This document shows positions 1 to 64,000 of a DNA stretch of 64,000 bases, piece after piece. Numbering within the stretch: position 1 is the first letter of the stretch; each line of letters starts with the position of its first letter. The position numbers and the translations under genes are program-made. This DNA comes from Mytilus edulis (lineage: Eukaryota), in the NCBI RefSeq assembly GCF_963676685.1, contig NC_092349.1, positions 79,980,001 to 80,044,000 on the forward strand, in the 5' to 3' direction. The notes under the pieces are model-generated. The model searched no databases. It saw only the letters and a list, made by a program, of their open reading frames with translations, and was not told the origin of the DNA.

Positions 1-3000
1 GAGAAACGCCATCCTTTACATTGCATGGAAAAGACCTTATGAATTCATCATTGTAAAGGTGCTGCCAAACACAAGACCATTCTTTGTATAAATTCGTATT
101 GACAAAGCAATTCATGGATGTTGAAAAGCCTGTGCTGCAAGTGTATCTCATTGGTGATGTCAAAACCCGGGTGTCTGTGAAAAAAAGAAAGCTACGCAAT
201 AGTAAGAACACGTGTTATGCATCCACAGAGACAACAATTCATTACAATACCAAAACAAAACGAATGAATATAATAACATTAAACCACACTGTCTTTAACA
301 ATTACTTAACACAAACTGTTTAGCGATATACTATGTTTAACTGGTTAGGCTAAAGTTGATGCACCATAACAAATTAATGTAGATTTAAAAAAAATTATTG
401 TTTGTTATTCAGTAGATTTGCTTATATGTTTCAACAATCTGTTGAGTAAAATGCCTGGACACATTTCTTACAGAGAAAGCTAACAGCTTGATTAAATCAA
501 ATAGATTGCAATGTTTCATTTTCTTCAGAAAAATAATTCTAGTTTGGGTTTCTTTATATCATGACCACTACTTAACTATACCTGTATAATCAAGCGTTAT
601 ATCTGCATGAACACTTCCAACTGTATTTCTAACACTGATTCCATATTTTCCAAAATGAGGATGAGTACTTGGAACTATCTTCCCCTCAATAACAAACATG
701 TCTTTTTGTGTTTCTTTTACACTCAATAAACCAACCTGAAGATTATCTTCACTTGACAGAGTCCACGAAGCAGTAGGTGTTTCAAAACTTCTTATAGGAA
801 TTGCAATATATGCTGGCTTTCCAATTTCAGTATTAAAAACGAAAGAAGCGTTTGAAACAAGTTCTGGCTTATCTGAAGTAAAATAAAACATAATACATTA
901 AATGACTTTTTTACTGGGTTTTTTTTTGCTAATATCATGTAGTTTACTATGACTTTAAGAATGCTTGTGTTTTGCAAACTAGATAGTTTGGCATCTTGAT
1001 TATATTTATCTCATTAGTGCAAATGTTTAAATGAAATGAGGTACACTTGTACTTTCAGATTATTCAAAACACACTCATGTTTTCATCATTTAGAAGTACA
1101 TTAGCATTGGAGGATTACTTCATTGCAGATTGAATAAACTGTTCATATGAGTGCATTGGTACTTATCATAAAAATAGCAAATACTAAAGCGAAACTTTCA
1201 TCTGTGTATTATTTCTAAACCTCTATCACATTAGTGTTCTTGATCGGCCATCTCAAACTGTTGAAGTCATGGCTTTTTTAACTTGTTGCTTATGTTGTGT
1301 ATTTGAATGTTATCATTTACTAAATTATAAATTTACCACCTTTTTATCAAAACTGAGATCGGGAGTTCGGAAAGTGTATTTTGAATGCCTATGTTTTGTC
1401 TTTTGATGAAAAAATATCTGAATAAAGTACTCACATGTTACAAGTACGTTTATTTCAGCATTCCCCATCCCTACAGTGTTGTAAACGTTACATCTGTAAG
1501 TCCCTGTGTTAATTCTGCTTAAATTTGTAATATATAAAGTGTCATTTAATGTAACTTTTTCTGAAGATTCACTCAGAACAGTGTCATTATTGAATATCCA
1601 TACCAGTTTATAAGGCTTGACGTTAGTTGTATATTCACATTTCAAAACAATATCTTTCCCTTTAGCAGCTTCAATTACAGTAGAACCAACAGGTTGAATA
1701 GTTGTATATGGTAACTCTACAGAAATTAACTAAACTGATTATAAACGTATATATGTGCAATTCTATTAATAATACAAACTTTTTGTCATGACTAATAGAT
1801 TGTTGTTTATTTAACATCCAACGAAAGTTAAGGCTAAACTAATCTTATTGTCATCTATTCATTCGTGTTAGGCCGCGAAAACATGTCGCTAGCGAGTTGA
1901 TACAGCGATAAATCTTAACTTTAGACCAATTCCTGGTGGCTACTAGAAAAATGTCTAGAGTGTGGATTTCAGTTGTTCTTCCTCATAACTCTATTGGGGC
2001 ATTAATTGTGCAAGATCACAACAAGAAGTAACCTTACTGTTAGTGTCATAGCTAAACTTACTCGGTACAAATCAATTGAATAAAAAAAACTAGTAGCATA
2101 AATCGAAAGACAATATAGCGGGTATGTCAGTAACTGCTAGTATTCCTTTGTTAATTTGAATATCAATTTTATTTTGATTAGTTTCTTCCGTTATTTTGCC
2201 TACAATTGGATTTTGACTTCTTTTGAACTGAGTTTGACTGTTCGTATTGCTGTGTGTTTGTTTATTCTATATTAGCTAGAAATATACGGGAGGGTTGAGA
2301 TCTAACAAAACATGTTTAACACCGCCGCATTTTGGCGTCTGTCTCAAATCAGGATCTTGTATGGTTTTTTTTTGTGTTTTTTTTTATTTTGGTTCATTTA
2401 TATGTTCCGGAGTTTGCTGCGACTTCGATTTTCATTGAACTATTACAGACATGTGTTGAGCCTGTCTCCGGGAGGTTTTTTTTGTTGTATTGAAACCCAG
2501 TTCATGGCTTTGGACTCTTTTATGTTCTTTGGTCGGCTTCTTCTCCCTTTGACGCATTTCGCGGGGATTTCTCTTTTCAATTTTTAAAAAAAATATTTGT
2601 GTGCATTGTGTGACCATATACAATTTAAGACAAATTGATAAAAAACAAAATTCAAATTATCCAATTCAATTTTTACTACGGATTTTCTTATCCAGACATA
2701 GATTCCCTAAACGTTTTTGGCACAACTTTTTGAAATTTTGGGTTCTTAATGCTTTTCAACTTTGTATTTAAATTTTGGGTTCTTAATGCTTTTCAACTTT
2801 GTATTTGTTTGGCTTTATAACGTTTTTGATCTAAGCGTCACTGATGAGTCTTATGTAGACGAAACACACGTCTGGTGTATTAAATTATAAGCCTAGTACC
2901 TTTGATAACTATTCGAATGTGTTCTGTTCTATTTGTAATTTTTTGTGCAAACACGAAGGTCTAAGAAAAACGCAAAAAGGTAAAAAAAAAAAACAAACTC

Positions 3001-5823
3001 AAACATGTAAATGTTACCAACACAAACACAACCGAGAAATGTATGATAACCGTCACATTTATAGTAGTTTTGGTATCGTACAAATGATTATGAAAGTCAA
3101 CAGTACATGTATGGTCTCTGAAATCAAGCGTATTTTACGATAGCTTACCTCTCACGTACAGTTGGACTTGGTATTCAACAGTATCTTCCGTGTTGCTGTT
3201 ATTAGCAAAACAAATATATATTTGCAAATGGTCGGCAACCACAGGAACAAATTCATACAGCAGAAGTGTCGGTCCTCCAAAAACTAGTATTGAGTCATTG
3301 TGTACCCACTTCATGTTTTCTGGCGGGTTACCACTCTCAACACGACATGATAACAGGCTATTTTGACCCTCATTTACCTCTAGAAGTCCATCTGTCGAAG
3401 TATTCATCACTGACATATTACGTGGTGACCCTGATATAACAAAGAATTAGTATGTACACTTCCTGCTAAGAGACAATTCTTACGATACAGTTATGTTTCT
3501 GGACCGAGAGTCATTCTACGTACTTCCTTAGTGATATTTACAACTTTTAAAACACATGATGAATTCGTGTGGCTATTTTGGTTGTACGGAATTTGGAAAC
3601 TAATAGTCACGTCCTATAAGAGTAGGAAGATTAATACAAAATCCCTGGTAGAGTGAGCTATGCGCTTTCTGTCAATTAATAAACCCTTGCAACTACTATT
3701 TTATCACTCTAACCAACATACCCTAAATATCTAATTGAAGCCGATACTTTCATCCTTTTATTTCGATTTACGCAAGTTGGAGAGCTTGTCGATTGTATTT
3801 TTATTTTATCTGTTCTCGTCTTGCATATGTATGAAATAGTTGCCACTTGCCATCAAGTAAACAACAACTAATAAATTGATCAACGAAATAACGACACTGA
3901 AGTATTCAAAGTTTGTGTGTGTTTTGTTATTTTTTTCGACAAATCGCCTATAAATTAATATTTTTATAAATAAATAAATAAATCATCTAGAAAAGCTGTT
4001 TTCATCCCATTCTATTTTATAGTACGTGTATGTTTCTATTTGGAATTGATTAAATGAGCAATATGAGCAATATGACGTAATCATGATTGTGCACATACGC
4101 CTTTTTGCAACTTGCCTGTTTTCTTTGATATCACCAATATTAATAAACACCGAATTTTTCCTTTATATGCAACACGTTATGTGCCTGAGTGTATTGTGAC
4201 ATAATTGCTTCCTTGTCACTCCAAAATTTCACATTCGGCTCAGTTAAGATTGATATAATTTGCTTGTACTGATAATCGTTAAACTGATAAAGGCGTAAAG
4301 CTAGACAAGAGACATTCACCAATCTGTCATGATGTGATGCAACACATAAATATTCTTTGACTAAAAGTATCACGGCCAGTGTCACTTAGGAAGAAATATA
4401 AGATGACTTTTTTCCAGATGAGATTATCCAAGATTTTGTTAGGTCATGTTCGTTTTGCTTAGATTTTAATACTTATGTTGTAGTTTTTAGAAGAATGTTT
4501 TTAGGTTTATCATCATTTTTGTTTTGTTCATGGCGTTCTGTGTTTGACTTCGACTAGTGATTTCTAAGGTTTCAGGTGAGCACGCGGACACTCACGTGTG
4601 TATCGAACAACATATTACGCTAATCGCTTTAGTGAATGAAATACTTATTCAGGTTTGAATGACATGTATGAATACAATAAGTTAGTTGTAGTTTTCCGTT
4701 CAAATGGAAGTACACGTTTATCATCAACCAAACGAAATATGAAAAAATAAAAATAATAAACTTGATGGAATATAAATCAAAATGTTATTGATTATAGACT
4801 TACTGTAAATTTCTAAATGATAGTCGACATGTACTGCTGTGGAACCATTTATGTTATTACAACGGTAGAGTCCTTCGTCTGCAGCTGAAAACCCGTTGAT
4901 TTCCAAATTGTATTCTCCAATTATATGGTTTCCAGTAATACGTAGTTTTTCATAATTAGTCAGTGTTTCCTTGAGATGTGCCCCATCACTGTAAGCCGTT
5001 AGAGATTTCGGTCCAACCCATTGTGCTTTGTGAATTGTTGATTTGAATGGACAAAGTAATGTTGTGTTTGATCCCAATTTTATATACAAAGTGTCAGCAT
5101 TTGTGTAATTATAGAGCAGACAAAACACTTGAAAAAAGAAGAACAAAACAAGACGTTAATTATTGTTTGTTAATCAATCTAAAGCACTGACACGCTTATA
5201 TTACCATAATCAAACATTATTATTATGAAAAGTAAAGAAAATAAACGGGTAATATGCTTTGTGGACTTTTTGTGAAAAACAGAATTGTCCGCAATTAACA
5301 AATATTGTATCCATGTATCTTGTATCTTTAAAATTAGGTGCCTCGCTATCAATATTTCAAATTACCCGTTCTTGCTAGGAAATGACGAGAACGGGTTTAA
5401 CAGTATTGTTGTTTTATCCTTTTTGATCTGTTATTGCCGCGGTTTTATATTTAGTTTGGGTGAGCGCGACTGTTAAGAAGTCTCATTATGTCTCAATAGG
5501 TTTTCGTTTTTTTTCCTTTTATCAAACATTTTTTGATGTATGGTATTGTGAAATCTTTTGTGGGAATACATTACTCATTATTACACTAATCATTTTCGTG
5601 CGTAATAAGATTTTTTCTATTTATAAAAATGCTCCTCAGCTTTGCACTTTGTTTTGCCTTTTTTTCTTTTTTGGATTCGAGCGTCACTGATGAGTCTTTT
5701 GTAGTCGATACGCGCGTCTGGCTTGAATACCAAATTTGGTCCTGGTATCTATGATGAGTTTATGTGTTTCTGTTGCGGAAAACTCTTACCTTGTATGACA
5801 AAAAAGACTCTATGGATGATCAT
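1..5823 (-). CDS. Multi-Ig-domain cell-surface/secreted protein (IgSF), 5' part; exons 5790-5823, 4804-5127, 3149-3430, 1435-1716, 582-872, <1-174; continues past the window start
   Basis: All exons are bounded by AG/GT with phase-1 junctions in one continuous frame: signal peptide MIIHRVFFVIQ-VFCLLYNYTNA; V-type Ig (TLLC..QW..YNLEI..ADEGLYRC); Ig (LLSCRVESGNPP..KW..YIC); Ig (LKC..VW..LYITNLSRINTGTYRC); Cys-less Ig-like (GKYGISVRNTVGS); a further C..W exon. One Ig domain per phase-1 exon is typical of IgSF genes. Confidence 0.85.
2140..2585 (+). repeat. Interspersed non-autonomous repeat (bivalve-type), diverged
   Basis: Contains GAGGGTTGAGATCT..CATGTTTAACACCGCCGCA..CTGTCTCAAATCAGGA, related to the block at ~56365-56440; the overlapping ORFs have low-complexity composition. 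Confidence 0.45.
2690..2912 (+). repeat. Copy of interspersed repeat family A (also 5670-5762, 50596-50990, 53030-53335), with an internal 37-bp tandem duplication at 2733-2806
   Basis: Shared core GCGTCACTGATGAGTCTTATGTAGACGAAAC..CGTCTGG..TAAATTATAA..TACCTTTGATAACTATT is the reverse complement of the start of 50596-50990. Confidence 0.75.
5670..5762 (+). repeat. Short copy of interspersed repeat family A
   Basis: GGATTCGAGCGTCACTGATGAGTCTTTTGTAG..CGCGCGTCTGG..CCTGGTATCTATGATGAGTT is the reverse complement of the split copy at 53030-53335. Confidence 0.7.
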
Positions 5824-8800
5824 GCTGCCGCCTATTATTAAAATAATTTACAAATGTATAAAGACATAAAACAGATATAAGTATACATTTGTATAAAGAT
5901 AAAAAAAAAAATCAATATTTATCAGATCATTAGAAAAAGAGAAAATATGGGTTTAAAGTGTATTTAATTCAAATAAAAAAACACGTGAACCTGATAGGTA
6001 AATGGCTGAAATAGAGACCTCCTGATTACCTTATAAGAAATATGGCATGTGTTTTAAGGTGCTAAGTACAAAGAGGTATGTCAAATATTATTTCTATCTT
6101 TCTAATAGTTTAAGGTTTAAAGTTAATACTTGTCTTTAATCTGTGCTAATATGCCTGGTCTATATGCCATTTTGTGCTTCTTTATTACATATTTGTATGT
6201 TTTTTTACAATTGGCATTTTCTTTTCTTACATGATGGACATAGCTGAGAAAAGGGAGATTATGTTAGGAATAAAACAAGATAATGAAATACAATACCTAT
6301 TCCTTTTGTTCGGGAAATATTGACGAATGGGAAAACGGGATCAGTCAAAGAGACAACAAAATGCTTAATGCTACTAATTGGTCTTTAACACAAATAGACA
6401 ATACCACACCTTAAGGTATAAAACCACTTATTCATAGCCCCATTGCTTTCTCTGCTAAATTCTGCAATGTCAAGCATTAATGGTTACGTATATGTATGAA
6501 TTGTAGATTGTATTTCTTTAATACATGAAATTTACCAAAAGTAAAACGAATACTTACATTCAAATATCAATTAATCCAATACTTAGCGTTGATGTTTACC
6601 AAATAGATATATGTTGTCATCATAAATTTCCGTAATAATCTTTTCTTTTTCCGGTTATTGTTATAGATATTTGTTATTTGTTCCAGTCTCGAAAACATCC
6701 TTCTAATGCTTATTAATTACAAACTATTTTCTGCTAATTGATTATTTGATGTTTTTGTCAGTTGAAAATTTGTCATAATTATAATTATAAGGAAACACTT
6801 TTGAGTGATGACCTTAAACTAAAAATCGGCATTTCATATAGTGAAATATAATTTCATTATTTTTTTCCAAAAAATTCACATTTGTATAGAAAGCACAGGA
6901 AATCGGCAAAAAGTGTCAAATTTGTTTTGAAATTAACAAATTTCCAATGGCTAGTGTATAGAAAAGTATCATCACAAAATTACTGTTATCGGAGGAAAAT
7001 TCAAAACAGAAAGGCAAAATCAAAAGTTCAAACACACAAACGAATGAATGAATGACAAATGTCATATTCGTGACATGGTCAAGGCATTTCAGAGTAGAAT
7101 GTATAGAATTATTTTTTTAAATTGATACATTATTGATACACAAACTTTAAATGGTGTTATTGATAGACATAAATATGGTCAACGACTTTTTTCAAGCGAT
7201 AAAAAGGATAATTGGGTTCCATTGTAAGCTGTACAACAATCTTTTTGTGTGTATCATAACCATAAGTATTAGATACACCCAAACTGAAGTCAATGGCTAA
7301 TGAATATTTGTTTTTCAATTTTCCAGTTTCGGAATAAGGTAGTTAGTTAAATCTGTCAAGTGACTTCCATCACCACATGACTAACATATTTTGAAAAATA
7401 AAATAAAATTGCATTATGTTTCCGATTTTTATTGATAGTTTAACGAATCTAAGCTGTATACAAATTTTGACAAAGCAATACGAAATAGCTCATTTACTGT
7501 ACCTGATCGTCAACGCAGCAGCTCTATTAAAACAAATAACGTAACCCACTCTTCATCGAACTTTTGCCATGTGTTCATATTTATTTTACTGTTTGCATAG
7601 GTATAATAAATTTTGTTGGGCAGGAGCTGTTTAATTTTTTTTTATTAGGTTCTTGTTCCTCAGTCTTTTTGTGTTCTGAAGACTGGTATTTGTCTCCTTT
7701 GTTGTGTAGTTGAAGCATACTTAACCTAAATATCGTATAAGAAAAGTAAAAAAAATAAAAAAGACTCCTAGGATAATTCGAAAAAACGAGATGTTCGTAT
7801 CAATTGGCAAAATCAAAAGCTTAAAGACATCAGACGATTGGAAAACAACAGCCATATTCATGACTTGGTTCGTGAACTAAACCAGTTTAAAGCTGGCTAA
7901 ACTTCTCACTTGTATAAAAGATAAATTGAAGCAAAACTGAAAAAAAACATTGAGTGGAAATGAAAAAAAAACGGACGGTTTTAGACTATTTATTTTCATT
8001 TCCACTATTCGAAATAATAATTATCAGATATCTATATGCAAATTCAAAATCTCTAATTGTTTCTTTTTAAACCAATGATATCTTGCCTGGACATGAACTA
8101 AATAAAAAAAATATACAAAAAAACGACACGATTGCAACCAGGTGTACCGATGATTGACAATTATACAAAAATGAAAGATGTTTAAGAAAGAAACAAAATA
8201 GTAATAAGTTATGTTGATTTAACAATTCTTTGTGGGATAAATTAATTGCATCAATGCCAAAAAAATGTCTAATCTAAATTACGTATATTTTATTAAATGA
8301 TGTGTAAACAAATATAAAAATATTAAAAAACAAACAAAAAATCGGCATAACATATTAACTTATAAATAATATATGTATTAATTAATATATGTAATATAAT
8401 TTATTTATTTTGTCACACAGTGAGATGGTTATCCTCCAAAAATAAAATAACGGACAATACTTTACCAAATAAACGACAAATCATGCAATCAGATAAAATA
8501 TTTCTAATTTTATTTTTATTCTTTTTTATCTGAAAATCATCATTGTTTCATTGAAAAATTTAAAGGTTGATAATTACATCTCCATAATGTTAGATAAATA
8601 ACAATAGAAATATTCCCAAACATATAAAGACTTAGATAACGTCTCCTAAAGATACAACATGATTACGTGGAAAACTAGTTTGTGTATTTTGTTTTATATA
8701 TATTTTCTGAATTCTGAACGGGATGGATATTATTATCCTGTCTTGGGCTATTTTAATTTTTTCTAGGCTGCTATTTTGATTTCAAAGATAATCCTAATGC

Positions 8801-9040
8801 ACCCAAAACCATTTTCCTTCCCTTTATTAATATCGGCCCGTACTTCAATGATAATATTTTGTGTGCTCATCTTTTATCAATTTTGTCATCACATATTGAT
8901 TCTCAAGCATTATTAAAGATATTATATTGTCGATATGCGCATATTGTGAAGTCAACTTGGTACTGTTCATGTACTTGAACTCTTACACTCTTAAGTATGA
9001 TCTACATCAATTCAAATATTGTATGTTCATGTTACAAATG

Positions 9041-12000
9041 TTACAATGACTGTTCTTTTTGGGACTGCAAAGGAATTATCACATCTGGTTCTTTGTTCAG
9101 TGGTATATCGTTAGGAGTTCTACCAGCATATCCAAGGTGGAATTCGGTGATGGATTTGATGTAGCCTTTTTGTTTGATTATCATGGATATCATTATTACA
9201 GAAACCAAAACTAAAATCATGATGACAGCAATAACCAGTGTGATAAGCCAATGATCGTTTAGGAAGTTGCTGTCTCTGGGTGGAACTGAAAATAAAAAGG
9301 ACAATATCACCAATGTTTTTCATTATTCTACATTTCTAACCATGCGTTTAATTATATATCTAAAGTAATATTTCTGTGGAGGGTTTAAATATGTGCAAGT
9401 TATTGATTTTGTTGAATTGTCACTACACTTAATTATGTACTGCTAAAATACTGTACAACCAATATGGTTACAATTGCGCAATTATTTGTTTACATTTCAC
9501 CGGGAAGTTTTTGAACCCAAGATGGTAGTAAGGAAAAAAATCTATGAGGCTTCTGATTGGATGGTATGCCTTCCATTTATTGATTTTATGAAAGATAAAC
9601 CATTTTTGTGCAAAAATAGTAACAATTTGGAATGATTGATTTAGTATTCTCTGTGGAAATATTTTTTTTGTGGTAATAGGTTGACTGAAAATTTTGCTAT
9701 GTCATTTAGTGCGGATTTTGGAAGCGTCCATAACAACAGCTATTTAAGGCAATTTCCGCCGCATAAGCATGTTGTTTTTTTTTACTGAAATAAATTCTTA
9801 GTATGTCTCCTTTCAGATTCTGGCTTTGGTTTCTCTGCAATTTATGTACTTTTTTTTTTATTAGGATTCAAAGAGACAGGGTACCCTATGTAAAATGCAT
9901 TGTAAATAATTGCGCAATTGTAACCTATAGAATTTCTCTACTTTCACTTTCGATATTGGATTTTCAGAAAATCTGACTCTGAATCAAACATTCAATTGAT
10001 TTTGATTGAATTTTAATCAATATGGATGACTTTTGGAGAGAACTACAACACAAATTCAACAAAAAAACCCAGGGAAGTGTCAATGGAAAGGGGTGTATTG
10101 AGTGGTCGGGCACAAAAAAGGGAAAATCTGGTTATGGCATACAGGTTGTGAAATGGCCACAGGGGGAGAAAAAAAGGGAGGCTGCACATAGAGTGGCATA
10201 TATGATTAGGCATAAATTGACCAGATATGATATGCCAAGGGTGGATGAAAACAATAATACAATAGAGTGTAGCCATATTTGTCACAATGCATCATGTGTA
10301 AATGTAAACCACCTTGTTTTAGAACCTCATGCTATTAACTTGGACCGACTGCACTGTAAAAACCAGGGACTATGTTCAAAGAGTCACAAACCATATTGTT
10401 TAATTTAAAAGTACTAAATTTATTTATTTTCGAATAGAAATCTTCTTCTGCTTCTTGTTCTTAACATACGGGTGGTCTTCATGTTTTGATTTTGATGATT
10501 TTATGCCGCGGTCAGCTTTCATTAGCATATTCTTCTCATATTGGATTATTTCGCTGAGTTTTTCATATAATTTGTATAACTTGCACCTTTTTTCACCTCG
10601 AAATACTTTATAATTTACACTTTGTTTGTGTTTTTTCTGCAAAATGTCAGTTTTTTGAATATTTTTCAGAGCCTTGTATGCACTACTGCCTACTGGAATA
10701 TCACAGTGTAGAGCACTACAGAGTTCTAATATAGACTCCCCTGGACCATTATTAACGCTGTGAGCTGCTGCATGTGCACGACCAGACATGTTTTTCTTGA
10801 AAGTAACATTTGAAGGTAATGATCTTCTTAAACACCTATTAAATCCCTCAACAAAATTGGTGTTCATGTTTAACCGTGTCTTTTCAAGCACTTTGGAACC
10901 AAGTCGCTTATTTATTTGTTTCCGAAGCGAGTCTAAATTCTCATTGCAGCTACTTATATTAAAAGAATTTGGTAAGAAAGGACGGCCTTTTAACCACGAT
11001 CCCTGAAATCCTTTACAGGCAAAGGAGTTTTTTCTGCACCTGGCATGATCTCCCATGTAGCAGTAAGCTATGGCATCCACAGTGTGAGAAATTTTATTTT
11101 TTACTTTGCAAAAGTCTCCAGCATAAAATTTATAGGCCAGTAATAGTTCTCTGTTACATCTCTCAGTCAGATCAACAGAGAAATTATTCAAAAGTTTTTG
11201 TCTTTTTAGTTTTGTTGTAGCTGGCATCACTTTTAAAAGAGTTTTATCTGACTTTGCTCCTTTACGTACATGGTCGGAAAGATGTCTAGTGTCTAAAAAG
11301 TTTTCTGGCTCAACAGTATTTATACCCTCATTGTGAAGGTCCATGGCAGCTTTATAGGCAGAACTGTCTGCATCAGTAACTAAATGCTCAATTTCAAGTT
11401 GGTCTTCCTTTAAATCAAGGAGGCATTCCCTGGCCCAGGTATACTCATCTCCTATACTTTTTACCATGGGTATATTTGCACTGCAATCATCTGTGCAATC
11501 TTCATGAAGTCGGCCTGAGTCATTGTCTACGTCAAGACTAGAATGTTTGGAACAGAGCTTGTTTTTGATATTTAATGCTAATATATTGTGTTTTGATGTT
11601 TCATTTTCAGCTGCCGTATAAATTGTTTGTGTTGCCGGTTGAAATGGAGTGCGGCCTACACCAGAATACAGTGGATTATTGTACATTCCATCCATTTGAA
11701 CACTTATAGCATGTGGATTTTCCTTGCCTCTTAACTTATTTATTTCTACAATATCATTTCTTCTTCTTTTCATATCCTGTTTATTAATTTGTTCAATTTG
11801 TTTCATGACTGTATTTGCTCTTCTTTGTAGGCTAGATGTTGTTGGAGCCAAGATGTTACCACTTAAGAAGATTTTTTGTATACCAGAATAAGCAATGGGT
11901 GATTGACTCAGGCCGACATGAATTGCAGTGTCAAGTTTTGATGCTTTTCTCCCAGGTTTCCCACTTTCCAATTCTTCATACAGGGTGTACCGCTTTGATT

Positions 12001-15000
12001 TGTAATCACACTTTGTGCATATTAGCTGTTGTCGCGTTCCAAAGCCTCTTTTCTCTTCATTTCCTAAATCGCATAGCAGAATACCTTCACACTGTGGATT
12101 TCTCAATTGATGTTCTTTAAATGCTGCATTCCACATTTCCTCCATCTTGTATATACATATTGCTCTGTTTGAATTGTAATCCGGTCTAAAAAATATCAAA
12201 AAAAATAAAAATTAGACTTAGCAAAGTACATATGCCTATTTACTAATTTTGAAAATAGAGTTACCTGCCCCTTAGTTGACAGATATTTTTCTCTGTGATT
12301 TTAGATGGTACATAGACTTTTAAATCTTGCAATATGTATGAAGATGCTTCTTTTTATTAATATATTTGTTGTTTAATTCATAAAAATAACAGTTTATATG
12401 ATTATACTGTTCTTTTTTAATTAAGAAAGGTGCATAGTGGCTCAAAATGGGCAATTTTTTGTACTTTTTACTCTATTATTTCCAAATTATTGTCTTTTTT
12501 GGTAAAAATATTTCACTTAAACTGTTTATGAGTAAATATTATTCAATTGTTAGCTTACCTTTTGTCCTTTTTAGCATTTTTCCTAATTGGTTTGGTAAGA
12601 AGCACCTCATCACTCATTGGACGGAGTAATCTTGCAGCACGGCACACCCTTTTGGATTTCTCCTGTGGATTAGCATACGGATCATTCACTACTAAATTGT
12701 GTTTTTCTTTGGTAAGTCTAATGTACTTAGATGTGTAAGAGTCACTTTTATTTTGTTTCACAGTCTTTCTTTTCTTGTTATAAGGAACATTTCCACCTTT
12801 GAATTTGTGTGTATTTCCCTTTTGGAATACCATATTTAGTAAAACAACAGAATTTTCACTTATATTCTACACTGTCTTTTTTTTTTATATGCTGATTTTG
12901 AATAATGTTCTTATAATTTCTTTTTGCAATATAAGTTGAAATCAAATGCTCACTAATTTATAGAAGAAATTGAAAAGAAACAGATGACCCCTTAAATTTT
13001 TACAGAATTTCTAAATAGACAACAAGATAATGTTTTGATATTTTTATAGTTTCTGTGAGGACAGCCAGATTTAATGCATATCATCTTTATTTCTCTTATC
13101 ATTGGTAATAAAATGATAGAGGTTAATGATTCAAAGTGCCTCTTCAGTACACTTTTTTTTGGACAAAAGTTTTGAAAATATATGAAAAAAGACTGTTTTT
13201 CACTATTTTCAATAAATCTTGGGTATATTCCACCCTGAATAAAATTTGAAATCAACTTATACATACGCAAAGAAACATTGCTTATATGTACATGAAAAAA
13301 CAACATTTGTATTTTTTTGTAGAATTTTAATGCTTGAATTTTTCATTTAAACTTCTGTTTCAGTTGGTATTGCTGACTAAATCTTCTACTGGCCGCAAAC
13401 ATGGGATGAAGTATAGAAATGTCCATTTCTCAAAGAAGACTTCACAGATCACTTCCTAATTTGGTGTGTGTGATAGACATAGATAGTTGTATATGCAGGC
13501 AAAAATAAAGTCTCATTTGAAAACTTTTTATTCTTTCTATAGAATTTCTCTACTTTCACTTTCGATATTGGATTTTCAGAAAATCTGACTCTGAATCAAA
13601 CATTCAATTGATTTTGATTGAATTTTAATCAATATGGATGACTTTTGGAGAGAACTACAACACAAATTCAACAAAAAAACCCAGGGAAGTGTCAATGGAA
13701 AGGGGTGTATTGAGTGGTCGGGCACAAAAAAGGGAAAATCTGGTTATGGCATACAGGTTGTGAAATGGCCACAGGGGGAGAAAAAAAGGGAGGCTGCACA
13801 TAGAGTGGCATATATGATTAGGCATAAATTGACCAGATATGATATGCCAAGGGTGGATGAAAACAATAATACAATAGAGTGTAGCCATATTTGTCACAAT
13901 GCATCATGTGTAAATGTAAACCACCTTGTTTTAGAACCTCATGCTATTAACTTGGACCGACTGCACTGTAAAAACCAGGGACTATGTTCAAAGAGTCACA
14001 AACCATATTGTTTAATTTAAAAGTACTAAATTTATTTATTTTCGAATAGAAATCTTCTTCTGCTTCTTGTTCTTAACATACGGGTGGTCTTCATGTTTTG
14101 ATTTTGATGATTTTATGCCGCGGTCAGCTTTCATTAGCATATTCTTCTCATATTGGATTATTTCGCTGAGTTTTTCATATAATTTGTATAACTTGCACCT
14201 TTTTTCACCTCGAAATACTTTATAATTTACACTTTGTTTGTGTTTTTTCTGCAAAATGTCAGTTTTTTGAATATTTTTCAGAGCCTTGTATGCACTACTG
14301 CCTACTGGAATATCACAGTGTAGAGCACTACAGAGTTCTAATATAGACTCCCCTGGACCATTATTAACGCTGTGAGCTGCTGCATGTGCACGACCAGACA
14401 TGTTTTTCTTGAAAGTAACATTTGAAGGTAATGATCTTCTTAAACACCTATTAAATCCCTCAACAAAATTGGTGTTCATGTTTAACCGTGTCTTTTCAAG
14501 CACTTTGGAACCAAGTCGCTTATTTATTTGTTTCCGAAGCGAGTCTAAATTCTCATTGCAGCTACTTATATTAAAAGAATTTGGTAAGAAAGGACGGCCT
14601 TTTAACCACGATCCCTGAAATCCTTTACAGGCAAAGGAGTTTTTTCTGCACCTGGCATGATCTCCCATGTAGCAGTAAGCTATGGCATCCACAGTGTGAG
14701 AAATTTTATTTTTTACTTTGCAAAAGTCTCCAGCATAAAATTTATAGGCCAGTAATAGTTCTCTGTTACATCTCTCAGTCAGATCAACAGAGAAATTATT
14801 CAAAAGTTTTTGTCTTTTTAGTTTTGTTGTAGCTGGCATCACTTTTAAAAGAGTTTTATCTGACTTTGCTCCTTTACGTACATGGTCGGAAAGATGTCTA
14901 GTGTCTAAAAAGTTTTCTGGCTCAACAGTATTTATACCCTCATTGTGAAGGTCCATGGCAGCTTTATAGGCAGAACTGTCTGCATCAGTAACTAAATGCT

Positions 15001-18000
15001 CAATTTCAAGTTGGTCTTCCTTTAAATCAAGGAGGCATTCCCTGGCCCAGGTATACTCATCTCCTATACTTTTTACCATGGGTATATTTGCACTGCAATC
15101 ATCTGTGCAATCTTCATGAAGTCGGCCTGAGTCATTGTCTACGTCAAGACTAGAATGTTTGGAACAGAGCTTGTTTTTGATATTTAATGCTAATATATTG
15201 TGTTTTGATGTTTCATTTTCAGCTGCCGTATAAATTGTTTGTGTTGCCGGTTGAAATGGAGTGCGGCCTACACCAGAATACAGTGGATTATTGTACATTC
15301 CATCCATTTGAACACTTATAGCATGTGGATTTTCCTTGCCTCTTAACTTATTTATTTCTACAATATCATTTCTTCTTCTTTTCATATCCTGTTTATTAAT
15401 TTGTTCAATTTGTTTCATGACTGTATTTGCTCTTCTTTGTAGGCTAGATGTTGTTGGAGCCAAGATGTTACCACTTAAGAAGATTTTTTGTATACCAGAA
15501 TAAGCAATGGGTGATTGACTCAGGCCGACATGAATTGCAGTGTCAAGTTTTGATGCTTTTCTCCCAGGTTTCCCACTTTCCAATTCTTCATACAGGGTGT
15601 ACCGCTTTGATTTGTAATCACACTTTGTGCATATTAGCTGTTGTCGCGTTCCAAAGCCTCTTTTCTCTTCATTTCCTAAATCGCATAGCAGAATACCTTC
15701 ACACTGTGGATTTCTCAATTGATGTTCTTTAAATGCTGCATTCCACATTTCCTCCATCTTGTATATACATATTGCTCTGTTTGAATTGTAATCCGGTCTA
15801 AAAAATATCAAAAAAAATAAAAATTAGACTTAGCAAAGTACATATGCCTATTTACTAATTTTGAAAATAGAGTTACCTGCCCCTTAGTTGACAGATATTT
15901 TTCTCTGTGATTTTAGATGGTACATAGACTTTTAAATCTTGCAATATGTATGAAGATGCTTCTTTTTATTAATATATTTGTTGTTTAATTCATAAAAATA
16001 ACAGTTTATATGATTATACTGTTCTTTTTTAATTAAGAAAGGTGCATAGTGGCTCAAAATGGGCAATTTTTTGTACTTTTTACTCTATTATTTCCAAATT
16101 ATTGTCTTTTTTGGTAAAAATATTTCACTTAAACTGTTTATGAGTAAATATTATTCAATTGTTAGCTTACCTTTTGTCCTTTTTAGCATTTTTCCTAATT
16201 GGTTTGGTAAGAAGCACCTCATCACTCATTGGACGGAGTAATCTTGCAGCACGGCACACCCTTTTGGATTTCTCCTGTGGATTAGCATACGGATCATTCA
16301 CTACTAAATTGTGTTTTTCTTTGGTAAGTCTAATGTACTTAGATGTGTAAGAGTCACTTTTATTTTGTTTCACAGTCTTTCTTTTCTTGTTATAAGGAAC
16401 ATTTCCACCTTTGAATTTGTGTGTATTTCCCTTTTGGAATACCATATTTAGTAAAACAACAGAATTTTCACTTATATTCTACACTGTCTTTTTTTTTTAT
16501 ATGCTGATTTTGAATAATGTTCTTATAATTTCTTTTTGCAATATAAGTTGAAATCAAATGCTCACTAATTTATAGAAGAAATTGAAAAGAAACAGATGAC
16601 CCCTTAAATTTTTACAGAATTTCTAAATAGACAACAAGATAATGTTTTGATATTTTTATAGTTTCTGTGAGGACAGCCAGATTTAATGCATATCATCTTT
16701 ATTTCTCTTATCATTGGTAATAAAATGATAGAGGTTAATGATTCAAAGTGCCTCTTCAGTACACTTTTTTTTGGACAAAAGTTTTGAAAATATATGAAAA
16801 AAGACTGTTTTTCACTATTTTCAATAAATCTTGGGTATATTCCACCCTGAATAAAATTTGAAATCAACTTATACATACGCAAAGAAACATTGCTTATATG
16901 TACATGAAAAAACAACATTTGTATTTTTTTGTAGAATTTTAATGCTTGAATTTTTCATTTAAACTTCTGTTTCAGTTGGTATTGCTGACTAAATCTTCTA
17001 CTGGCCGCAAACATGGGATGAAGTATAGAAATGTCCATTTCTCAAAGAAGACTTCACAGATCACTTCCTAATTTGGTGTGTGTGATAGACATAGATAGTT
17101 GTATATGCAGGCAAAAATAAAGTCTCATTTGAAAACTTTTTATTCTTTCTATAGAATTTCTCTACTTTCACTTTCGATATTGGATTTTCAGAAAATCTGA
17201 CTCTGAATCAAACATTCAATTGATTTTGATTGAATTTTAATCAATATGGATGACTTTTGGAGAGAACTACAACACAAATTCAACAAAAAAACCCAGGGAA
17301 GTGTCAATGGAAAGGGGTGTATTGAGTGGTCGGGCACAAAAAAGGGAAAATCTGGTTATGGCATACAGGTTGTGAAATGGCCACAGGGGGAGAAAAAAAG
17401 GGAGGCTGCACATAGAGTGGCATATATGATTAGGCATAAATTGACCAGATATGATATGCCAAGGGTGGATGAAAACAATAATACAATAGAGTGTAGCCAT
17501 ATTTGTCACAATGCATCATGTGTAAATGTAAACCACCTTGTTTTAGAACCTCATGCTATTAACTTGGACCGACTGCACTGTAAAAACCAGGGACTATGTT
17601 CAAAGAGTCACAAACCATATTGTTTAATTTAAAAGTACTAAATTTATTTATTTTCGAATAGAAATCTTCTTCTGCTTCTTGTTCTTAACATACGGGTGGT
17701 CTTCATGTTTTGATTTTGATGATTTTATGCCGCGGTCAGCTTTCATTAGCATATTCTTCTCATATTGGATTATTTCGCTGAGTTTTTCATATAATTTGTA
17801 TAACTTGCACCTTTTTTCACCTCGAAATACTTTATAATTTACACTTTGTTTGTGTTTTTTCTGCAAAATGTCAGTTTTTTGAATATTTTTCAGAGCCTTG
17901 TATGCACTACTGCCTACTGGAATATCACAGTGTAGAGCACTACAGAGTTCTAATATAGACTCCCCTGGACCATTATTAACGCTGTGAGCTGCTGCATGTG

Positions 18001-21000
18001 CACGACCAGACATGTTTTTCTTGAAAGTAACATTTGAAGGTAATGATCTTCTTAAACACCTATTAAATCCCTCAACAAAATTGGTGTTCATGTTTAACCG
18101 TGTCTTTTCAAGCACTTTGGAACCAAGTCGCTTATTTATTTGTTTCCGAAGCGAGTCTAAATTCTCATTGCAGCTACTTATATTAAAAGAATTTGGTAAG
18201 AAAGGACGGCCTTTTAACCACGATCCCTGAAATCCTTTACAGGCAAAGGAGTTTTTTCTGCACCTGGCATGATCTCCCATGTAGCAGTAAGCTATGGCAT
18301 CCACAGTGTGAGAAATTTTATTTTTTACTTTGCAAAAGTCTCCAGCATAAAATTTATAGGCCAGTAATAGTTCTCTGTTACATCTCTCAGTCAGATCAAC
18401 AGAGAAATTATTCAAAAGTTTTTGTCTTTTTAGTTTTGTTGTAGCTGGCATCACTTTTAAAAGAGTTTTATCTGACTTTGCTCCTTTACGTACATGGTCG
18501 GAAAGATGTCTAGTGTCTAAAAAGTTTTCTGGCTCAACAGTATTTATACCCTCATTGTGAAGGTCCATGGCAGCTTTATAGGCAGAACTGTCTGCATCAG
18601 TAACTAAATGCTCAATTTCAAGTTGGTCTTCCTTTAAATCAAGGAGGCATTCCCTGGCCCAGGTATACTCATCTCCTATACTTTTTACCATGGGTATATT
18701 TGCACTGCAATCATCTGTGCAATCTTCATGAAGTCGGCCTGAGTCATTGTCTACGTCAAGACTAGAATGTTTGGAACAGAGCTTGTTTTTGATATTTAAT
18801 GCTAATATATTGTGTTTTGATGTTTCATTTTCAGCTGCCGTATAAATTGTTTGTGTTGCCGGTTGAAATGGAGTGCGGCCTACACCAGAATACAGTGGAT
18901 TATTGTACATTCCATCCATTTGAACACTTATAGCATGTGGATTTTCCTTGCCTCTTAACTTATTTATTTCTACAATATCATTTCTTCTTCTTTTCATATC
19001 CTGTTTATTAATTTGTTCAATTTGTTTCATGACTGTATTTGCTCTTCTTTGTAGGCTAGATGTTGTTGGAGCCAAGATGTTACCACTTAAGAAGATTTTT
19101 TGTATACCAGAATAAGCAATGGGTGATTGACTCAGGCCGACATGAATTGCAGTGTCAAGTTTTGATGCTTTTCTCCCAGGTTTCCCACTTTCCAATTCTT
19201 CATACAGGGTGTACCGCTTTGATTTGTAATCACACTTTGTGCATATTAGCTGTTGTCGCGTTCCAAAGCCTCTTTTCTCTTCATTTCCTAAATCGCATAG
19301 CAGAATACCTTCACACTGTGGATTTCTCAATTGATGTTCTTTAAATGCTGCATTCCACATTTCCTCCATCTTGTATATACATATTGCTCTGTTTGAATTG
19401 TAATCCGGTCTAAAAAATATCAAAAAAAATAAAAATTAGACTTAGCAAAGTACATATGCCTATTTACTAATTTTGAAAATAGAGTTACCTGCCCCTTAGT
19501 TGACAGATATTTTTCTCTGTGATTTTAGATGGTACATAGACTTTTAAATCTTGCAATATGTATGAAGATGCTTCTTTTTATTAATATATTTGTTGTTTAA
19601 TTCATAAAAATAACAGTTTATATGATTATACTGTTCTTTTTTAATTAAGAAAGGTGCATAGTGGCTCAAAATGGGCAATTTTTTGTACTTTTTACTCTAT
19701 TATTTCCAAATTATTGTCTTTTTTGGTAAAAATATTTCACTTAAACTGTTTATGAGTAAATATTATTCAATTGTTAGCTTACCTTTTGTCCTTTTTAGCA
19801 TTTTTCCTAATTGGTTTGGTAAGAAGCACCTCATCACTCATTGGACGGAGTAATCTTGCAGCACGGCACACCCTTTTGGATTTCTCCTGTGGATTAGCAT
19901 ACGGATCATTCACTACTAAATTGTGTTTTTCTTTGGTAAGTCTAATGTACTTAGATGTGTAAGAGTCACTTTTATTTTGTTTCACAGTCTTTCTTTTCTT
20001 GTTATAAGGAACATTTCCACCTTTGAATTTGTGTGTATTTCCCTTTTGGAATACCATATTTAGTAAAACAACAGAATTTTCACTTATATTCTACACTGTC
20101 TTTTTTTTTTATATGCTGATTTTGAATAATGTTCTTATAATTTCTTTTTGCAATATAAGTTGAAATCAAATGCTCACTAATTTATAGAAGAAATTGAAAA
20201 GAAACAGATGACCCCTTAAATTTTTACAGAATTTCTAAATAGACAACAAGATAATGTTTTGATATTTTTATAGTTTCTGTGAGGACAGCCAGATTTAATG
20301 CATATCATCTTTATTTCTCTTATCATTGGTAATAAAATGATAGAGGTTAATGATTCAAAGTGCCTCTTCAGTACACTTTTTTTTGGACAAAAGTTTTGAA
20401 AATATATGAAAAAAGACTGTTTTTCACTATTTTCAATAAATCTTGGGTATATTCCACCCTGAATAAAATTTGAAATCAACTTATACATACGCAAAGAAAC
20501 ATTGCTTATATGTACATGAAAAAACAACATTTGTATTTTTTTGTAGAATTTTAATGCTTGAATTTTTCATTTAAACTTCTGTTTCAGTTGGTATTGCTGA
20601 CTAAATCTTCTACTGGCCGCAAACATGGGATGAAGTATAGAAATGTCCATTTCTCAAAGAAGACTTCACAGATCACTTCCTAATTTGGTGTGTGTGATAG
20701 ACATAGATAGTTGTATATGCAGGCAAAAATAAAGTCTCATTTGAAAACTTTTTATTCTTTCTATAGAATTTCTCTACTTTCACTTTCGATATTGGATTTT
20801 CAGAAAATCTGACTCTGAATCAAACATTCAATTGATTTTGATTGAATTTTAATCAATATGGATGACTTTTGGAGAGAACTACAACACAAATTCAACAAAA
20901 AAACCCAGGGAAGTGTCAATGGAAAGGGGTGTATTGAGTGGTCGGGCACAAAAAAGGGAAAATCTGGTTATGGCATACAGGTTGTGAAATGGCCACAGGG

Positions 21001-24000
21001 GGAGAAAAAAAGGGAGGCTGCACATAGAGTGGCATATATGATTAGGCATAAATTGACCAGATATGATATGCCAAGGGTGGATGAAAACAATAATACAATA
21101 GAGTGTAGCCATATTTGTCACAATGCATCATGTGTAAATGTAAACCACCTTGTTTTAGAACCTCATGCTATTAACTTGGACCGACTGCACTGTAAAAACC
21201 AGGGACTATGTTCAAAGAGTCACAAACCATATTGTTTAATTTAAAAGTACTAAATTTATTTATTTTCGAATAGAAATCTTCTTCTGCTTCTTGTTCTTAA
21301 CATACGGGTGGTCTTCATGTTTTGATTTTGATGATTTTATGCCGCGGTCAGCTTTCATTAGCATATTCTTCTCATATTGGATTATTTCGCTGAGTTTTTC
21401 ATATAATTTGTATAACTTGCACCTTTTTTCACCTCGAAATACTTTATAATTTACACTTTGTTTGTGTTTTTTCTGCAAAATGTCAGTTTTTTGAATATTT
21501 TTCAGAGCCTTGTATGCACTACTGCCTACTGGAATATCACAGTGTAGAGCACTACAGAGTTCTAATATAGACTCCCCTGGACCATTATTAACGCTGTGAG
21601 CTGCTGCATGTGCACGACCAGACATGTTTTTCTTGAAAGTAACATTTGAAGGTAATGATCTTCTTAAACACCTATTAAATCCCTCAACAAAATTGGTGTT
21701 CATGTTTAACCGTGTCTTTTCAAGCACTTTGGAACCAAGTCGCTTATTTATTTGTTTCCGAAGCGAGTCTAAATTCTCATTGCAGCTACTTATATTAAAA
21801 GAATTTGGTAAGAAAGGACGGCCTTTTAACCACGATCCCTGAAATCCTTTACAGGCAAAGGAGTTTTTTCTGCACCTGGCATGATCTCCCATGTAGCAGT
21901 AAGCTATGGCATCCACAGTGTGAGAAATTTTATTTTTTACTTTGCAAAAGTCTCCAGCATAAAATTTATAGGCCAGTAATAGTTCTCTGTTACATCTCTC
22001 AGTCAGATCAACAGAGAAATTATTCAAAAGTTTTTGTCTTTTTAGTTTTGTTGTAGCTGGCATCACTTTTAAAAGAGTTTTATCTGACTTTGCTCCTTTA
22101 CGTACATGGTCGGAAAGATGTCTAGTGTCTAAAAAGTTTTCTGGCTCAACAGTATTTATACCCTCATTGTGAAGGTCCATGGCAGCTTTATAGGCAGAAC
22201 TGTCTGCATCAGTAACTAAATGCTCAATTTCAAGTTGGTCTTCCTTTAAATCAAGGAGGCATTCCCTGGCCCAGGTATACTCATCTCCTATACTTTTTAC
22301 CATGGGTATATTTGCACTGCAATCATCTGTGCAATCTTCATGAAGTCGGCCTGAGTCATTGTCTACGTCAAGACTAGAATGTTTGGAACAGAGCTTGTTT
22401 TTGATATTTAATGCTAATATATTGTGTTTTGATGTTTCATTTTCAGCTGCCGTATAAATTGTTTGTGTTGCCGGTTGAAATGGAGTGCGGCCTACACCAG
22501 AATACAGTGGATTATTGTACATTCCATCCATTTGAACACTTATAGCATGTGGATTTTCCTTGCCTCTTAACTTATTTATTTCTACAATATCATTTCTTCT
22601 TCTTTTCATATCCTGTTTATTAATTTGTTCAATTTGTTTCATGACTGTATTTGCTCTTCTTTGTAGGCTAGATGTTGTTGGAGCCAAGATGTTACCACTT
22701 AAGAAGATTTTTTGTATACCAGAATAAGCAATGGGTGATTGACTCAGGCCGACATGAATTGCAGTGTCAAGTTTTGATGCTTTTCTCCCAGGTTTCCCAC
22801 TTTCCAATTCTTCATACAGGGTGTACCGCTTTGATTTGTAATCACACTTTGTGCATATTAGCTGTTGTCGCGTTCCAAAGCCTCTTTTCTCTTCATTTCC
22901 TAAATCGCATAGCAGAATACCTTCACACTGTGGATTTCTCAATTGATGTTCTTTAAATGCTGCATTCCACATTTCCTCCATCTTGTATATACATATTGCT
23001 CTGTTTGAATTGTAATCCGGTCTAAAAAATATCAAAAAAAATAAAAATTAGACTTAGCAAAGTACATATGCCTATTTACTAATTTTGAAAATAGAGTTAC
23101 CTGCCCCTTAGTTGACAGATATTTTTCTCTGTGATTTTAGATGGTACATAGACTTTTAAATCTTGCAATATGTATGAAGATGCTTCTTTTTATTAATATA
23201 TTTGTTGTTTAATTCATAAAAATAACAGTTTATATGATTATACTGTTCTTTTTTAATTAAGAAAGGTGCATAGTGGCTCAAAATGGGCAATTTTTTGTAC
23301 TTTTTACTCTATTATTTCCAAATTATTGTCTTTTTTGGTAAAAATATTTCACTTAAACTGTTTATGAGTAAATATTATTCAATTGTTAGCTTACCTTTTG
23401 TCCTTTTTAGCATTTTTCCTAATTGGTTTGGTAAGAAGCACCTCATCACTCATTGGACGGAGTAATCTTGCAGCACGGCACACCCTTTTGGATTTCTCCT
23501 GTGGATTAGCATACGGATCATTCACTACTAAATTGTGTTTTTCTTTGGTAAGTCTAATGTACTTAGATGTGTAAGAGTCACTTTTATTTTGTTTCACAGT
23601 CTTTCTTTTCTTGTTATAAGGAACATTTCCACCTTTGAATTTGTGTGTATTTCCCTTTTGGAATACCATATTTAGTAAAACAACAGAATTTTCACTTATA
23701 TTCTACACTGTCTTTTTTTTTTATATGCTGATTTTGAATAATGTTCTTATAATTTCTTTTTGCAATATAAGTTGAAATCAAATGCTCACTAATTTATAGA
23801 AGAAATTGAAAAGAAACAGATGACCCCTTAAATTTTTACAGAATTTCTAAATAGACAACAAGATAATGTTTTGATATTTTTATAGTTTCTGTGAGGACAG
23901 CCAGATTTAATGCATATCATCTTTATTTCTCTTATCATTGGTAATAAAATGATAGAGGTTAATGATTCAAAGTGCCTCTTCAGTACACTTTTTTTTTGGA

Positions 24001-27000
24001 CAAAAGTTTTGAAAATATATGAAAAAAGACTGTTTTTCACTATTTTCAATAAATCTTGGGTATATTCCACCCTGAATAAAATTTGAAATCAACTTATACA
24101 TACGCAAAGAAACATTGCTTATATGTACATGAAAAAACAACATTTGTATTTTTTTGTAGAATTTTAATGCTTGAATTTTTCATTTAAACTTCTGTTTCAG
24201 TTGGTATTGCTGACTAAATCTTCTACTGGCCGCAAACATTGGGATGAAGTATAGAAATGTCCATTTCTCAAAGAAGACTTCACAGATCACTTCCTAATTT
24301 GGTGTGTGTGATAGACATAGATAGTTGTATATGCAGGCAAAAATAAAGTCTCATTTGAAAACTTTTTATTCTTTCTATAGAATTTCTCTACTTNNNNNNN
24401 NNNNNNNNNNNNNNNNNNNNNNNNNNNNNNNNNNNNNNNNNNNNNNNNNNNNNNNNNNNNNNNNNNNNNNNNNNNNNNNNNNNNNNNNNNNNNAGGCCAG
24501 TAATAGTTCTCTGTTACATCTCTCAGTCAGATCAACAGAGAAATTATTCAAAAGTTTTTGTCTTTTTAGTTTTGTTGTAGCTGGCATCACTTTTAAAAGA
24601 GTTTTATCTGACTTTGCTCCTTTACGTACATGGTCGGAAAGATGTCTAGTGTCTAAAAAGTTTTCTGGCTCAACAGTATTTATACCCTCATTGTGAAGGT
24701 CCATGGCAGCTTTATAGGCAGAACTGTCTGCATCAGTAACTAAATGCTCAATTTCAAGTTGGTCTTCCTTTAAATCAAGGAGGCATTCCCTGGCCCAGGT
24801 ATACTCATCTCCTATACTTTTTACCATGGGTATATTTGCACTGCAATCATCTGTGCAATCTTCATGAAGTCGGCCTGAGTCATTGTCTACGTCAAGACTA
24901 GAATGTTTGGAACAGAGCTTGTTTTTGATATTTAATGCTAATATATTGTGTTTTGATGTTTCATTTTCAGCTGCCGTATAAATTGTTTGTGTTGCCGGTT
25001 GAAATGGAGTGCGGCCTACACCAGAATACAGTGGATTATTGTACATTCCATCCATTTGAACACTTATAGCATGTGGATTTTCCTTGCCTCTTAACTTATT
25101 TATTTCTACAATATCATTTCTTCTTCTTTTCATATCCTGTTTATTAATTTGTTCAATTTGTTTCATGACTGTATTTGCTCTTCTTTGTAGGCTAGATGTT
25201 GTTGGAGCCAAGATGTTACCACTTAAGAAGATTTTTTGTATACCAGAATAAGCAATGGGTGATTGACTCAGGCCGACATGAATTGCAGTGTCAAGTTTTG
25301 ATGCTTTTCTCCCAGGTTTCCCACTTTCCAATTCTTCATACAGGGTGTACCGCTTTGATTTGTAATCACACTTTGTGCATATTAGCTGTTGTCGCGTTCC
25401 AAAGCCTCTTTTCTCTTCATTTCCTAAATCGCATAGCAGAATACCTTCACACTGTGGATTTCTCAATTGATGTTCTTTTAAATGCTGCATTCCACATTTC
25501 CTCCATCTTGTATATACATATTGCTCTGTTTGAATTGTAATCCGGTCTAAAAAATATCAAAAAAAATAAAAATTAGACTTAGCAAAGTACATATGCCTAT
25601 TTACTAATTTTGAAAATAGAGTTACCTGCCCCTTAGTTGACAGATATTTTTCTCTGTGATTTTAGATGGTACATAGACTTTTAAATCTTGCAATATGTAT
25701 GAAGATGCTTCTTTTTATTAATATATTTGTTGTTTAATTCATAAAAATAACAGTTTATATGATTATACTGTTCTTTTTTAATTAAGAAAGGTGCATAGTG
25801 GCTCAAAATGGGCAATTTTTTGTACTTTTTACTCTATTATTTCCAAATTATTGTCTTTTTTGGTAAAAATATTTCACTTAAACTGTTTATGAGTAAATAT
25901 TATTCAATTGTTAGCTTACCTTTTGTCCTTTTTAGCATTTTTCCTAATTGGTTTGGTAAGAAGCACCTCATCACTCATTGGACGGAGTAATCTTGCAGCA
26001 CGGCACACCCTTTTGGATTTCTCCTGTGGATTAGCATACGGATCATTCACTACTAAATTGTGTTTTTCTTTGGTAAGTCTAATGTACTTAGATGTGTAAG
26101 AGTCACTTTTATTTTGTTTCACAGTCTTTCTTTTCTTGTTATAAGGAACATTTCCACCTTTGAATTTGTGTGTATTTCCCTTTTGGAATACCATATTTAG
26201 TAAAACAACAGAATTTTCACTTATATTCTACACTGTCTTTTTTTTTTATATGCTGATTTTGAATAATGTTCTTATAATTTCTTTTTGCAATATAAGTTGA
26301 AATCAAATGCTCACTAATTTATAGAAGAAATTGAAAAGAAACAGATGACCCCTTAAATTTTTACAGAATTTCTAAATAGACAACAAGATAATGTTTTGAT
26401 ATTTTTATAGTTTCTGTGAGGACAGCCAGATTTAATGCATATCATCTTTATTTCTCTTATCATTGGTAATAAAATGATAGAGGTTAATGATTCAAAGTGC
26501 CTCTTCAGTACACTTTTTTTTGGACAAAAGTTTTGAAAATATATGAAAAAAGACTGTTTTTCACTATTTTCAATAAATCTTGGGTATATTCCACCCTGAA
26601 TAAAATTTGAAATCAACTTATACATACGCAAAGAAACATTGCTTATATGTACATGAAAAAACAACATTTGTATTTTTTTGTAGAATTTTAATGCTTGAAT
26701 TTTTCATTTAAACTTCTGTTTCAGTTGGTATTGCTGACTAAATCTTCTACTGGCCGCAAACATGGGATGAAGTATAGAAATGTCCATTTCTCAAAGAAGA
26801 CTTCACAGATCACTTCCTAATTTGGTGTGTGTGATAGACATAGATAGTTGTATATGCAGGCAAAAATAAAGTCTCATTTGAAAACTTTTTATTCTTTCTA
26901 TAGAATTTCTCTACTTTCACTTTCGATATTGGATTTTCAGAAAATCTGACTCTGAATCAAACATTCAATTGATTTTGATTGAATTTTAATCAATATGGAT

Positions 27001-30000
27001 GACTTTTGGAGAGAACTACAACACAAATTCAACAAAAAAACCCAGGGAAGTGTCAATGGAAAGGGGTGTATTGAGTGGTCGGGCACAAAAAAGGGAAAAT
27101 CTGGTTATGGCATACAGGTTGTGAAATGGCCACAGGGGGAGAAAAAAAGGGAGGCTGCACATAGAGTGGCATATATGATTAGGCATAAATTGACCAGATA
27201 TGATATGCCAAGGGTGGATGAAAACAATAATACAATAGAGTGTAGCCATATTTGTCACAATGCATCATGTGTAAATGTAAACCACCTTGTTTTAGAACCT
27301 CATGCTATTAACTTGGACCGACTGCACTGTAAAAACCAGGGACTATGTTCAAAGAGTCACAAACCATATTGTTTAATTTAAAAGTACTAAATTTATTTAT
27401 TTTCGAATAGAAATCTTCTTCTGCTTCTTGTTCTTAACATACGGGTGGTCTTCATGTTTTGATTTTGATGATTTTATGCCGCGGTCAGCTTTCATTAGCA
27501 TATTCTTCTCATATTGGATTATTTCGCTGAGTTTTTCATATAATTTGTATAACTTGCACCTTTTTTCACCTCGAAATACTTTATAATTTACACTTTGTTT
27601 GTGTTTTTTCTGCAAAATGTCAGTTTTTTGAATATTTTTCAGAGCCTTGTATGCACTACTGCCTACTGGAATATCACAGTGTAGAGCACTACAGAGTTCT
27701 AATATAGACTCCCCTGGACCATTATTAACGCTGTGAGCTGCTGCATGTGCACGACCAGACATGTTTTTCTTGAAAGTAACATTTGAAGGTAATGATCTTC
27801 TTAAACACCTATTAAATCCCTCAACAAAATTGGTGTTCATGTTTAACCGTGTCTTTTCAAGCACTTTGGAACCAAGTCGCTTATTTATTTGTTTCCGAAG
27901 CGAGTCTAAATTCTCATTGCAGCTACTTATATTAAAAGAATTTGGTAAGAAAGGACGGCCTTTTAACCACGATCCCTGAAATCCTTTACAGGCAAAGGAG
28001 TTTTTTCTGCACCTGGCATGATCTCCCATGTAGCAGTAAGCTATGGCATCCACAGTGTGAGAAATTTTATTTTTTACTTTGCAAAAGTCTCCAGCATAAA
28101 ATTTATAGGCCAGTAATAGTTCTCTGTTACATCTCTCAGTCAGATCAACAGAGAAATTATTCAAAAGTTTTTGTCTTTTTAGTTTTGTTGTAGCTGGCAT
28201 CACTTTTAAAAGAGTTTTATCTGACTTTGCTCCTTTACGTACATGGTCGGAAAGATGTCTAGTGTCTAAAAAGTTTTCTGGCTCAACAGTATTTATACCC
28301 TCATTGTGAAGGTCCATGGCAGCTTTATAGGCAGAACTGTCTGCATCAGTAACTAAATGCTCAATTTCAAGTTGGTCTTCCTTTAAATCAAGGAGGCATT
28401 CCCTGGCCCAGGTATACTCATCTCCTATACTTTTTACCATGGGTATATTTGCACTGCAATCATCTGTGCAATCTTCATGAAGTCGGCCTGAGTCATTGTC
28501 TACGTCAAGACTAGAATGTTTGGAACAGAGCTTGTTTTTGATATTTAATGCTAATATATTGTGTTTTGATGTTTCATTTTCAGCTGCCGTATAAATTGTT
28601 TGTGTTGCCGGTTGAAATGGAGTGCGGCCTACACCAGAATACAGTGGATTATTGTACATTCCATCCATTTGAACACTTATAGCATGTGGATTTTCCTTGC
28701 CTCTTAACTTATTTATTTCTACAATATCATTTCTTCTTCTTTTCATATCCTGTTTATTAATTTGTTCAATTTGTTTCATGACTGTATTTGCTCTTCTTTG
28801 TAGGCTAGATGTTGTTGGAGCCAAGATGTTACCACTTAAGAAGATTTTTTGTATACCAGAATAAGCAATGGGTGATTGACTCAGGCCGACATGAATTGCA
28901 GTGTCAAGTTTTGATGCTTTTCTCCCAGGTTTCCCACTTTCCAATTCTTCATACAGGGTGTACCGCTTTGATTTGTAATCACACTTTGTGCATATTAGCT
29001 GTTGTCGCGTTCCAAAGCCTCTTTTCTCTTCATTTCCTAAATCGCATAGCAGAATACCTTCACACTGTGGATTTCTCAATTGATGTTCTTTAAATGCTGC
29101 ATTCCACATTTCCTCCATCTTGTATATACATATTGCTCTGTTTGAATTGTAATCCGGTCTAAAAAATATCAAAAAAAATAAAAATTAGACTTAGCAAAGT
29201 ACATATGCCTATTTACTAATTTTGAAAATAGAGTTACCTGCCCCTTAGTTGACAGATATTTTTCTCTGTGATTTTAGATGGTACATAGACTTTTAAATCT
29301 TGCAATATGTATGAAGATGCTTCTTTTTATTAATATATTTGTTGTTTAATTCATAAAAATAACAGTTTATATGATTATACTGTTCTTTTTTAATTAAGAA
29401 AGGTGCATAGTGGCTCAAAATGGGCAATTTTTTGTACTTTTTACTCTATTATTTCCAAATTATTGTCTTTTTTGGTAAAAATATTTCACTTAAACTGTTT
29501 ATGAGTAAATATTATTCAATTGTTAGCTTACCTTTTGTCCTTTTTAGCATTTTTCCTAATTGGTTTGGTAAGAAGCACCTCATCACTCATTGGACGGAGT
29601 AATCTTGCAGCACGGCACACCCTTTTGGATTTCTCCTGTGGATTAGCATACGGATCATTCACTACTAAATTGTGTTTTTCTTTGGTAAGTCTAATGTACT
29701 TAGATGTGTAAGAGTCACTTTTATTTTGTTTCACAGTCTTTCTTTTCTTGTTATAAGGAACATTTCCACCTTTGAATTTGTGTGTATTTCCCTTTTGGAA
29801 TACCATATTTAGTAAAACAACAGAATTTTCACTTATATTCTACACTGTCTTTTTTTTTTATATGCTGATTTTGAATAATGTTCTTATAATTTCTTTTTGC
29901 AATATAAGTTGAAATCAAATGCTCACTAATTTATAGAAGAAATTGAAAAGAAACAGATGACCCCTTAAATTTTTACAGAATTTCTAAATAGACAACAAGA

Positions 30001-33000
30001 TAATGTTTTGATATTTTTATAGTTTCTGTGAGGACAGCCAGATTTAATGCATATCATCTTTATTTCTCTTATCATTGGTAATAAAATGATAGAGGTTAAT
30101 GATTCAAAGTGCCTCTTCAGTACACTTTTTTTTGGACAAAAGTTTTGAAAATATATGAAAAAAGACTGTTTTTCACTATTTTCAATAAATCTTGGGTATA
30201 TTCCACCCTGAATAAAATTTGAAATCAACTTATACATACGCAAAGAAACATTGCTTATATGTACATGAAAAAACAACATTTGTATTTTTTTGTAGAATTT
30301 TAATGCTTGAATTTTTCATTTAAACTTCTGTTTCAGTTGGTATTGCTGACTAAATCTTCTACTGGCCGCAAACATGGGATGAAGTATAGAAATGTCCATT
30401 TCTCAAAGAAGACTTCACAGATCACTTCCTAATTTGGTGTGTGTGATAGACATAGATAGTTGTATATGCAGGCAAAAATAAAGTCTCATTTGAAAACTTT
30501 TTATTCTTTCTATAGAATTTCTCTACTTTCACTTTCGATATTGGATTTTCAGAAAATCTGACTCTGAATCAAACATTCAATTGATTTTGATTGAATTTTA
30601 ATCAATATGGATGACTTTTGGAGAGAACTACAACACAAATTCAACAAAAAAACCCAGGGAAGTGTCAATGGAAAGGGGTGTATTGAGTGGTCGGGCACAA
30701 AAAAGGGAAAATCTGGTTATGGCATACAGGTTGTGAAATGGCCACAGGGGGAGAAAAAAAGGGAGGCTGCACATAGAGTGGCATATATGATTAGGCATAA
30801 ATTGACCAGATATGATATGCCAAGGGTGGATGAAAACAATAATACAATAGAGTGTAGCCATATTTGTCACAATGCATCATGTGTAAATGTAAACCACCTT
30901 GTTTTAGAACCTCATGCTATTAACTTGGACCGACTGCACTGTAAAAACCAGGGACTATGTTCAAAGAGTCACAAACCATATTGTTTAATTTAAAAGTACT
31001 AAATTTATTTATTTTCGAATAGAAATCTTCTTCTGCTTCTTGTTCTTAACATACGGGTGGTCTTCATGTTTTGATTTTGATGATTTTATGCCGCGGTCAG
31101 CTTTCATTAGCATATTCTTCTCATATTGGATTATTTCGCTGAGTTTTTCATATAATTTGTATAACTTGCACCTTTTTTCACCTCGAAATACTTTATAATT
31201 TACACTTTGTTTGTGTTTTTTCTGCAAAATGTCAGTTTTTTGAATATTTTTCAGAGCCTTGTATGCACTACTGCCTACTGGAATATCACAGTGTAGAGCA
31301 CTACAGAGTTCTAATATAGACTCCCCTGGACCATTATTAACGCTGTGAGCTGCTGCATGTGCACGACCAGACATGTTTTTCTTGAAAGTAACATTTGAAG
31401 GTAATGATCTTCTTAAACACCTATTAAATCCCTCAACAAAATTGGTGTTCATGTTTAACCGTGTCTTTTCAAGCACTTTGGAACCAAGTCGCTTATTTAT
31501 TTGTTTCCGAAGCGAGTCTAAATTCTCATTGCAGCTACTTATATTAAAAGAATTTGGTAAGAAAGGACGGCCTTTTAACCACGATCCCTGAAATCCTTTA
31601 CAGGCAAAGGAGTTTTTTCTGCACCTGGCATGATCTCCCATGTAGCAGTAAGCTATGGCATCCACAGTGTGAGAAATTTTATTTTTTACTTTGCAAAAGT
31701 CTCCAGCATAAAATTTATAGGCCAGTAATAGTTCTCTGTTACATCTCTCAGTCAGATCAACAGAGAAATTATTCAAAAGTTTTTGTCTTTTTAGTTTTGT
31801 TGTAGCTGGCATCACTTTTAAAAGAGTTTTATCTGACTTTGCTCCTTTACGTACATGGTCGGAAAGATGTCTAGTGTCTAAAAAGTTTTCTGGCTCAACA
31901 GTATTTATACCCTCATTGTGAAGGTCCATGGCAGCTTTATAGGCAGAACTGTCTGCATCAGTAACTAAATGCTCAATTTCAAGTTGGTCTTCCTTTAAAT
32001 CAAGGAGGCATTCCCTGGCCCAGGTATACTCATCTCCTATACTTTTTACCATGGGTATATTTGCACTGCAATCATCTGTGCAATCTTCATGAAGTCGGCC
32101 TGAGTCATTGTCTACGTCAAGACTAGAATGTTTGGAACAGAGCTTGTTTTTGATATTTAATGCTAATATATTGTGTTTTGATGTTTCATTTTCAGCTGCC
32201 GTATAAATTGTTTGTGTTGCCGGTTGAAATGGAGTGCGGCCTACACCAGAATACAGTGGATTATTGTACATTCCATCCATTTGAACACTTATAGCATGTG
32301 GATTTTCCTTGCCTCTTAACTTATTTATTTCTACAATATCATTTCTTCTTCTTTTCATATCCTGTTTATTAATTTGTTCAATTTGTTTCATGACTGTATT
32401 TGCTCTTCTTTGTAGGCTAGATGTTGTTGGAGCCAAGATGTTACCACTTAAGAAGATTTTTTGTATACCAGAATAAGCAATGGGTGATTGACTCAGGCCG
32501 ACATGAATTGCAGTGTCAAGTTTTGATGCTTTTCTCCCAGGTTTCCCACTTTCCAATTCTTCATACAGGGTGTACCGCTTTGATTTGTAATCACACTTTG
32601 TGCATATTAGCTGTTGTCGCGTTCCAAAGCCTCTTTTCTCTTCATTTCCTAAATCGCATAGCAGAATACCTTCACACTGTGGATTTCTCAATTGATGTTC
32701 TTTAAATGCTGCATTCCACATTTCCTCCATCTTGTATATACATATTGCTCTGTTTGAATTGTAATCCGGTCTAAAAAATATCAAAAAAAATAAAAATTAG
32801 ACTTAGCAAAGTACATATGCCTATTTACTAATTTTGAAAATAGAGTTACCTGCCCCTTAGTTGACAGATATTTTTCTCTGTGATTTTAGATGGTACATAG
32901 ACTTTTAAATCTTGCAATATGTATGAAGATGCTTCTTTTTATTAATATATTTGTTGTTTAATTCATAAAAATAACAGTTTATATGATTATACTGTTCTTT

Positions 33001-36000
33001 TTTAATTAAGAAAGGTGCATAGTGGCTCAAAATGGGCAATTTTTTGTACTTTTTACTCTATTATTTCCAAATTATTGTCTTTTTTGGTAAAAATATTTCA
33101 CTTAAACTGTTTATGAGTAAATATTATTCAATTGTTAGCTTACCTTTTGTCCTTTTTAGCATTTTTCCTAATTGGTTTGGTAAGAAGCACCTCATCACTC
33201 ATTGGACGGAGTAATCTTGCAGCACGGCACACCCTTTTGGATTTCTCCTGTGGATTAGCATACGGATCATTCACTACTAAATTGTGTTTTTCTTTGGTAA
33301 GTCTAATGTACTTAGATGTGTAAGAGTCACTTTTATTTTGTTTCACAGTCTTTCTTTTCTTGTTATAAGGAACATTTCCACCTTTGAATTTGTGTGTATT
33401 TCCCTTTTGGAATACCATATTTAGTAAAACAACAGAATTTTCACTTATATTCTACACTGTCTTTTTTTTTTATATGCTGATTTTGAATAATGTTCTTATA
33501 ATTTCTTTTTGCAATATAAGTTGAAATCAAATGCTCACTAATTTATAGAAGAAATTGAAAAGAAACAGATGACCCCTTAAATTTTTACAGAATTTCTAAA
33601 TAGACAACAAGATAATGTTTTGATATTTTTATAGTTTCTGTGAGGACAGCCAGATTTAATGCATATCATCTTTATTTCTCTTATCATTGGTAATAAAATG
33701 ATAGAGGTTAATGATTCAAAGTGCCTCTTCAGTACACTTTTTTTTGGACAAAAGTTTTGAAAATATATGAAAAAAGACTGTTTTTCACTATTTTCAATAA
33801 ATCTTGGGTATATTCCACCCTGAATAAAATTTGAAATCAACTTATACATACGCAAAGAAACATTGCTTATATGTACATGAAAAAACAACATTTGTATTTT
33901 TTTGTAGAATTTTAATGCTTGAATTTTTCATTTAAACTTCTGTTTCAGTTGGTATTGCTGACTAAATCTTCTACTGGCCGCAAACATGGGATGAAGTATA
34001 GAAATGTCCATTTCTCAAAGAAGACTTCACAGATCACTTCCTAATTTGGTGTGTGTGATAGACATAGATAGTTGTATATGCAGGCAAAAATAAAGTCTCA
34101 TTTGAAAACTTTTTATTCTTTCTATAGAATTTCTCTACTTTCACTTTCGATATTGGATTTTCAGAAAATCTGACTCTGAATCAAACATTCAATTGATTTT
34201 GATTGAATTTTAATCAATATGGATGACTTTTGGAGAGAACTACAACACAAATTCAACAAAAAAACCCAGGGAAGTGTCAATGGAAAGGGGTGTATTGAGT
34301 GGTCGGGCACAAAAAAGGGAAAATCTGGTTATGGCATACAGGTTGTGAAATGGCCACAGGGGGAGAAAAAAAGGGAGGCTGCACATAGAGTGGCATATAT
34401 GATTAGGCATAAATTGACCAGATATGATATGCCAAGGGTGGATGAAAACAATAATACAATAGAGTGTAGCCATATTTGTCACAATGCATCATGTGTAAAT
34501 GTAAACCACCTTGTTTTAGAACCTCATGCTATTAACTTGGACCGACTGCACTGTAAAAACCAGGGACTATGTTCAAAGAGTCACAAACCATATTGTTTAA
34601 TTTAAAAGTACTAAATTTATTTATTTTCGAATAGAAATCTTCTTCTGCTTCTTGTTCTTAACATACGGGTGGTCTTCATGTTTTGATTTTGATGATTTTA
34701 TGCCGCGGTCAGCTTTCATTAGCATATTCTTCTCATATTGGATTATTTCGCTGAGTTTTTCATATAATTTGTATAACTTGCACCTTTTTTCACCTCGAAA
34801 TACTTTATAATTTACACTTTGTTTGTGTTTTTTCTGCAAAATGTCAGTTTTTTGAATATTTTTCAGAGCCTTGTATGCACTACTGCCTACTGGAATATCA
34901 CAGTGTAGAGCACTACAGAGTTCTAATATAGACTCCCCTGGACCATTATTAACGCTGTGAGCTGCTGCATGTGCACGACCAGACATGTTTTTCTTGAAAG
35001 TAACATTTGAAGGTAATGATCTTCTTAAACACCTATTAAATCCCTCAACAAAATTGGTGTTCATGTTTAACCGTGTCTTTTCAAGCACTTTGGAACCAAG
35101 TCGCTTATTTATTTGTTTCCGAAGCGAGTCTAAATTCTCATTGCAGCTACTTATATTAAAAGAATTTGGTAAGAAAGGACGGCCTTTTAACCACGATCCC
35201 TGAAATCCTTTACAGGCAAAGGAGTTTTTTCTGCACCTGGCATGATCTCCCATGTAGCAGTAAGCTATGGCATCCACAGTGTGAGAAATTTTATTTTTTA
35301 CTTTGCAAAAGTCTCCAGCATAAAATTTATAGGCCAGTAATAGTTCTCTGTTACATCTCTCAGTCAGATCAACAGAGAAATTATTCAAAAGTTTTTGTCT
35401 TTTTAGTTTTGTTGTAGCTGGCATCACTTTTAAAAGAGTTTTATCTGACTTTGCTCCTTTACGTACATGGTCGGAAAGATGTCTAGTGTCTAAAAAGTTT
35501 TCTGGCTCAACAGTATTTATACCCTCATTGTGAAGGTCCATGGCAGCTTTATAGGCAGAACTGTCTGCATCAGTAACTAAATGCTCAATTTCAAGTTGGT
35601 CTTCCTTTAAATCAAGGAGGCATTCCCTGGCCCAGGTATACTCATCTCCTATACTTTTTACCATGGGTATATTTGCACTGCAATCATCTGTGCAATCTTC
35701 ATGAAGTCGGCCTGAGTCATTGTCTACGTCAAGACTAGAATGTTTGGAACAGAGCTTGTTTTTGATATTTAATGCTAATATATTGTGTTTTGATGTTTCA
35801 TTTTCAGCTGCCGTATAAATTGTTTGTGTTGCCGGTTGAAATGGAGTGCGGCCTACACCAGAATACAGTGGATTATTGTACATTCCATCCATTTGAACAC
35901 TTATAGCATGTGGATTTTCCTTGCCTCTTAACTTATTTATTTCTACAATATCATTTCTTCTTCTTTTCATATCCTGTTTATTAATTTGTTCAATTTGTTT

Positions 36001-39000
36001 CATGACTGTATTTGCTCTTCTTTGTAGGCTAGATGTTGTTGGAGCCAAGATGTTACCACTTAAGAAGATTTTTTGTATACCAGAATAAGCAATGGGTGAT
36101 TGACTCAGGCCGACATGAATTGCAGTGTCAAGTTTTGATGCTTTTCTCCCAGGTTTCCCACTTTCCAATTCTTCATACAGGGTGTACCGCTTTGATTTGT
36201 AATCACACTTTGTGCATATTAGCTGTTGTCGCGTTCCAAAGCCTCTTTTCTCTTCATTTCCTAAATCGCATAGCAGAATACCTTCACACTGTGGATTTCT
36301 CAATTGATGTTCTTTAAATGCTGCATTCCACATTTCCTCCATCTTGTATATACATATTGCTCTGTTTGAATTGTAATCCGGTCTAAAAAATATCAAAAAA
36401 AATAAAAATTAGACTTAGCAAAGTACATATGCCTATTTACTAATTTTGAAAATAGAGTTACCTGCCCCTTAGTTGACAGATATTTTTCTCTGTGATTTTA
36501 GATGGTACATAGACTTTTAAATCTTGCAATATGTATGAAGATGCTTCTTTTTATTAATATATTTGTTGTTTAATTCATAAAAATAACAGTTTATATGATT
36601 ATACTGTTCTTTTTTAATTAAGAAAGGTGCATAGTGGCTCAAAATGGGCAATTTTTTGTACTTTTTACTCTATTATTTCCAAATTATTGTCTTTTTTGGT
36701 AAAAATATTTCACTTAAACTGTTTATGAGTAAATATTATTCAATTGTTAGCTTACCTTTTGTCCTTTTTAGCATTTTTCCTAATTGGTTTGGTAAGAAGC
36801 ACCTCATCACTCATTGGACGGAGTAATCTTGCAGCACGGCACACCCTTTTGGATTTCTCCTGTGGATTAGCATACGGATCATTCACTACTAAATTGTGTT
36901 TTTCTTTGGTAAGTCTAATGTACTTAGATGTGTAAGAGTCACTTTTATTTTGTTTCACAGTCTTTCTTTTCTTGTTATAAGGAACATTTCCACCTTTGAA
37001 TTTGTGTGTATTTCCCTTTTGGAATACCATATTTAGTAAAACAACAGAATTTTCACTTATATTCTACACTGTCTTTTTTTTTTATATGCTGATTTTGAAT
37101 AATGTTCTTATAATTTCTTTTTGCAATATAAGTTGAAATCAAATGCTCACTAATTTATAGAAGAAATTGAAAAGAAACAGATGACCCCTTAAATTTTTAC
37201 AGAATTTCTAAATAGACAACAAGATAATGTTTTGATATTTTTATAGTTTCTGTGAGGACAGCCAGATTTAATGCATATCATCTTTATTTCTCTTATCATT
37301 GGTAATAAAATGATAGAGGTTAATGATTCAAAGTGCCTCTTCAGTACACTTTTTTTTGGACAAAAGTTTTGAAAATATATGAAAAAAGACTGTTTTTCAC
37401 TATTTTCAATAAATCTTGGGTATATTCCACCCTGAATAAAATTTGAAATCAACTTATACATACGCAAAGAAACATTGCTTATATGTACATGAAAAAACAA
37501 CATTTGTATTTTTTTGTAGAATTTTAATGCTTGAATTTTTCATTTAAACTTCTGTTTCAGTTGGTATTGCTGACTAAATCTTCTACTGGCCGCAAACATG
37601 GGATGAAGTATAGAAATGTCCATTTCTCAAAGAAGACTTCACAGATCACTTCCTAATTTGGTGTGTGTGATAGACATAGATAGTTGTATATGCAGGCAAA
37701 AATAAAGTCTCATTTGAAAACTTTTTATTCTTTCTATAGAATTTCTCTACTTTCACTTTCGATATTGGATTTTCAGAAAATCTGACTCTGAATCAAACAT
37801 TCAATTGATTTTGATTGAATTTTAATCAATATGGATGACTTTTGGAGAGAACTACAACACAAATTCAACAAAAAAACCCAGGGAAGTGTCAATGGAAAGG
37901 GGTGTATTGAGTGGTCGGGCACAAAAAAGGGAAAATCTGGTTATGGCATACAGGTTGTGAAATGGCCACAGGGGGAGAAAAAAAGGGAGGCTGCACATAG
38001 AGTGGCATATATGATTAGGCATAAATTGACCAGATATGATATGCCAAGGGTGGATGAAAACAATAATACAATAGAGTGTAGCCATATTTGTCACAATGCA
38101 TCATGTGTAAATGTAAACCACCTTGTTTTAGAACCTCATGCTATTAACTTGGACCGACTGCACTGTAAAAACCAGGGACTATGTTCAAAGAGTCACAAAC
38201 CATATTGTTTAATTTAAAAGTACTAAATTTATTTATTTTCGAATAGAAATCTTCTTCTGCTTCTTGTTCTTAACATACGGGTGGTCTTCATGTTTTGATT
38301 TTGATGATTTTATGCCGCGGTCAGCTTTCATTAGCATATTCTTCTCATATTGGATTATTTCGCTGAGTTTTTCATATAATTTGTATAACTTGCACCTTTT
38401 TTCACCTCGAAATACTTTATAATTTACACTTTGTTTGTGTTTTTTCTGCAAAATGTCAGTTTTTTGAATATTTTTCAGAGCCTTGTATGCACTACTGCCT
38501 ACTGGAATATCACAGTGTAGAGCACTACAGAGTTCTAATATAGACTCCCCTGGACCATTATTAACGCTGTGAGCTGCTGCATGTGCACGACCAGACATGT
38601 TTTTCTTGAAAGTAACATTTGAAGGTAATGATCTTCTTAAACACCTATTAAATCCCTCAACAAAATTGGTGTTCATGTTTAACCGTGTCTTTTCAAGCAC
38701 TTTGGAACCAAGTCGCTTATTTATTTGTTTCCGAAGCGAGTCTAAATTCTCATTGCAGCTACTTATATTAAAAGAATTTGGTAAGAAAGGACGGCCTTTT
38801 AACCACGATCCCTGAAATCCTTTACAGGCAAAGGAGTTTTTTCTGCACCTGGCATGATCTCCCATGTAGCAGTAAGCTATGGCATCCACAGTGTGAGAAA
38901 TTTTATTTTTTACTTTGCAAAAGTCTCCAGCATAAAATTTATAGGCCAGTAATAGTTCTCTGTTACATCTCTCAGTCAGATCAACAGAGAAATTATTCAA

Positions 39001-42000
39001 AAGTTTTTGTCTTTTTAGTTTTGTTGTAGCTGGCATCACTTTTAAAAGAGTTTTATCTGACTTTGCTCCTTTACGTACATGGTCGGAAAGATGTCTAGTG
39101 TCTAAAAAGTTTTCTGGCTCAACAGTATTTATACCCTCATTGTGAAGGTCCATGGCAGCTTTATAGGCAGAACTGTCTGCATCAGTAACTAAATGCTCAA
39201 TTTCAAGTTGGTCTTCCTTTAAATCAAGGAGGCATTCCCTGGCCCAGGTATACTCATCTCCTATACTTTTTACCATGGGTATATTTGCACTGCAATCATC
39301 TGTGCAATCTTCATGAAGTCGGCCTGAGTCATTGTCTACGTCAAGACTAGAATGTTTGGAACAGAGCTTGTTTTTGATATTTAATGCTAATATATTGTGT
39401 TTTGATGTTTCATTTTCAGCTGCCGTATAAATTGTTTGTGTTGCCGGTTGAAATGGAGTGCGGCCTACACCAGAATACAGTGGATTATTGTACATTCCAT
39501 CCATTTGAACACTTATAGCATGTGGATTTTCCTTGCCTCTTAACTTATTTATTTCTACAATATCATTTCTTCTTCTTTTCATATCCTGTTTATTAATTTG
39601 TTCAATTTGTTTCATGACTGTATTTGCTCTTCTTTGTAGGCTAGATGTTGTTGGAGCCAAGATGTTACCACTTAAGAAGATTTTTTGTATACCAGAATAA
39701 GCAATGGGTGATTGACTCAGGCCGACATGAATTGCAGTGTCAAGTTTTGATGCTTTTCTCCCAGGTTTCCCACTTTCCAATTCTTCATACAGGGTGTACC
39801 GCTTTGATTTGTAATCACACTTTGTGCATATTAGCTGTTGTCGCGTTCCAAAGCCTCTTTTCTCTTCATTTCCTAAATCGCATAGCAGAATACCTTCACA
39901 CTGTGGATTTCTCAATTGATGTTCTTTAAATGCTGCATTCCACATTTCCTCCATCTTGTATATACATATTGCTCTGTTTGAATTGTAATCCGGTCTAAAA
40001 AATATCAAAAAAAATAAAAATTAGACTTAGCAAAGTACATATGCCTATTTACTAATTTTGAAAATAGAGTTACCTGCCCCTTAGTTGACAGATATTTTTC
40101 TCTGTGATTTTAGATGGTACATAGACTTTTAAATCTTGCAATATGTATGAAGATGCTTCTTTTTATTAATATATTTGTTGTTTAATTCATAAAAATAACA
40201 GTTTATATGATTATACTGTTCTTTTTTAATTAAGAAAGGTGCATAGTGGCTCAAAATGGGCAATTTTTTGTACTTTTTACTCTATTATTTCCAAATTATT
40301 GTCTTTTTTGGTAAAAATATTTCACTTAAACTGTTTATGAGTAAATATTATTCAATTGTTAGCTTACCTTTTGTCCTTTTTAGCATTTTTCCTAATTGGT
40401 TTGGTAAGAAGCACCTCATCACTCATTGGACGGAGTAATCTTGCAGCACGGCACACCCTTTTGGATTTCTCCTGTGGATTAGCATACGGATCATTCACTA
40501 CTAAATTGTGTTTTTCTTTGGTAAGTCTAATGTACTTAGATGTGTAAGAGTCACTTTTATTTTGTTTCACAGTCTTTCTTTTCTTGTTATAAGGAACATT
40601 TCCACCTTTGAATTTGTGTGTATTTCCCTTTTGGAATACCATATTTAGTAAAACAACAGAATTTTCACTTATATTCTACACTGTCTTTTTTTTTTATATG
40701 CTGATTTTGAATAATGTTCTTATAATTTCTTTTTGCAATATAAGTTGAAATCAAATGCTCACTAATTTATAGAAGAAATTGAAAAGAAACAGATGACCCC
40801 TTAAATTTTTACAGAATTTCTAAATAGACAACAAGATAATGTTTTGATATTTTTATAGTTTCTGTGAGGACAGCCAGATTTAATGCATATCATCTTTATT
40901 TCTCTTATCATTGGTAATAAAATGATAGAGGTTAATGATTCAAAGTGCCTCTTCAGTACACTTTTTTTTGGACAAAAGTTTTGAAAATATATGAAAAAAG
41001 ACTGTTTTTCACTATTTTCAATAAATCTTGGGTATATTCCACCCTGAATAAAATTTGAAATCAACTTATACATACGCAAAGAAACATTGCTTATATGTAC
41101 ATGAAAAAACAACATTTGTATTTTTTTGTAGAATTTTAATGCTTGAATTTTTCATTTAAACTTCTGTTTCAGTTGGTATTGCTGACTAAATCTTCTACTG
41201 GCCGCAAACATGGGATGAAGTATAGAAATGTCCATTTCTCAAAGAAGACTTCACAGATCACTTCCTAATTTGGTGTGTGTGATAGACATAGATAGTTGTA
41301 TATGCAGGCAAAAATAAAGTCTCATTTGAAAACTTTTTATTCTTTCTATAGAATTTCTCTACTTTCACTTTCGATATTGGATTTTCAGAAAATCTGACTC
41401 TGAATCAAACATTCAATTGATTTTGATTGAATTTTAATCAATATGGATGACTTTTGGAGAGAACTACAACACAAATTCAACAAAAAAACCCAGGGAAGTG
41501 TCAATGGAAAGGGGTGTATTGAGTGGTCGGGCACAAAAAAGGGAAAATCTGGTTATGGCATACAGGTTGTGAAATGGCCACAGGGGGAGAAAAAAAGGGA
41601 GGCTGCACATAGAGTGGCATATATGATTAGGCATAAATTGACCAGATATGATATGCCAAGGGTGGATGAAAACAATAATACAATAGAGTGTAGCCATATT
41701 TGTCACAATGCATCATGTGTAAATGTAAACCACCTTGTTTTAGAACCTCATGCTATTAACTTGGACCGACTGCACTGTAAAAACCAGGGACTATGTTCAA
41801 AGAGTCACAAACCATATTGTTTAATTTAAAAGTACTAAATTTATTTATTTTCGAATAGAAATCTTCTTCTGCTTCTTGTTCTTAACATACGGGTGGTCTT
41901 CATGTTTTGATTTTGATGATTTTATGCCGCGGTCAGCTTTCATTAGCATATTCTTCTCATATTGGATTATTTCGCTGAGTTTTTCATATAATTTGTATAA

Positions 42001-45000
42001 CTTGCACCTTTTTTCACCTCGAAATACTTTATAATTTACACTTTGTTTGTGTTTTTTCTGCAAAATGTCAGTTTTTTGAATATTTTTCAGAGCCTTGTAT
42101 GCACTACTGCCTACTGGAATATCACAGTGTAGAGCACTACAGAGTTCTAATATAGACTCCCCTGGACCATTATTAACGCTGTGAGCTGCTGCATGTGCAC
42201 GACCAGACATGTTTTTCTTGAAAGTAACATTTGAAGGTAATGATCTTCTTAAACACCTATTAAATCCCTCAACAAAATTGGTGTTCATGTTTAACCGTGT
42301 CTTTTCAAGCACTTTGGAACCAAGTCGCTTATTTATTTGTTTCCGAAGCGAGTCTAAATTCTCATTGCAGCTACTTATATTAAAAGAATTTGGTAAGAAA
42401 GGACGGCCTTTTAACCACGATCCCTGAAATCCTTTACAGGCAAAGGAGTTTTTTCTGCACCTGGCATGATCTCCCATGTAGCAGTAAGCTATGGCATCCA
42501 CAGTGTGAGAAATTTTATTTTTTACTTTGCAAAAGTCTCCAGCATAAAATTTATAGGCCAGTAATAGTTCTCTGTTACATCTCTCAGTCAGATCAACAGA
42601 GAAATTATTCAAAAGTTTTTGTCTTTTTAGTTTTGTTGTAGCTGGCATCACTTTTAAAAGAGTTTTATCTGACTTTGCTCCTTTACGTACATGGTCGGAA
42701 AGATGTCTAGTGTCTAAAAAGTTTTCTGGCTCAACAGTATTTATACCCTCATTGTGAAGGTCCATGGCAGCTTTATAGGCAGAACTGTCTGCATCAGTAA
42801 CTAAATGCTCAATTTCAAGTTGGTCTTCCTTTAAATCAAGGAGGCATTCCCTGGCCCAGGTATACTCATCTCCTATACTTTTTACCATGGGTATATTTGC
42901 ACTGCAATCATCTGTGCAATCTTCATGAAGTCGGCCTGAGTCATTGTCTACGTCAAGACTAGAATGTTTGGAACAGAGCTTGTTTTTGATATTTAATGCT
43001 AATATATTGTGTTTTGATGTTTCATTTTCAGCTGCCGTATAAATTGTTTGTGTTGCCGGTTGAAATGGAGTGCGGCCTACACCAGAATACAGTGGATTAT
43101 TGTACATTCCATCCATTTGAACACTTATAGCATGTGGATTTTCCTTGCCTCTTAACTTATTTATTTCTACAATATCATTTCTTCTTCTTTTCATATCCTG
43201 TTTATTAATTTGTTCAATTTGTTTCATGACTGTATTTGCTCTTCTTTGTAGGCTAGATGTTGTTGGAGCCAAGATGTTACCACTTAAGAAGATTTTTTGT
43301 ATACCAGAATAAGCAATGGGTGATTGACTCAGGCCGACATGAATTGCAGTGTCAAGTTTTGATGCTTTTCTCCCAGGTTTCCCACTTTCCAATTCTTCAT
43401 ACAGGGTGTACCGCTTTGATTTGTAATCACACTTTGTGCATATTAGCTGTTGTCGCGTTCCAAAGCCTCTTTTCTCTTCATTTCCTAAATCGCATAGCAG
43501 AATACCTTCACACTGTGGATTTCTCAATTGATGTTCTTTAAATGCTGCATTCCACATTTCCTCCATCTTGTATATACATATTGCTCTGTTTGAATTGTAA
43601 TCCGGTCTAAAAAATATCAAAAAAAATAAAAATTAGACTTAGCAAAGTACATATGCCTATTTACTAATTTTGAAAATAGAGTTACCTGCCCCTTAGTTGA
43701 CAGATATTTTTCTCTGTGATTTTAGATGGTACATAGACTTTTAAATCTTGCAATATGTATGAAGATGCTTCTTTTTATTAATATATTTGTTGTTTAATTC
43801 ATAAAAATAACAGTTTATATGATTATACTGTTCTTTTTTAATTAAGAAAGGTGCATAGTGGCTCAAAATGGGCAATTTTTTGTACTTTTTACTCTATTAT
43901 TTCCAAATTATTGTCTTTTTTGGTAAAAATATTTCACTTAAACTGTTTATGAGTAAATATTATTCAATTGTTAGCTTACCTTTTGTCCTTTTTAGCATTT
44001 TTCCTAATTGGTTTGGTAAGAAGCACCTCATCACTCATTGGACGGAGTAATCTTGCAGCACGGCAAACCCTTTTGGATTTCTCCTGTGGATTAGCATACG
44101 GATCATTCACTACTAAATTGTGTTTTTCTTTGGTAAGTCTAATGTACTTAGATGTGTAAGAGTCACTTTTATTTTGTTTCACAGTCTTTCTTTTCTTGTT
44201 ATAAGGAACATTTCCACCTTTGAATTTGTGTGTATTTCCCTTTTGGAATACCATATTTAGTAAAACAACAGAATTTTCACTTATATTCTACACTGTCTTT
44301 TTTTTTTATATGCTGATTTTGAATAATGTTCTTATAATTTCTTTTTGCAATATAAGTTGAAATCAAATGCTCACTAATTTATAGAAGAAATTGAAAAGAA
44401 ACAGATGACCCCTTAAATTTTTACAGAATTTCTAAATAGACAACAAGATAATGTTTTGATATTTTTATAGTTTCTGTGAGGACAGCCAGATTTAATGCAT
44501 ATCATCTTTATTTCTCTTATCATTGGTAATAAAATGATAGAGGTTAATGATTCAAAGTGCCTCTTCAGTACACTTTTTTTTGGACAAAAGTTTTGAAAAT
44601 ATATGAAAAAAGACTGTTTTTCACTATTTTCAATAAATCTTGGGTATATTCCACCCTGAATAAAATTTGAAATCAACTTATACATACGCAAAGAAACATT
44701 GCTTATATGTACATGAAAAAACAACATTTGTATTTTTTTGTAGAATTTTAATGCTTGAATTTTTCATTTAAACTTCTGTTTCAGTTGGTATTGCTGACTA
44801 AATCTTCTACTGGCCGCAAACATGGGATGAAGTATAGAAATGTCCATTTCTCAAAGAAGACTTCACAGATCACTTCCTAATTTGGTGTGTGTGATAGACA
44901 TAGATAGTTGTATATGCAGGCAAAAATAAAGTCTCATTTGAAAACTTTTTATTCTTTCTATAGGTTACAATTGCGCAATTATTTGTTTACATTTCACCGG

Positions 45001-48000
45001 GAAGTTTTTGAACCCAAGATGGTAGTAAGGAAAAAAATCTATGAGGCTTCTGATTGGATGGTATGCCTTCCATTTATTGATTTTATGAAAGATAAACCAT
45101 TTTTGTGCAAAAATAGTAACAATTTGGAATGATTGATTTAGTATTCTCTGTGGAAATATTTTTTTTGTGGTAATAGGTTGACTGAAAATTTTGCTATGTC
45201 ATTTAGTGCGGATTTTGGAAGCGTCCATAACAACAGCTATTTAAGGCAATTTCCGCCGCATAAGCATGTTGTTTTTTTTTACTGAAATAAATTCTTAGTA
45301 TGTCTCCTTTCAGATTCTGGCTTTGGTTTCTCTGCAATTTATGTACTTTTTTTTTTATTAGGATTCAAAGAGACAGGGTACCCTATGTAAAATGCATTGT
45401 AAATAATTGCGCAATTGTAACCATATATGTAAAACACGTAACGATGTAACAATACAAATTTTATAGAATTCATTATGCATAATATATTTATGACGTTTTA
45501 CCAAATTAATTAATTTATTGAGCTTTGTATTGAAATTTTGTATATCAAATGATTGAAGTATATATCTCATAAATGAATACCAACATTTAATGTTTCCTTG
45601 CATCTAAATTTCACAACAAACATAGGCTTCATAAAGTAACATATCCTCAACTCTGTTAAGCCTGTGTATTTATTTTATCATAGATATGATTACAGAAAAA
45701 TAAAGAGGAAATCTTGCAACCTCTGTATCCTTTATGATATCAGAGTACCTTTGAATTTTCACATTTACGTCGTGACAATGATTTGAAAAATAATTGCTTT
45801 CTACCGCTTCGAAGATATGTTTAACAAGATTTGTGACTGCTTTTCGTAAAGTTTGATGTTCATCTTTGCTGCGATTTAAACTTGTGCTGTTTATATTCGA
45901 TGGCAACTGATCAGCTATATTTTGTCCTGTATAGACGAACCCGTGTCAAAAGCCTCGGTCAAACCGTAACAGATAGCTAGAATGGATGCCTAACGGATGA
46001 CTTTTTTTCAATCCGTTCATGTCCGTTAGACGTCCGTTATTATCCGTTAGACGTCCGTCCATATCTGTTGCATGTCCGTTTAGCGTACGTTTTATCCATC
46101 GACGTCCATTCTGTCCAATGGAAATTTTTTGAGCATGTTCAAAACTTTGAACTGACTCCCAATGGATAAAATGTTAGTTGGACGTCCGGTCGTCGTCCGT
46201 TTTTTACGGTACTCGTCCGTTTCGTTTCCGTATTGTATCCGTTACGTGTCCGTTATGCATCCGTTGGAGGTCTGGAAAATAATTTTACCAACGGACTTCT
46301 ACCGGACGTTTAACGGATAAAACGGATGTTGAACGAATGATAAACGGACTTCTACCGGACGTATAACGGATAAAACGGATGATGAACGGATCTGAGACGG
46401 ATAAATGCCAATTGAAAATTTCTCGTCAGAAATGCCAATTATTGGTATGTCAGACATTTGTGTCAGATTTCTTAAGGTTCATTAATTCTTATTATTCATA
46501 ATCGATCTTAGAGTAATGGCACTTCTTCACAATCAAGCAGCTCTTTGGTGGCGTTTTGAAGAACAAACCAAAACCAGTTACACAGAAACATTTTGAATAT
46601 TTATGCGATTTACATGTATTATTATTGTCGTCTTTAATTTTTTATCTTGTTCATCCGTTTTATCCGGTACGCTTCCGTTAGGTGTTCGTTTTATGCGGTA
46701 CCCGTCCATTAGATGTATGTTCGACTTCCGTTCTGTCCGGTACGTTTCACATCCGGTGTGTGTCCGTTATGCATTCGTTACACGTCCGTTTTATTCGGTC
46801 AGTACATCAACGGACTCCCAACGGATAACAATTTTGTCAACGGACAACTTTTATTTTCATCCGTTAGTCGTCCGTTCGTGCTATCCGGTAAGGTGTGACC
46901 GAGGCTTTAGATTGCGAAATAAATATAAATGCCCATAGTTAATTGGTTGTTATTACTAAATTAATGTTATTTCAACTGATCGGCCGGAGCTTACGTTTCA
47001 ATTTGCATAAGGACAGTCTATTCAAAGATGTGTGTGATAAGGATGATTGCCGTTATTATTGTTACTGATTTCTAATCACCCATCAGTGTTATCAAACAGA
47101 TATACAGAAATAAAAGTGTACAATAAGGGATGAAATAGTTGTTGGTTTTTTTTTTTGCATTTACATGTGCTTAAGCAGAGCTTTTTTTACATGGGCTGTC
47201 GTTTTATTCTGTTTGTAACTTTTCTGATTGAAAATTTTGATTTAATTTAAACGTGTTTTATAGAAAATATATATATATATTCCATTTGCAGCGTATTTCT
47301 GTGCACCCCCTTAAATCATTCAGAATATAATGAGGAGAAAAAAAAGTATTTAAACGCGGTTTAAAAAAAATACATACGCATATTTTGAAGCTGATGTCCT
47401 CATGGTTTTACTTTCAATTTCACCAATTCCCATATGTGACAAATTTAACATGTTTTAAAACTATGCCTTACAAGAATATCAACAACTGTGTCTCATTATT
47501 TATTTTCCGAAAACACAAGTAATACGTGTTTACATATTTTAACCGGATCAATGAGCATAACTGGACACTTCATTTATGATTTTATCCTAAAACTCTTGTC
47601 TATAGATGGATTGGTCTATATTGAGCGAGCTTGTTAAAGTCCGCCCAGTCAAGTGAAATAAATCCAGTAATACAGTTAGCATCATATATTACTCTTTACA
47701 TTAAATTTCGGTTATGCCGAAACAGACACCAATATAAGTCAATAAACCTTTCCAATCACTTTTGTGTCATTTATTTTGGTAAGTTTTTTCTTTTATTGTC
47801 TTTTCCTTTGCTCACAAGTTTCTAACACCCCATATCAATTCGTTAAAACGGCTTGAGATAAGATGAAATGACATATAATAATTTAAGTTTCTTTCTGGCT
47901 ATATAAAGATCTGACATATCAATGTTAGAAAAGATTCTGCAGATATCATATTCCTTGGCTTGAAATGCAGATGGTACCTGGGACTATTATACTGACAGAA

Positions 48001-49945
48001 TGATAGTCTCAGATGGTACCAATACATTTTAATCATACATACGTGCAGTGACTGGGCATGTGTTAAAATGTTTTCTCTGAACCTCGATGTGTTTTGTTCC
48101 AATCTCGCAGGAAATCAACATTTCACCTTTACAGTCTTTTTTTCTTAAAGTGTGTTTTAAACTAATGTCAACAGAATATAATTTCCCATTTGTCCTTTTT
48201 GACATTTTTGCTTTATTTCCATATTTGACATCCTAGAAAAAAAAGATAAAGACATTTAACCTTCATTAAATTATATTGACTTGTTTATCTGATTAACATA
48301 TAAGTTTATCAACATTGTTATTACTGATGGTTATGTGCTGTTCATCATTGTATTGTTAATTTTTAATACGGAGAAGTACATTTGGTGCCGTTGTTATTTG
48401 TTAGGACAAAAACAAGGTTATAAAATTTATCCTACCCTGTGGAAAGAATTAACCAGACATGTAAAATCTATTCTAATTTTTATTGCTCTAAATCTTCGGA
48501 ATTGACTTAGTTAACGAACATTTTTTTTTATTTTAAAACCAATGATGAATCTGGTGTTCATGAAACACGCTTCCGGTCAGATTATTTAGTTAGCTATTTC
48601 ATGTAGTTCATGTTAGGGGGTTACATATCTTTCATGCTGGCAATTTATCAACGAGTCTATTTAAAACTATAATGTGTATCAATATTTATCTGTACAAAAT
48701 TTCGTCTTCATATTTTAACATTTTGGTTGAAAGCAAACTTCATTTTGTACAGTGAGTAACATCTATACGAATAGTGCAAATAGTGGAGCATCAGGTTGTC
48801 GTTTGCATTTATTATTTTTGTCTTTTCGTGGTAACTTTTTGTTGTTCTTTTCTTGTGTTGAAGAAAGGATTGTCATGGCTTTGTTCACATCATTTAAATC
48901 TATTGGTTTAGTGTCCCGTTTGTATCTTCCGTCCCTTTTTAATAAGAATCAGTATACTTAGTCATAAGAACGTGAATAGATATCAGTGGTTTTAGCTTAC
49001 ACATTATATTCGATAATTTGAAAGGAGCATTGGTCTTTTCAAAGTTCATTGCAAGACCTATTACAAGATTCATTTTATTTGTTAAATGCATGGGAAAGAT
49101 CAAATTTACCAGAAGCAAAAGATATCTTGTGAGCTGTCGGTAAGGTTCATAATTTAACAAAATAAAACAAATGGCCGTACTATGTTGTGACGTCGATGCA
49201 CTTTAAATATCTAAACTTTCAAAATGCATTAAATTTTTTTTTAGTATCAATATACCTCAAAAATGATTTCACATTCCGGCGTTGGCCATACTTTATCAAA
49301 ATGAACATCAACACTGAAATGTCCATACATTAAACTTGACGTTACAGTTGTTGTTTCTGTTGGCGGTATATCTATTAAAAATATATCATGTATACATAAA
49401 ATGTGCTATTTTGACATGTATTGATTTAATCTTCTTAATTAATAAGATTGAAAACGAAAACGGGGAACGTGTTAAGGAGACAACACACAGCCCAAAACTA
49501 ACAATGAATTAAAAGATGTTATAAAATTGACATTTTGTTAACAATTTTGAAATGAAAATTTGGTGAATTACATTTTGAGAGCGAATAAAAGCTAAAATAT
49601 GAAATAAAAATTTGTAATAAAATTTACATTCATAGTCCTCCTCGTTGAGCTGGAGTGTCTTTCGTGTTTCGTCTACACCAACGATACATTTATATTCACA
49701 GCCTACATCAGCCTCTGAAAAGTTTTTTATAACAAGGATGTACTCATATCTATCCTTTCCGATTACTTCATAATATTTGAAAGGATCTGCAGGTATAGCA
49801 TTCAAACACAATACTTTATCAAAAGGTCCACCTGACCATCTTCTGCCGGGTTGTTGATCAAGTGGTATTTCTGTGTCATTGGCGGCGCAAGCAAGTTGCA
49901 CATTTTCTCCAAAGACTACAGGTTTTGTTAACAGTTCCAATTCAG
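9041..49945 (-). CDS. Two-Ig-domain type I transmembrane protein; exons 49628-49945, 49256-49371, 48043-48232, 9041-9285 (TM + short tail); candidate signal exon 51100-51178; last intron contains the transposon array
   Basis: AG/GT-bounded exons join in frame with phases 1,1,0,1: ELELLTKPVVFGENVQLAC..RRW..YILVIKNFSEADVGCEYKC..DYE / YIPPTETT..VWPTPECEIIFE / DVKYG..DCKGEMLISCEIG..CPVTA / LPPRDSNFLNDHWLITLVIAVIMILVLVSVIMISMIIKQK..stop. The link across the array is inferred from the phase match and domain logic. Confidence 0.7.
9466..9925 (+). repeat. Left long terminal direct repeat (LTDR), 460 bp, with 22-bp terminal inverted repeats
   Basis: Begins GGTTACAATTGCGCAATTATTT and ends AAATAATTGCGCAATTGTAACC (perfect inverse); reads identical to 44963-45422. 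Confidence 0.95.
10022..10408 (+). CDS. His-Me finger (His-Cys box, I-PpoI-like) homing endonuclease, 128 aa, copy 1
   Basis: Motifs CIEW.G..GYG, AHRVAY and SHICHNASCVNVNHLVLEPHAINLDRLHC..C...H...C match the His-Cys box catalytic His/Asn and Zn ligands. Confidence 0.9.
   Translation: MDDFWRELQHKFNKKTQGSVNGKGCIEWSGTKKGKSGYGIQVVKWPQGEKKREAAHRVAYMIRHKLTRYDMPRVDENNNTIECSHICHNASCVNVNHLVLEPHAINLDRLHCKNQGLCSKSHKPYCLI
10424..12833 (-). CDS. DDD/E transposase (Kolobok/Mutator-like fold), ~678 aa spliced; exon 1 12559-12833, exon 2 10424-12185, copy 1
   Basis: Donor AG|GTAAGC and acceptor TTTTTTAG|A join in frame (KDK-R-PDY). Zn-finger-like H..C..CTKC; candidate catalytic motifs VQMDGMY, LVTDADS, FLDTRH, TNFVEGFN; basic termini. 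Confidence 0.88.
13634..14020 (+). CDS. His-Me finger homing endonuclease, copy 2
   Basis: Translation identical to copy 1. Confidence 0.9.
   Translation: MDDFWRELQHKFNKKTQGSVNGKGCIEWSGTKKGKSGYGIQVVKWPQGEKKREAAHRVAYMIRHKLTRYDMPRVDENNNTIECSHICHNASCVNVNHLVLEPHAINLDRLHCKNQGLCSKSHKPYCLI
14036..16445 (-). CDS. DDD/E transposase (two exons), copy 2
   Basis: Both ORFs identical to copy 1. Confidence 0.88.
17246..17632 (+). CDS. His-Me finger homing endonuclease, copy 3
   Basis: Translation identical to copy 1. Confidence 0.9.
   Translation: MDDFWRELQHKFNKKTQGSVNGKGCIEWSGTKKGKSGYGIQVVKWPQGEKKREAAHRVAYMIRHKLTRYDMPRVDENNNTIECSHICHNASCVNVNHLVLEPHAINLDRLHCKNQGLCSKSHKPYCLI
17648..20057 (-). CDS. DDD/E transposase (two exons), copy 3
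   Basis: Both ORFs identical to copy 1. Confidence 0.88.
20858..21244 (+). CDS. His-Me finger homing endonuclease, copy 4
   Basis: Translation identical to copy 1. Confidence 0.9.
   Translation: MDDFWRELQHKFNKKTQGSVNGKGCIEWSGTKKGKSGYGIQVVKWPQGEKKREAAHRVAYMIRHKLTRYDMPRVDENNNTIECSHICHNASCVNVNHLVLEPHAINLDRLHCKNQGLCSKSHKPYCLI
21260..23669 (-). CDS. DDD/E transposase (two exons), copy 4
   Basis: Both ORFs identical to copy 1. Confidence 0.88.
24394..24493. other. Assembly gap (100 N) inside the array
   Basis: Run of 100 N; array sequence resumes mid-transposase, so the true copy number is unknown. Confidence 0.99.
24494..26194 (-). CDS. DDD/E transposase, partial copy truncated by the gap, with a 1-bp insertion near 25476-25479 (probable sequencing error)
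   Basis: Same sequence as the other copies except GTTCTTTTAAATG versus GTTCTTTAAATG. Confidence 0.75.
26995..27381 (+). CDS. His-Me finger homing endonuclease, unit 6
   Basis: Translation identical to copy 1. Confidence 0.9.
   Translation: MDDFWRELQHKFNKKTQGSVNGKGCIEWSGTKKGKSGYGIQVVKWPQGEKKREAAHRVAYMIRHKLTRYDMPRVDENNNTIECSHICHNASCVNVNHLVLEPHAINLDRLHCKNQGLCSKSHKPYCLI
27397..29806 (-). CDS. DDD/E transposase (two exons), unit 6
   Basis: Both ORFs identical to copy 1. Confidence 0.88.
30607..30993 (+). CDS. His-Me finger homing endonuclease, unit 7
   Basis: Translation identical to copy 1. Confidence 0.9.
   Translation: MDDFWRELQHKFNKKTQGSVNGKGCIEWSGTKKGKSGYGIQVVKWPQGEKKREAAHRVAYMIRHKLTRYDMPRVDENNNTIECSHICHNASCVNVNHLVLEPHAINLDRLHCKNQGLCSKSHKPYCLI
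31009..33418 (-). CDS. DDD/E transposase (two exons), unit 7
   Basis: Both ORFs identical to copy 1. Confidence 0.88.
34219..34605 (+). CDS. His-Me finger homing endonuclease, unit 8
   Basis: Translation identical to copy 1. Confidence 0.9.
   Translation: MDDFWRELQHKFNKKTQGSVNGKGCIEWSGTKKGKSGYGIQVVKWPQGEKKREAAHRVAYMIRHKLTRYDMPRVDENNNTIECSHICHNASCVNVNHLVLEPHAINLDRLHCKNQGLCSKSHKPYCLI
34621..37030 (-). CDS. DDD/E transposase (two exons), unit 8
   Basis: Both ORFs identical to copy 1. Confidence 0.88.
37831..38217 (+). CDS. His-Me finger homing endonuclease, unit 9
   Basis: Translation identical to copy 1. Confidence 0.9.
   Translation: MDDFWRELQHKFNKKTQGSVNGKGCIEWSGTKKGKSGYGIQVVKWPQGEKKREAAHRVAYMIRHKLTRYDMPRVDENNNTIECSHICHNASCVNVNHLVLEPHAINLDRLHCKNQGLCSKSHKPYCLI
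38233..40642 (-). CDS. DDD/E transposase (two exons), unit 9
   Basis: Both ORFs identical to copy 1. Confidence 0.88.
41443..41829 (+). CDS. His-Me finger homing endonuclease, unit 10
   Basis: Translation identical to copy 1. Confidence 0.9.
   Translation: MDDFWRELQHKFNKKTQGSVNGKGCIEWSGTKKGKSGYGIQVVKWPQGEKKREAAHRVAYMIRHKLTRYDMPRVDENNNTIECSHICHNASCVNVNHLVLEPHAINLDRLHCKNQGLCSKSHKPYCLI
41845..44254 (-). CDS. DDD/E transposase (two exons), unit 10
   Basis: Protein identical to copy 1; one synonymous change at 44066 (GTG to GTT, Val) in exon 1. Confidence 0.88.
44963..45422 (+). repeat. Right long terminal direct repeat (LTDR), 460 bp, with 22-bp TIRs
   Basis: Identical to 9466-9925; preceded by TATA and followed by ATAT. 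Confidence 0.95.
45500..45800 (-). mobile_element. Decayed non-LTR retrotransposon (CR1/L2-like) ORF2 C-terminal fragment
   Basis: Translation EVARFPLYFSVIISMIK*IHRL..DMLLYEAY..WYSFMRYIL resembles the ELGRFPL..IKYW.RL..LL..AY..W region found after the RT domain in invertebrate LINEs; stops are present. Recognised from memory only. Confidence 0.45.
45951..46906. mobile_element. Non-autonomous TIR DNA transposon (MITE, PIF/Harbinger-like), ~955 bp
   Basis: Imperfect ~50-bp TIRs: AGCCTCGGTCAAACC..GATAGC..CTAACGGATGA and TCATCCGTTAG..GCTATC..GGTGTGACCGAGGCT; interior full of TCCGTT/AACGGA motifs; TTA on the right flank. Confidence 0.75.
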
Positions 49946-50595
49946 CTGTAATCAAAATAATAATTAAATAAAAGAGAGACATATATTAAGAATCTCGATT
50001 TCACAGATCAATTAATATATACAGTGTATGACACATAGTTTCAATTGAATTGTTCAAAATGATAACATTACAGACACAGCATATGGCCCTATATAAAGAT
50101 TTCGATATATTCAGTTATCCCGAGCTTCACGAGTGAAGGTTTTGTTCAAAGATAGACTTTCAGCAATTTTCCTTTTTAAATTTGATAACGGTTTTTGCTT
50201 TTCTTATAATAATAAATTACTAGCTATGAATAGTTATCTTGAAATGTATCTTAATAAAAAGATAGGCTAATATATTAACTTTCCCGTAAGAGTAAATATG
50301 CAGCTCAGAACTGATTGTTTCTTATAGCCTTGATTTTGAAGAGTTTTTCATTTGCACTAAGAAAACGGTATGAAGAACACAATGGTGTGAAAGTTGTTTA
50401 AAGGTTTCATATTAGATTGGCAGAGCAAACTGTTAAGTTTTTTAAGAATTACTTCAAAACGTATTCAAATTATTGGTAATACTGTTAACTTCTTCAAAAC
50501 ATATGTTTACGTGTTATGGTCGCTTAAATTGCCTTGTCAAAATATATATAAATAAGAATGAAAGGAGAAAAAAAATTCTTCTTAAAACTACGTTC

Positions 50596-50990
50596 AAATA
50601 GTTATCAAAGGTACCAGGATTATAATTTAGTACGCCAGACGCGCGTTTCGTCTACATAAGACTCATCAGTGACGCTCATATCAAAATATTCATAAAGCCA
50701 AACAAGTACAAAGTTGAAGAGCATTGAGGATCCAAAATTCCTAAAAGTTGTGCCAAATACGGCTAAGGTAATCAATGCCTGGGATAAGAAAATCCTTAGT
50801 TTTTCGATAACTCAAAGTTTTGTAACATGAAATTTATTAAAATGACCACATTATTGATATTCATGTCAACACAGAAGTGTTGACTACTGGGCTGGTGATA
50901 CCCTCGGGGACGAAACGTCCACCAGCAGTGGCATCGACCCAGTGGTGTAAATAGGTATCAAAGGTACCAGGATTATAATTTAGTACGCCA
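50596..50990 (-). repeat. Long copy of interspersed repeat family A with a ~42-bp terminal direct repeat (period ~353 bp)
   Basis: AAATAG.TATCAAAGGTACCAGGATTATAATTTAGTACGCCA occurs at 50596 and 50949; homologous to 2690-2912. Confidence 0.75.
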
Positions 50991-53029
50991 AACTGTGTCA
51001 CTAAGAGCAAACAAACAAAAGAAGTGAAGAAAAGTTTAACAGCTTACTTTAGAAATAAATAAATAGTCAAACAAAAAAAGTAAAATGCATTGTACTTACT
51101 GTCATAACAAACTTTTTTCAAGAAAAAAAAAGAGATTATAAGAATTTTGTTTTATCTTAATGATACAATGTAAATCATAAAGCAGTATGCAAAAAAGATT
51201 AATCCCTTTTGAAAAGGTTGAGGGAACGACCTCCTCAGAAAAAACATTGATGAATACTTACAATGATTATAAATAACAAATCTAGATATCATCATTTTAT
51301 AGGAAACCATATTCACCTCTTACATGTATAATAGATTAAATTAACATTTTATTGTTTTATGTTATAAAATACATTACTTTATTCTCATCTTAATCTTATA
51401 GTGCACACCAAATAGTTATGTAATAATGATGCGCATTTGTGGGAGAACTACTTCTTAAATTTTGTTTGAGGAGCTAAATGTCTTATCTAAGTCTGTTAGT
51501 TTCTTAAAACCACACTAGAATATTTAATATTTATTTCATCTATTTTGATTTATAATATGTTTGCACTATTAAACACAAACATTACAACTAATTATACTTA
51601 CTACATGCAAGTATATGCCTCGAAACGAACTGAAACATAACATACTTCAGAGCAGAAACCATTCTGCTTATCCTTTGTGTCGATTAAAACGATCTAAAAA
51701 GGATTATAAACTGTAATACAATATATTCATAATTGTTTTTCCTATTAGATATGTCAATTAATAAATAAGCTAACGAACTCAACGTTTGGTCCTTATACTA
51801 CTTAAATAATGGTTGGCGATCATGTTAAAACTTTAAAACTGCAACGCAATACCGAATTATCAGACCTTTCCATTGCTGGTCAATATGAATCTTAAATTCT
51901 AAAAGAGCGCATTGGCTACACAAAATAAAAAATCAAGTATTGTAGTAGCACCGGTTCACGACCACTGGATGTTATATTGACTGTTGTTCTCCGGGGTATT
52001 ATCAGGATCAAGAGTCAGTGTTAAACACTGTCTGATTTATATCATACGTTTATATAATTCTCAATTGATAAGTGAGGAAATTAAATTTCAAACTTACGTA
52101 GACATAGTTGAGTTATTTTTTGGTTATTATTGATGTATATATCAAAAAGAAATCAAAAAGAAGATGTGGTATGATTACAAATGAGACAACTGTTCACAAG
52201 CAAACAAATGACAAAGATATTAACAACAATAGATCACCGTCTTTTTTTATCTCAAACTCCTCATGAACTCCTGTATATCTACAAATCGATTGCTCTTAAT
52301 GTTTTTGGTTTGATAATTTCTGTTGAGTGTACATCCCATTAAAGCACTTCGAACGGACGTTATATATGAATAATTTTTGTTTTATACTTACAAAACTTAT
52401 ACGCAATTTGTATGTTGTCAATAAGATAAATGTTATCTACGTGATGGTTACTGGGAGTGTTTGAATAAACCAGTGGTCCGTGGTTGTGTGAAATGGTCAT
52501 AGAAAAAAATATCTTTCACATTTTAAAAATCCAATGTTTGCAGTACCAAATTATTGAAACGTATTTTAATTTCTACAATTTTTCAAAAGTCATTAGCTGT
52601 CAGTAAGACGTTTAATATGCAGTCATACCAATTTAATGATGATTCACAGAAAATGTGTATCATCCACACTCCGCCATCTATAAAAACCTTTAAAATATGA
52701 GGGAAAGATACAGGAAGGACAGTCAAACTCATAGATCGAAAATAAACTGACAACGCAATGGCTTTGAATGAAGAAGACAAACAAACAAATGAAAGAACAC
52801 ATGACACTGTTGTAAGTTCACTCAGTAGTCCCCAAAAGCATTACCGAGTTGGTATAAACGACTGAGTATCTCGGGACATAGTACTTGCATAAAAGTAAAT
52901 ATCTAGATTGTCTTAGATATGATGTTAAAATTGTCAAATCATTCAAAACTTAGTTATAAGTCTTCCACTATGTAAAACTATGATTGCTTGTCCGTGTTTA
53001 GTTCACACTTGCTTTTTAAGTTATAAATA

Positions 53030-53335
53030 AACTCATCATAGATACCAGGACTAAACTACTTCTTTTTTTTTACATAAATAAGGCCGTTAGTTTTCTCGTT
53101 TGAATTGTTTTACATTGTCTTATCGGGGCCTTTTATAGCTGACTATGCGGTATGGGCTTTGCTCATTGTTGAAGGCCGTAAGGTGACCTATAGTTGTTAA
53201 TGTCTGTGTCATTTCGGTCTTTTGTGGATAGTTGTCTCATTGGCAATCATACCACATCTTCTTTTTTATATTAGTATATACGCCAGACGCGCGTTTCGTC
53301 TACAAAAGACTCATTAGTGACGCTCGAATCCAAAA
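53030..53335. repeat. Family A short copy interrupted by a ~200-bp family B element (~53065-53270)
   Basis: The two halves match the reverse complement of 5670-5762. The insert (AAATAAGGCCGTTAGTTTTCTCGTTTG..GTTGTCTCATTGGCAATCATACCACATCTT) also occurs at ~56495-56675 and inverted at ~52160, 58335, 60315-60490, 60565. Confidence 0.7.
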
Positions 53336-53494
53336 AATTGCGCTCAACGTTGCTATAGGTTTTTGATTTTTCAATATTTTGGCATTGGGAAGTGATATTA
53401 TAAGTCGAGATGCCCATTGTTTATTATAAAAGTTGTACAGCTTTATATTGTATATGTTGTACTTATATTCTAATTTGTACACTATTATTGTAAC

Positions 53495-53775
53495 ACAGTA
53501 ATGACTGCTGTACCCATATTTTTGCTTTTATTTATTATGTCTGTTATGTTTACGAATCGTTGTAAATATAACGAAATTTGATGTGAATGTCATTTAAGAG
53601 GTTTAGCGCTATAAAACCAGGTTCAATCCACCATTTTCTACATTTGAACATGCCTGTACCAAGTCAGGAATATAACAGTTGTTGTCCATTCGTTTGATGT
53701 GTTTTGTCATTTGATTAGGGACTTTACGATTGAATTTTCCTCGGAGTTCAGTATTTTTGTGATTTTACTTTTTTT
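53495..53775 (+). repeat. Interspersed repeat family C (also ~55790-55990, 59120-59530; inverted at ~7000-7100, 7770-7915, 61320-61620)
   Basis: Shared motifs GAGAGGTTTAGC..TATAAAACCAGGTT and CCTGTACCAAGTCAGGAATAT.ACAGTTGTT.TCCATTCGTTTG. Confidence 0.65.
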
Positions 53776-54519
53776 TTATAACGTTAAATGAATGTCTGTG
53801 TATTTCTTACCTTTTACGTTTTGTTCTAACTTTTGACGACATAAGTCATATGACAATCGGTTGTGATTTTGGAAATTTTTTGGTCTATATATAATATCGA
53901 AACTACCATAATTCTATGTATCTATTATTAATGCGAAAATTTTCACCTTTAGTAAACATATTAGTTACTTTATGTCAAAGCAATTTAAATGGAACGTGTC
54001 GAGAAAAATATGTTATTGTATTCAATAAACATTTAACTGAAATTTGATGCATAATAAATATTTACAGTAGTTGCATAGTTATATGTGCAAAAAAGCTTTG
54101 TATTCAGCTATAGAGATTTGATTGTATCTACATATTTCATAATACAATATTTAAATGACCATCCTTATAAAAAAAACATCTCATTAGTGTTAATGCCCTA
54201 AAAAGCCATGATTTTTACAAAACATATTTTTTAATAGAGAGTATATATACTGTTTCGAACTAATTATGGCAATTGAGATAGTTGATATTAAATAAAAACA
54301 AAAACAATCTGCATGTGTCGATGAAAATACTACATCTTAAATGTAACAACAAAGTATTGAAAATTGGGAACATCTGTCCTACGTTCAAGACACATATAAT
54401 GTTAAATTTCGAGTTCATTTTTGTGTTAAAATCATATTCCATTAACTCTTTGCATGATAAGTGAATTGAGAATTGTCAATTAAATTGAAAATCAAAATAT
54501 ACAATCTATCGACACTTAC

Positions 54520-54980
54520 TGAGGGTTGCTGCTCACACGGAAGCTATCAAACCAAGAGTTTCAAATGGTGAAGTTGAAATCATCCCTTCGTAAATTTTAC
54601 GGACGCCATCACGAGTTGGTTGACCGTTATGGAATAACCGTTTCACAAATGATATCGGATATGTTCCTTACGTAGTAACTTCAATCCCCTTCCCTTTCAT
54701 GAATCTGACCTACAGAATTAGACTATTTACCGGATTTGTTATCACATAAGCAACACGACGGGTGCCACATGTGGAGCAGGATCTGCTTATCCTTCCGGAG
54801 CACCTGAGATAACCCCTACTTTTTTGGTGGGGTTCGTTTTGTTTATTCTTTAGTTTTCTATGTTTTTGCATGTGTACTATTGTTTGTCTGTTTCTTTTTC
54901 ATTTTTAGCCATGGCGTTGTCAGTTTATTTTCGATTTATGAGATTGACTGTCCTTTTGGTATCTTTCGTCCCTCTTTTAC
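54520..54980 (+). mobile_element. 5'-truncated retroelement 3' end (probably Penelope-like); related copies at ~57060-57398, 52700-52805 (inverted), 48860-48940
   Basis: Encodes the ORF end LLLTRKLSNQEFQMVKLKSSLRKFYGRHHELVDRYGITVSQMISDMFLT*, followed by a tail shared with 57088-57398 ending GTATCTTTCGTCCCTCTTTT. Class assignment is from memory. Confidence 0.55.
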
Positions 54981-57059
54981 TAAGGTTGAAAATTGTGGAC
55001 AATCATAGGTTTGTATTATGATCTTTAGACAAACGATGAAGTACAGTATCCGACGTTACTCGTTTGGCTTTCCAAATTTTAAAAGTTTCCTTAAAACAGC
55101 TTCATAAAATTTGCTTTGTTAATTTTTTTCCTTCTTATTATCACCATTCAATTTTAACAGCCATCAAGATAGGATTTCATAGTAACTGTGAACAAACTAC
55201 ATTTTTTGAATATGAAGTTGAACAAACAAAAACCCATACATAGGTTACAATAAATAAAAATTAAATCACATTGTGTGAACTATGATGAACACATTTGATT
55301 TATGTTCAGTTAGCACACATATTTGTTATTCTAAAGTTAGAGGCAGATTGGACGTTAAAGTCCAACTATATATGTTGTTATTTAAGGATACAACTGTCTT
55401 TGTTAGGGACAAAACATTCTGACTACTGTAAAAAGTTCTGTAAAATAAGGTGCCTTTCAGCTTTTCTAAAATGTTCATCGGACGCAAGACCCTGTTGATA
55501 AATATTCCGTATAGACTTCACAAATAATACACGATGGTCTTGAAATATAGATTCTAGGTACTGACGTTGTGTATCAATTTAATAACGTGTTATAGCATTC
55601 TTTTGTTTGTCGTTGTTAAATTTTATTTTTACTATTAAGTCTATTTCATATAAATACCCATTTGACTTATCCATCCCTTCCTTGTTTTATTGGTAAGAAT
55701 TTTATAGTCTAGTCATTCGTTTTGTTAATGTGCTTTGTTTTTATGCCTTTTTGTGTTGTCTTTGCTGACTATTCTTTTGGTTGTCATGTTAATTAAGATT
55801 ATAACACAATTTTGTCTGATGTACTCCTATTTAAAATGATATTTTTACCTATTATCTGTTTGTTTTGTTCACACCTCGTAGTCAATACAATGGAATTATT
55901 ATGCGACTATCATACAAGTTAGAGGTTTAGCTAGCTACATATTCCTGACTTAGTATAGACATTTTCTTATGTAAAAAAACGGTGGATAAAACCTAAATTA
56001 TACAGAAGTGAATATTGAAAAATCTGTACACATCAAATCCGACAACAAACTCAAGTGATTTGTAAGGGTTAGAAGATCTTACCACTTAGTGAGATCTTTA
56101 TTGTTTCTGCTGTTAAAATACGTTGCTGGGTCATATCCGGAAGTAAGACATTAAGAGCGGACAAGTAAATATATAACCTTATGAATTATACCATCATAAC
56201 TAGCAATGAAAGGACTCGATCACATAACATACGATTGACGTGAAAGATACATGTAGACACATCTTAGACAGCAAAAAATAAGACAGCATAATATAACACC
56301 CCTAAAAAAACTTATAAATAAATTGTTCTTATATCGTATTGTTCCACCACTGTTCTCCGTTAGCGGAGGTTTGGCGCCTTCAAACTAGTTAAACCCTCCA
56401 CATTATGTATGTGCCTGTCCCAAGTCAGGAAACTATAATTCAGTGGTTATTATTTATTGCTATATCATGTTTGTTTTTCGTTCATTATTTTGTACATTAA
56501 TCAGCCCGTTTGATTTCTCGTTTGAATAGTTTAATATTTACCATTTCGAACCTTTCACAACTGACTATGCGGAATTAGTTTTGTTGAAGCACCTACGGTG
56601 AGCTATACTTATTAACTTCTATGTCATTTGGTCTCTGTGGAGAGTTGTGTCATTGGCAATCATACCAAATACTTTTTTCTAATGACAAAATTGTCGATTC
56701 AGGTTATACATCTCCGAGTTTTTAGTGCTTGCATTTCATTTAATGAATTTAAAGAAAGTTAATAAACCAAGAAATATAAAGGGTATAGTTGAAATTATCT
56801 TTTCAAACGCTTAACTGGCAACATAATGCTTCGGTTGACATTTCATAATAATGTTGTTGGTGATGACCACTGACATATTCTACTTGTTTAGATCAAAAAT
56901 CACTTCCTACTTGATTACAACATTATATGTGCTTTATCACAGAAGAGCTGGATATAAACAGTATGATGGTTGCAACAACAAGAAGAGAAGGACATGATTT
57001 CCCTGCCACAACAATGGCATTTTGGGAAGGCTAAGTTGCATAATTTATGTAGTGTGTTT

Positions 57060-57398
57060 TTAACTGATGGTAACGATGATATTACATTTACAATCCCCTT
57101 CCCTTTCATGAATGTGACCTAGAGAATTAGACTATTTACCAGATTTGTTATAACATGAACAACACGACGGGTGTCACATGTGGAGCAAAATCTAATTACC
57201 CTTCCGGAGCACCTGAGATCACACCTAGTTATTTGGTGGGGTTCGTGTTGCTTATTCTTAAGTTTTCTATGTTGTGTCATGTGTACTTTTGTTTATCTGT
57301 TTATCTGTTTGTCTTTTTCATTTTTAGCTATGGCATTGTCAGTTTATTTTCGATTTATGAGTTTGACTGTCCTATAGGTATCTTTCGTCCCTCTTTTG
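57060..57398 (+). repeat. Second, shorter copy of the 54520-54980 element tail
   Basis: CAATCCCCTTCCCTTTCATGAAT..CCTTCCGGAGCACCTGAGAT..GGTGGGGTTCGTG shared with 54680-54980. Confidence 0.75.
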
Positions 57399-58490
57399 CA
57401 GTGGATATGTATTTCATTATTATTTTATTTATAATTTTTGTTTGAACGACCAACCACCAAATTGGCAATTACCTATATGTATTTCTGTGAGGATTTTACA
57501 TTTTCATTTTTCTTAGGTTCTAAGACGTAATAAATTAATTTGTTTAAAATTTCGTAACATTTGTAGTATTAACTTAATCGATATTTCTTTTATGTATTAT
57601 ATCACTTACACGGCTTGAAAACATGATAGATGTGCGTTTCCATATACATGATCTACCCTATTTTGATAAAGCTATTTTTAGATATGATATACCCATTTAA
57701 AAATAATTCAAAACATTATATGAGAAAGAAACATCATTCAGTAATCGTTTATCAAAATCTAATTACATTGCTTTGCAGGGGCAGACATATAATTTACAAT
57801 ATTTAATTCTTAAAGCTTACAATAAGTCAATTTTCAGTATGAATCTTTGTTTACTTTTAGAATCAAATATCTAAAATAAATATAAAAACCGCATCCTTGT
57901 ATTTATTTTTTAGATTTGGAGTAATTCAAACATGTTTTCTGTCTAAGACATATAGTCACTTACCTTGAAATATTTAATAATAGTGCAAATATTACAAACT
58001 TATGAATACGATAGAAAGTGTTTCAGGTTTATCATGTTTATGTTCAGTTTTCGTCTGATCATGAAAGGCGATACATATATATTTATATGTATTAAGTTAT
58101 AGTTGATTGAATTTCAATCACATTTGTAAAGAAGTGTATATAATATAGGTAAAATATACTTTAAATTTCGTCAGTGTTATAATGTATGTTAAATATTCTA
58201 TTGTATTTGTGCAATGCATAACTGGAAAACCCATGTAGTTTTTTAAGCAATGTTTTCGAAAAGTTTAAATCCAAAGATAAAGGGAAACACTTTGTTTACA
58301 TAAAAAAATGTTTTTGTCAGTGTACATAGATATACGAAGATGTAGTATGATACAAATGAGACAACCCAACATTCTAATACAATTTATAAAAAGTTAACCA
58401 TAATAGGTCAAAGTACGGTCCTTGACTCACATCGAAAAGTACATTATATACTTTGAAACGCAAAAGTAAAATAAATTTGATAATGAAGTG

Positions 58491-58797
58491 ATGTGGTAAA
58501 GTTGATAATCAGACAACTATCCAATTGGGTCAATGCAAATAACTTCAATTTAAAGCTAGTTAGAAGCCAATAACACCTTGTAAATAAATAGACAATCAAA
58601 TGACTATCAAATGCTAATTACTTCGATTGAAATCTAGTTAGAGGCAATAACTTCTAAAAAAATCATGATGTCCAAGAGTAAAACTTAGTGTAGCTTAGTA
58701 CTGAGGAGATGTGGTATAATTATTACTCAGACAACTATCCAATTGGGTCAATGCAAATCTATAACTTCGATTTAAAGCTAGTTTAAAGCCAATAACA
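58491..58797 (+). repeat. Local imperfect direct duplication (~85 bp at ~58491 and ~58709; partial third copy at ~58618)
   Basis: CAGACAACTATCCAATTGGGTCAATGCAAAT..AACTTC.ATTTAAAGCTAGTT..AAGCCAATAACA occurs twice. Confidence 0.7.
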
Positions 58798-59593
58798 TCA
58801 CTAAAGATATCTCTACCAAAACTAGAATCGTCAGATAGTTATAGTTTTAAGATGAACACACACTCATTAGGTATTTAAAATCAGTCACTGGAAAATACTA
58901 AGACCTTGTTGGTAAATGTTCCGTATTAACTGCACAAATCATACACTGTGATGTAGAAATAAACACTGACGAGTAAGAACTGACGATTTTAATCATCTTA
59001 ATTACGTCTTATGATTTCTTTTTTTTTATCTGTAAATTGCTGTTTTTATTGTTTAGTTTATTTTGGATGGTTTCCATTTGATGGGGCTTGCTACTTATAG
59101 ATCTCGTAATTGTGCTATGTTAATTGTGTTTTATTGTCTTTCGTTTTTGTTAATGTGCATTGTCTATATACCATTTTGTTTTTCTTTGTTGATATATTTA
59201 CTTGTTTATAGTGATTGGGATTATAACACAATGTTGACTTCTGTACTCCTATTTTGACTTTTTAGCTAGGATATATTTTTGTTTTTGTTTACACATTGTT
59301 GTCAATATAATGATTTTTTTTTTGTGACTGTCATACGAGTGAGAGGTTCAGCTAGAATAAAACAAGGTTCAAGCCACGATTTTCTACATTACAAAATGCC
59401 TGTATTAAGTCAGAATATGACGGTTGTTATCCATTATTGTAATGTGTTTCAGGGTTAGGTTAGGGTTAAGGTTGTTTTTCCATTTAATAAGAGTCTTCTT
59501 GTTTTGAATAATCCGCGGAGTGCGATATTTTTCTAATTTTTGCAACGTGATTTTTCAAAAGTCACAGTAGACTCAGAATTGCAGCCGGTGATT

Positions 59594-59625
<32 letters not shown>

Positions 59626-62600
59626 TCGTTTGAAAGTAATGAATCATTGGATAAAAAATTAGTCTAGGAAATTTATATTTTAAATCAATAAATAAACTCA
59701 TAATCATACTACAGAAGAATAATTTTAAGTGTCTGCTATCTGCTTTTAATAAAAAAAAAAAAAACATGATAGTATATGCCTGTGTTTCCTTCAGCATTGG
59801 TGCAAGGTTTTGTTTGTATAAATTAGTTAAAGTGCCTGCTTTCTGTTGTTAATTTGAAAATGAATTTTAAAAACTTTCGTTTCCTTCCTGATGATCATTA
59901 TTTTGTATAACTATATCCTGCTCATTGTATGTGTTCAGCATCGCAAAAAGTCGAATAGTGTTTAAAACTCAGGTATAATCCTCTTCTAATCGACTTGATC
60001 CTTTATTCATGTGATGCAGCCTAAATAAAGGAACTTCGCGAGTAGAATAAAGAGACGCGTGAATTATTCATTAATTTCCATGTACAGACAATGTCCTCCA
60101 ATAAAATGATTTTTATTTAACTGTAAATCACCCTGCGGCCCAATAATAACGAAAAGCAAGACTGCATGGCTAGAAAAGACCAGATATATGACTGAATGTT
60201 AAACAATTAAATAAAAAAAGGCCTGATATAATTTCCAAAACAACCTATGTAGTCAACTGTGAAGTCTTGCCTGTCAACAATCGTCTTTTTCCCCCTTTGA
60301 CCATACTGTTACATAAAAAGATGTGGTATGCTTGCCAATGATACAACTGCCGACAATATACCAAATGACACTGAAATCAACAACTATAGATCAACCATGA
60401 GCAAACCTCATACCACATAGTCAGATATGTATGGCCCCGAAATGACTAATGTAAAAAAAATCCAAACAAGAAAAACTAACGTCCTTAGTTAAATAATGTA
60501 TGTCATTGACGAATAGTTTTTTCCTGGTCCTTTATGACATTCATTTTGTTACTATATTTACATAGGAAGTTGTGGTATGAGTGCCAATGAGACAACTCTC
60601 CATCCAAATAAAAATTTATAAAAAATAACCATTATAGGTCAAGGTACGGCCTTCAACAAGGAGCCCTGGCTCACACCGAACAGCAATATAAAGGGCTCCC
60701 AAAATAACTAGTTCAAACGGGAAAACGAGACTTTCTTATTGTAAAATGTTTTGTCTATATTAAAGCTTTCCTTTGTTTTACTAAACGGTTGACAAAAAAA
60801 GTTTAAAACTGTTTTTATTAATAACTTAAAATTTGAACGGAAGGAATCAATTTCACGTTTGGTTTAAAAAGGCAGTTGTTTGGTGCCATGCTACGATATT
60901 AATTGAATTTAGCAATGGCGATATGGAAGTTATTAATCTATTGTAGTCATTATAACAATTAAAAGTTAAGTTTGAAAAGGATGTTTTCGATTAAAAATAT
61001 TGTTTGAAATCAAAATTAGATCAGGAAACAACTTGGCCGCAATTTAATAATAAAAAATGAAAAAAACACATTTACGCCTACGGAATACTATATAGGAATC
61101 TAAATTTGAACATTCAGAAACCCATTGCGATACGGAAGTAACATAGTTTTATTTACATACTTGTATTTGTATATTGTTTAGATTACGGTCAATAACCTTC
61201 TATTGTCACATGTTTTATGCGACTATAAAATTGAGAATGGAATAGTTAATAATAAATCTATATTTTAATTCATATTTAAAAAAAAATAGGTACATATCAA
61301 AACCTGAAAAGACAAAAGTTAAATAACAACATTACTCCTAGAAAAATTCAAAACGAAACTTGAAGTCCGCAATCCAAAAGGCAAAATGAAAAGCTCAAAC
61401 ACACCAAACGAACAGAAAACACCTGTCATATTCCTGACTTGGTACAAACTATTTATATGCAGAAAATGGTGAAATAAACCTGGTTTTATAGCTATCTGAA
61501 CCTCTCACTTGTATGACAGTCGCATGAATTTACATTATACTGACAAAAAACTCAAACACAACAGGTTAAACGGTCCAAAGTTGGGGTAAAGCAGTAAACA
61601 TTGTGATATATGGGTCATCACTATAAAAACAAAGAGACACAAATAAGAATATAGACTAAGCCCATCTGCTTAAATAAACGGCAAGAATACAAAAAATTAA
61701 CAAAGTACACTTAGACAATGAGGGGATGTATAAAAGTCTCTAAACAACAAACAAGCAACATCCCTTTTTTTATTCGAAAGTTACCGATACTAGCGCACAA
61801 AATTTCAATCCAATTATCTATAATGAGTTTATATAATACTTAATCGAAACGCTATCATAATATGATTACTACACAATTGTTTTAATATCAAAACCATGCA
61901 TCATACATCTACAAATTAATACAAAAGTGTATATACTATACTTTAAACACTGATGGAAGAGAATAACTGATTGAATTTCACAATTTATTCATTGCGTTGT
62001 TCGTTGCCTTTTTGCCATTTGAATGTTTAACCAATCTTTTCTTCAGCAATTTCAAAATATTGTGACAGTTTGATTTCCGTGTGATAATTATTCGACTTTC
62101 TAGTTAAAAAATCAGAAATAGTCATGCCGTTTTAGCATTAAAGGAACACATAATTACATCACCATAACAATTATTAAACCAACTATAAGCCTTAGTATTG
62201 ACATCAGTGACATATTGCTTTCATCAATAGAATCATCAAGTCATTGTAAATAGCAAACACATATAATACTTCACAAAAATTTTTAATCCCATCCTGCATA
62301 ATTTTTACCATCATTGGTTTTTTTTTTTACAAAAAAATGGCAGAAGATATCTAACAGATATGCATGCAAGATGCATATCTGTTAATTGCGTCCGTATGGC
62401 AGTTTATATCATAAATACACCATACAAATAATAAAAACGGTTGTACAGGCAAAAGTATTTCACATGTAGAAGAGTTAATTATCTAACTTATTTAGGGTTG
62501 TATTTAATAAATTCATCTCTTTCACAAACCGCACCTCCTTTGGGGATATATATTATATTCATAGATACATTGTTTTGTTTACGTACTTTTTCCGAGATAT

Positions 62601-64000
62601 GATTTCTACGTTTCATCTCATAAAGACATAACTTCGGAATGTAACTAGAATAAATAAACATGAATTGTGGCCGCCTTCAATTGTGAGCAAGACCACGAGT
62701 TGAAGAGATTGGAGGAACGGGATTTAAGTATAATTTTAAGCTCTTTGAGCTTCGGGGGATATAAAAAATAGTAGTTCATATGAACCTCCCATTCTAGGAT
62801 ATATTTTTTTAAGTAACGTCATCGTAAACATGGTGCAGATGTTACCCGTTAAAGGATTTCCTATGGTAAATTGCATCTTCTAATATATACAGAAATGCAA
62901 AGTGAAGAGAGAGACGTGGCATAAAAGAAAAGGATCGAAAGACAAACAATATAGACTGAGCAACAGGAACTCCTACAAAAAGGTGTGGAGGTCTCGTGTT
63001 CTTCGGAAGGGAACTAAATGGTTAATAGCAATATCAATTATCAATCACTGAAGTTTGTATCGAAGAACGTCAATTTAATAATGTAGCACTACAGTGTGTT
63101 CGAATTTTAGGAAGTGTATGATTTAATAGCATATTTACATGTAACAGGACAGGTATATTGTTGTTTTCAATATTTTACATCACTGGGTCGATACCTCTCC
63201 AAAAGGATCTTAATCAGACTTTTAATAAATTTTAATCGGGAAAGGTCCTGTCAAGGACGGCAGTAAAAATCGTGAATGTGTGACCCCAGCTTAAGCATAT
63301 AAACAAGCGGCAAGATGGACAAGGGAAACTTCATATTTAGATTCTGCGATTTCAATTTCCTCAGGCAACGCGGTGTAAGACAGATTATTTGGTTATTAAT
63401 ATGTCCTTTTAAATCATATAGCTCATAAAGGCAATAGCGACATGTTTCTGCAGTCTTATATCATTAGATACTAGTAACAAAAACGTCGTCTTGTGTGTAA
63501 TTTGTAAATTGTGTCATATTTCAGTTAGTTACACTTTACCCGAGTAAATATTTGTTCTGTAGGTACTTCATCCCCATTCCTTAATGACAGCAGTGCTGAA
63601 AGACAATTATGAGAATTCAATTTGCCGAATAAGTCGTGCAATATAGCTTTATACCTTCCAACCACTCGCATCGAACTCGAAAGTTGTCGAATTAGAATAG
63701 CGGATGATGAAAGCATAGCAACAGACTCTTGCCACGTCGACGCAAGTAGTCTTACCTCTTTTCGAGTTCATGCAAATCCGTCAATATGTGCTTTTACTTT
63801 TAATCGCTTGATGAAATTAACAAAAACTTGCCAATTTGTACGTATGGAACTTTTCATACATACTTTTGTAATACATTTGTAATAAGTCGTTGCGAATTTT
63901 CTAGTAAAGGGGAGATGATCCAATTTGCAACATGATAAATCGTTTACCGAAATCAACTATAATAGATACATGTAGGTTATGTCTGTTTTAAGTGTTTCTA

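What the first reader, a model, noticed from the sequence alone, without database searches (positions are those of the whole stretch)
9462..9929. Two nested 4-bp duplications (outer ATAT, inner TATA) imply the LTDR is itself a precisely excisable unit
Seen: ATAT|LTDR|TATA on the left, TATA|LTDR|ATAT on the right, and a single TATA at every INT-INT junction. The empty junction CTTTC-TATA-GAATTT is exactly the product of footprint-free excision of an LTDR from TATA-LTDR-TATA. Equivalently, the locus has the structure of a cointegrate between a chromosomal solo LTDR (ATAT TSD) and an INT circle carrying an LTDR at TATA. Kolobok elements are classically associated with TTAA TSDs, so this family seems to use a relaxed AT-only 4-mer.
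Basis: partly seen in the sequence, partly recalled or inferred. Interest (0 to 1): 0.75.

Follow-up and report, generated by a model that had tools for sequence, protein, structure and literature searches.

The report
Known KolobokP transposon array, end-repeat lost
This is a tandem array of an already catalogued mollusc jumping gene (KolobokP-3_MyGa) whose internal units abut at a single TATA, likely because one 460-base end-repeat was cut out and the unit was then copied in tandem; this kind of junction was described in 2022, so it is a clean example rather than a discovery.

Summary
The element is KolobokP-3_MyGa (Kojima & Bao 2022, PMC9587614). That paper already reports INTs that begin and end with TATA, single-TATA junctions, solo LTDRs with TSDs, LTDR excision and the circle-plus-solo-LTDR model. 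The scan also met this junction type before, in another genome (e1-9272589). Corrections: (1) the target is not AT-only: 16 of 37 four-base TSDs are AT-only, and this family's one solo LTDR has TAGT. (2) The inner TATA pair is an inherited INT terminus, not a duplication made here; a family with unequal ends (TATA/TAAA) also loses the LTDR plus exactly 4 bp. (3) The nine junctions are identical and likely copy one event; contig depth hints at about 6 INTs in one run and about 2 in another. The empty allele could not be read. Small additions: the family's previously unknown LTDR, TIR and TSD, and a lead that the inner junction resembles the I-PpoI site (10 of 15).

The parts
9462..9465 (.). Left copy of the 4-bp target-site duplication ATAT
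   Evidence: same junction in runs X1 and X14
9466..9925 (.). Left LTDR, 460 bp, GG...CC, perfect 22-bp TIRs (9466-9487, 9904-9925)
9926..9932 (.). INT end TATAGAA, inverted repeat of the other INT end TTCTATA; begins with the inner TATA
9926..44962 (.). Head-to-tail array of INT units, period 3612 bp (INT 3616 bp less one TATA), no internal LTDR; 7 of the 9 complete units are identical to one another
10022..10408 (+). His-Me finger (His-Cys box, I-PpoI-like) nuclease ORF, 128 aa, repeated in every unit
   Evidence: Pfam PF05551 E 7e-14; I-PpoI weak match E 0.02 with S97, H98, H110, E114, N119 aligned
10424..12185 (-). Transposase exon 2 (DDE core, DxxH, two Cys/His clusters), open to the stop
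   Evidence: Pfam PF20700 E 5.5e-45; matches KolobokP-3_MyGa_1p
12559..12833 (-). Predicted transposase exon 1; the only splice model tested that gives a long frame (678 aa)
   Evidence: predicted from GT/AG sites, not checked on RNA
13538..13541 (.). First INT-INT junction: single TATA at the centre of the 10-bp palindrome TTCTATAGAA; same at 17150, 20762, 24376, 26899, 30511, 34123, 37735, 41347
   Evidence: in run X14
24394..24493 (.). Assembly gap of 100 N inside the array; unit number uncertain
44959..44962 (.). Inner TATA at the last INT end
44963..45422 (.). Right LTDR, identical to the left one
45423..45426 (.). Right copy of the target-site duplication ATAT
   Evidence: run X14

Best explanation
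The locus is one insertion of the known DNA transposon KolobokP-3_MyGa, in the form LTDR-(INT)n-LTDR with an ATAT target-site duplication, and its single-TATA junctions likely come from one loss of an internal LTDR plus 4 bp followed by tandem copying. Shown: the structure, the family identity, solo LTDRs with varied 4-bp TSDs, and loss of LTDR plus exactly 4 bp at INT-INT junctions in three families of this genome. Inferred steps: (1) the element inserted at ATAT; (2) it became a dimer sharing a middle LTDR; (3) the element's transposase cut the middle LTDR out at its TIRs; (4) repair joined the two INT ends with loss of one flanking 4-mer, which looks seamless because both INT ends are TATA; (5) unequal exchange between the 3.6-kb INT repeats, or slippage, multiplied the junction-bearing unit. 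The inner TATA is an inherited, conserved INT terminus. It may be a very old TTAA/TATA target duplication from the origin of KolobokP, but it was not made at this locus.
For: Family: the paper's KolobokP-3_MyGa-I begins with the reverse complement of the window's INT end, and its transposase differs at 2 of 441 residues, compared by eye. Mobile LTDR: 37 of 61 resolved insertions have an exact 4-bp TSD and 3 a 5-bp TSD; L004 is a solo LTDR of this family with TAGT. Fixed 4-bp loss: a non-autonomous sister family has INT-INT junctions with one TATA (C451 twice, C398 once; spacings 847x3-8 and 847x2-4); a third family on C5 with TATA|LTDR|TAAA has junctions with TAAA, period 4030 falling to 3576 (450+4). 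One event, then copying: 7 of 9 complete units are identical; the others differ by two T insertions in T-runs or one substitution. Contig depth in X14 (flank about 6-8, LTDR about 12, INT about 12-14) fits n of about 2; in X1 (flank 87, LTDR 339, INT 460-620) it fits n of about 5-7. Mixed arrays with and without internal LTDRs exist on C5, C451 and C398. PMC9587614 reaches the same model.
Against: No experiment shows that a KolobokP transposase cuts. Among the papers listed by two searches I saw no Kolobok excision assay (titles and abstract starts only). The same junction would result from an INT circle, from microhomology deletion at TATA, or from a staggered nuclease cut, and the sequence cannot tell these apart. 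No internal LTDR survives in this array, so the dimer precursor is not seen at this locus. The tool states that contig depth is no copy number, X14's depth is low, and X1 may be the source sample. The empty allele was not read. 14 of 61 resolved insertions have no TSD (4 of these abut an INT fragment), 7 have one mismatch, and 21 of 82 loci were unresolved. All but two of the surveyed loci belong to sister families, not to this one.
Confidence: 0.62

Rival explanations
1. INT-circle route. Cuts at the two inner LTDR ends of a monomer release the INT, which closes at TATA into a circle. The circle recombines into a chromosomal INT or is copied by rolling-circle replication, giving LTDR-(INT)n-LTDR with no LTDR ever lost from a dimer.
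For: It gives the same junction and explains why 0 of 9 junctions keep an LTDR. Two lines of the paper's Fig. S3 show an LTDR end followed by TATA (or TTATA) and an LTDR start, the reciprocal product (read by eye). Runs X3 and X12 hold circularly permuted LTDR-INT contigs, which tandem copies explain equally well.
Against: No LTDR-spacer-LTDR junction of this or the sister family in this assembly (0 matches). Mixed arrays on C5, C451 and C398 show LTDR-sharing multimers as the usual background.
Confidence: 0.12
2. Transposase-independent deletion. The TIRs, extended by the 7-bp inverted INT ends to a 29-bp stem, bring the two TATAs together, and slippage or microhomology joining deletes the LTDR, as recalled for precise excision of bacterial Tn10 and IS256.
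For: Perfect 22-bp TIR plus TTCTATA/TATAGAA; 10-bp palindromic junctions in this family and in the C451 family.
Against: The C5 family has a poor TIR (8 of 13 matches, by eye) and unequal 4-mers, yet loses the LTDR plus exactly 4 bp. The paper counts 46 one-sided LTDR losses from monomers in one family, where no TATA pair exists.
Confidence: 0.12
3. The element's His-Me finger nuclease cuts at the INT|LTDR junctions as I-PpoI does, leaving 4-nt 3' TATA overhangs on both INT ends that ligate into one TATA; the new junction lacks the GG half-site and is not recut.
For: I-PpoI leaves four-base 3' TTAA overhangs (PMC9587614). Its site as printed in PMC2034484 matches the window's INT|LTDR junction at 10 of 15, equal to the best of about 8,160 other positions in the unit. 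By eye it matches KolobokP-7_MeMe at 13, 7_GiAe at 12 and 5_MeMe at 11 of 15. Catalytic residues are intact.
Against: Six of the 15 letters (TTAA|GG) are simply the Kolobok TSD plus terminus. The other inner junction matches only 8 of 15. Most families scored by eye reach 4-10 of 15. Of six INT ends tested, two beat nearly all host flanks (2 of 74 as good) and four do not. The DNA-contact residues lie outside the aligned stretch. It does not explain LTDR loss next to host DNA.
Confidence: 0.1
4. The LTDR-less array is an assembly artefact.
For: A 100-N gap lies inside the array and the units are nearly identical; depth in X1 suggests fewer units than assembled.
Against: The junction is in X14's own contigs. 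X1's contig across 9925 starts with 24 non-LTDR letters, inferred to be the INT end. The same junction type occurs in other families here and in print. Only the unit number is doubtful.
Confidence: 0.03

Closest known systems
KolobokP-3_MyGa (Kolobok superfamily, KolobokP lineage; Kojima & Bao 2022, PMC9587614, Table S1 and Data S1/S3)
   Same: INT end matches over the first ~60 bases compared by eye; transposase 439 of 441 residues identical by eye.
   Different: The paper lists the family as incomplete (length >4379; LTDR, TSD and TIR '?'), and its protein diverges after the catalytic E. This locus gives LTDR 460 bp, TIR 22 bp, TSD 4 bp, monomer 4536 bp and an open predicted 678-aa transposase.
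KolobokP-1_MeMe, -4_MyCo and -7_MeMe LTDR-(INT)n-LTDR multimers (PMC9587614, Table 2, Figs S2-S3)
   Same: INT begins and ends with TATA (TTAA in 7_MeMe); one copy at INT-INT junctions; TSD at the extreme ends; up to LTDR-(INT)4-LTDR.
   Different: This array is longer (6 or more INTs) and fully autonomous, with no internal LTDR.
piggyBac seamless excision at TTAA (PMC7351741, search listing and abstract start only)
   Same: A 4-bp flank is left once after excision; cohesive ends would explain seamless joins where the flanks match.
   Different: A different superfamily with a strict TTAA target; TTAA is 1 of 37 TSDs here. The cleavage chemistry of Kolobok was not tested.
Bacterial composite transposons and IS26 translocatable units (as discussed in PMC9587614)
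   Same: Direct terminal modules that can move alone; circle-plus-solo-module cointegration.
   Different: The transposase is encoded in the INT, not in the terminal module; eukaryotic, with an intron.

Membership tests
KolobokP | Two LTDRs of about 450 or 660 bp in direct orientation | tested here: met
   460 bp, identical
KolobokP | Each LTDR has its own short TIR with 5'-RR...YY-3' ends | tested here: met
   GG...CC, 22 bp perfect; slightly longer than the up to 20 bp in the Table S1 rows seen
KolobokP | INT encodes a DDD/E transposase with C/DxxH and two zinc-finger clusters | tested here: met
   PF20700 E 5.5e-45; motifs located; near-identity to KolobokP-3_MyGa_1p
KolobokP | Downstream His-Me finger nuclease on the opposite strand, I-PpoI-like | tested here: met
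   PF05551 E 7e-14; I-PpoI alignment; genes converge at 10408/10424
KolobokP | 3-5-bp TSD of variable sequence | tested here: met
   ATAT here, TAGT at L004; 37 four-bp and 3 five-bp TSDs among 61 resolved loci
KolobokP | Solo LTDRs and multimers, including INT-INT junctions with a 3-4-bp loss | tested here: met
KolobokP | Placement in the KolobokP clade by a transposase tree | not tested
   No tree built; membership rests on near-identity to a family in the paper's tree
Classical Kolobok (Kol0) | TTAA-specific TSD | tested here: not met
   1 of 37
Precisely excising element (piggyBac-like) | Transposase restores the empty site without footprint | not testable with these tools
   Needs an excision assay; junctions here are seamless where the 4-mers match, while the paper finds 1-5 bp lost elsewhere
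   16 of 37; AT-rich bias only (83% against 68% background, p 0.002 for the AT-only excess)

The most novel reading that the evidence does not exclude
The conserved TATA/TTAA at the inner LTDR ends is the centre of the homing site of the element's own I-PpoI-like nuclease. The enzyme was captured because a Kolobok TTAA|GG junction mimics its rDNA site. It cuts both INT|LTDR junctions with 4-nt 3' overhangs, pops the LTDR out seamlessly and leaves a palindromic, cut-resistant INT-INT junction. This would give the orphan nuclease a defined target and make it, not the transposase, the maker of these arrays.
Probability: 0.1. Interest if true: 0.6.

Novelty: already known. Interest (0 to 1): 0.15.

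Why it matters
As it stands it matters little: family, architecture, junction and model are all in print. It completes one catalogued family (LTDR, TIR, TSD, open transposase frame). It also offers a very young, apparently intact copy, with identical LTDRs and an array whose length seems to vary between samples, as a good substrate for a KolobokP excision assay; a 2026 review says the proposed role of the nuclease still awaits experiment (PMC13565253, passage). If the nuclease lead held, it would answer what the His-Me finger protein of KolobokP cuts.

Tried and rejected
Empty allele: the left flank is single-copy in the assembly (1 match), and the first 70 bases of the right flank have no paralogue among 40 scored matches, so no empty site could be read there. 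In run X3 a flank contig leaves the window at 9464 with 53 further letters that the cut table did not show, and X3 has no depth on 45423-45466: inconclusive. LTDR-spacer-LTDR junctions: a loose pattern was noise (185 matches against 796 for the control); the two candidates fetched were not such junctions of this family; a tight pattern gave 0. Other copies of this family's INT-INT junction: a 16-base INT-end pattern gave 15 matches, 10 in this array, 1 at L003 and 4 not examined (control 10). Searches of the paper's supplements for this LTDR's TIR and two others found nothing, which fits the family's LTDR being unknown to the authors. Run X10 (53% read) showed only the C5 solo LTDR and no INT: no proof of absence. 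The C3 array has no matching outer 4-mers, unexplained. A wider target consensus beyond a pyrimidine at -1 (55 of 74, p 3e-5) was not found. No protein homologue search, fold or complex job was run, because the family match settled identity.

Full report
Observation. The window holds one element from 9466 to 45422: two identical 460-bp LTDRs with perfect 22-bp TIRs around a head-to-tail array of 3612-bp units, split by a 100-N gap. ATAT lies outside both LTDRs, TATA inside both, and each of 9 INT-INT junctions has one TATA. A chance match of two flanking 4-mers has probability about 0.006.

Identity. Each unit encodes a His-Me finger nuclease (PF05551, E 7e-14) and, converging on it, a DDE transposase (PF20700, E 5.5e-45). 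One two-exon model gives an open 678-aa frame (predicted). This is the architecture of KolobokP (PMC9587614). I read parts 1-4 of 6 of its main text, parts 1, 3, 4 and 5 of 7 of supplement 2 plus passages of part 2, parts 80-81 of 106 of supplement 3 plus passages, and rows of Table S1. The family itself is catalogued as KolobokP-3_MyGa: its INT starts with the reverse complement of the window's INT end, and its transposase differs at 2 of 441 residues by eye. The paper had no LTDR, TIR or TSD for it.

What is already in print. [quoted passage not shown] It lists LTDR-(INT)n-LTDR insertions, explains them by excision of an LTDR or monomer from a multimer, reports solo LTDRs with TSDs, and proposes a circle of one LTDR plus one INT that joins a solo LTDR. 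It also reports that LTDR loss from monomers removes 1-5 flanking bases on one side.

Test of the target. The LTDR search found two more near-identical copies: a solo LTDR with TAGT on both sides (L004) and an LTDR attached to a truncated INT (L003). A TIR pattern has 208 matches genome-wide, 100 of them listed, nearly all from sister families. I examined 85 loci and dropped 3 duplicates. Of 82, 21 were unresolved and 61 resolved (56 single LTDRs, 5 monomers): 37 exact 4-bp TSDs, 3 five-bp, 7 with one mismatch, 14 without, of which 4 abut INT fragments. Of the 37, 16 are AT-only, 9 are palindromic and 1 is TTAA; AT content is 83% against 68% background, with a pyrimidine preferred just outside (55 of 74).

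Is the inner TATA a second duplication? It is present at the INT ends wherever this family was seen: window, L003, runs X3 and X12, and the published consensus. It is thus inherited, not made here. TATA is its own reverse complement, and the INT ends form a 7-bp inverted repeat, so the junction is a 10-bp palindrome, as it is in the C451 sister family. By eye, 9 of the 19 families in the paper's Figs S2-S4 have identical inner 4-mers, all TATA or TTAA; 10 have unequal ones, and in KolobokP-5_MyCo and -2_MyCo the inverted rather than the direct symmetry is kept. An ancient TTAA-type duplication at the origin of the lineage is not excluded, but these ends look conserved (inference).

Other junctions in this genome. 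A non-autonomous sister family has single-TATA junctions on C451 (two, adjacent) and C398 (one), which may be the same locus. A third family on C5 has TATA before and TAAA after its 450-bp LTDR, and its two adjacent INT-INT junctions keep TAAA. All five junctions, from perhaps two or three events, lose the LTDR plus exactly 4 bp. The rule is 'LTDR plus one flanking 4-mer', and it only looks footprint-free when the 4-mers match.

One event, then copying. Seven of 9 complete units are identical; the rest differ by T insertions in T-runs near the gap or by one substitution. The right contig alone needs at least 6 units. In run X1 (flank identical to the window, possibly the source sample) contig depth is 87 on the flank, 339 on the LTDR and 460-620 on the INT, fitting 4 LTDRs and 5-7 INTs, not 10. 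Run X14, from another coded study, has both outer junctions and the INT-INT junction, with depths that fit about two INTs. The tool warns that contig depth is no copy number, so this is a hint. X3 and X12 hold LTDR-INT with TATA on both sides, and no INT-INT junction was listed for them. The empty allele could not be read.

Mechanism. Most likely (0.62): transposase cut a shared LTDR out of a dimer, repair dropped one 4-mer, and unequal exchange expanded the unit. All of these steps are inferred. Rivals are an INT circle (0.12; no reciprocal LTDR-LTDR junction here), transposase-independent deletion (0.12), nuclease cutting (0.10) and artefact (0.03).

Novel lead. The I-PpoI site as printed in PMC2034484 (passages) matches the window's INT|LTDR junction at 10 of 15 and, by eye, three published families at 11-13 of 15. 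I-PpoI's staggered cut would fall exactly at the LTDR boundary. Against it: six of the letters are the generic Kolobok TTAA|GG, the other inner junction scores 8, and most families score 4-10. The paper proposes cuts inside the LTDR or at abutted TIRs on circles. I did not see the INT|LTDR junction named as the site in the parts read or in the 2026 review passages; searches found 2 and 5 papers; unread supplement parts and subscription papers could hold it.

Verdict. The feature is real and already known; interest 0.15.

Noticed in passing
window 9472-9483 and the other three TIRs: Each TIR contains a perfect 12-bp palindrome, AATTGCGCAATT, which is broken in the sister family's TIR; a candidate site for a dimeric protein.
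   Followed up: no
window 9041-9319 (-) and 49509-49985 (-): The array lies between an Ig-like exon and a transmembrane/cytoplasmic-tail exon on the minus strand, so it likely sits in an intron of an Ig-domain membrane protein gene; more Ig-like exons at 568-5155 (judged by eye, no family scan).
   Followed up: no
window 44066: The only substitution among the units (C to A, last unit) matches the allele of run X3 at the equivalent place 12645, so the last unit may keep the older base while the others share a newer one.
   Followed up: partly
window 9300-13700 against public runs: 90% or more of the stretch's sampled words are held by runs under five organism labels and a marine metagenome, and 89% under a sixth label: a very young family shared by close relatives or moved between them.
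   Followed up: no
G000:C5:27615375-27634500 (L033-L035) and G000:C3:52841600-52858200 (L037-L039): Two arrays of another autonomous KolobokP family with open nuclease and transposase frames; the C5 array mixes junctions with and without an LTDR; the C3 array has no matching outer 4-mers.
   Followed up: partly
L048 (C451), L049 (C398): Unplaced contigs made of (LTDR-INT)n arrays of a 1306-bp non-autonomous KolobokP unit; these copies have palindromic INT ends, whereas dispersed monomers of the family mostly do not.
   Followed up: partly
L007:1372 and L010, L053, L058, L092, L096, L113: Sister-family LTDRs whose right flank begins with TATA (or TAGC then TATA) without a TSD; possibly leftovers of INT ends or excision footprints.
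   Followed up: partly
L046 (C10:10775785-10778797) and L045 (C5:48922888-48927208): Solo LTDRs carried, with their TSD, inside host tandem or segmental duplications.
   Followed up: no

What the first reader, a model, noticed from the sequence alone, without database searches (positions are those of the whole stretch)
9466..45422. Composite eukaryotic transposon pairing a DDD/E transposase with a homing endonuclease, amplified as LTDR-(INT)>=10-LTDR
Seen: two identical 460-bp TIR-bearing direct repeats enclose at least 10 tandem 3612-bp units, each with an intact transposase and an intact His-Me finger nuclease; the whole block has a single ATAT TSD. Established: this gene pair plus ~450-bp LTDRs defines KolobokP, which is rich in bivalves and whose usual multimers are (LTDR-INT)n-LTDR, so the family itself is not new. 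Unusual here: none of the nine internal junctions has an LTDR, so the coding core has expanded as a gene-bearing macrosatellite inside one pair of ends. Inference: one LTDR was lost from a dimer and the empty INT-INT unit then amplified by unequal crossover or break-induced repair, or an excised INT circle was rolling-circle amplified.
Basis: partly seen in the sequence, partly recalled or inferred. Interest (0 to 1): 0.92.

Follow-up and report, generated by a model that had tools for sequence, protein, structure and literature searches.

The report
KolobokP transposon core amplified in tandem
This is a mussel KolobokP DNA transposon whose 3.6-kb two-gene core is repeated at least ten times between one pair of terminal repeats; this layout was already published in 2022 for up to four copies, so it is a large example of a known thing.

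Summary
Two identical 460-bp LTDRs (22-bp perfect TIRs, GG...CC ends, ATAT on both outer sides) enclose a 3612-bp repeat. Nine of nine readable INT-INT junctions lack an LTDR and share a single TATA.

The assembly gap is not in phase. It hides at least 1190 bp plus any number of whole units, so n is at least 10 and otherwise unknown. Nine units carry exact, intact copies of both genes. The unit cut by the gap is partial and carries a +T frameshift.

The proteins match Pfam PF20700 (5e-45) and PF05551 (6e-14). The transposase is nearly identical to KolobokP-3_MyGa in Kojima & Bao 2022.

The claimed novelty fails. That paper already tabulates LTDR-(INT)n-LTDR (n up to 4), describes the single TATA at INT-INT junctions, and attributes it to LTDR excision.

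Three things are new:
- the size and purity of the array (9/9 LTDR-less junctions, against about 6/40 in other KolobokP arrays of this genome);
- the complete ends of a family the paper left unfinished;
- this array holds the only full-length copies of the family in the assembly.

One LTDR loss followed by unequal crossover is the likeliest origin. No read-level test was possible. The scan holds no earlier KolobokP array finding on other DNA.

The parts
9462..9465 (.). Left target-site duplication ATAT
   Evidence: Read directly. It matches 45423-45426. Chance of an identical 4-mer is 0.006.
9466..9925 (-). Left LTDR in window orientation: 460 bp, 22-bp perfect TIR GGTTACAATTGCGCAATTATTT, GG...CC termini. 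Each TIR holds the 12-bp palindrome AATTGCGCAATT.
   Evidence: Identical 460/460 to the right LTDR.
9926..24393 (-). Four complete 3612-bp INT units (9926-13537, 13538-17149, 17150-20761, 20762-24375) plus the first 18 bp of a fifth. The first three are identical. The fourth has two extra T, the one at about 23989 in a T homopolymer run; the sequence around the other was not resolved.
10022..10408 (+). His-Cys box / His-Me finger nuclease gene, 128 aa, shown for unit 1. Nine exact copies start at 10022, 13634, 17246, 20858, 26995, 30607, 34219, 37831 and 41443.
   Evidence: PF05551 at 6.4e-14. Aligns to I-PpoI residues 87-127, which puts S84-H85, C87, C92, H97, E101, N106 and C112 on I-PpoI S97-H98, C100, C105, H110, E114, N119 and C125. 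Exact copies counted.
10424..12185 (-). Transposase exon 2, including the stop codon (unit 1). Nine exact copies.
   Evidence: The ORF is. PF20700 at 5.4e-45. Near-identical to KolobokP-3_MyGa_1p in Data S3 of PMC9587614. Copies counted.
12186..12558 (-). Predicted 373-nt intron of the transposase gene (AAG|GTAAGC ... TTTTTTAG|A)
   Evidence: In-frame GT-AG search. This is a model only, with no RNA evidence.
12559..12833 (-). Predicted transposase exon 1: a basic N-terminal part resembling the N-termini of other KolobokP transposases
   Evidence: 92-aa ORF. By-eye similarity to the KolobokP-4_MyEd, -6_CorFlu and -8_CorFlu N-termini. Splice model.
13535..13544 (.). First INT-INT junction, TTC-TATA-GAA. 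One TATA stands where the LTDR-bearing ends have TATA-LTDR-TATA. The same junction recurs every 3612 bp.
24394..24493 (.). Assembly gap (100 N), not in register. At least 1190 bp + k x 3612 bp are missing.
24494..44962 (-). Partial INT (from INT position 1209, with +T at 25476) followed by five complete INT units (26899-30510, 30511-34122, 34123-37734, 37735-41346, 41347-44958) and the closing TATA. The only substitution is a synonymous C>A at 44066 in the last unit.
44963..45422 (-). Right LTDR, identical to the left one
45423..45426 (.). Right target-site duplication ATAT

Best explanation
This is a single insertion of a Mytilus KolobokP DNA transposon. The family is the one published as the incomplete consensus KolobokP-3_MyGa. 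Its architecture is LTDR-(INT)n-LTDR with n of at least 10.

Shown:
- The element has the KolobokP parts: 460-bp LTDRs with their own TIRs, a 4-bp TSD, and a DDD/E transposase gene convergent with a His-Cys box nuclease gene.
- Every readable INT-INT junction keeps one TATA, which looks like the empty site left when an LTDR plus 4 bp is removed.

Inferred history:
1. A monomer became a dimer by unequal exchange between its LTDRs.
2. The transposase excised the middle LTDR, giving LTDR-INT-INT-LTDR.
3. Unequal sister-chromatid or allelic crossover (or break-induced repair) between the 3.6-kb INT copies then expanded the LTDR-less unit and keeps it homogeneous.

The element's own nuclease may supply the breaks that start these exchanges. 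That step is speculation.

Confidence that this is a KolobokP LTDR-(INT)n-LTDR multimer is about 0.95. The 0.6 given here is for the single-loss-then-amplification route.
For: Structure.

Proteins: PF20700 at 5.4e-45 and PF05551 at 6.4e-14. I-PpoI is the best match among solved structures, with the catalytic and zinc residues aligned. The transposase is near-identical to KolobokP-3_MyGa_1p, and KolobokP-1_PeVi is the next relative. The nuclease fits the KolobokP His-Me signature in Data S4.

Published precedent: LTDR-(INT)2-4-LTDR, the single TATA and LTDR excision.

Single loss rather than many losses:
- 9/9 junctions here are LTDR-less, against about 6/40 in seven other KolobokP arrays of the same genome (spacings). 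Fisher p = 2e-6.
- With independent excision at any single rate, the probability of 9 internal LTDRs lost and both terminal ones kept is at most 0.005.

Recent expansion or homogenisation: units are 100% identical. The only substitution lies in the outermost unit.

The two contig halves belong together: the assembly holds exactly one LTDR->INT junction, and the only INT->LTDR junction attached to a full INT. Both ends show the same ATAT.
Against: Copy number, unit identity and the absence of internal LTDRs in the unread part therefore rest on the assembly alone.

The gap shows that the assembler could not cross the array.

The junction count across other arrays mixes families and treats junctions as independent events, which they are not.

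Nothing in the sequence separates unequal crossover from other homology-driven routes, such as a concatemer or circle integrated by recombination. All of these keep the register.

The role of the nuclease is untested. A 2026 review says the KolobokP nuclease model still awaits experiment.
Confidence: 0.6

Rival explanations
1. The array was a canonical (LTDR-INT)n-LTDR multimer, and each internal LTDR was later excised independently by the transposase. This is the route the 2022 paper gives for INT-INT substructures.
For: LTDR excision with a 3-4-bp microdeletion is documented. Because INT has TATA at both tips, every independent excision would give the same junction. Mixed arrays with some LTDR-less junctions exist in this genome.
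Against: All 9 readable internal LTDRs are gone while both terminal ones are intact. The probability is at most 0.005 at any uniform excision rate, and about 4e-8 at the roughly 15% seen in other arrays. Only one solo LTDR of this family (98%) exists elsewhere, although nine excised LTDRs could have reinserted.
Confidence: 0.1
2. An extrachromosomal INT circle (or INT concatemer made by rolling-circle replication) recombined back into a resident copy and delivered many LTDR-less units in one step.
For: The paper discusses circular intermediates and a copy-out-like footprint. Perfect unit identity fits one-step amplification.
Against: No circle or circle junction can be observed here. The published circle model contains an LTDR (LTDR+INT), not INT alone. 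The outcome cannot be told apart from unequal crossover by sequence.
Confidence: 0.1
3. Assembly artefact: the true locus has one or a few INT copies or hidden LTDRs. The ten identical units come from mis-assembly or over-polishing of a repeat, and the two halves were joined wrongly by scaffolding.
For: There is an out-of-phase 100-N gap inside the array. Units are 100% identical. Stray T indels occur in the two units bordering the gap. Other KolobokP arrays in this assembly also abut gaps.
Against: Two independently assembled contigs each run from unique flank through an LTDR into 4 and 5.7 units with identical LTDR-less junctions. The family has exactly one left end, and one right end attached to a full INT, in the assembly. 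The same architecture is published for other bivalve assemblies. A contig break inside the array is what a real array longer than the reads would produce.
Confidence: 0.07

Closest known systems
KolobokP-3_MyGa (Mytilus galloprovincialis; Kojima & Bao 2022, Mob DNA 13:24, Table S1 and Data S3)
   Same: The transposase is nearly identical, residue for residue, over about 500 aa from MEEMWNAAFKEH... to ...NFVEGFNRCLRR (compared by eye because the supplement text cannot be passed to an aligner).
   Different: The published entry is incomplete: >4379 bp, with LTDR, TSD, TIR and copy numbers all '?' or '-'. Its protein goes out of frame after RCLRR. The copies here stay in frame and continue like KolobokP-1_PeVi. 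They also supply the missing ends: 460-bp LTDR, 22-bp TIR, 4-bp TSD, 3616-bp INT. The LTDR terminus is not in the paper's supplement.
LTDR-(INT)n-LTDR insertions of KolobokP-1_MeMe, KolobokP-7_MeMe and KolobokP-4_MyCo (same paper, Table 2)
   Same: The architecture is the same. INT begins and ends with TATA, a single TATA stands at each INT-INT junction, and TSDs flank the whole multimer.
   Different: Published n is 2 to 4, often mixed with LTDR-bearing junctions. Here n is at least 10, with 9 of 9 readable junctions LTDR-less and units identical.
KolobokP-1_PeVi (Perna viridis)
   Same: Next-closest transposase in the paper's alignment. Similar size (4530 bp, 461-bp LTDR, 24-bp TIR). Its LTDR start, ggatacaagagcgcaattatttgaatgcatttt, resembles the reverse complement of this LTDR's end.
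   Different: A clearly different family, with many substitutions in both protein and LTDR.
I-PpoI and other His-Cys box homing endonucleases of group I introns
   Same: The nuclease gene hits PF05551 and aligns to the I-PpoI active-site region, with the catalytic His and Asn and the zinc ligands conserved.
   Different: It is carried by a DNA transposon rather than an intron. Its target site is unknown. At 128 aa it is shorter than I-PpoI (163 aa). The sequence E-value against I-PpoI is only 0.02.
Gene-bearing macrosatellites and tandem arrays that evolve by unequal crossover
   Same: Head-to-tail kilobase units, near-perfect homogeneity, and the only substitution in an edge unit.
   Different: The unit is the coding core of a transposon, and the array is still bounded by the transposon's terminal repeats and a TSD.

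Membership tests
KolobokP (Kolobok superfamily) | [quoted passage not shown] | tested here: met
   460-bp LTDRs at 9466-9925 and 44963-45422, identical 460/460.
KolobokP (Kolobok superfamily) | Each LTDR has its own short TIRs, with 5'-RR ... YY-3' termini | tested here: met
   22-bp perfect TIR, GG...CC termini. Slightly longer than most of the 1-25-bp TIRs listed in the part of Table S1 read.
KolobokP (Kolobok superfamily) | 3-5-bp target-site duplication around the whole element or multimer | tested here: met
   ATAT on both outer sides. Chance 0.006.
KolobokP (Kolobok superfamily) | DDD/E transposase belonging to the KolobokP clade | tested here: met
   PF20700 at 5.4e-45 (the Pfam label is 'Mutator-like', and Pfam returned no family named Kolobok). 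Near-identity to KolobokP-3_MyGa_1p and conserved blocks shared with all KolobokP transposases in Data S3. No phylogeny was recomputed.
KolobokP (Kolobok superfamily) | Small His-Me finger (His-Cys box) nuclease gene downstream of the transposase gene on the opposite strand | tested here: met
   128-aa ORF at 10022-10408 (+), convergent with the transposase (-). The two stop codons are 15 bp apart. PF05551 at 6.4e-14. I-PpoI alignment. KolobokP signature.
KolobokP LTDR-(INT)n-LTDR multimer subtype | Abutted INTs with a 3-4-bp microdeletion at the junction (one TATA instead of two) | tested here: met
   Nine junctions ...TTC TATA GAA..., against TATA-LTDR-TATA at the two ends.
KolobokP LTDR-(INT)n-LTDR multimer subtype | The structure exists in the organism's DNA, not only in the assembly | not testable with these tools
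His-Cys box homing endonucleases (I-PpoI group) | Catalytic His and Asn plus eight Cys/His zinc ligands | tested here: met
   S84-H85, N106, H97, C87, C92 and C112 align to I-PpoI S97-H98, N119, H110, C100, C105 and C125. C25, C118, H122 and C126 were assigned by pattern only.
His-Cys box homing endonucleases (I-PpoI group) | Sequence-specific double-strand cleavage of a defined homing site | not testable with these tools
   There are no biochemical data. Two candidate palindromes were only noted: AATTGCGCAATT in each TIR and TTCTATAGAA at the INT-INT junction.

The most novel reading that the evidence does not exclude
The LTDR-less INT array is a self-sustaining, gene-bearing macrosatellite. 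It is much longer than the roughly 36 kb assembled and varies in length between individuals. It expands without any internal LTDR because the element's own His-Cys box nuclease cuts inside INT or at the TTCTATAGAA junction and triggers unequal exchange. If so, the published 'nuclease cuts the LTDR' model of KolobokP multimerisation would be incomplete. This single locus would also be the only source of transposase for the family and for the abundant 1.3-kb non-autonomous relatives that share its LTDR termini.
Probability: 0.15. Interest if true: 0.55.

Novelty: new member of a known kind. Interest (0 to 1): 0.3.

Why it matters
It adds little in principle. The architecture, the junction footprint and the likely mechanism were all published in 2022.

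It does give three useful facts:
1. It supplies the full structure of a family that the describing paper could not complete. A possible reason (inference) is that the full-length copies sit in one hard-to-assemble array.
2. KolobokP cores can reach ten or more identical copies with no internal LTDR. Multimer growth therefore does not need LTDR-LTDR exchange once an INT-INT dimer exists.
3. It offers a clean natural substrate for testing where the element's nuclease cuts. A 2026 review still lists that question as open.

It is also a practical warning. KolobokP multimers break this assembly at least at three loci, so copy numbers read from the assembly are minima.

Tried and rejected
- Tandem Repeats Finder found nothing because its longest period is 500. 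Autocorrelation and BLAST were used instead.
Neither was retried or worked around.
- The LTDR terminus and the INT start were searched in the paper's supplement with no hit. Guessed header spellings also failed. The family was identified through peptide words instead.
- An empty-site or alternative-haplotype copy of the flanks was sought in the assembly and none exists. The 800 bp to the left and the first roughly 520 bp to the right are unique.
- The 744-bp length difference between units of the C8 array was suspected to be an LTDR. It has no TIRs and is an internal indel. The LTDR-less junction of that array lies elsewhere.
Given the TATA centre it needs only three further matching pairs. 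It is kept as a lead, not a finding.
- The joined (spliced) transposase was not searched or folded. Exons were handled separately by reference, and the join was only checked for an open frame in a script.
- No tRNA genes and only five ORFs of 100 aa or more, the longest 157 aa, lie in the flanks. No host gene context was found.
Full report
**1. Observation**

The block between 9466 and 45422 is a long-period tandem repeat. Self-identity is 0.87 at a lag of 3612 bp and about 0.3 at neighbouring lags. BLAST of one unit against the window gives 100% identical copies throughout. TRF missed it only because its maximum period is 500.

The two bounding repeats, 9466-9925 and 44963-45422, are identical at 460/460. 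They end in a 22-bp perfect TIR (GGTTACAATTGCGCAATTATTT) with GG...CC termini. Outside them both flanks read ATAT (chance 0.006). Inside them both read TATA.

The internal unit (INT) begins and ends with TATA, but consecutive units share a single TATA (...TTC TATA GAA...). The period is therefore 3612 bp, while an isolated INT would be 3616 bp.

**2. The gap, tested first**

The 100 N at 24394-24493 are not in register. The left contig ends 18 bp into a unit and the right contig resumes at unit position 1209. At least 1190 bp are missing, plus any multiple of 3612.

There are 4 complete units (14.5 kb) left of the gap. To the right there are a partial unit plus 5 complete units (20.5 kb). Ten is the minimum copy number.

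Inference: each contig reaches 14-21 kb into the array from unique flank and then stops. That is the behaviour expected when the array is longer than the reads and the units are too alike to anchor. The real number may be larger.

The two halves do belong together. In the entire 1.37-Gb assembly there is one LTDR->INT junction (the left end) and nine INT-INT junctions (all here). The INT->LTDR junction occurs twice: at the right end here and in a truncated fragment on another chromosome.

**3. Differences between units**

- There are two extra T in the last unit before the gap. One lies in a run of T.
- There is one extra T at 25476 in the partial unit after the gap. It falls in transposase exon 2 and would shift the frame.
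- There is one synonymous C>A at 44066 in the outermost right unit.
- Nine units carry exact copies of both genes. The statement 'each unit intact' therefore holds for nine units, not ten.

**4. Genes**

The 128-aa ORF on the + strand (10022-10408) matches PF05551 zf-His_Me_endon at 6.4e-14. Its best match among solved structures is I-PpoI (E = 0.02). In that alignment S84-H85, C87, C92, H97, E101, N106 and C112 fall on I-PpoI S97-H98, C100, C105, H110, E114, N119 and C125.

The 591-aa ORF on the - strand (10424-12199) matches PF20700 at 5.4e-45. A 92-aa ORF further upstream on the same strand (12555-12833) resembles the basic N-termini of other KolobokP transposases. It can be joined to the main ORF by a canonical 373-nt intron: AAG|GTAAGC at 12558 and TTTTTTAG|A at 12186. 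This gives a 678-aa model. The model has no RNA support. I did not search or fold the joined protein and handled the exons separately.

**5. What it is**

Kojima & Bao 2022 (PMC9587614) define KolobokP by exactly these parts. Peptide words from the transposase found a nearly identical sequence in their Data S3, namely KolobokP-3_MyGa_1p from Mytilus galloprovincialis. KolobokP-1_PeVi is the next relative. Its LTDR start also resembles this LTDR read on the opposite strand.

Table S1 lists KolobokP-3_MyGa as incomplete: >4379 bp, with LTDR, TSD, TIR and copy numbers unknown. Its protein runs out of frame near the C-terminus, whereas the copies here stay in frame.

The genome has 14 chromosome-sized contigs and 1.37 Gb, which fits Mytilus. 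I did not check that.

**6. Is the LTDR-less multimer new? No**

The paper's Table 2 has a column 'LTDR-(INT)n-LTDR'. [quoted passage not shown] It states that this INT starts and ends with TATA and that only one TATA remains at INT-INT junctions. It attributes the structure to excision of an LTDR or a monomer. It also says that unequal crossover can change unit number once a multimer exists.

**7. Context in this genome**

- Of this family, the assembly holds only the array, one truncated INT-LTDR fragment (99%), one solo LTDR (98%) and one older INT fragment (93-94%). All full-length copies are therefore in this one locus. The family has grown by local amplification rather than by transposition.
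- Other KolobokP families (42-51% transposase identity) form multimers of 4 to about 10 units. These lie on C2, C3, C4, C5 and C8 and on unplaced contigs made entirely of such arrays.
- From unit spacings and direct inspection, roughly 34 of their junctions keep the LTDR and 6 lack it.
- On C5 the LTDR-less junction is again LTDR plus 4 bp removed.
- A non-autonomous relative shows three abutted INTs inside an LTDR-bearing array.
- At least two of these arrays also abut assembly gaps.

**8. How the array arose**

Nine of nine LTDR-less junctions here, against about 6 of 40 elsewhere, gives Fisher p = 2e-6. If each LTDR were lost independently at any one rate, losing nine internal LTDRs while keeping both terminal ones has probability at most 0.005. 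These figures are descriptive. Junctions within an array are not independent, and the families differ.

The 3.6 kb of homology between INT copies is eight times the LTDR length, so unequal exchange between INTs should dominate once a dimer exists. The perfect identity of the units, with the single substitution sitting in an edge unit, fits ongoing unequal crossover or gene conversion.

A concatemer or circle re-integrated by recombination would give the same sequence and cannot be excluded. The element's nuclease may supply the initiating breaks. A 2026 review notes that this model is still untested.

**9. What could not be done**

The reality of the copy number and of the LTDR-less junctions therefore rests on three things:
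- two independently assembled contigs that agree;
- the bookkeeping of junctions across the assembly;
- published precedent.

**10. Verdict**

The identification as KolobokP is right. The proposed origin is the best available model. The novelty claim is not right, because the architecture and its footprint are published.

What is new is a tenfold or larger, purely LTDR-less array that holds every full-length copy of the family, and the complete ends of KolobokP-3_MyGa. Interest is 0.3.

Noticed in passing
G000:C451:1-10000 (L021) and G000:C13:13990000-13997000 (L022); also C398, C8, C10, C11 and others listed: There is an abundant non-autonomous KolobokP relative in 1306-bp multimers. Its LTDR termini are 83-87% identical to this LTDR (first 101 bp and last 46 bp; TIR GGTTACAAGAGCGCAATTATT), and its INT again starts with TATA. 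One array contains three abutted INTs at 843-bp spacing with no LTDR. It may be mobilised by this family's transposase (inference).
   Followed up: partly
window 9472-9483, 9908-9919, 44969-44980, 45405-45416: Each TIR contains the perfect 12-bp palindrome AATTGCGCAATT. About 0.01 such palindromes are expected by chance within a TIR. It is a candidate binding or cleavage site for a dimeric protein such as the His-Cys box nuclease. It is only partly conserved in KolobokP-1_PeVi and in the non-autonomous relative (AAGAGCGCAATT).
   Followed up: partly
window 25476: An extra T (TTT to TTTT) lies in transposase exon 2 of the partial unit, about 980 bp after the gap. It would frameshift that copy. 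It may be a real mutation or a contig-end error.
   Followed up: partly
G000:C4:93108000-93147999 (L017-L020): An array of another KolobokP family has one junction carrying two tandem LTDRs (spacing 4529 = INT 3621 + 2 x 454). It also has an assembly gap inside the array.
   Followed up: partly
G000:C5:27600000-27640000 (L009, L004, L007, L005): This KolobokP array has the junction pattern L, L, none, none. Across a 100-N gap it abuts a roughly 71-bp satellite array of about 5 kb. The join may be a scaffolding join rather than true adjacency.
   Followed up: no
G000:C8:81394000-81443999 (L010-L014): This array of about ten units from a third KolobokP family has units in two sizes (4835 and 4089 bp). 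They differ by a 744-bp internal segment without TIRs. The two size classes are clustered, as expected if blocks of units were duplicated together.
   Followed up: partly
window 45946-46222: A roughly 275-bp interspersed repeat lies in the right flank. It has more than 1500 first-look candidates genome-wide at about 89% identity. It looks like a SINE or MITE and was not classified.
   Followed up: no
window 12992-13306 (-) and the equivalent position in every unit: A 104-aa ORF lies upstream of the transposase gene with no Pfam match (best hit E = 0.28). It is probably non-coding promoter or 5' region.
   Followed up: partly

Follow-up and report, generated by a model that had tools for sequence, protein, structure and literature searches.

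LTDR excision as the probable origin of a palindromic junction between internal units of a KolobokP array in the mussel genome

A transposon array in the mussel genome raises the question of whether the short palindrome formed where two of its internal units meet is a target of the element's own nuclease or has some other origin. The array is a single insertion (9466-45422) within the window, by which we mean the whole 64,000-nt stretch of DNA that was analysed, and runs from one LTDR through ten assembled INT units to an identical second LTDR (Table 1). Its 460-bp LTDR, bearing its own 22-bp TIRs and GG...CC ends, and its 4-bp target-site duplication are those of a KolobokP element, in which LTDRs measure about 450 or 660 bp with RR...YY ends and target-site duplications 3-5 bp; each TIR contains a 12-bp palindrome, at 9472-9483 in the left TIR. 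The insertion is polymorphic: sequencing run X13 contains, besides the filled (INT|LTDR) join, an empty chromosomal allele with one ATAT.

Table 1. Features of the KolobokP array, in positions of the window
Feature	Position	Strand	Remark
Left target-site duplication, ATAT	9462-9465		Run X13 has an empty allele carrying one ATAT
Left LTDR, 460 bp, GG...CC ends, perfect 22-bp TIRs	9466-9925
Head-to-tail INT units, 3612 bp	9926-44962		Ten as assembled; no internal LTDR
Empty INT-INT junction	13535-13544		3-bp arms around one TATA core (13538-13541)
Same empty junction, further occurrences	17147, 20759, 24373, 26896, 30508, 34120, 37732, 41344
His-Cys box (His-Me finger) nuclease ORF, 128 aa	13634-14020	+	One per complete unit
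DDD/E transposase ORF, 573 aa	14036-15757	-	Convergent with nuclease
Assembly gap, 100 N	24394-24493		Inside unit 5
Right LTDR	44963-45422		Identical to left LTDR
Right target-site duplication, ATAT	45423-45426

On sequence comparison the array is assigned to the published family KolobokP-3_MyGa, whose INT has TATA at its start and at its end; both INT ends match KolobokP-3_MyGa-I, compared by eye, in the accessible part of Data S1 of PMC9587614. With KolobokP as described in the accessible text of PMC9587614 the array further shares an LTDR near 450 bp with TIRs, the 4-bp duplication, the convergent genes for a transposase and a His-Me nuclease, the LTDR-(INT)n-LTDR arrangement and a single TATA at INT-INT joins. 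The published entry is incomplete and its LTDR unknown, whereas the LTDR is complete at the present locus and every internal LTDR is missing from the array. Four copies of this LTDR (98-100%) are found in the genome. An ORF of 100 aa was not found in the LTDR; the nuclease gene lies in INT and is present with or without the LTDR.

The preliminary description had reported a perfect 10-bp palindrome at all nine assembled junctions and its loss wherever an LTDR is present, and we found both as described. The palindrome TTCTATAGAA occurs at 13535-13544 and at eight further junctions, and the two filled junctions each retain only one arm pair. Judged against I-PpoI-type pseudo-palindromes, which extend over about 14-18 bp around a 4-bp core, the symmetry is perfect for 10 bp and ends there, with one of the next seven positions pairing. 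A genome-wide search with the 22-mer of the empty join, allowing at most one mismatch, gave nine matches, all of them in the array of the window. Although the palindrome is present at each junction, these are not nine observations: the only differences among the units are a single substitution and three 1-base insertions, two of them in unit 4 and the third in unit 5, so that the junctions count as one event. We therefore dropped them as independent evidence, and with them a figure from shuffling (0.18 expected), which is the wrong null for copies of a single junction. The null used instead was how often TATA is flanked by at least three further arm pairs; outside the array this holds for 8 of 307 TATA sites (2.6%). 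Since both INT ends supply the TATA core, only 3 bp per arm call for explanation.

Neither the family nor this type of junction is new. Kojima and Bao (2022; PMC9587614), in the text and figures accessible, describe LTDR-(INT)n-LTDR arrays and INT-INT joins with a single TATA in KolobokP-1_MeMe, and attribute these joins to LTDR excision; in their Fig. S3 the KolobokP-1_MeMe joins form an 8-bp palindrome, and an LTDR-(INT)4-LTDR array is printed as well. We consider that the palindrome in the window is probably of the same kind, the scar of a precise excision of an internal LTDR that was subsequently multiplied by recombination. With TATA at both INT ends, loss of an LTDR together with one TATA would join two INT ends. 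In a dimer, or in an array longer than that, the transposase would have acted on the LTDR TIRs and cut out a single internal LTDR, after which the self-complementary TATA ends would have rejoined; the one junction so formed could then have been multiplied by unequal crossing-over within the 3.6-kb INT or by replication of circular INT. Because the units are identical, one origin suffices for all joins. The three extra pairs may come, not from selection for a nuclease site, but from both INT ends reading alike outwards (G first, purine-rich), a likeness that could in part be a flank bias of the transposase. A point against this explanation is that the mirror symmetry of INT ends exceeds what target preference would give.

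Real empty joins were also read from three other KolobokP families in this genome. The C5 family, which has an intact nuclease ORF, forms empty joins at two of four positions, with a core of TAAA that is not self-complementary and an arm of one pair. In the C4/C481/C1689 family, also with an intact nuclease ORF, the empty join (C481, C1689) has a TATA core and no arm. A non-autonomous sister family of the same TIR clan has a 10-bp palindrome with seven of nine arm pairs in the two joins read (C451; the C768 and C14 variants were left out), a match with a chance probability of about 0.003 in what is a single post-hoc case, and one that tells against the excision reading. In this sister family the LTDR is missing from 9 of the 41 neighbouring INT pairs listed among the best 49 matches, at scattered positions, which argues for repeated precise loss of LTDRs. 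Empty joins were found at none of the 26 listed spacings of a family with a 660-bp LTDR and unlike INT cores, which would be expected if rejoining is favoured by cohesive ends that match. Empty joins thus persist in four families of this genome, palindromic or not, and their occurrence with arms of three, one and zero pairs indicates that they arise and persist with or without symmetry.

Several other arrangements were seen among the fetched loci. The C4/C481/C1689 family also has an LTDR-TATA-LTDR join at C4:93122498; the LTDR-LTDR structure (C4:93122048-93122951) has a single TATA and a 38-bp perfect palindrome, stands intact in an array of open ORFs and is a structure proposed in print as a nuclease target. 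On C398, near position 1601 of the fetched locus, an INT|LTDR join carries a doubled TATA, possibly the footprint of an imprecise LTDR movement. A divergent group (42-43% transposase identity) occurs on C3, C6, C7, C8, C13 and C500, with irregular arrays on C8 and, directly upstream of the transposase there, a 445-bp segment bounded by inverted repeats; the C8/C3 group was left out of the comparison because its LTDR ends are not clear. The unplaced contigs C451, C455, C301, C481, C768 and C1689, which are 20-30 kb long, appear to be largely KolobokP arrays.

The claim that the element encodes an intact His-Cys box nuclease was borne out. Residues S84-H85, H97, E101 and N106 are intact in the 128-aa ORF, the alignment with I-PpoI covers the catalytic motif, and the fold predicted from 110 homologues (pLDDT 95) has I-PpoI as its best PDB match (TM 0.51). 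Of the 110 homologues, 107 retain H85, H97 and N106, a degree of conservation which suggests that the nuclease is probably selected for its activity; variation among these homologues is found in the predicted DNA-reading strands. Q63 and K65 of I-PpoI align, as read by eye, with glycines in the window nuclease, and 65 of 108 homologues end no more than four residues after the last zinc cysteine. The C-terminal tail of I-PpoI is its dimer arm, and we take the tail missing from most of the homologues to be the counterpart of that arm. Overall the enzyme is like I-PpoI in its catalytic and zinc motifs and its fold, and the junction has a 4-bp A/T core and a possible pseudo-palindromic site logic like that of the I-PpoI site, but the nuclease gene does not lie inside the piece that fills the site, the recognition residues are unlike those of I-PpoI and the protein ends sooner.

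As reported in the accessible parts of PMC2602781 and PMC2175346, I-PpoI cuts a pseudo-palindrome leaving 4-base overhangs, binds symmetrised half-sites and has a specificity that spans 18 bp, against the 10 bp of symmetry at the empty junction. Compared with the I-PpoI 15-mer (PMC2175346, Table 1), the filled INT|LTDR junction matches at 10 of 15 positions, the empty junction at 7 and, by eye, the INT|LTDR junction of KolobokP-7_MeMe (accessible part of the published set) at 13; among the 120 distinct 15-mers centred on TATAGG that the fetched loci contain, taken as background, 5 score at least 10. With a match near background and contact residues that differ, a specificity common to the two enzymes is weak and we rejected it. 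The 12-bp TIR palindrome was likewise set aside as a general nuclease target, being broken in the TIR of the sister clan.

The preliminary description had gone on to name the empty junction as a candidate target of this nuclease, a step that does not follow, given that two relatives with an intact nuclease have zero to one arm pairs at theirs. In this reading the enzyme would cut where two INT units meet without an LTDR, and a filled copy would serve as the template for repair, which would either restore the LTDR (restorative homing) or expand the array; as the LTDR lacks the nuclease gene, this would not be classical homing. Each excision, be it from an array or from a circle, would leave an identical empty site that a protein-guided enzyme could track, and within each of the families the empty joins are in fact identical and single-core, giving a predictable empty site after excision. 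The proposal resembles restorative homing by TnpB, IscB and Fanzor, as summarised in the accessible text of a 2026 review (PMC13565253), in that a transposon nuclease would cut the site left by excision and restore the lost piece; those systems are RNA-guided and demonstrated by experiment, whereas the KolobokP nuclease would be a protein-guided counterpart. The same review repeats the model of PMC9587614, cites KolobokP for unequal crossover only, and holds protein-guided restorative homing to be nearly impossible since empty sites change. For KolobokP itself, PMC9587614 names TIR-TIR or LTDR-internal sites as proposed nuclease targets and states that the target awaits experiment; the empty join is not proposed as a target in the accessible text of either paper.

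Catalytic residues that are kept while the predicted DNA-reading strands vary are what family-specific sites would lead one to expect, and the excess of mirror symmetry at INT ends, together with the cleavage and half-site binding of I-PpoI, also speaks for restorative homing. So does the prevalence of filled joins in other samples: runs from five other studies showed the filled join only, X15 among the runs with it, which is also expected if empty sites were removed. The empty join was not found in contigs of X3, X6, X12, X13 and X15, a comparison of contigs only that leaves its absence unproven. On the other side, at least five palindromic empty sites persist in the array beside intact ORFs, with more in the sister family, which would tell against cutting wherever the nuclease is expressed; the symmetry falls short of the I-PpoI specificity region; and the residues aligned with Q63 and K65 and the short C termini of most homologues depart from I-PpoI. 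An I-PpoI-type site architecture is, moreover, not conserved among relatives keeping the nuclease, two of which have asymmetric empty joins, and arms are absent from 39 of the 96 published families scored. We therefore think it unlikely that cutting of the empty junction accounts for the palindrome.

How general such palindromes are was assessed with the INT ends of 118 families, about half of the 228 in Data S1 of PMC9587614, of which 22 were dropped for truncated or ambiguous ends and 96 scored by eye. Arms of 0, 1, 2, 3 and at least 4 pairs were found in 39, 29, 16, 7 and 5 of these families, respectively, counts that include sister families as if independent and depend on a core of 4 or 5 bases picked by eye, which favours matches. 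Identical self-complementary cores occur in 43 of the 96, and a perfect palindrome of at least 10 bp would form in only 6. The expectation that INT ends of related families also join into palindromes was in this respect disappointed: the intact enzyme and a sporadic mirror excess at INT ends stand, but a palindromic site is not general to families with an intact nuclease. INT-end symmetry is, on this part of Data S1, a real tendency that four families in ten do not show and that is at times long, with four to nine arm pairs of family-specific sequence in a few; mirror symmetry of the INT ends is not remarked on in the accessible text of PMC9587614. KolobokP-1_LG/1B_LG, which lack the nuclease, have an arm of one pair, and the nuclease-less KolobokP-1_SaGl was unscorable with G kept on both ends; such families were too few to serve as a control, the accessible Data S4 listing representatives only.

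True target sites of the transposase were taken from the sister TIR clan, for which 60 loci were fetched and 30 distinct sites with 4-5 bp duplications obtained, 18 loci having one end only and the remainder lacking a clean duplication or being duplicates; one of the 30 sites adjoins an INT end. TATA is among the commonest cores of these sites, with ATAT and TACA (four each), and T comes first in 38 and A last in 35 of 60 readings; among the 60 first flank bases there are 43 purines, 18 of them G. Arms of at least one pair are present in 57 of the 96 published families (59%), compared with 30% of window TATA sites and 7 of the 30 true target sites, and arms of at least two pairs in 28 of the 96 (29%), compared with 8% and none of the 30, respectively. 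G occupies the first flank position at 91 of 144 INT ends in the accessible Data S1, against 18 of 60 target-site flanks, and in the first 72 families the base beside the core matches in 41, compared with 31.5 expected after shuffling. Much of the arm excess would on these counts be the G beside the core that is common to both INT ends. The INT ends look like an exaggerated version of the preferred target, for which transposase preference appears to account in part but not entirely, and the pattern seems better matched by a flank bias, with one end now and then copied onto the other, than by a site that every family must keep.

The nuclease might instead cut filled INT|LTDR or TIR-TATA-TIR junctions across the 4-bp core, and the cohesive ends cross-ligate to give INT-INT and LTDR-LTDR. 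The likeness of the INT ends would then reflect a half-site common to both, and the palindrome at the empty junction would be a product and not a target. Both reciprocal products, INT-TATA-INT and LTDR-TATA-LTDR, exist in the C4/C481/C1689 family, the describers of KolobokP proposed TIR or LTDR sites in the accessible text, and the filled junctions here and in KolobokP-7_MeMe resemble the I-PpoI 15-mer more than the empty one does. That match is modest beside its background, however, and partly forced by the core and the GG terminus, the recognition residues are unlike those of I-PpoI, and hopping of an LTDR by the transposase into a neighbouring TATA yields the same two products. Long filled arrays are, besides, abundant and intact, and cutting at filled junctions is in our view also an unlikely source of the palindrome.

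A further reading takes the INT ends, each finishing in pyrimidines followed by TATA, and the first G of the LTDR as splice acceptors for two convergent transcripts, the opposite-strand ends of which join as a palindrome. The plus-strand INT|LTDR boundary is indeed a pyrimidine tract ending in TAG, and many INT ends in the accessible published set are alike, but the tract at the minus-strand boundary is poor, the base beside the core is C in 52 of 72 and T in 9 of 72 on the strand concerned, a bias that a generic tract does not need, and the one RNA run (X15) crosses the boundary unspliced and uses other acceptors, which together make this origin highly improbable. The X15 contigs join 12711 to 13364 and 13463 to 14282 (introns 12712-13363 and 13464-14281), all four splice ends being canonical GT/AG on the plus strand. 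The two joins point to a spliced transcript that runs antisense to the transposase, leaves out the junction as well as the LTDR and nuclease ORF, and arises through read-through across units or back-splicing; the longest ORF of the joined form is not above 94 aa. A pyrimidine tract ending in CAG (13540-13579), 54 bases before the nuclease start codon, is a possible candidate acceptor for a transcript from the LTDR, and internal units without an LTDR might in that case lack a promoter.

Array length is not fixed by the assembly because the gap lies inside unit 5, leaving four junctions on one side and five on the other. Run X1, possibly the assembly's own sample, carries the same insertion, with the same flank-LTDR join, and its INT depth is 5.3-6.4 times that of the flank, a contig depth that is not itself a copy number. 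Relative to the flank the LTDR has a depth of 3.9 and the INT-LTDR join 2.4, the assembly having four and two copies. These depths suggest about six INT units, not ten, and a copy number that is probably inflated in the assembly. One X1 short-read contig crosses the empty junction, so the join is real. An assembly artefact, to which the identical units, the gap and the inflated copy number might point, is hardly credible beside this contig and the same type of join in three other families and in print.

In runs X3, X6 and X12 the LTDR-INT unit (window 9466-13541) forms one self-closing contig of 4104-4106 bases, closed through the LTDR, and in X6 and X12 no flank is joined to it. Such contigs could stem either from long arrays in tandem or from extrachromosomal circles resembling the translocatable unit that has been proposed, between which contigs do not distinguish.

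The locus, where excision of an LTDR is the probable origin of the palindrome, does not answer the question of the KolobokP nuclease target. Were the empty junction nevertheless the target, KolobokP would represent protein-guided restorative homing, in which the composite design keeps the empty site of the LTDR constant and repair keeps the composite intact; it would be an exception to the view that such homing is RNA-guided only and, among animal transposons, the first with a homing system that repairs itself. What the locus does offer is a young family whose ORFs are intact, together with four exact substrates (the empty junction, two filled junctions and TIR-TATA-TIR), for which the two related families with asymmetric empty sites are built-in controls. 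The mirror excess of INT ends over target sites is a small new observation, and one that any model of KolobokP transposition must explain.
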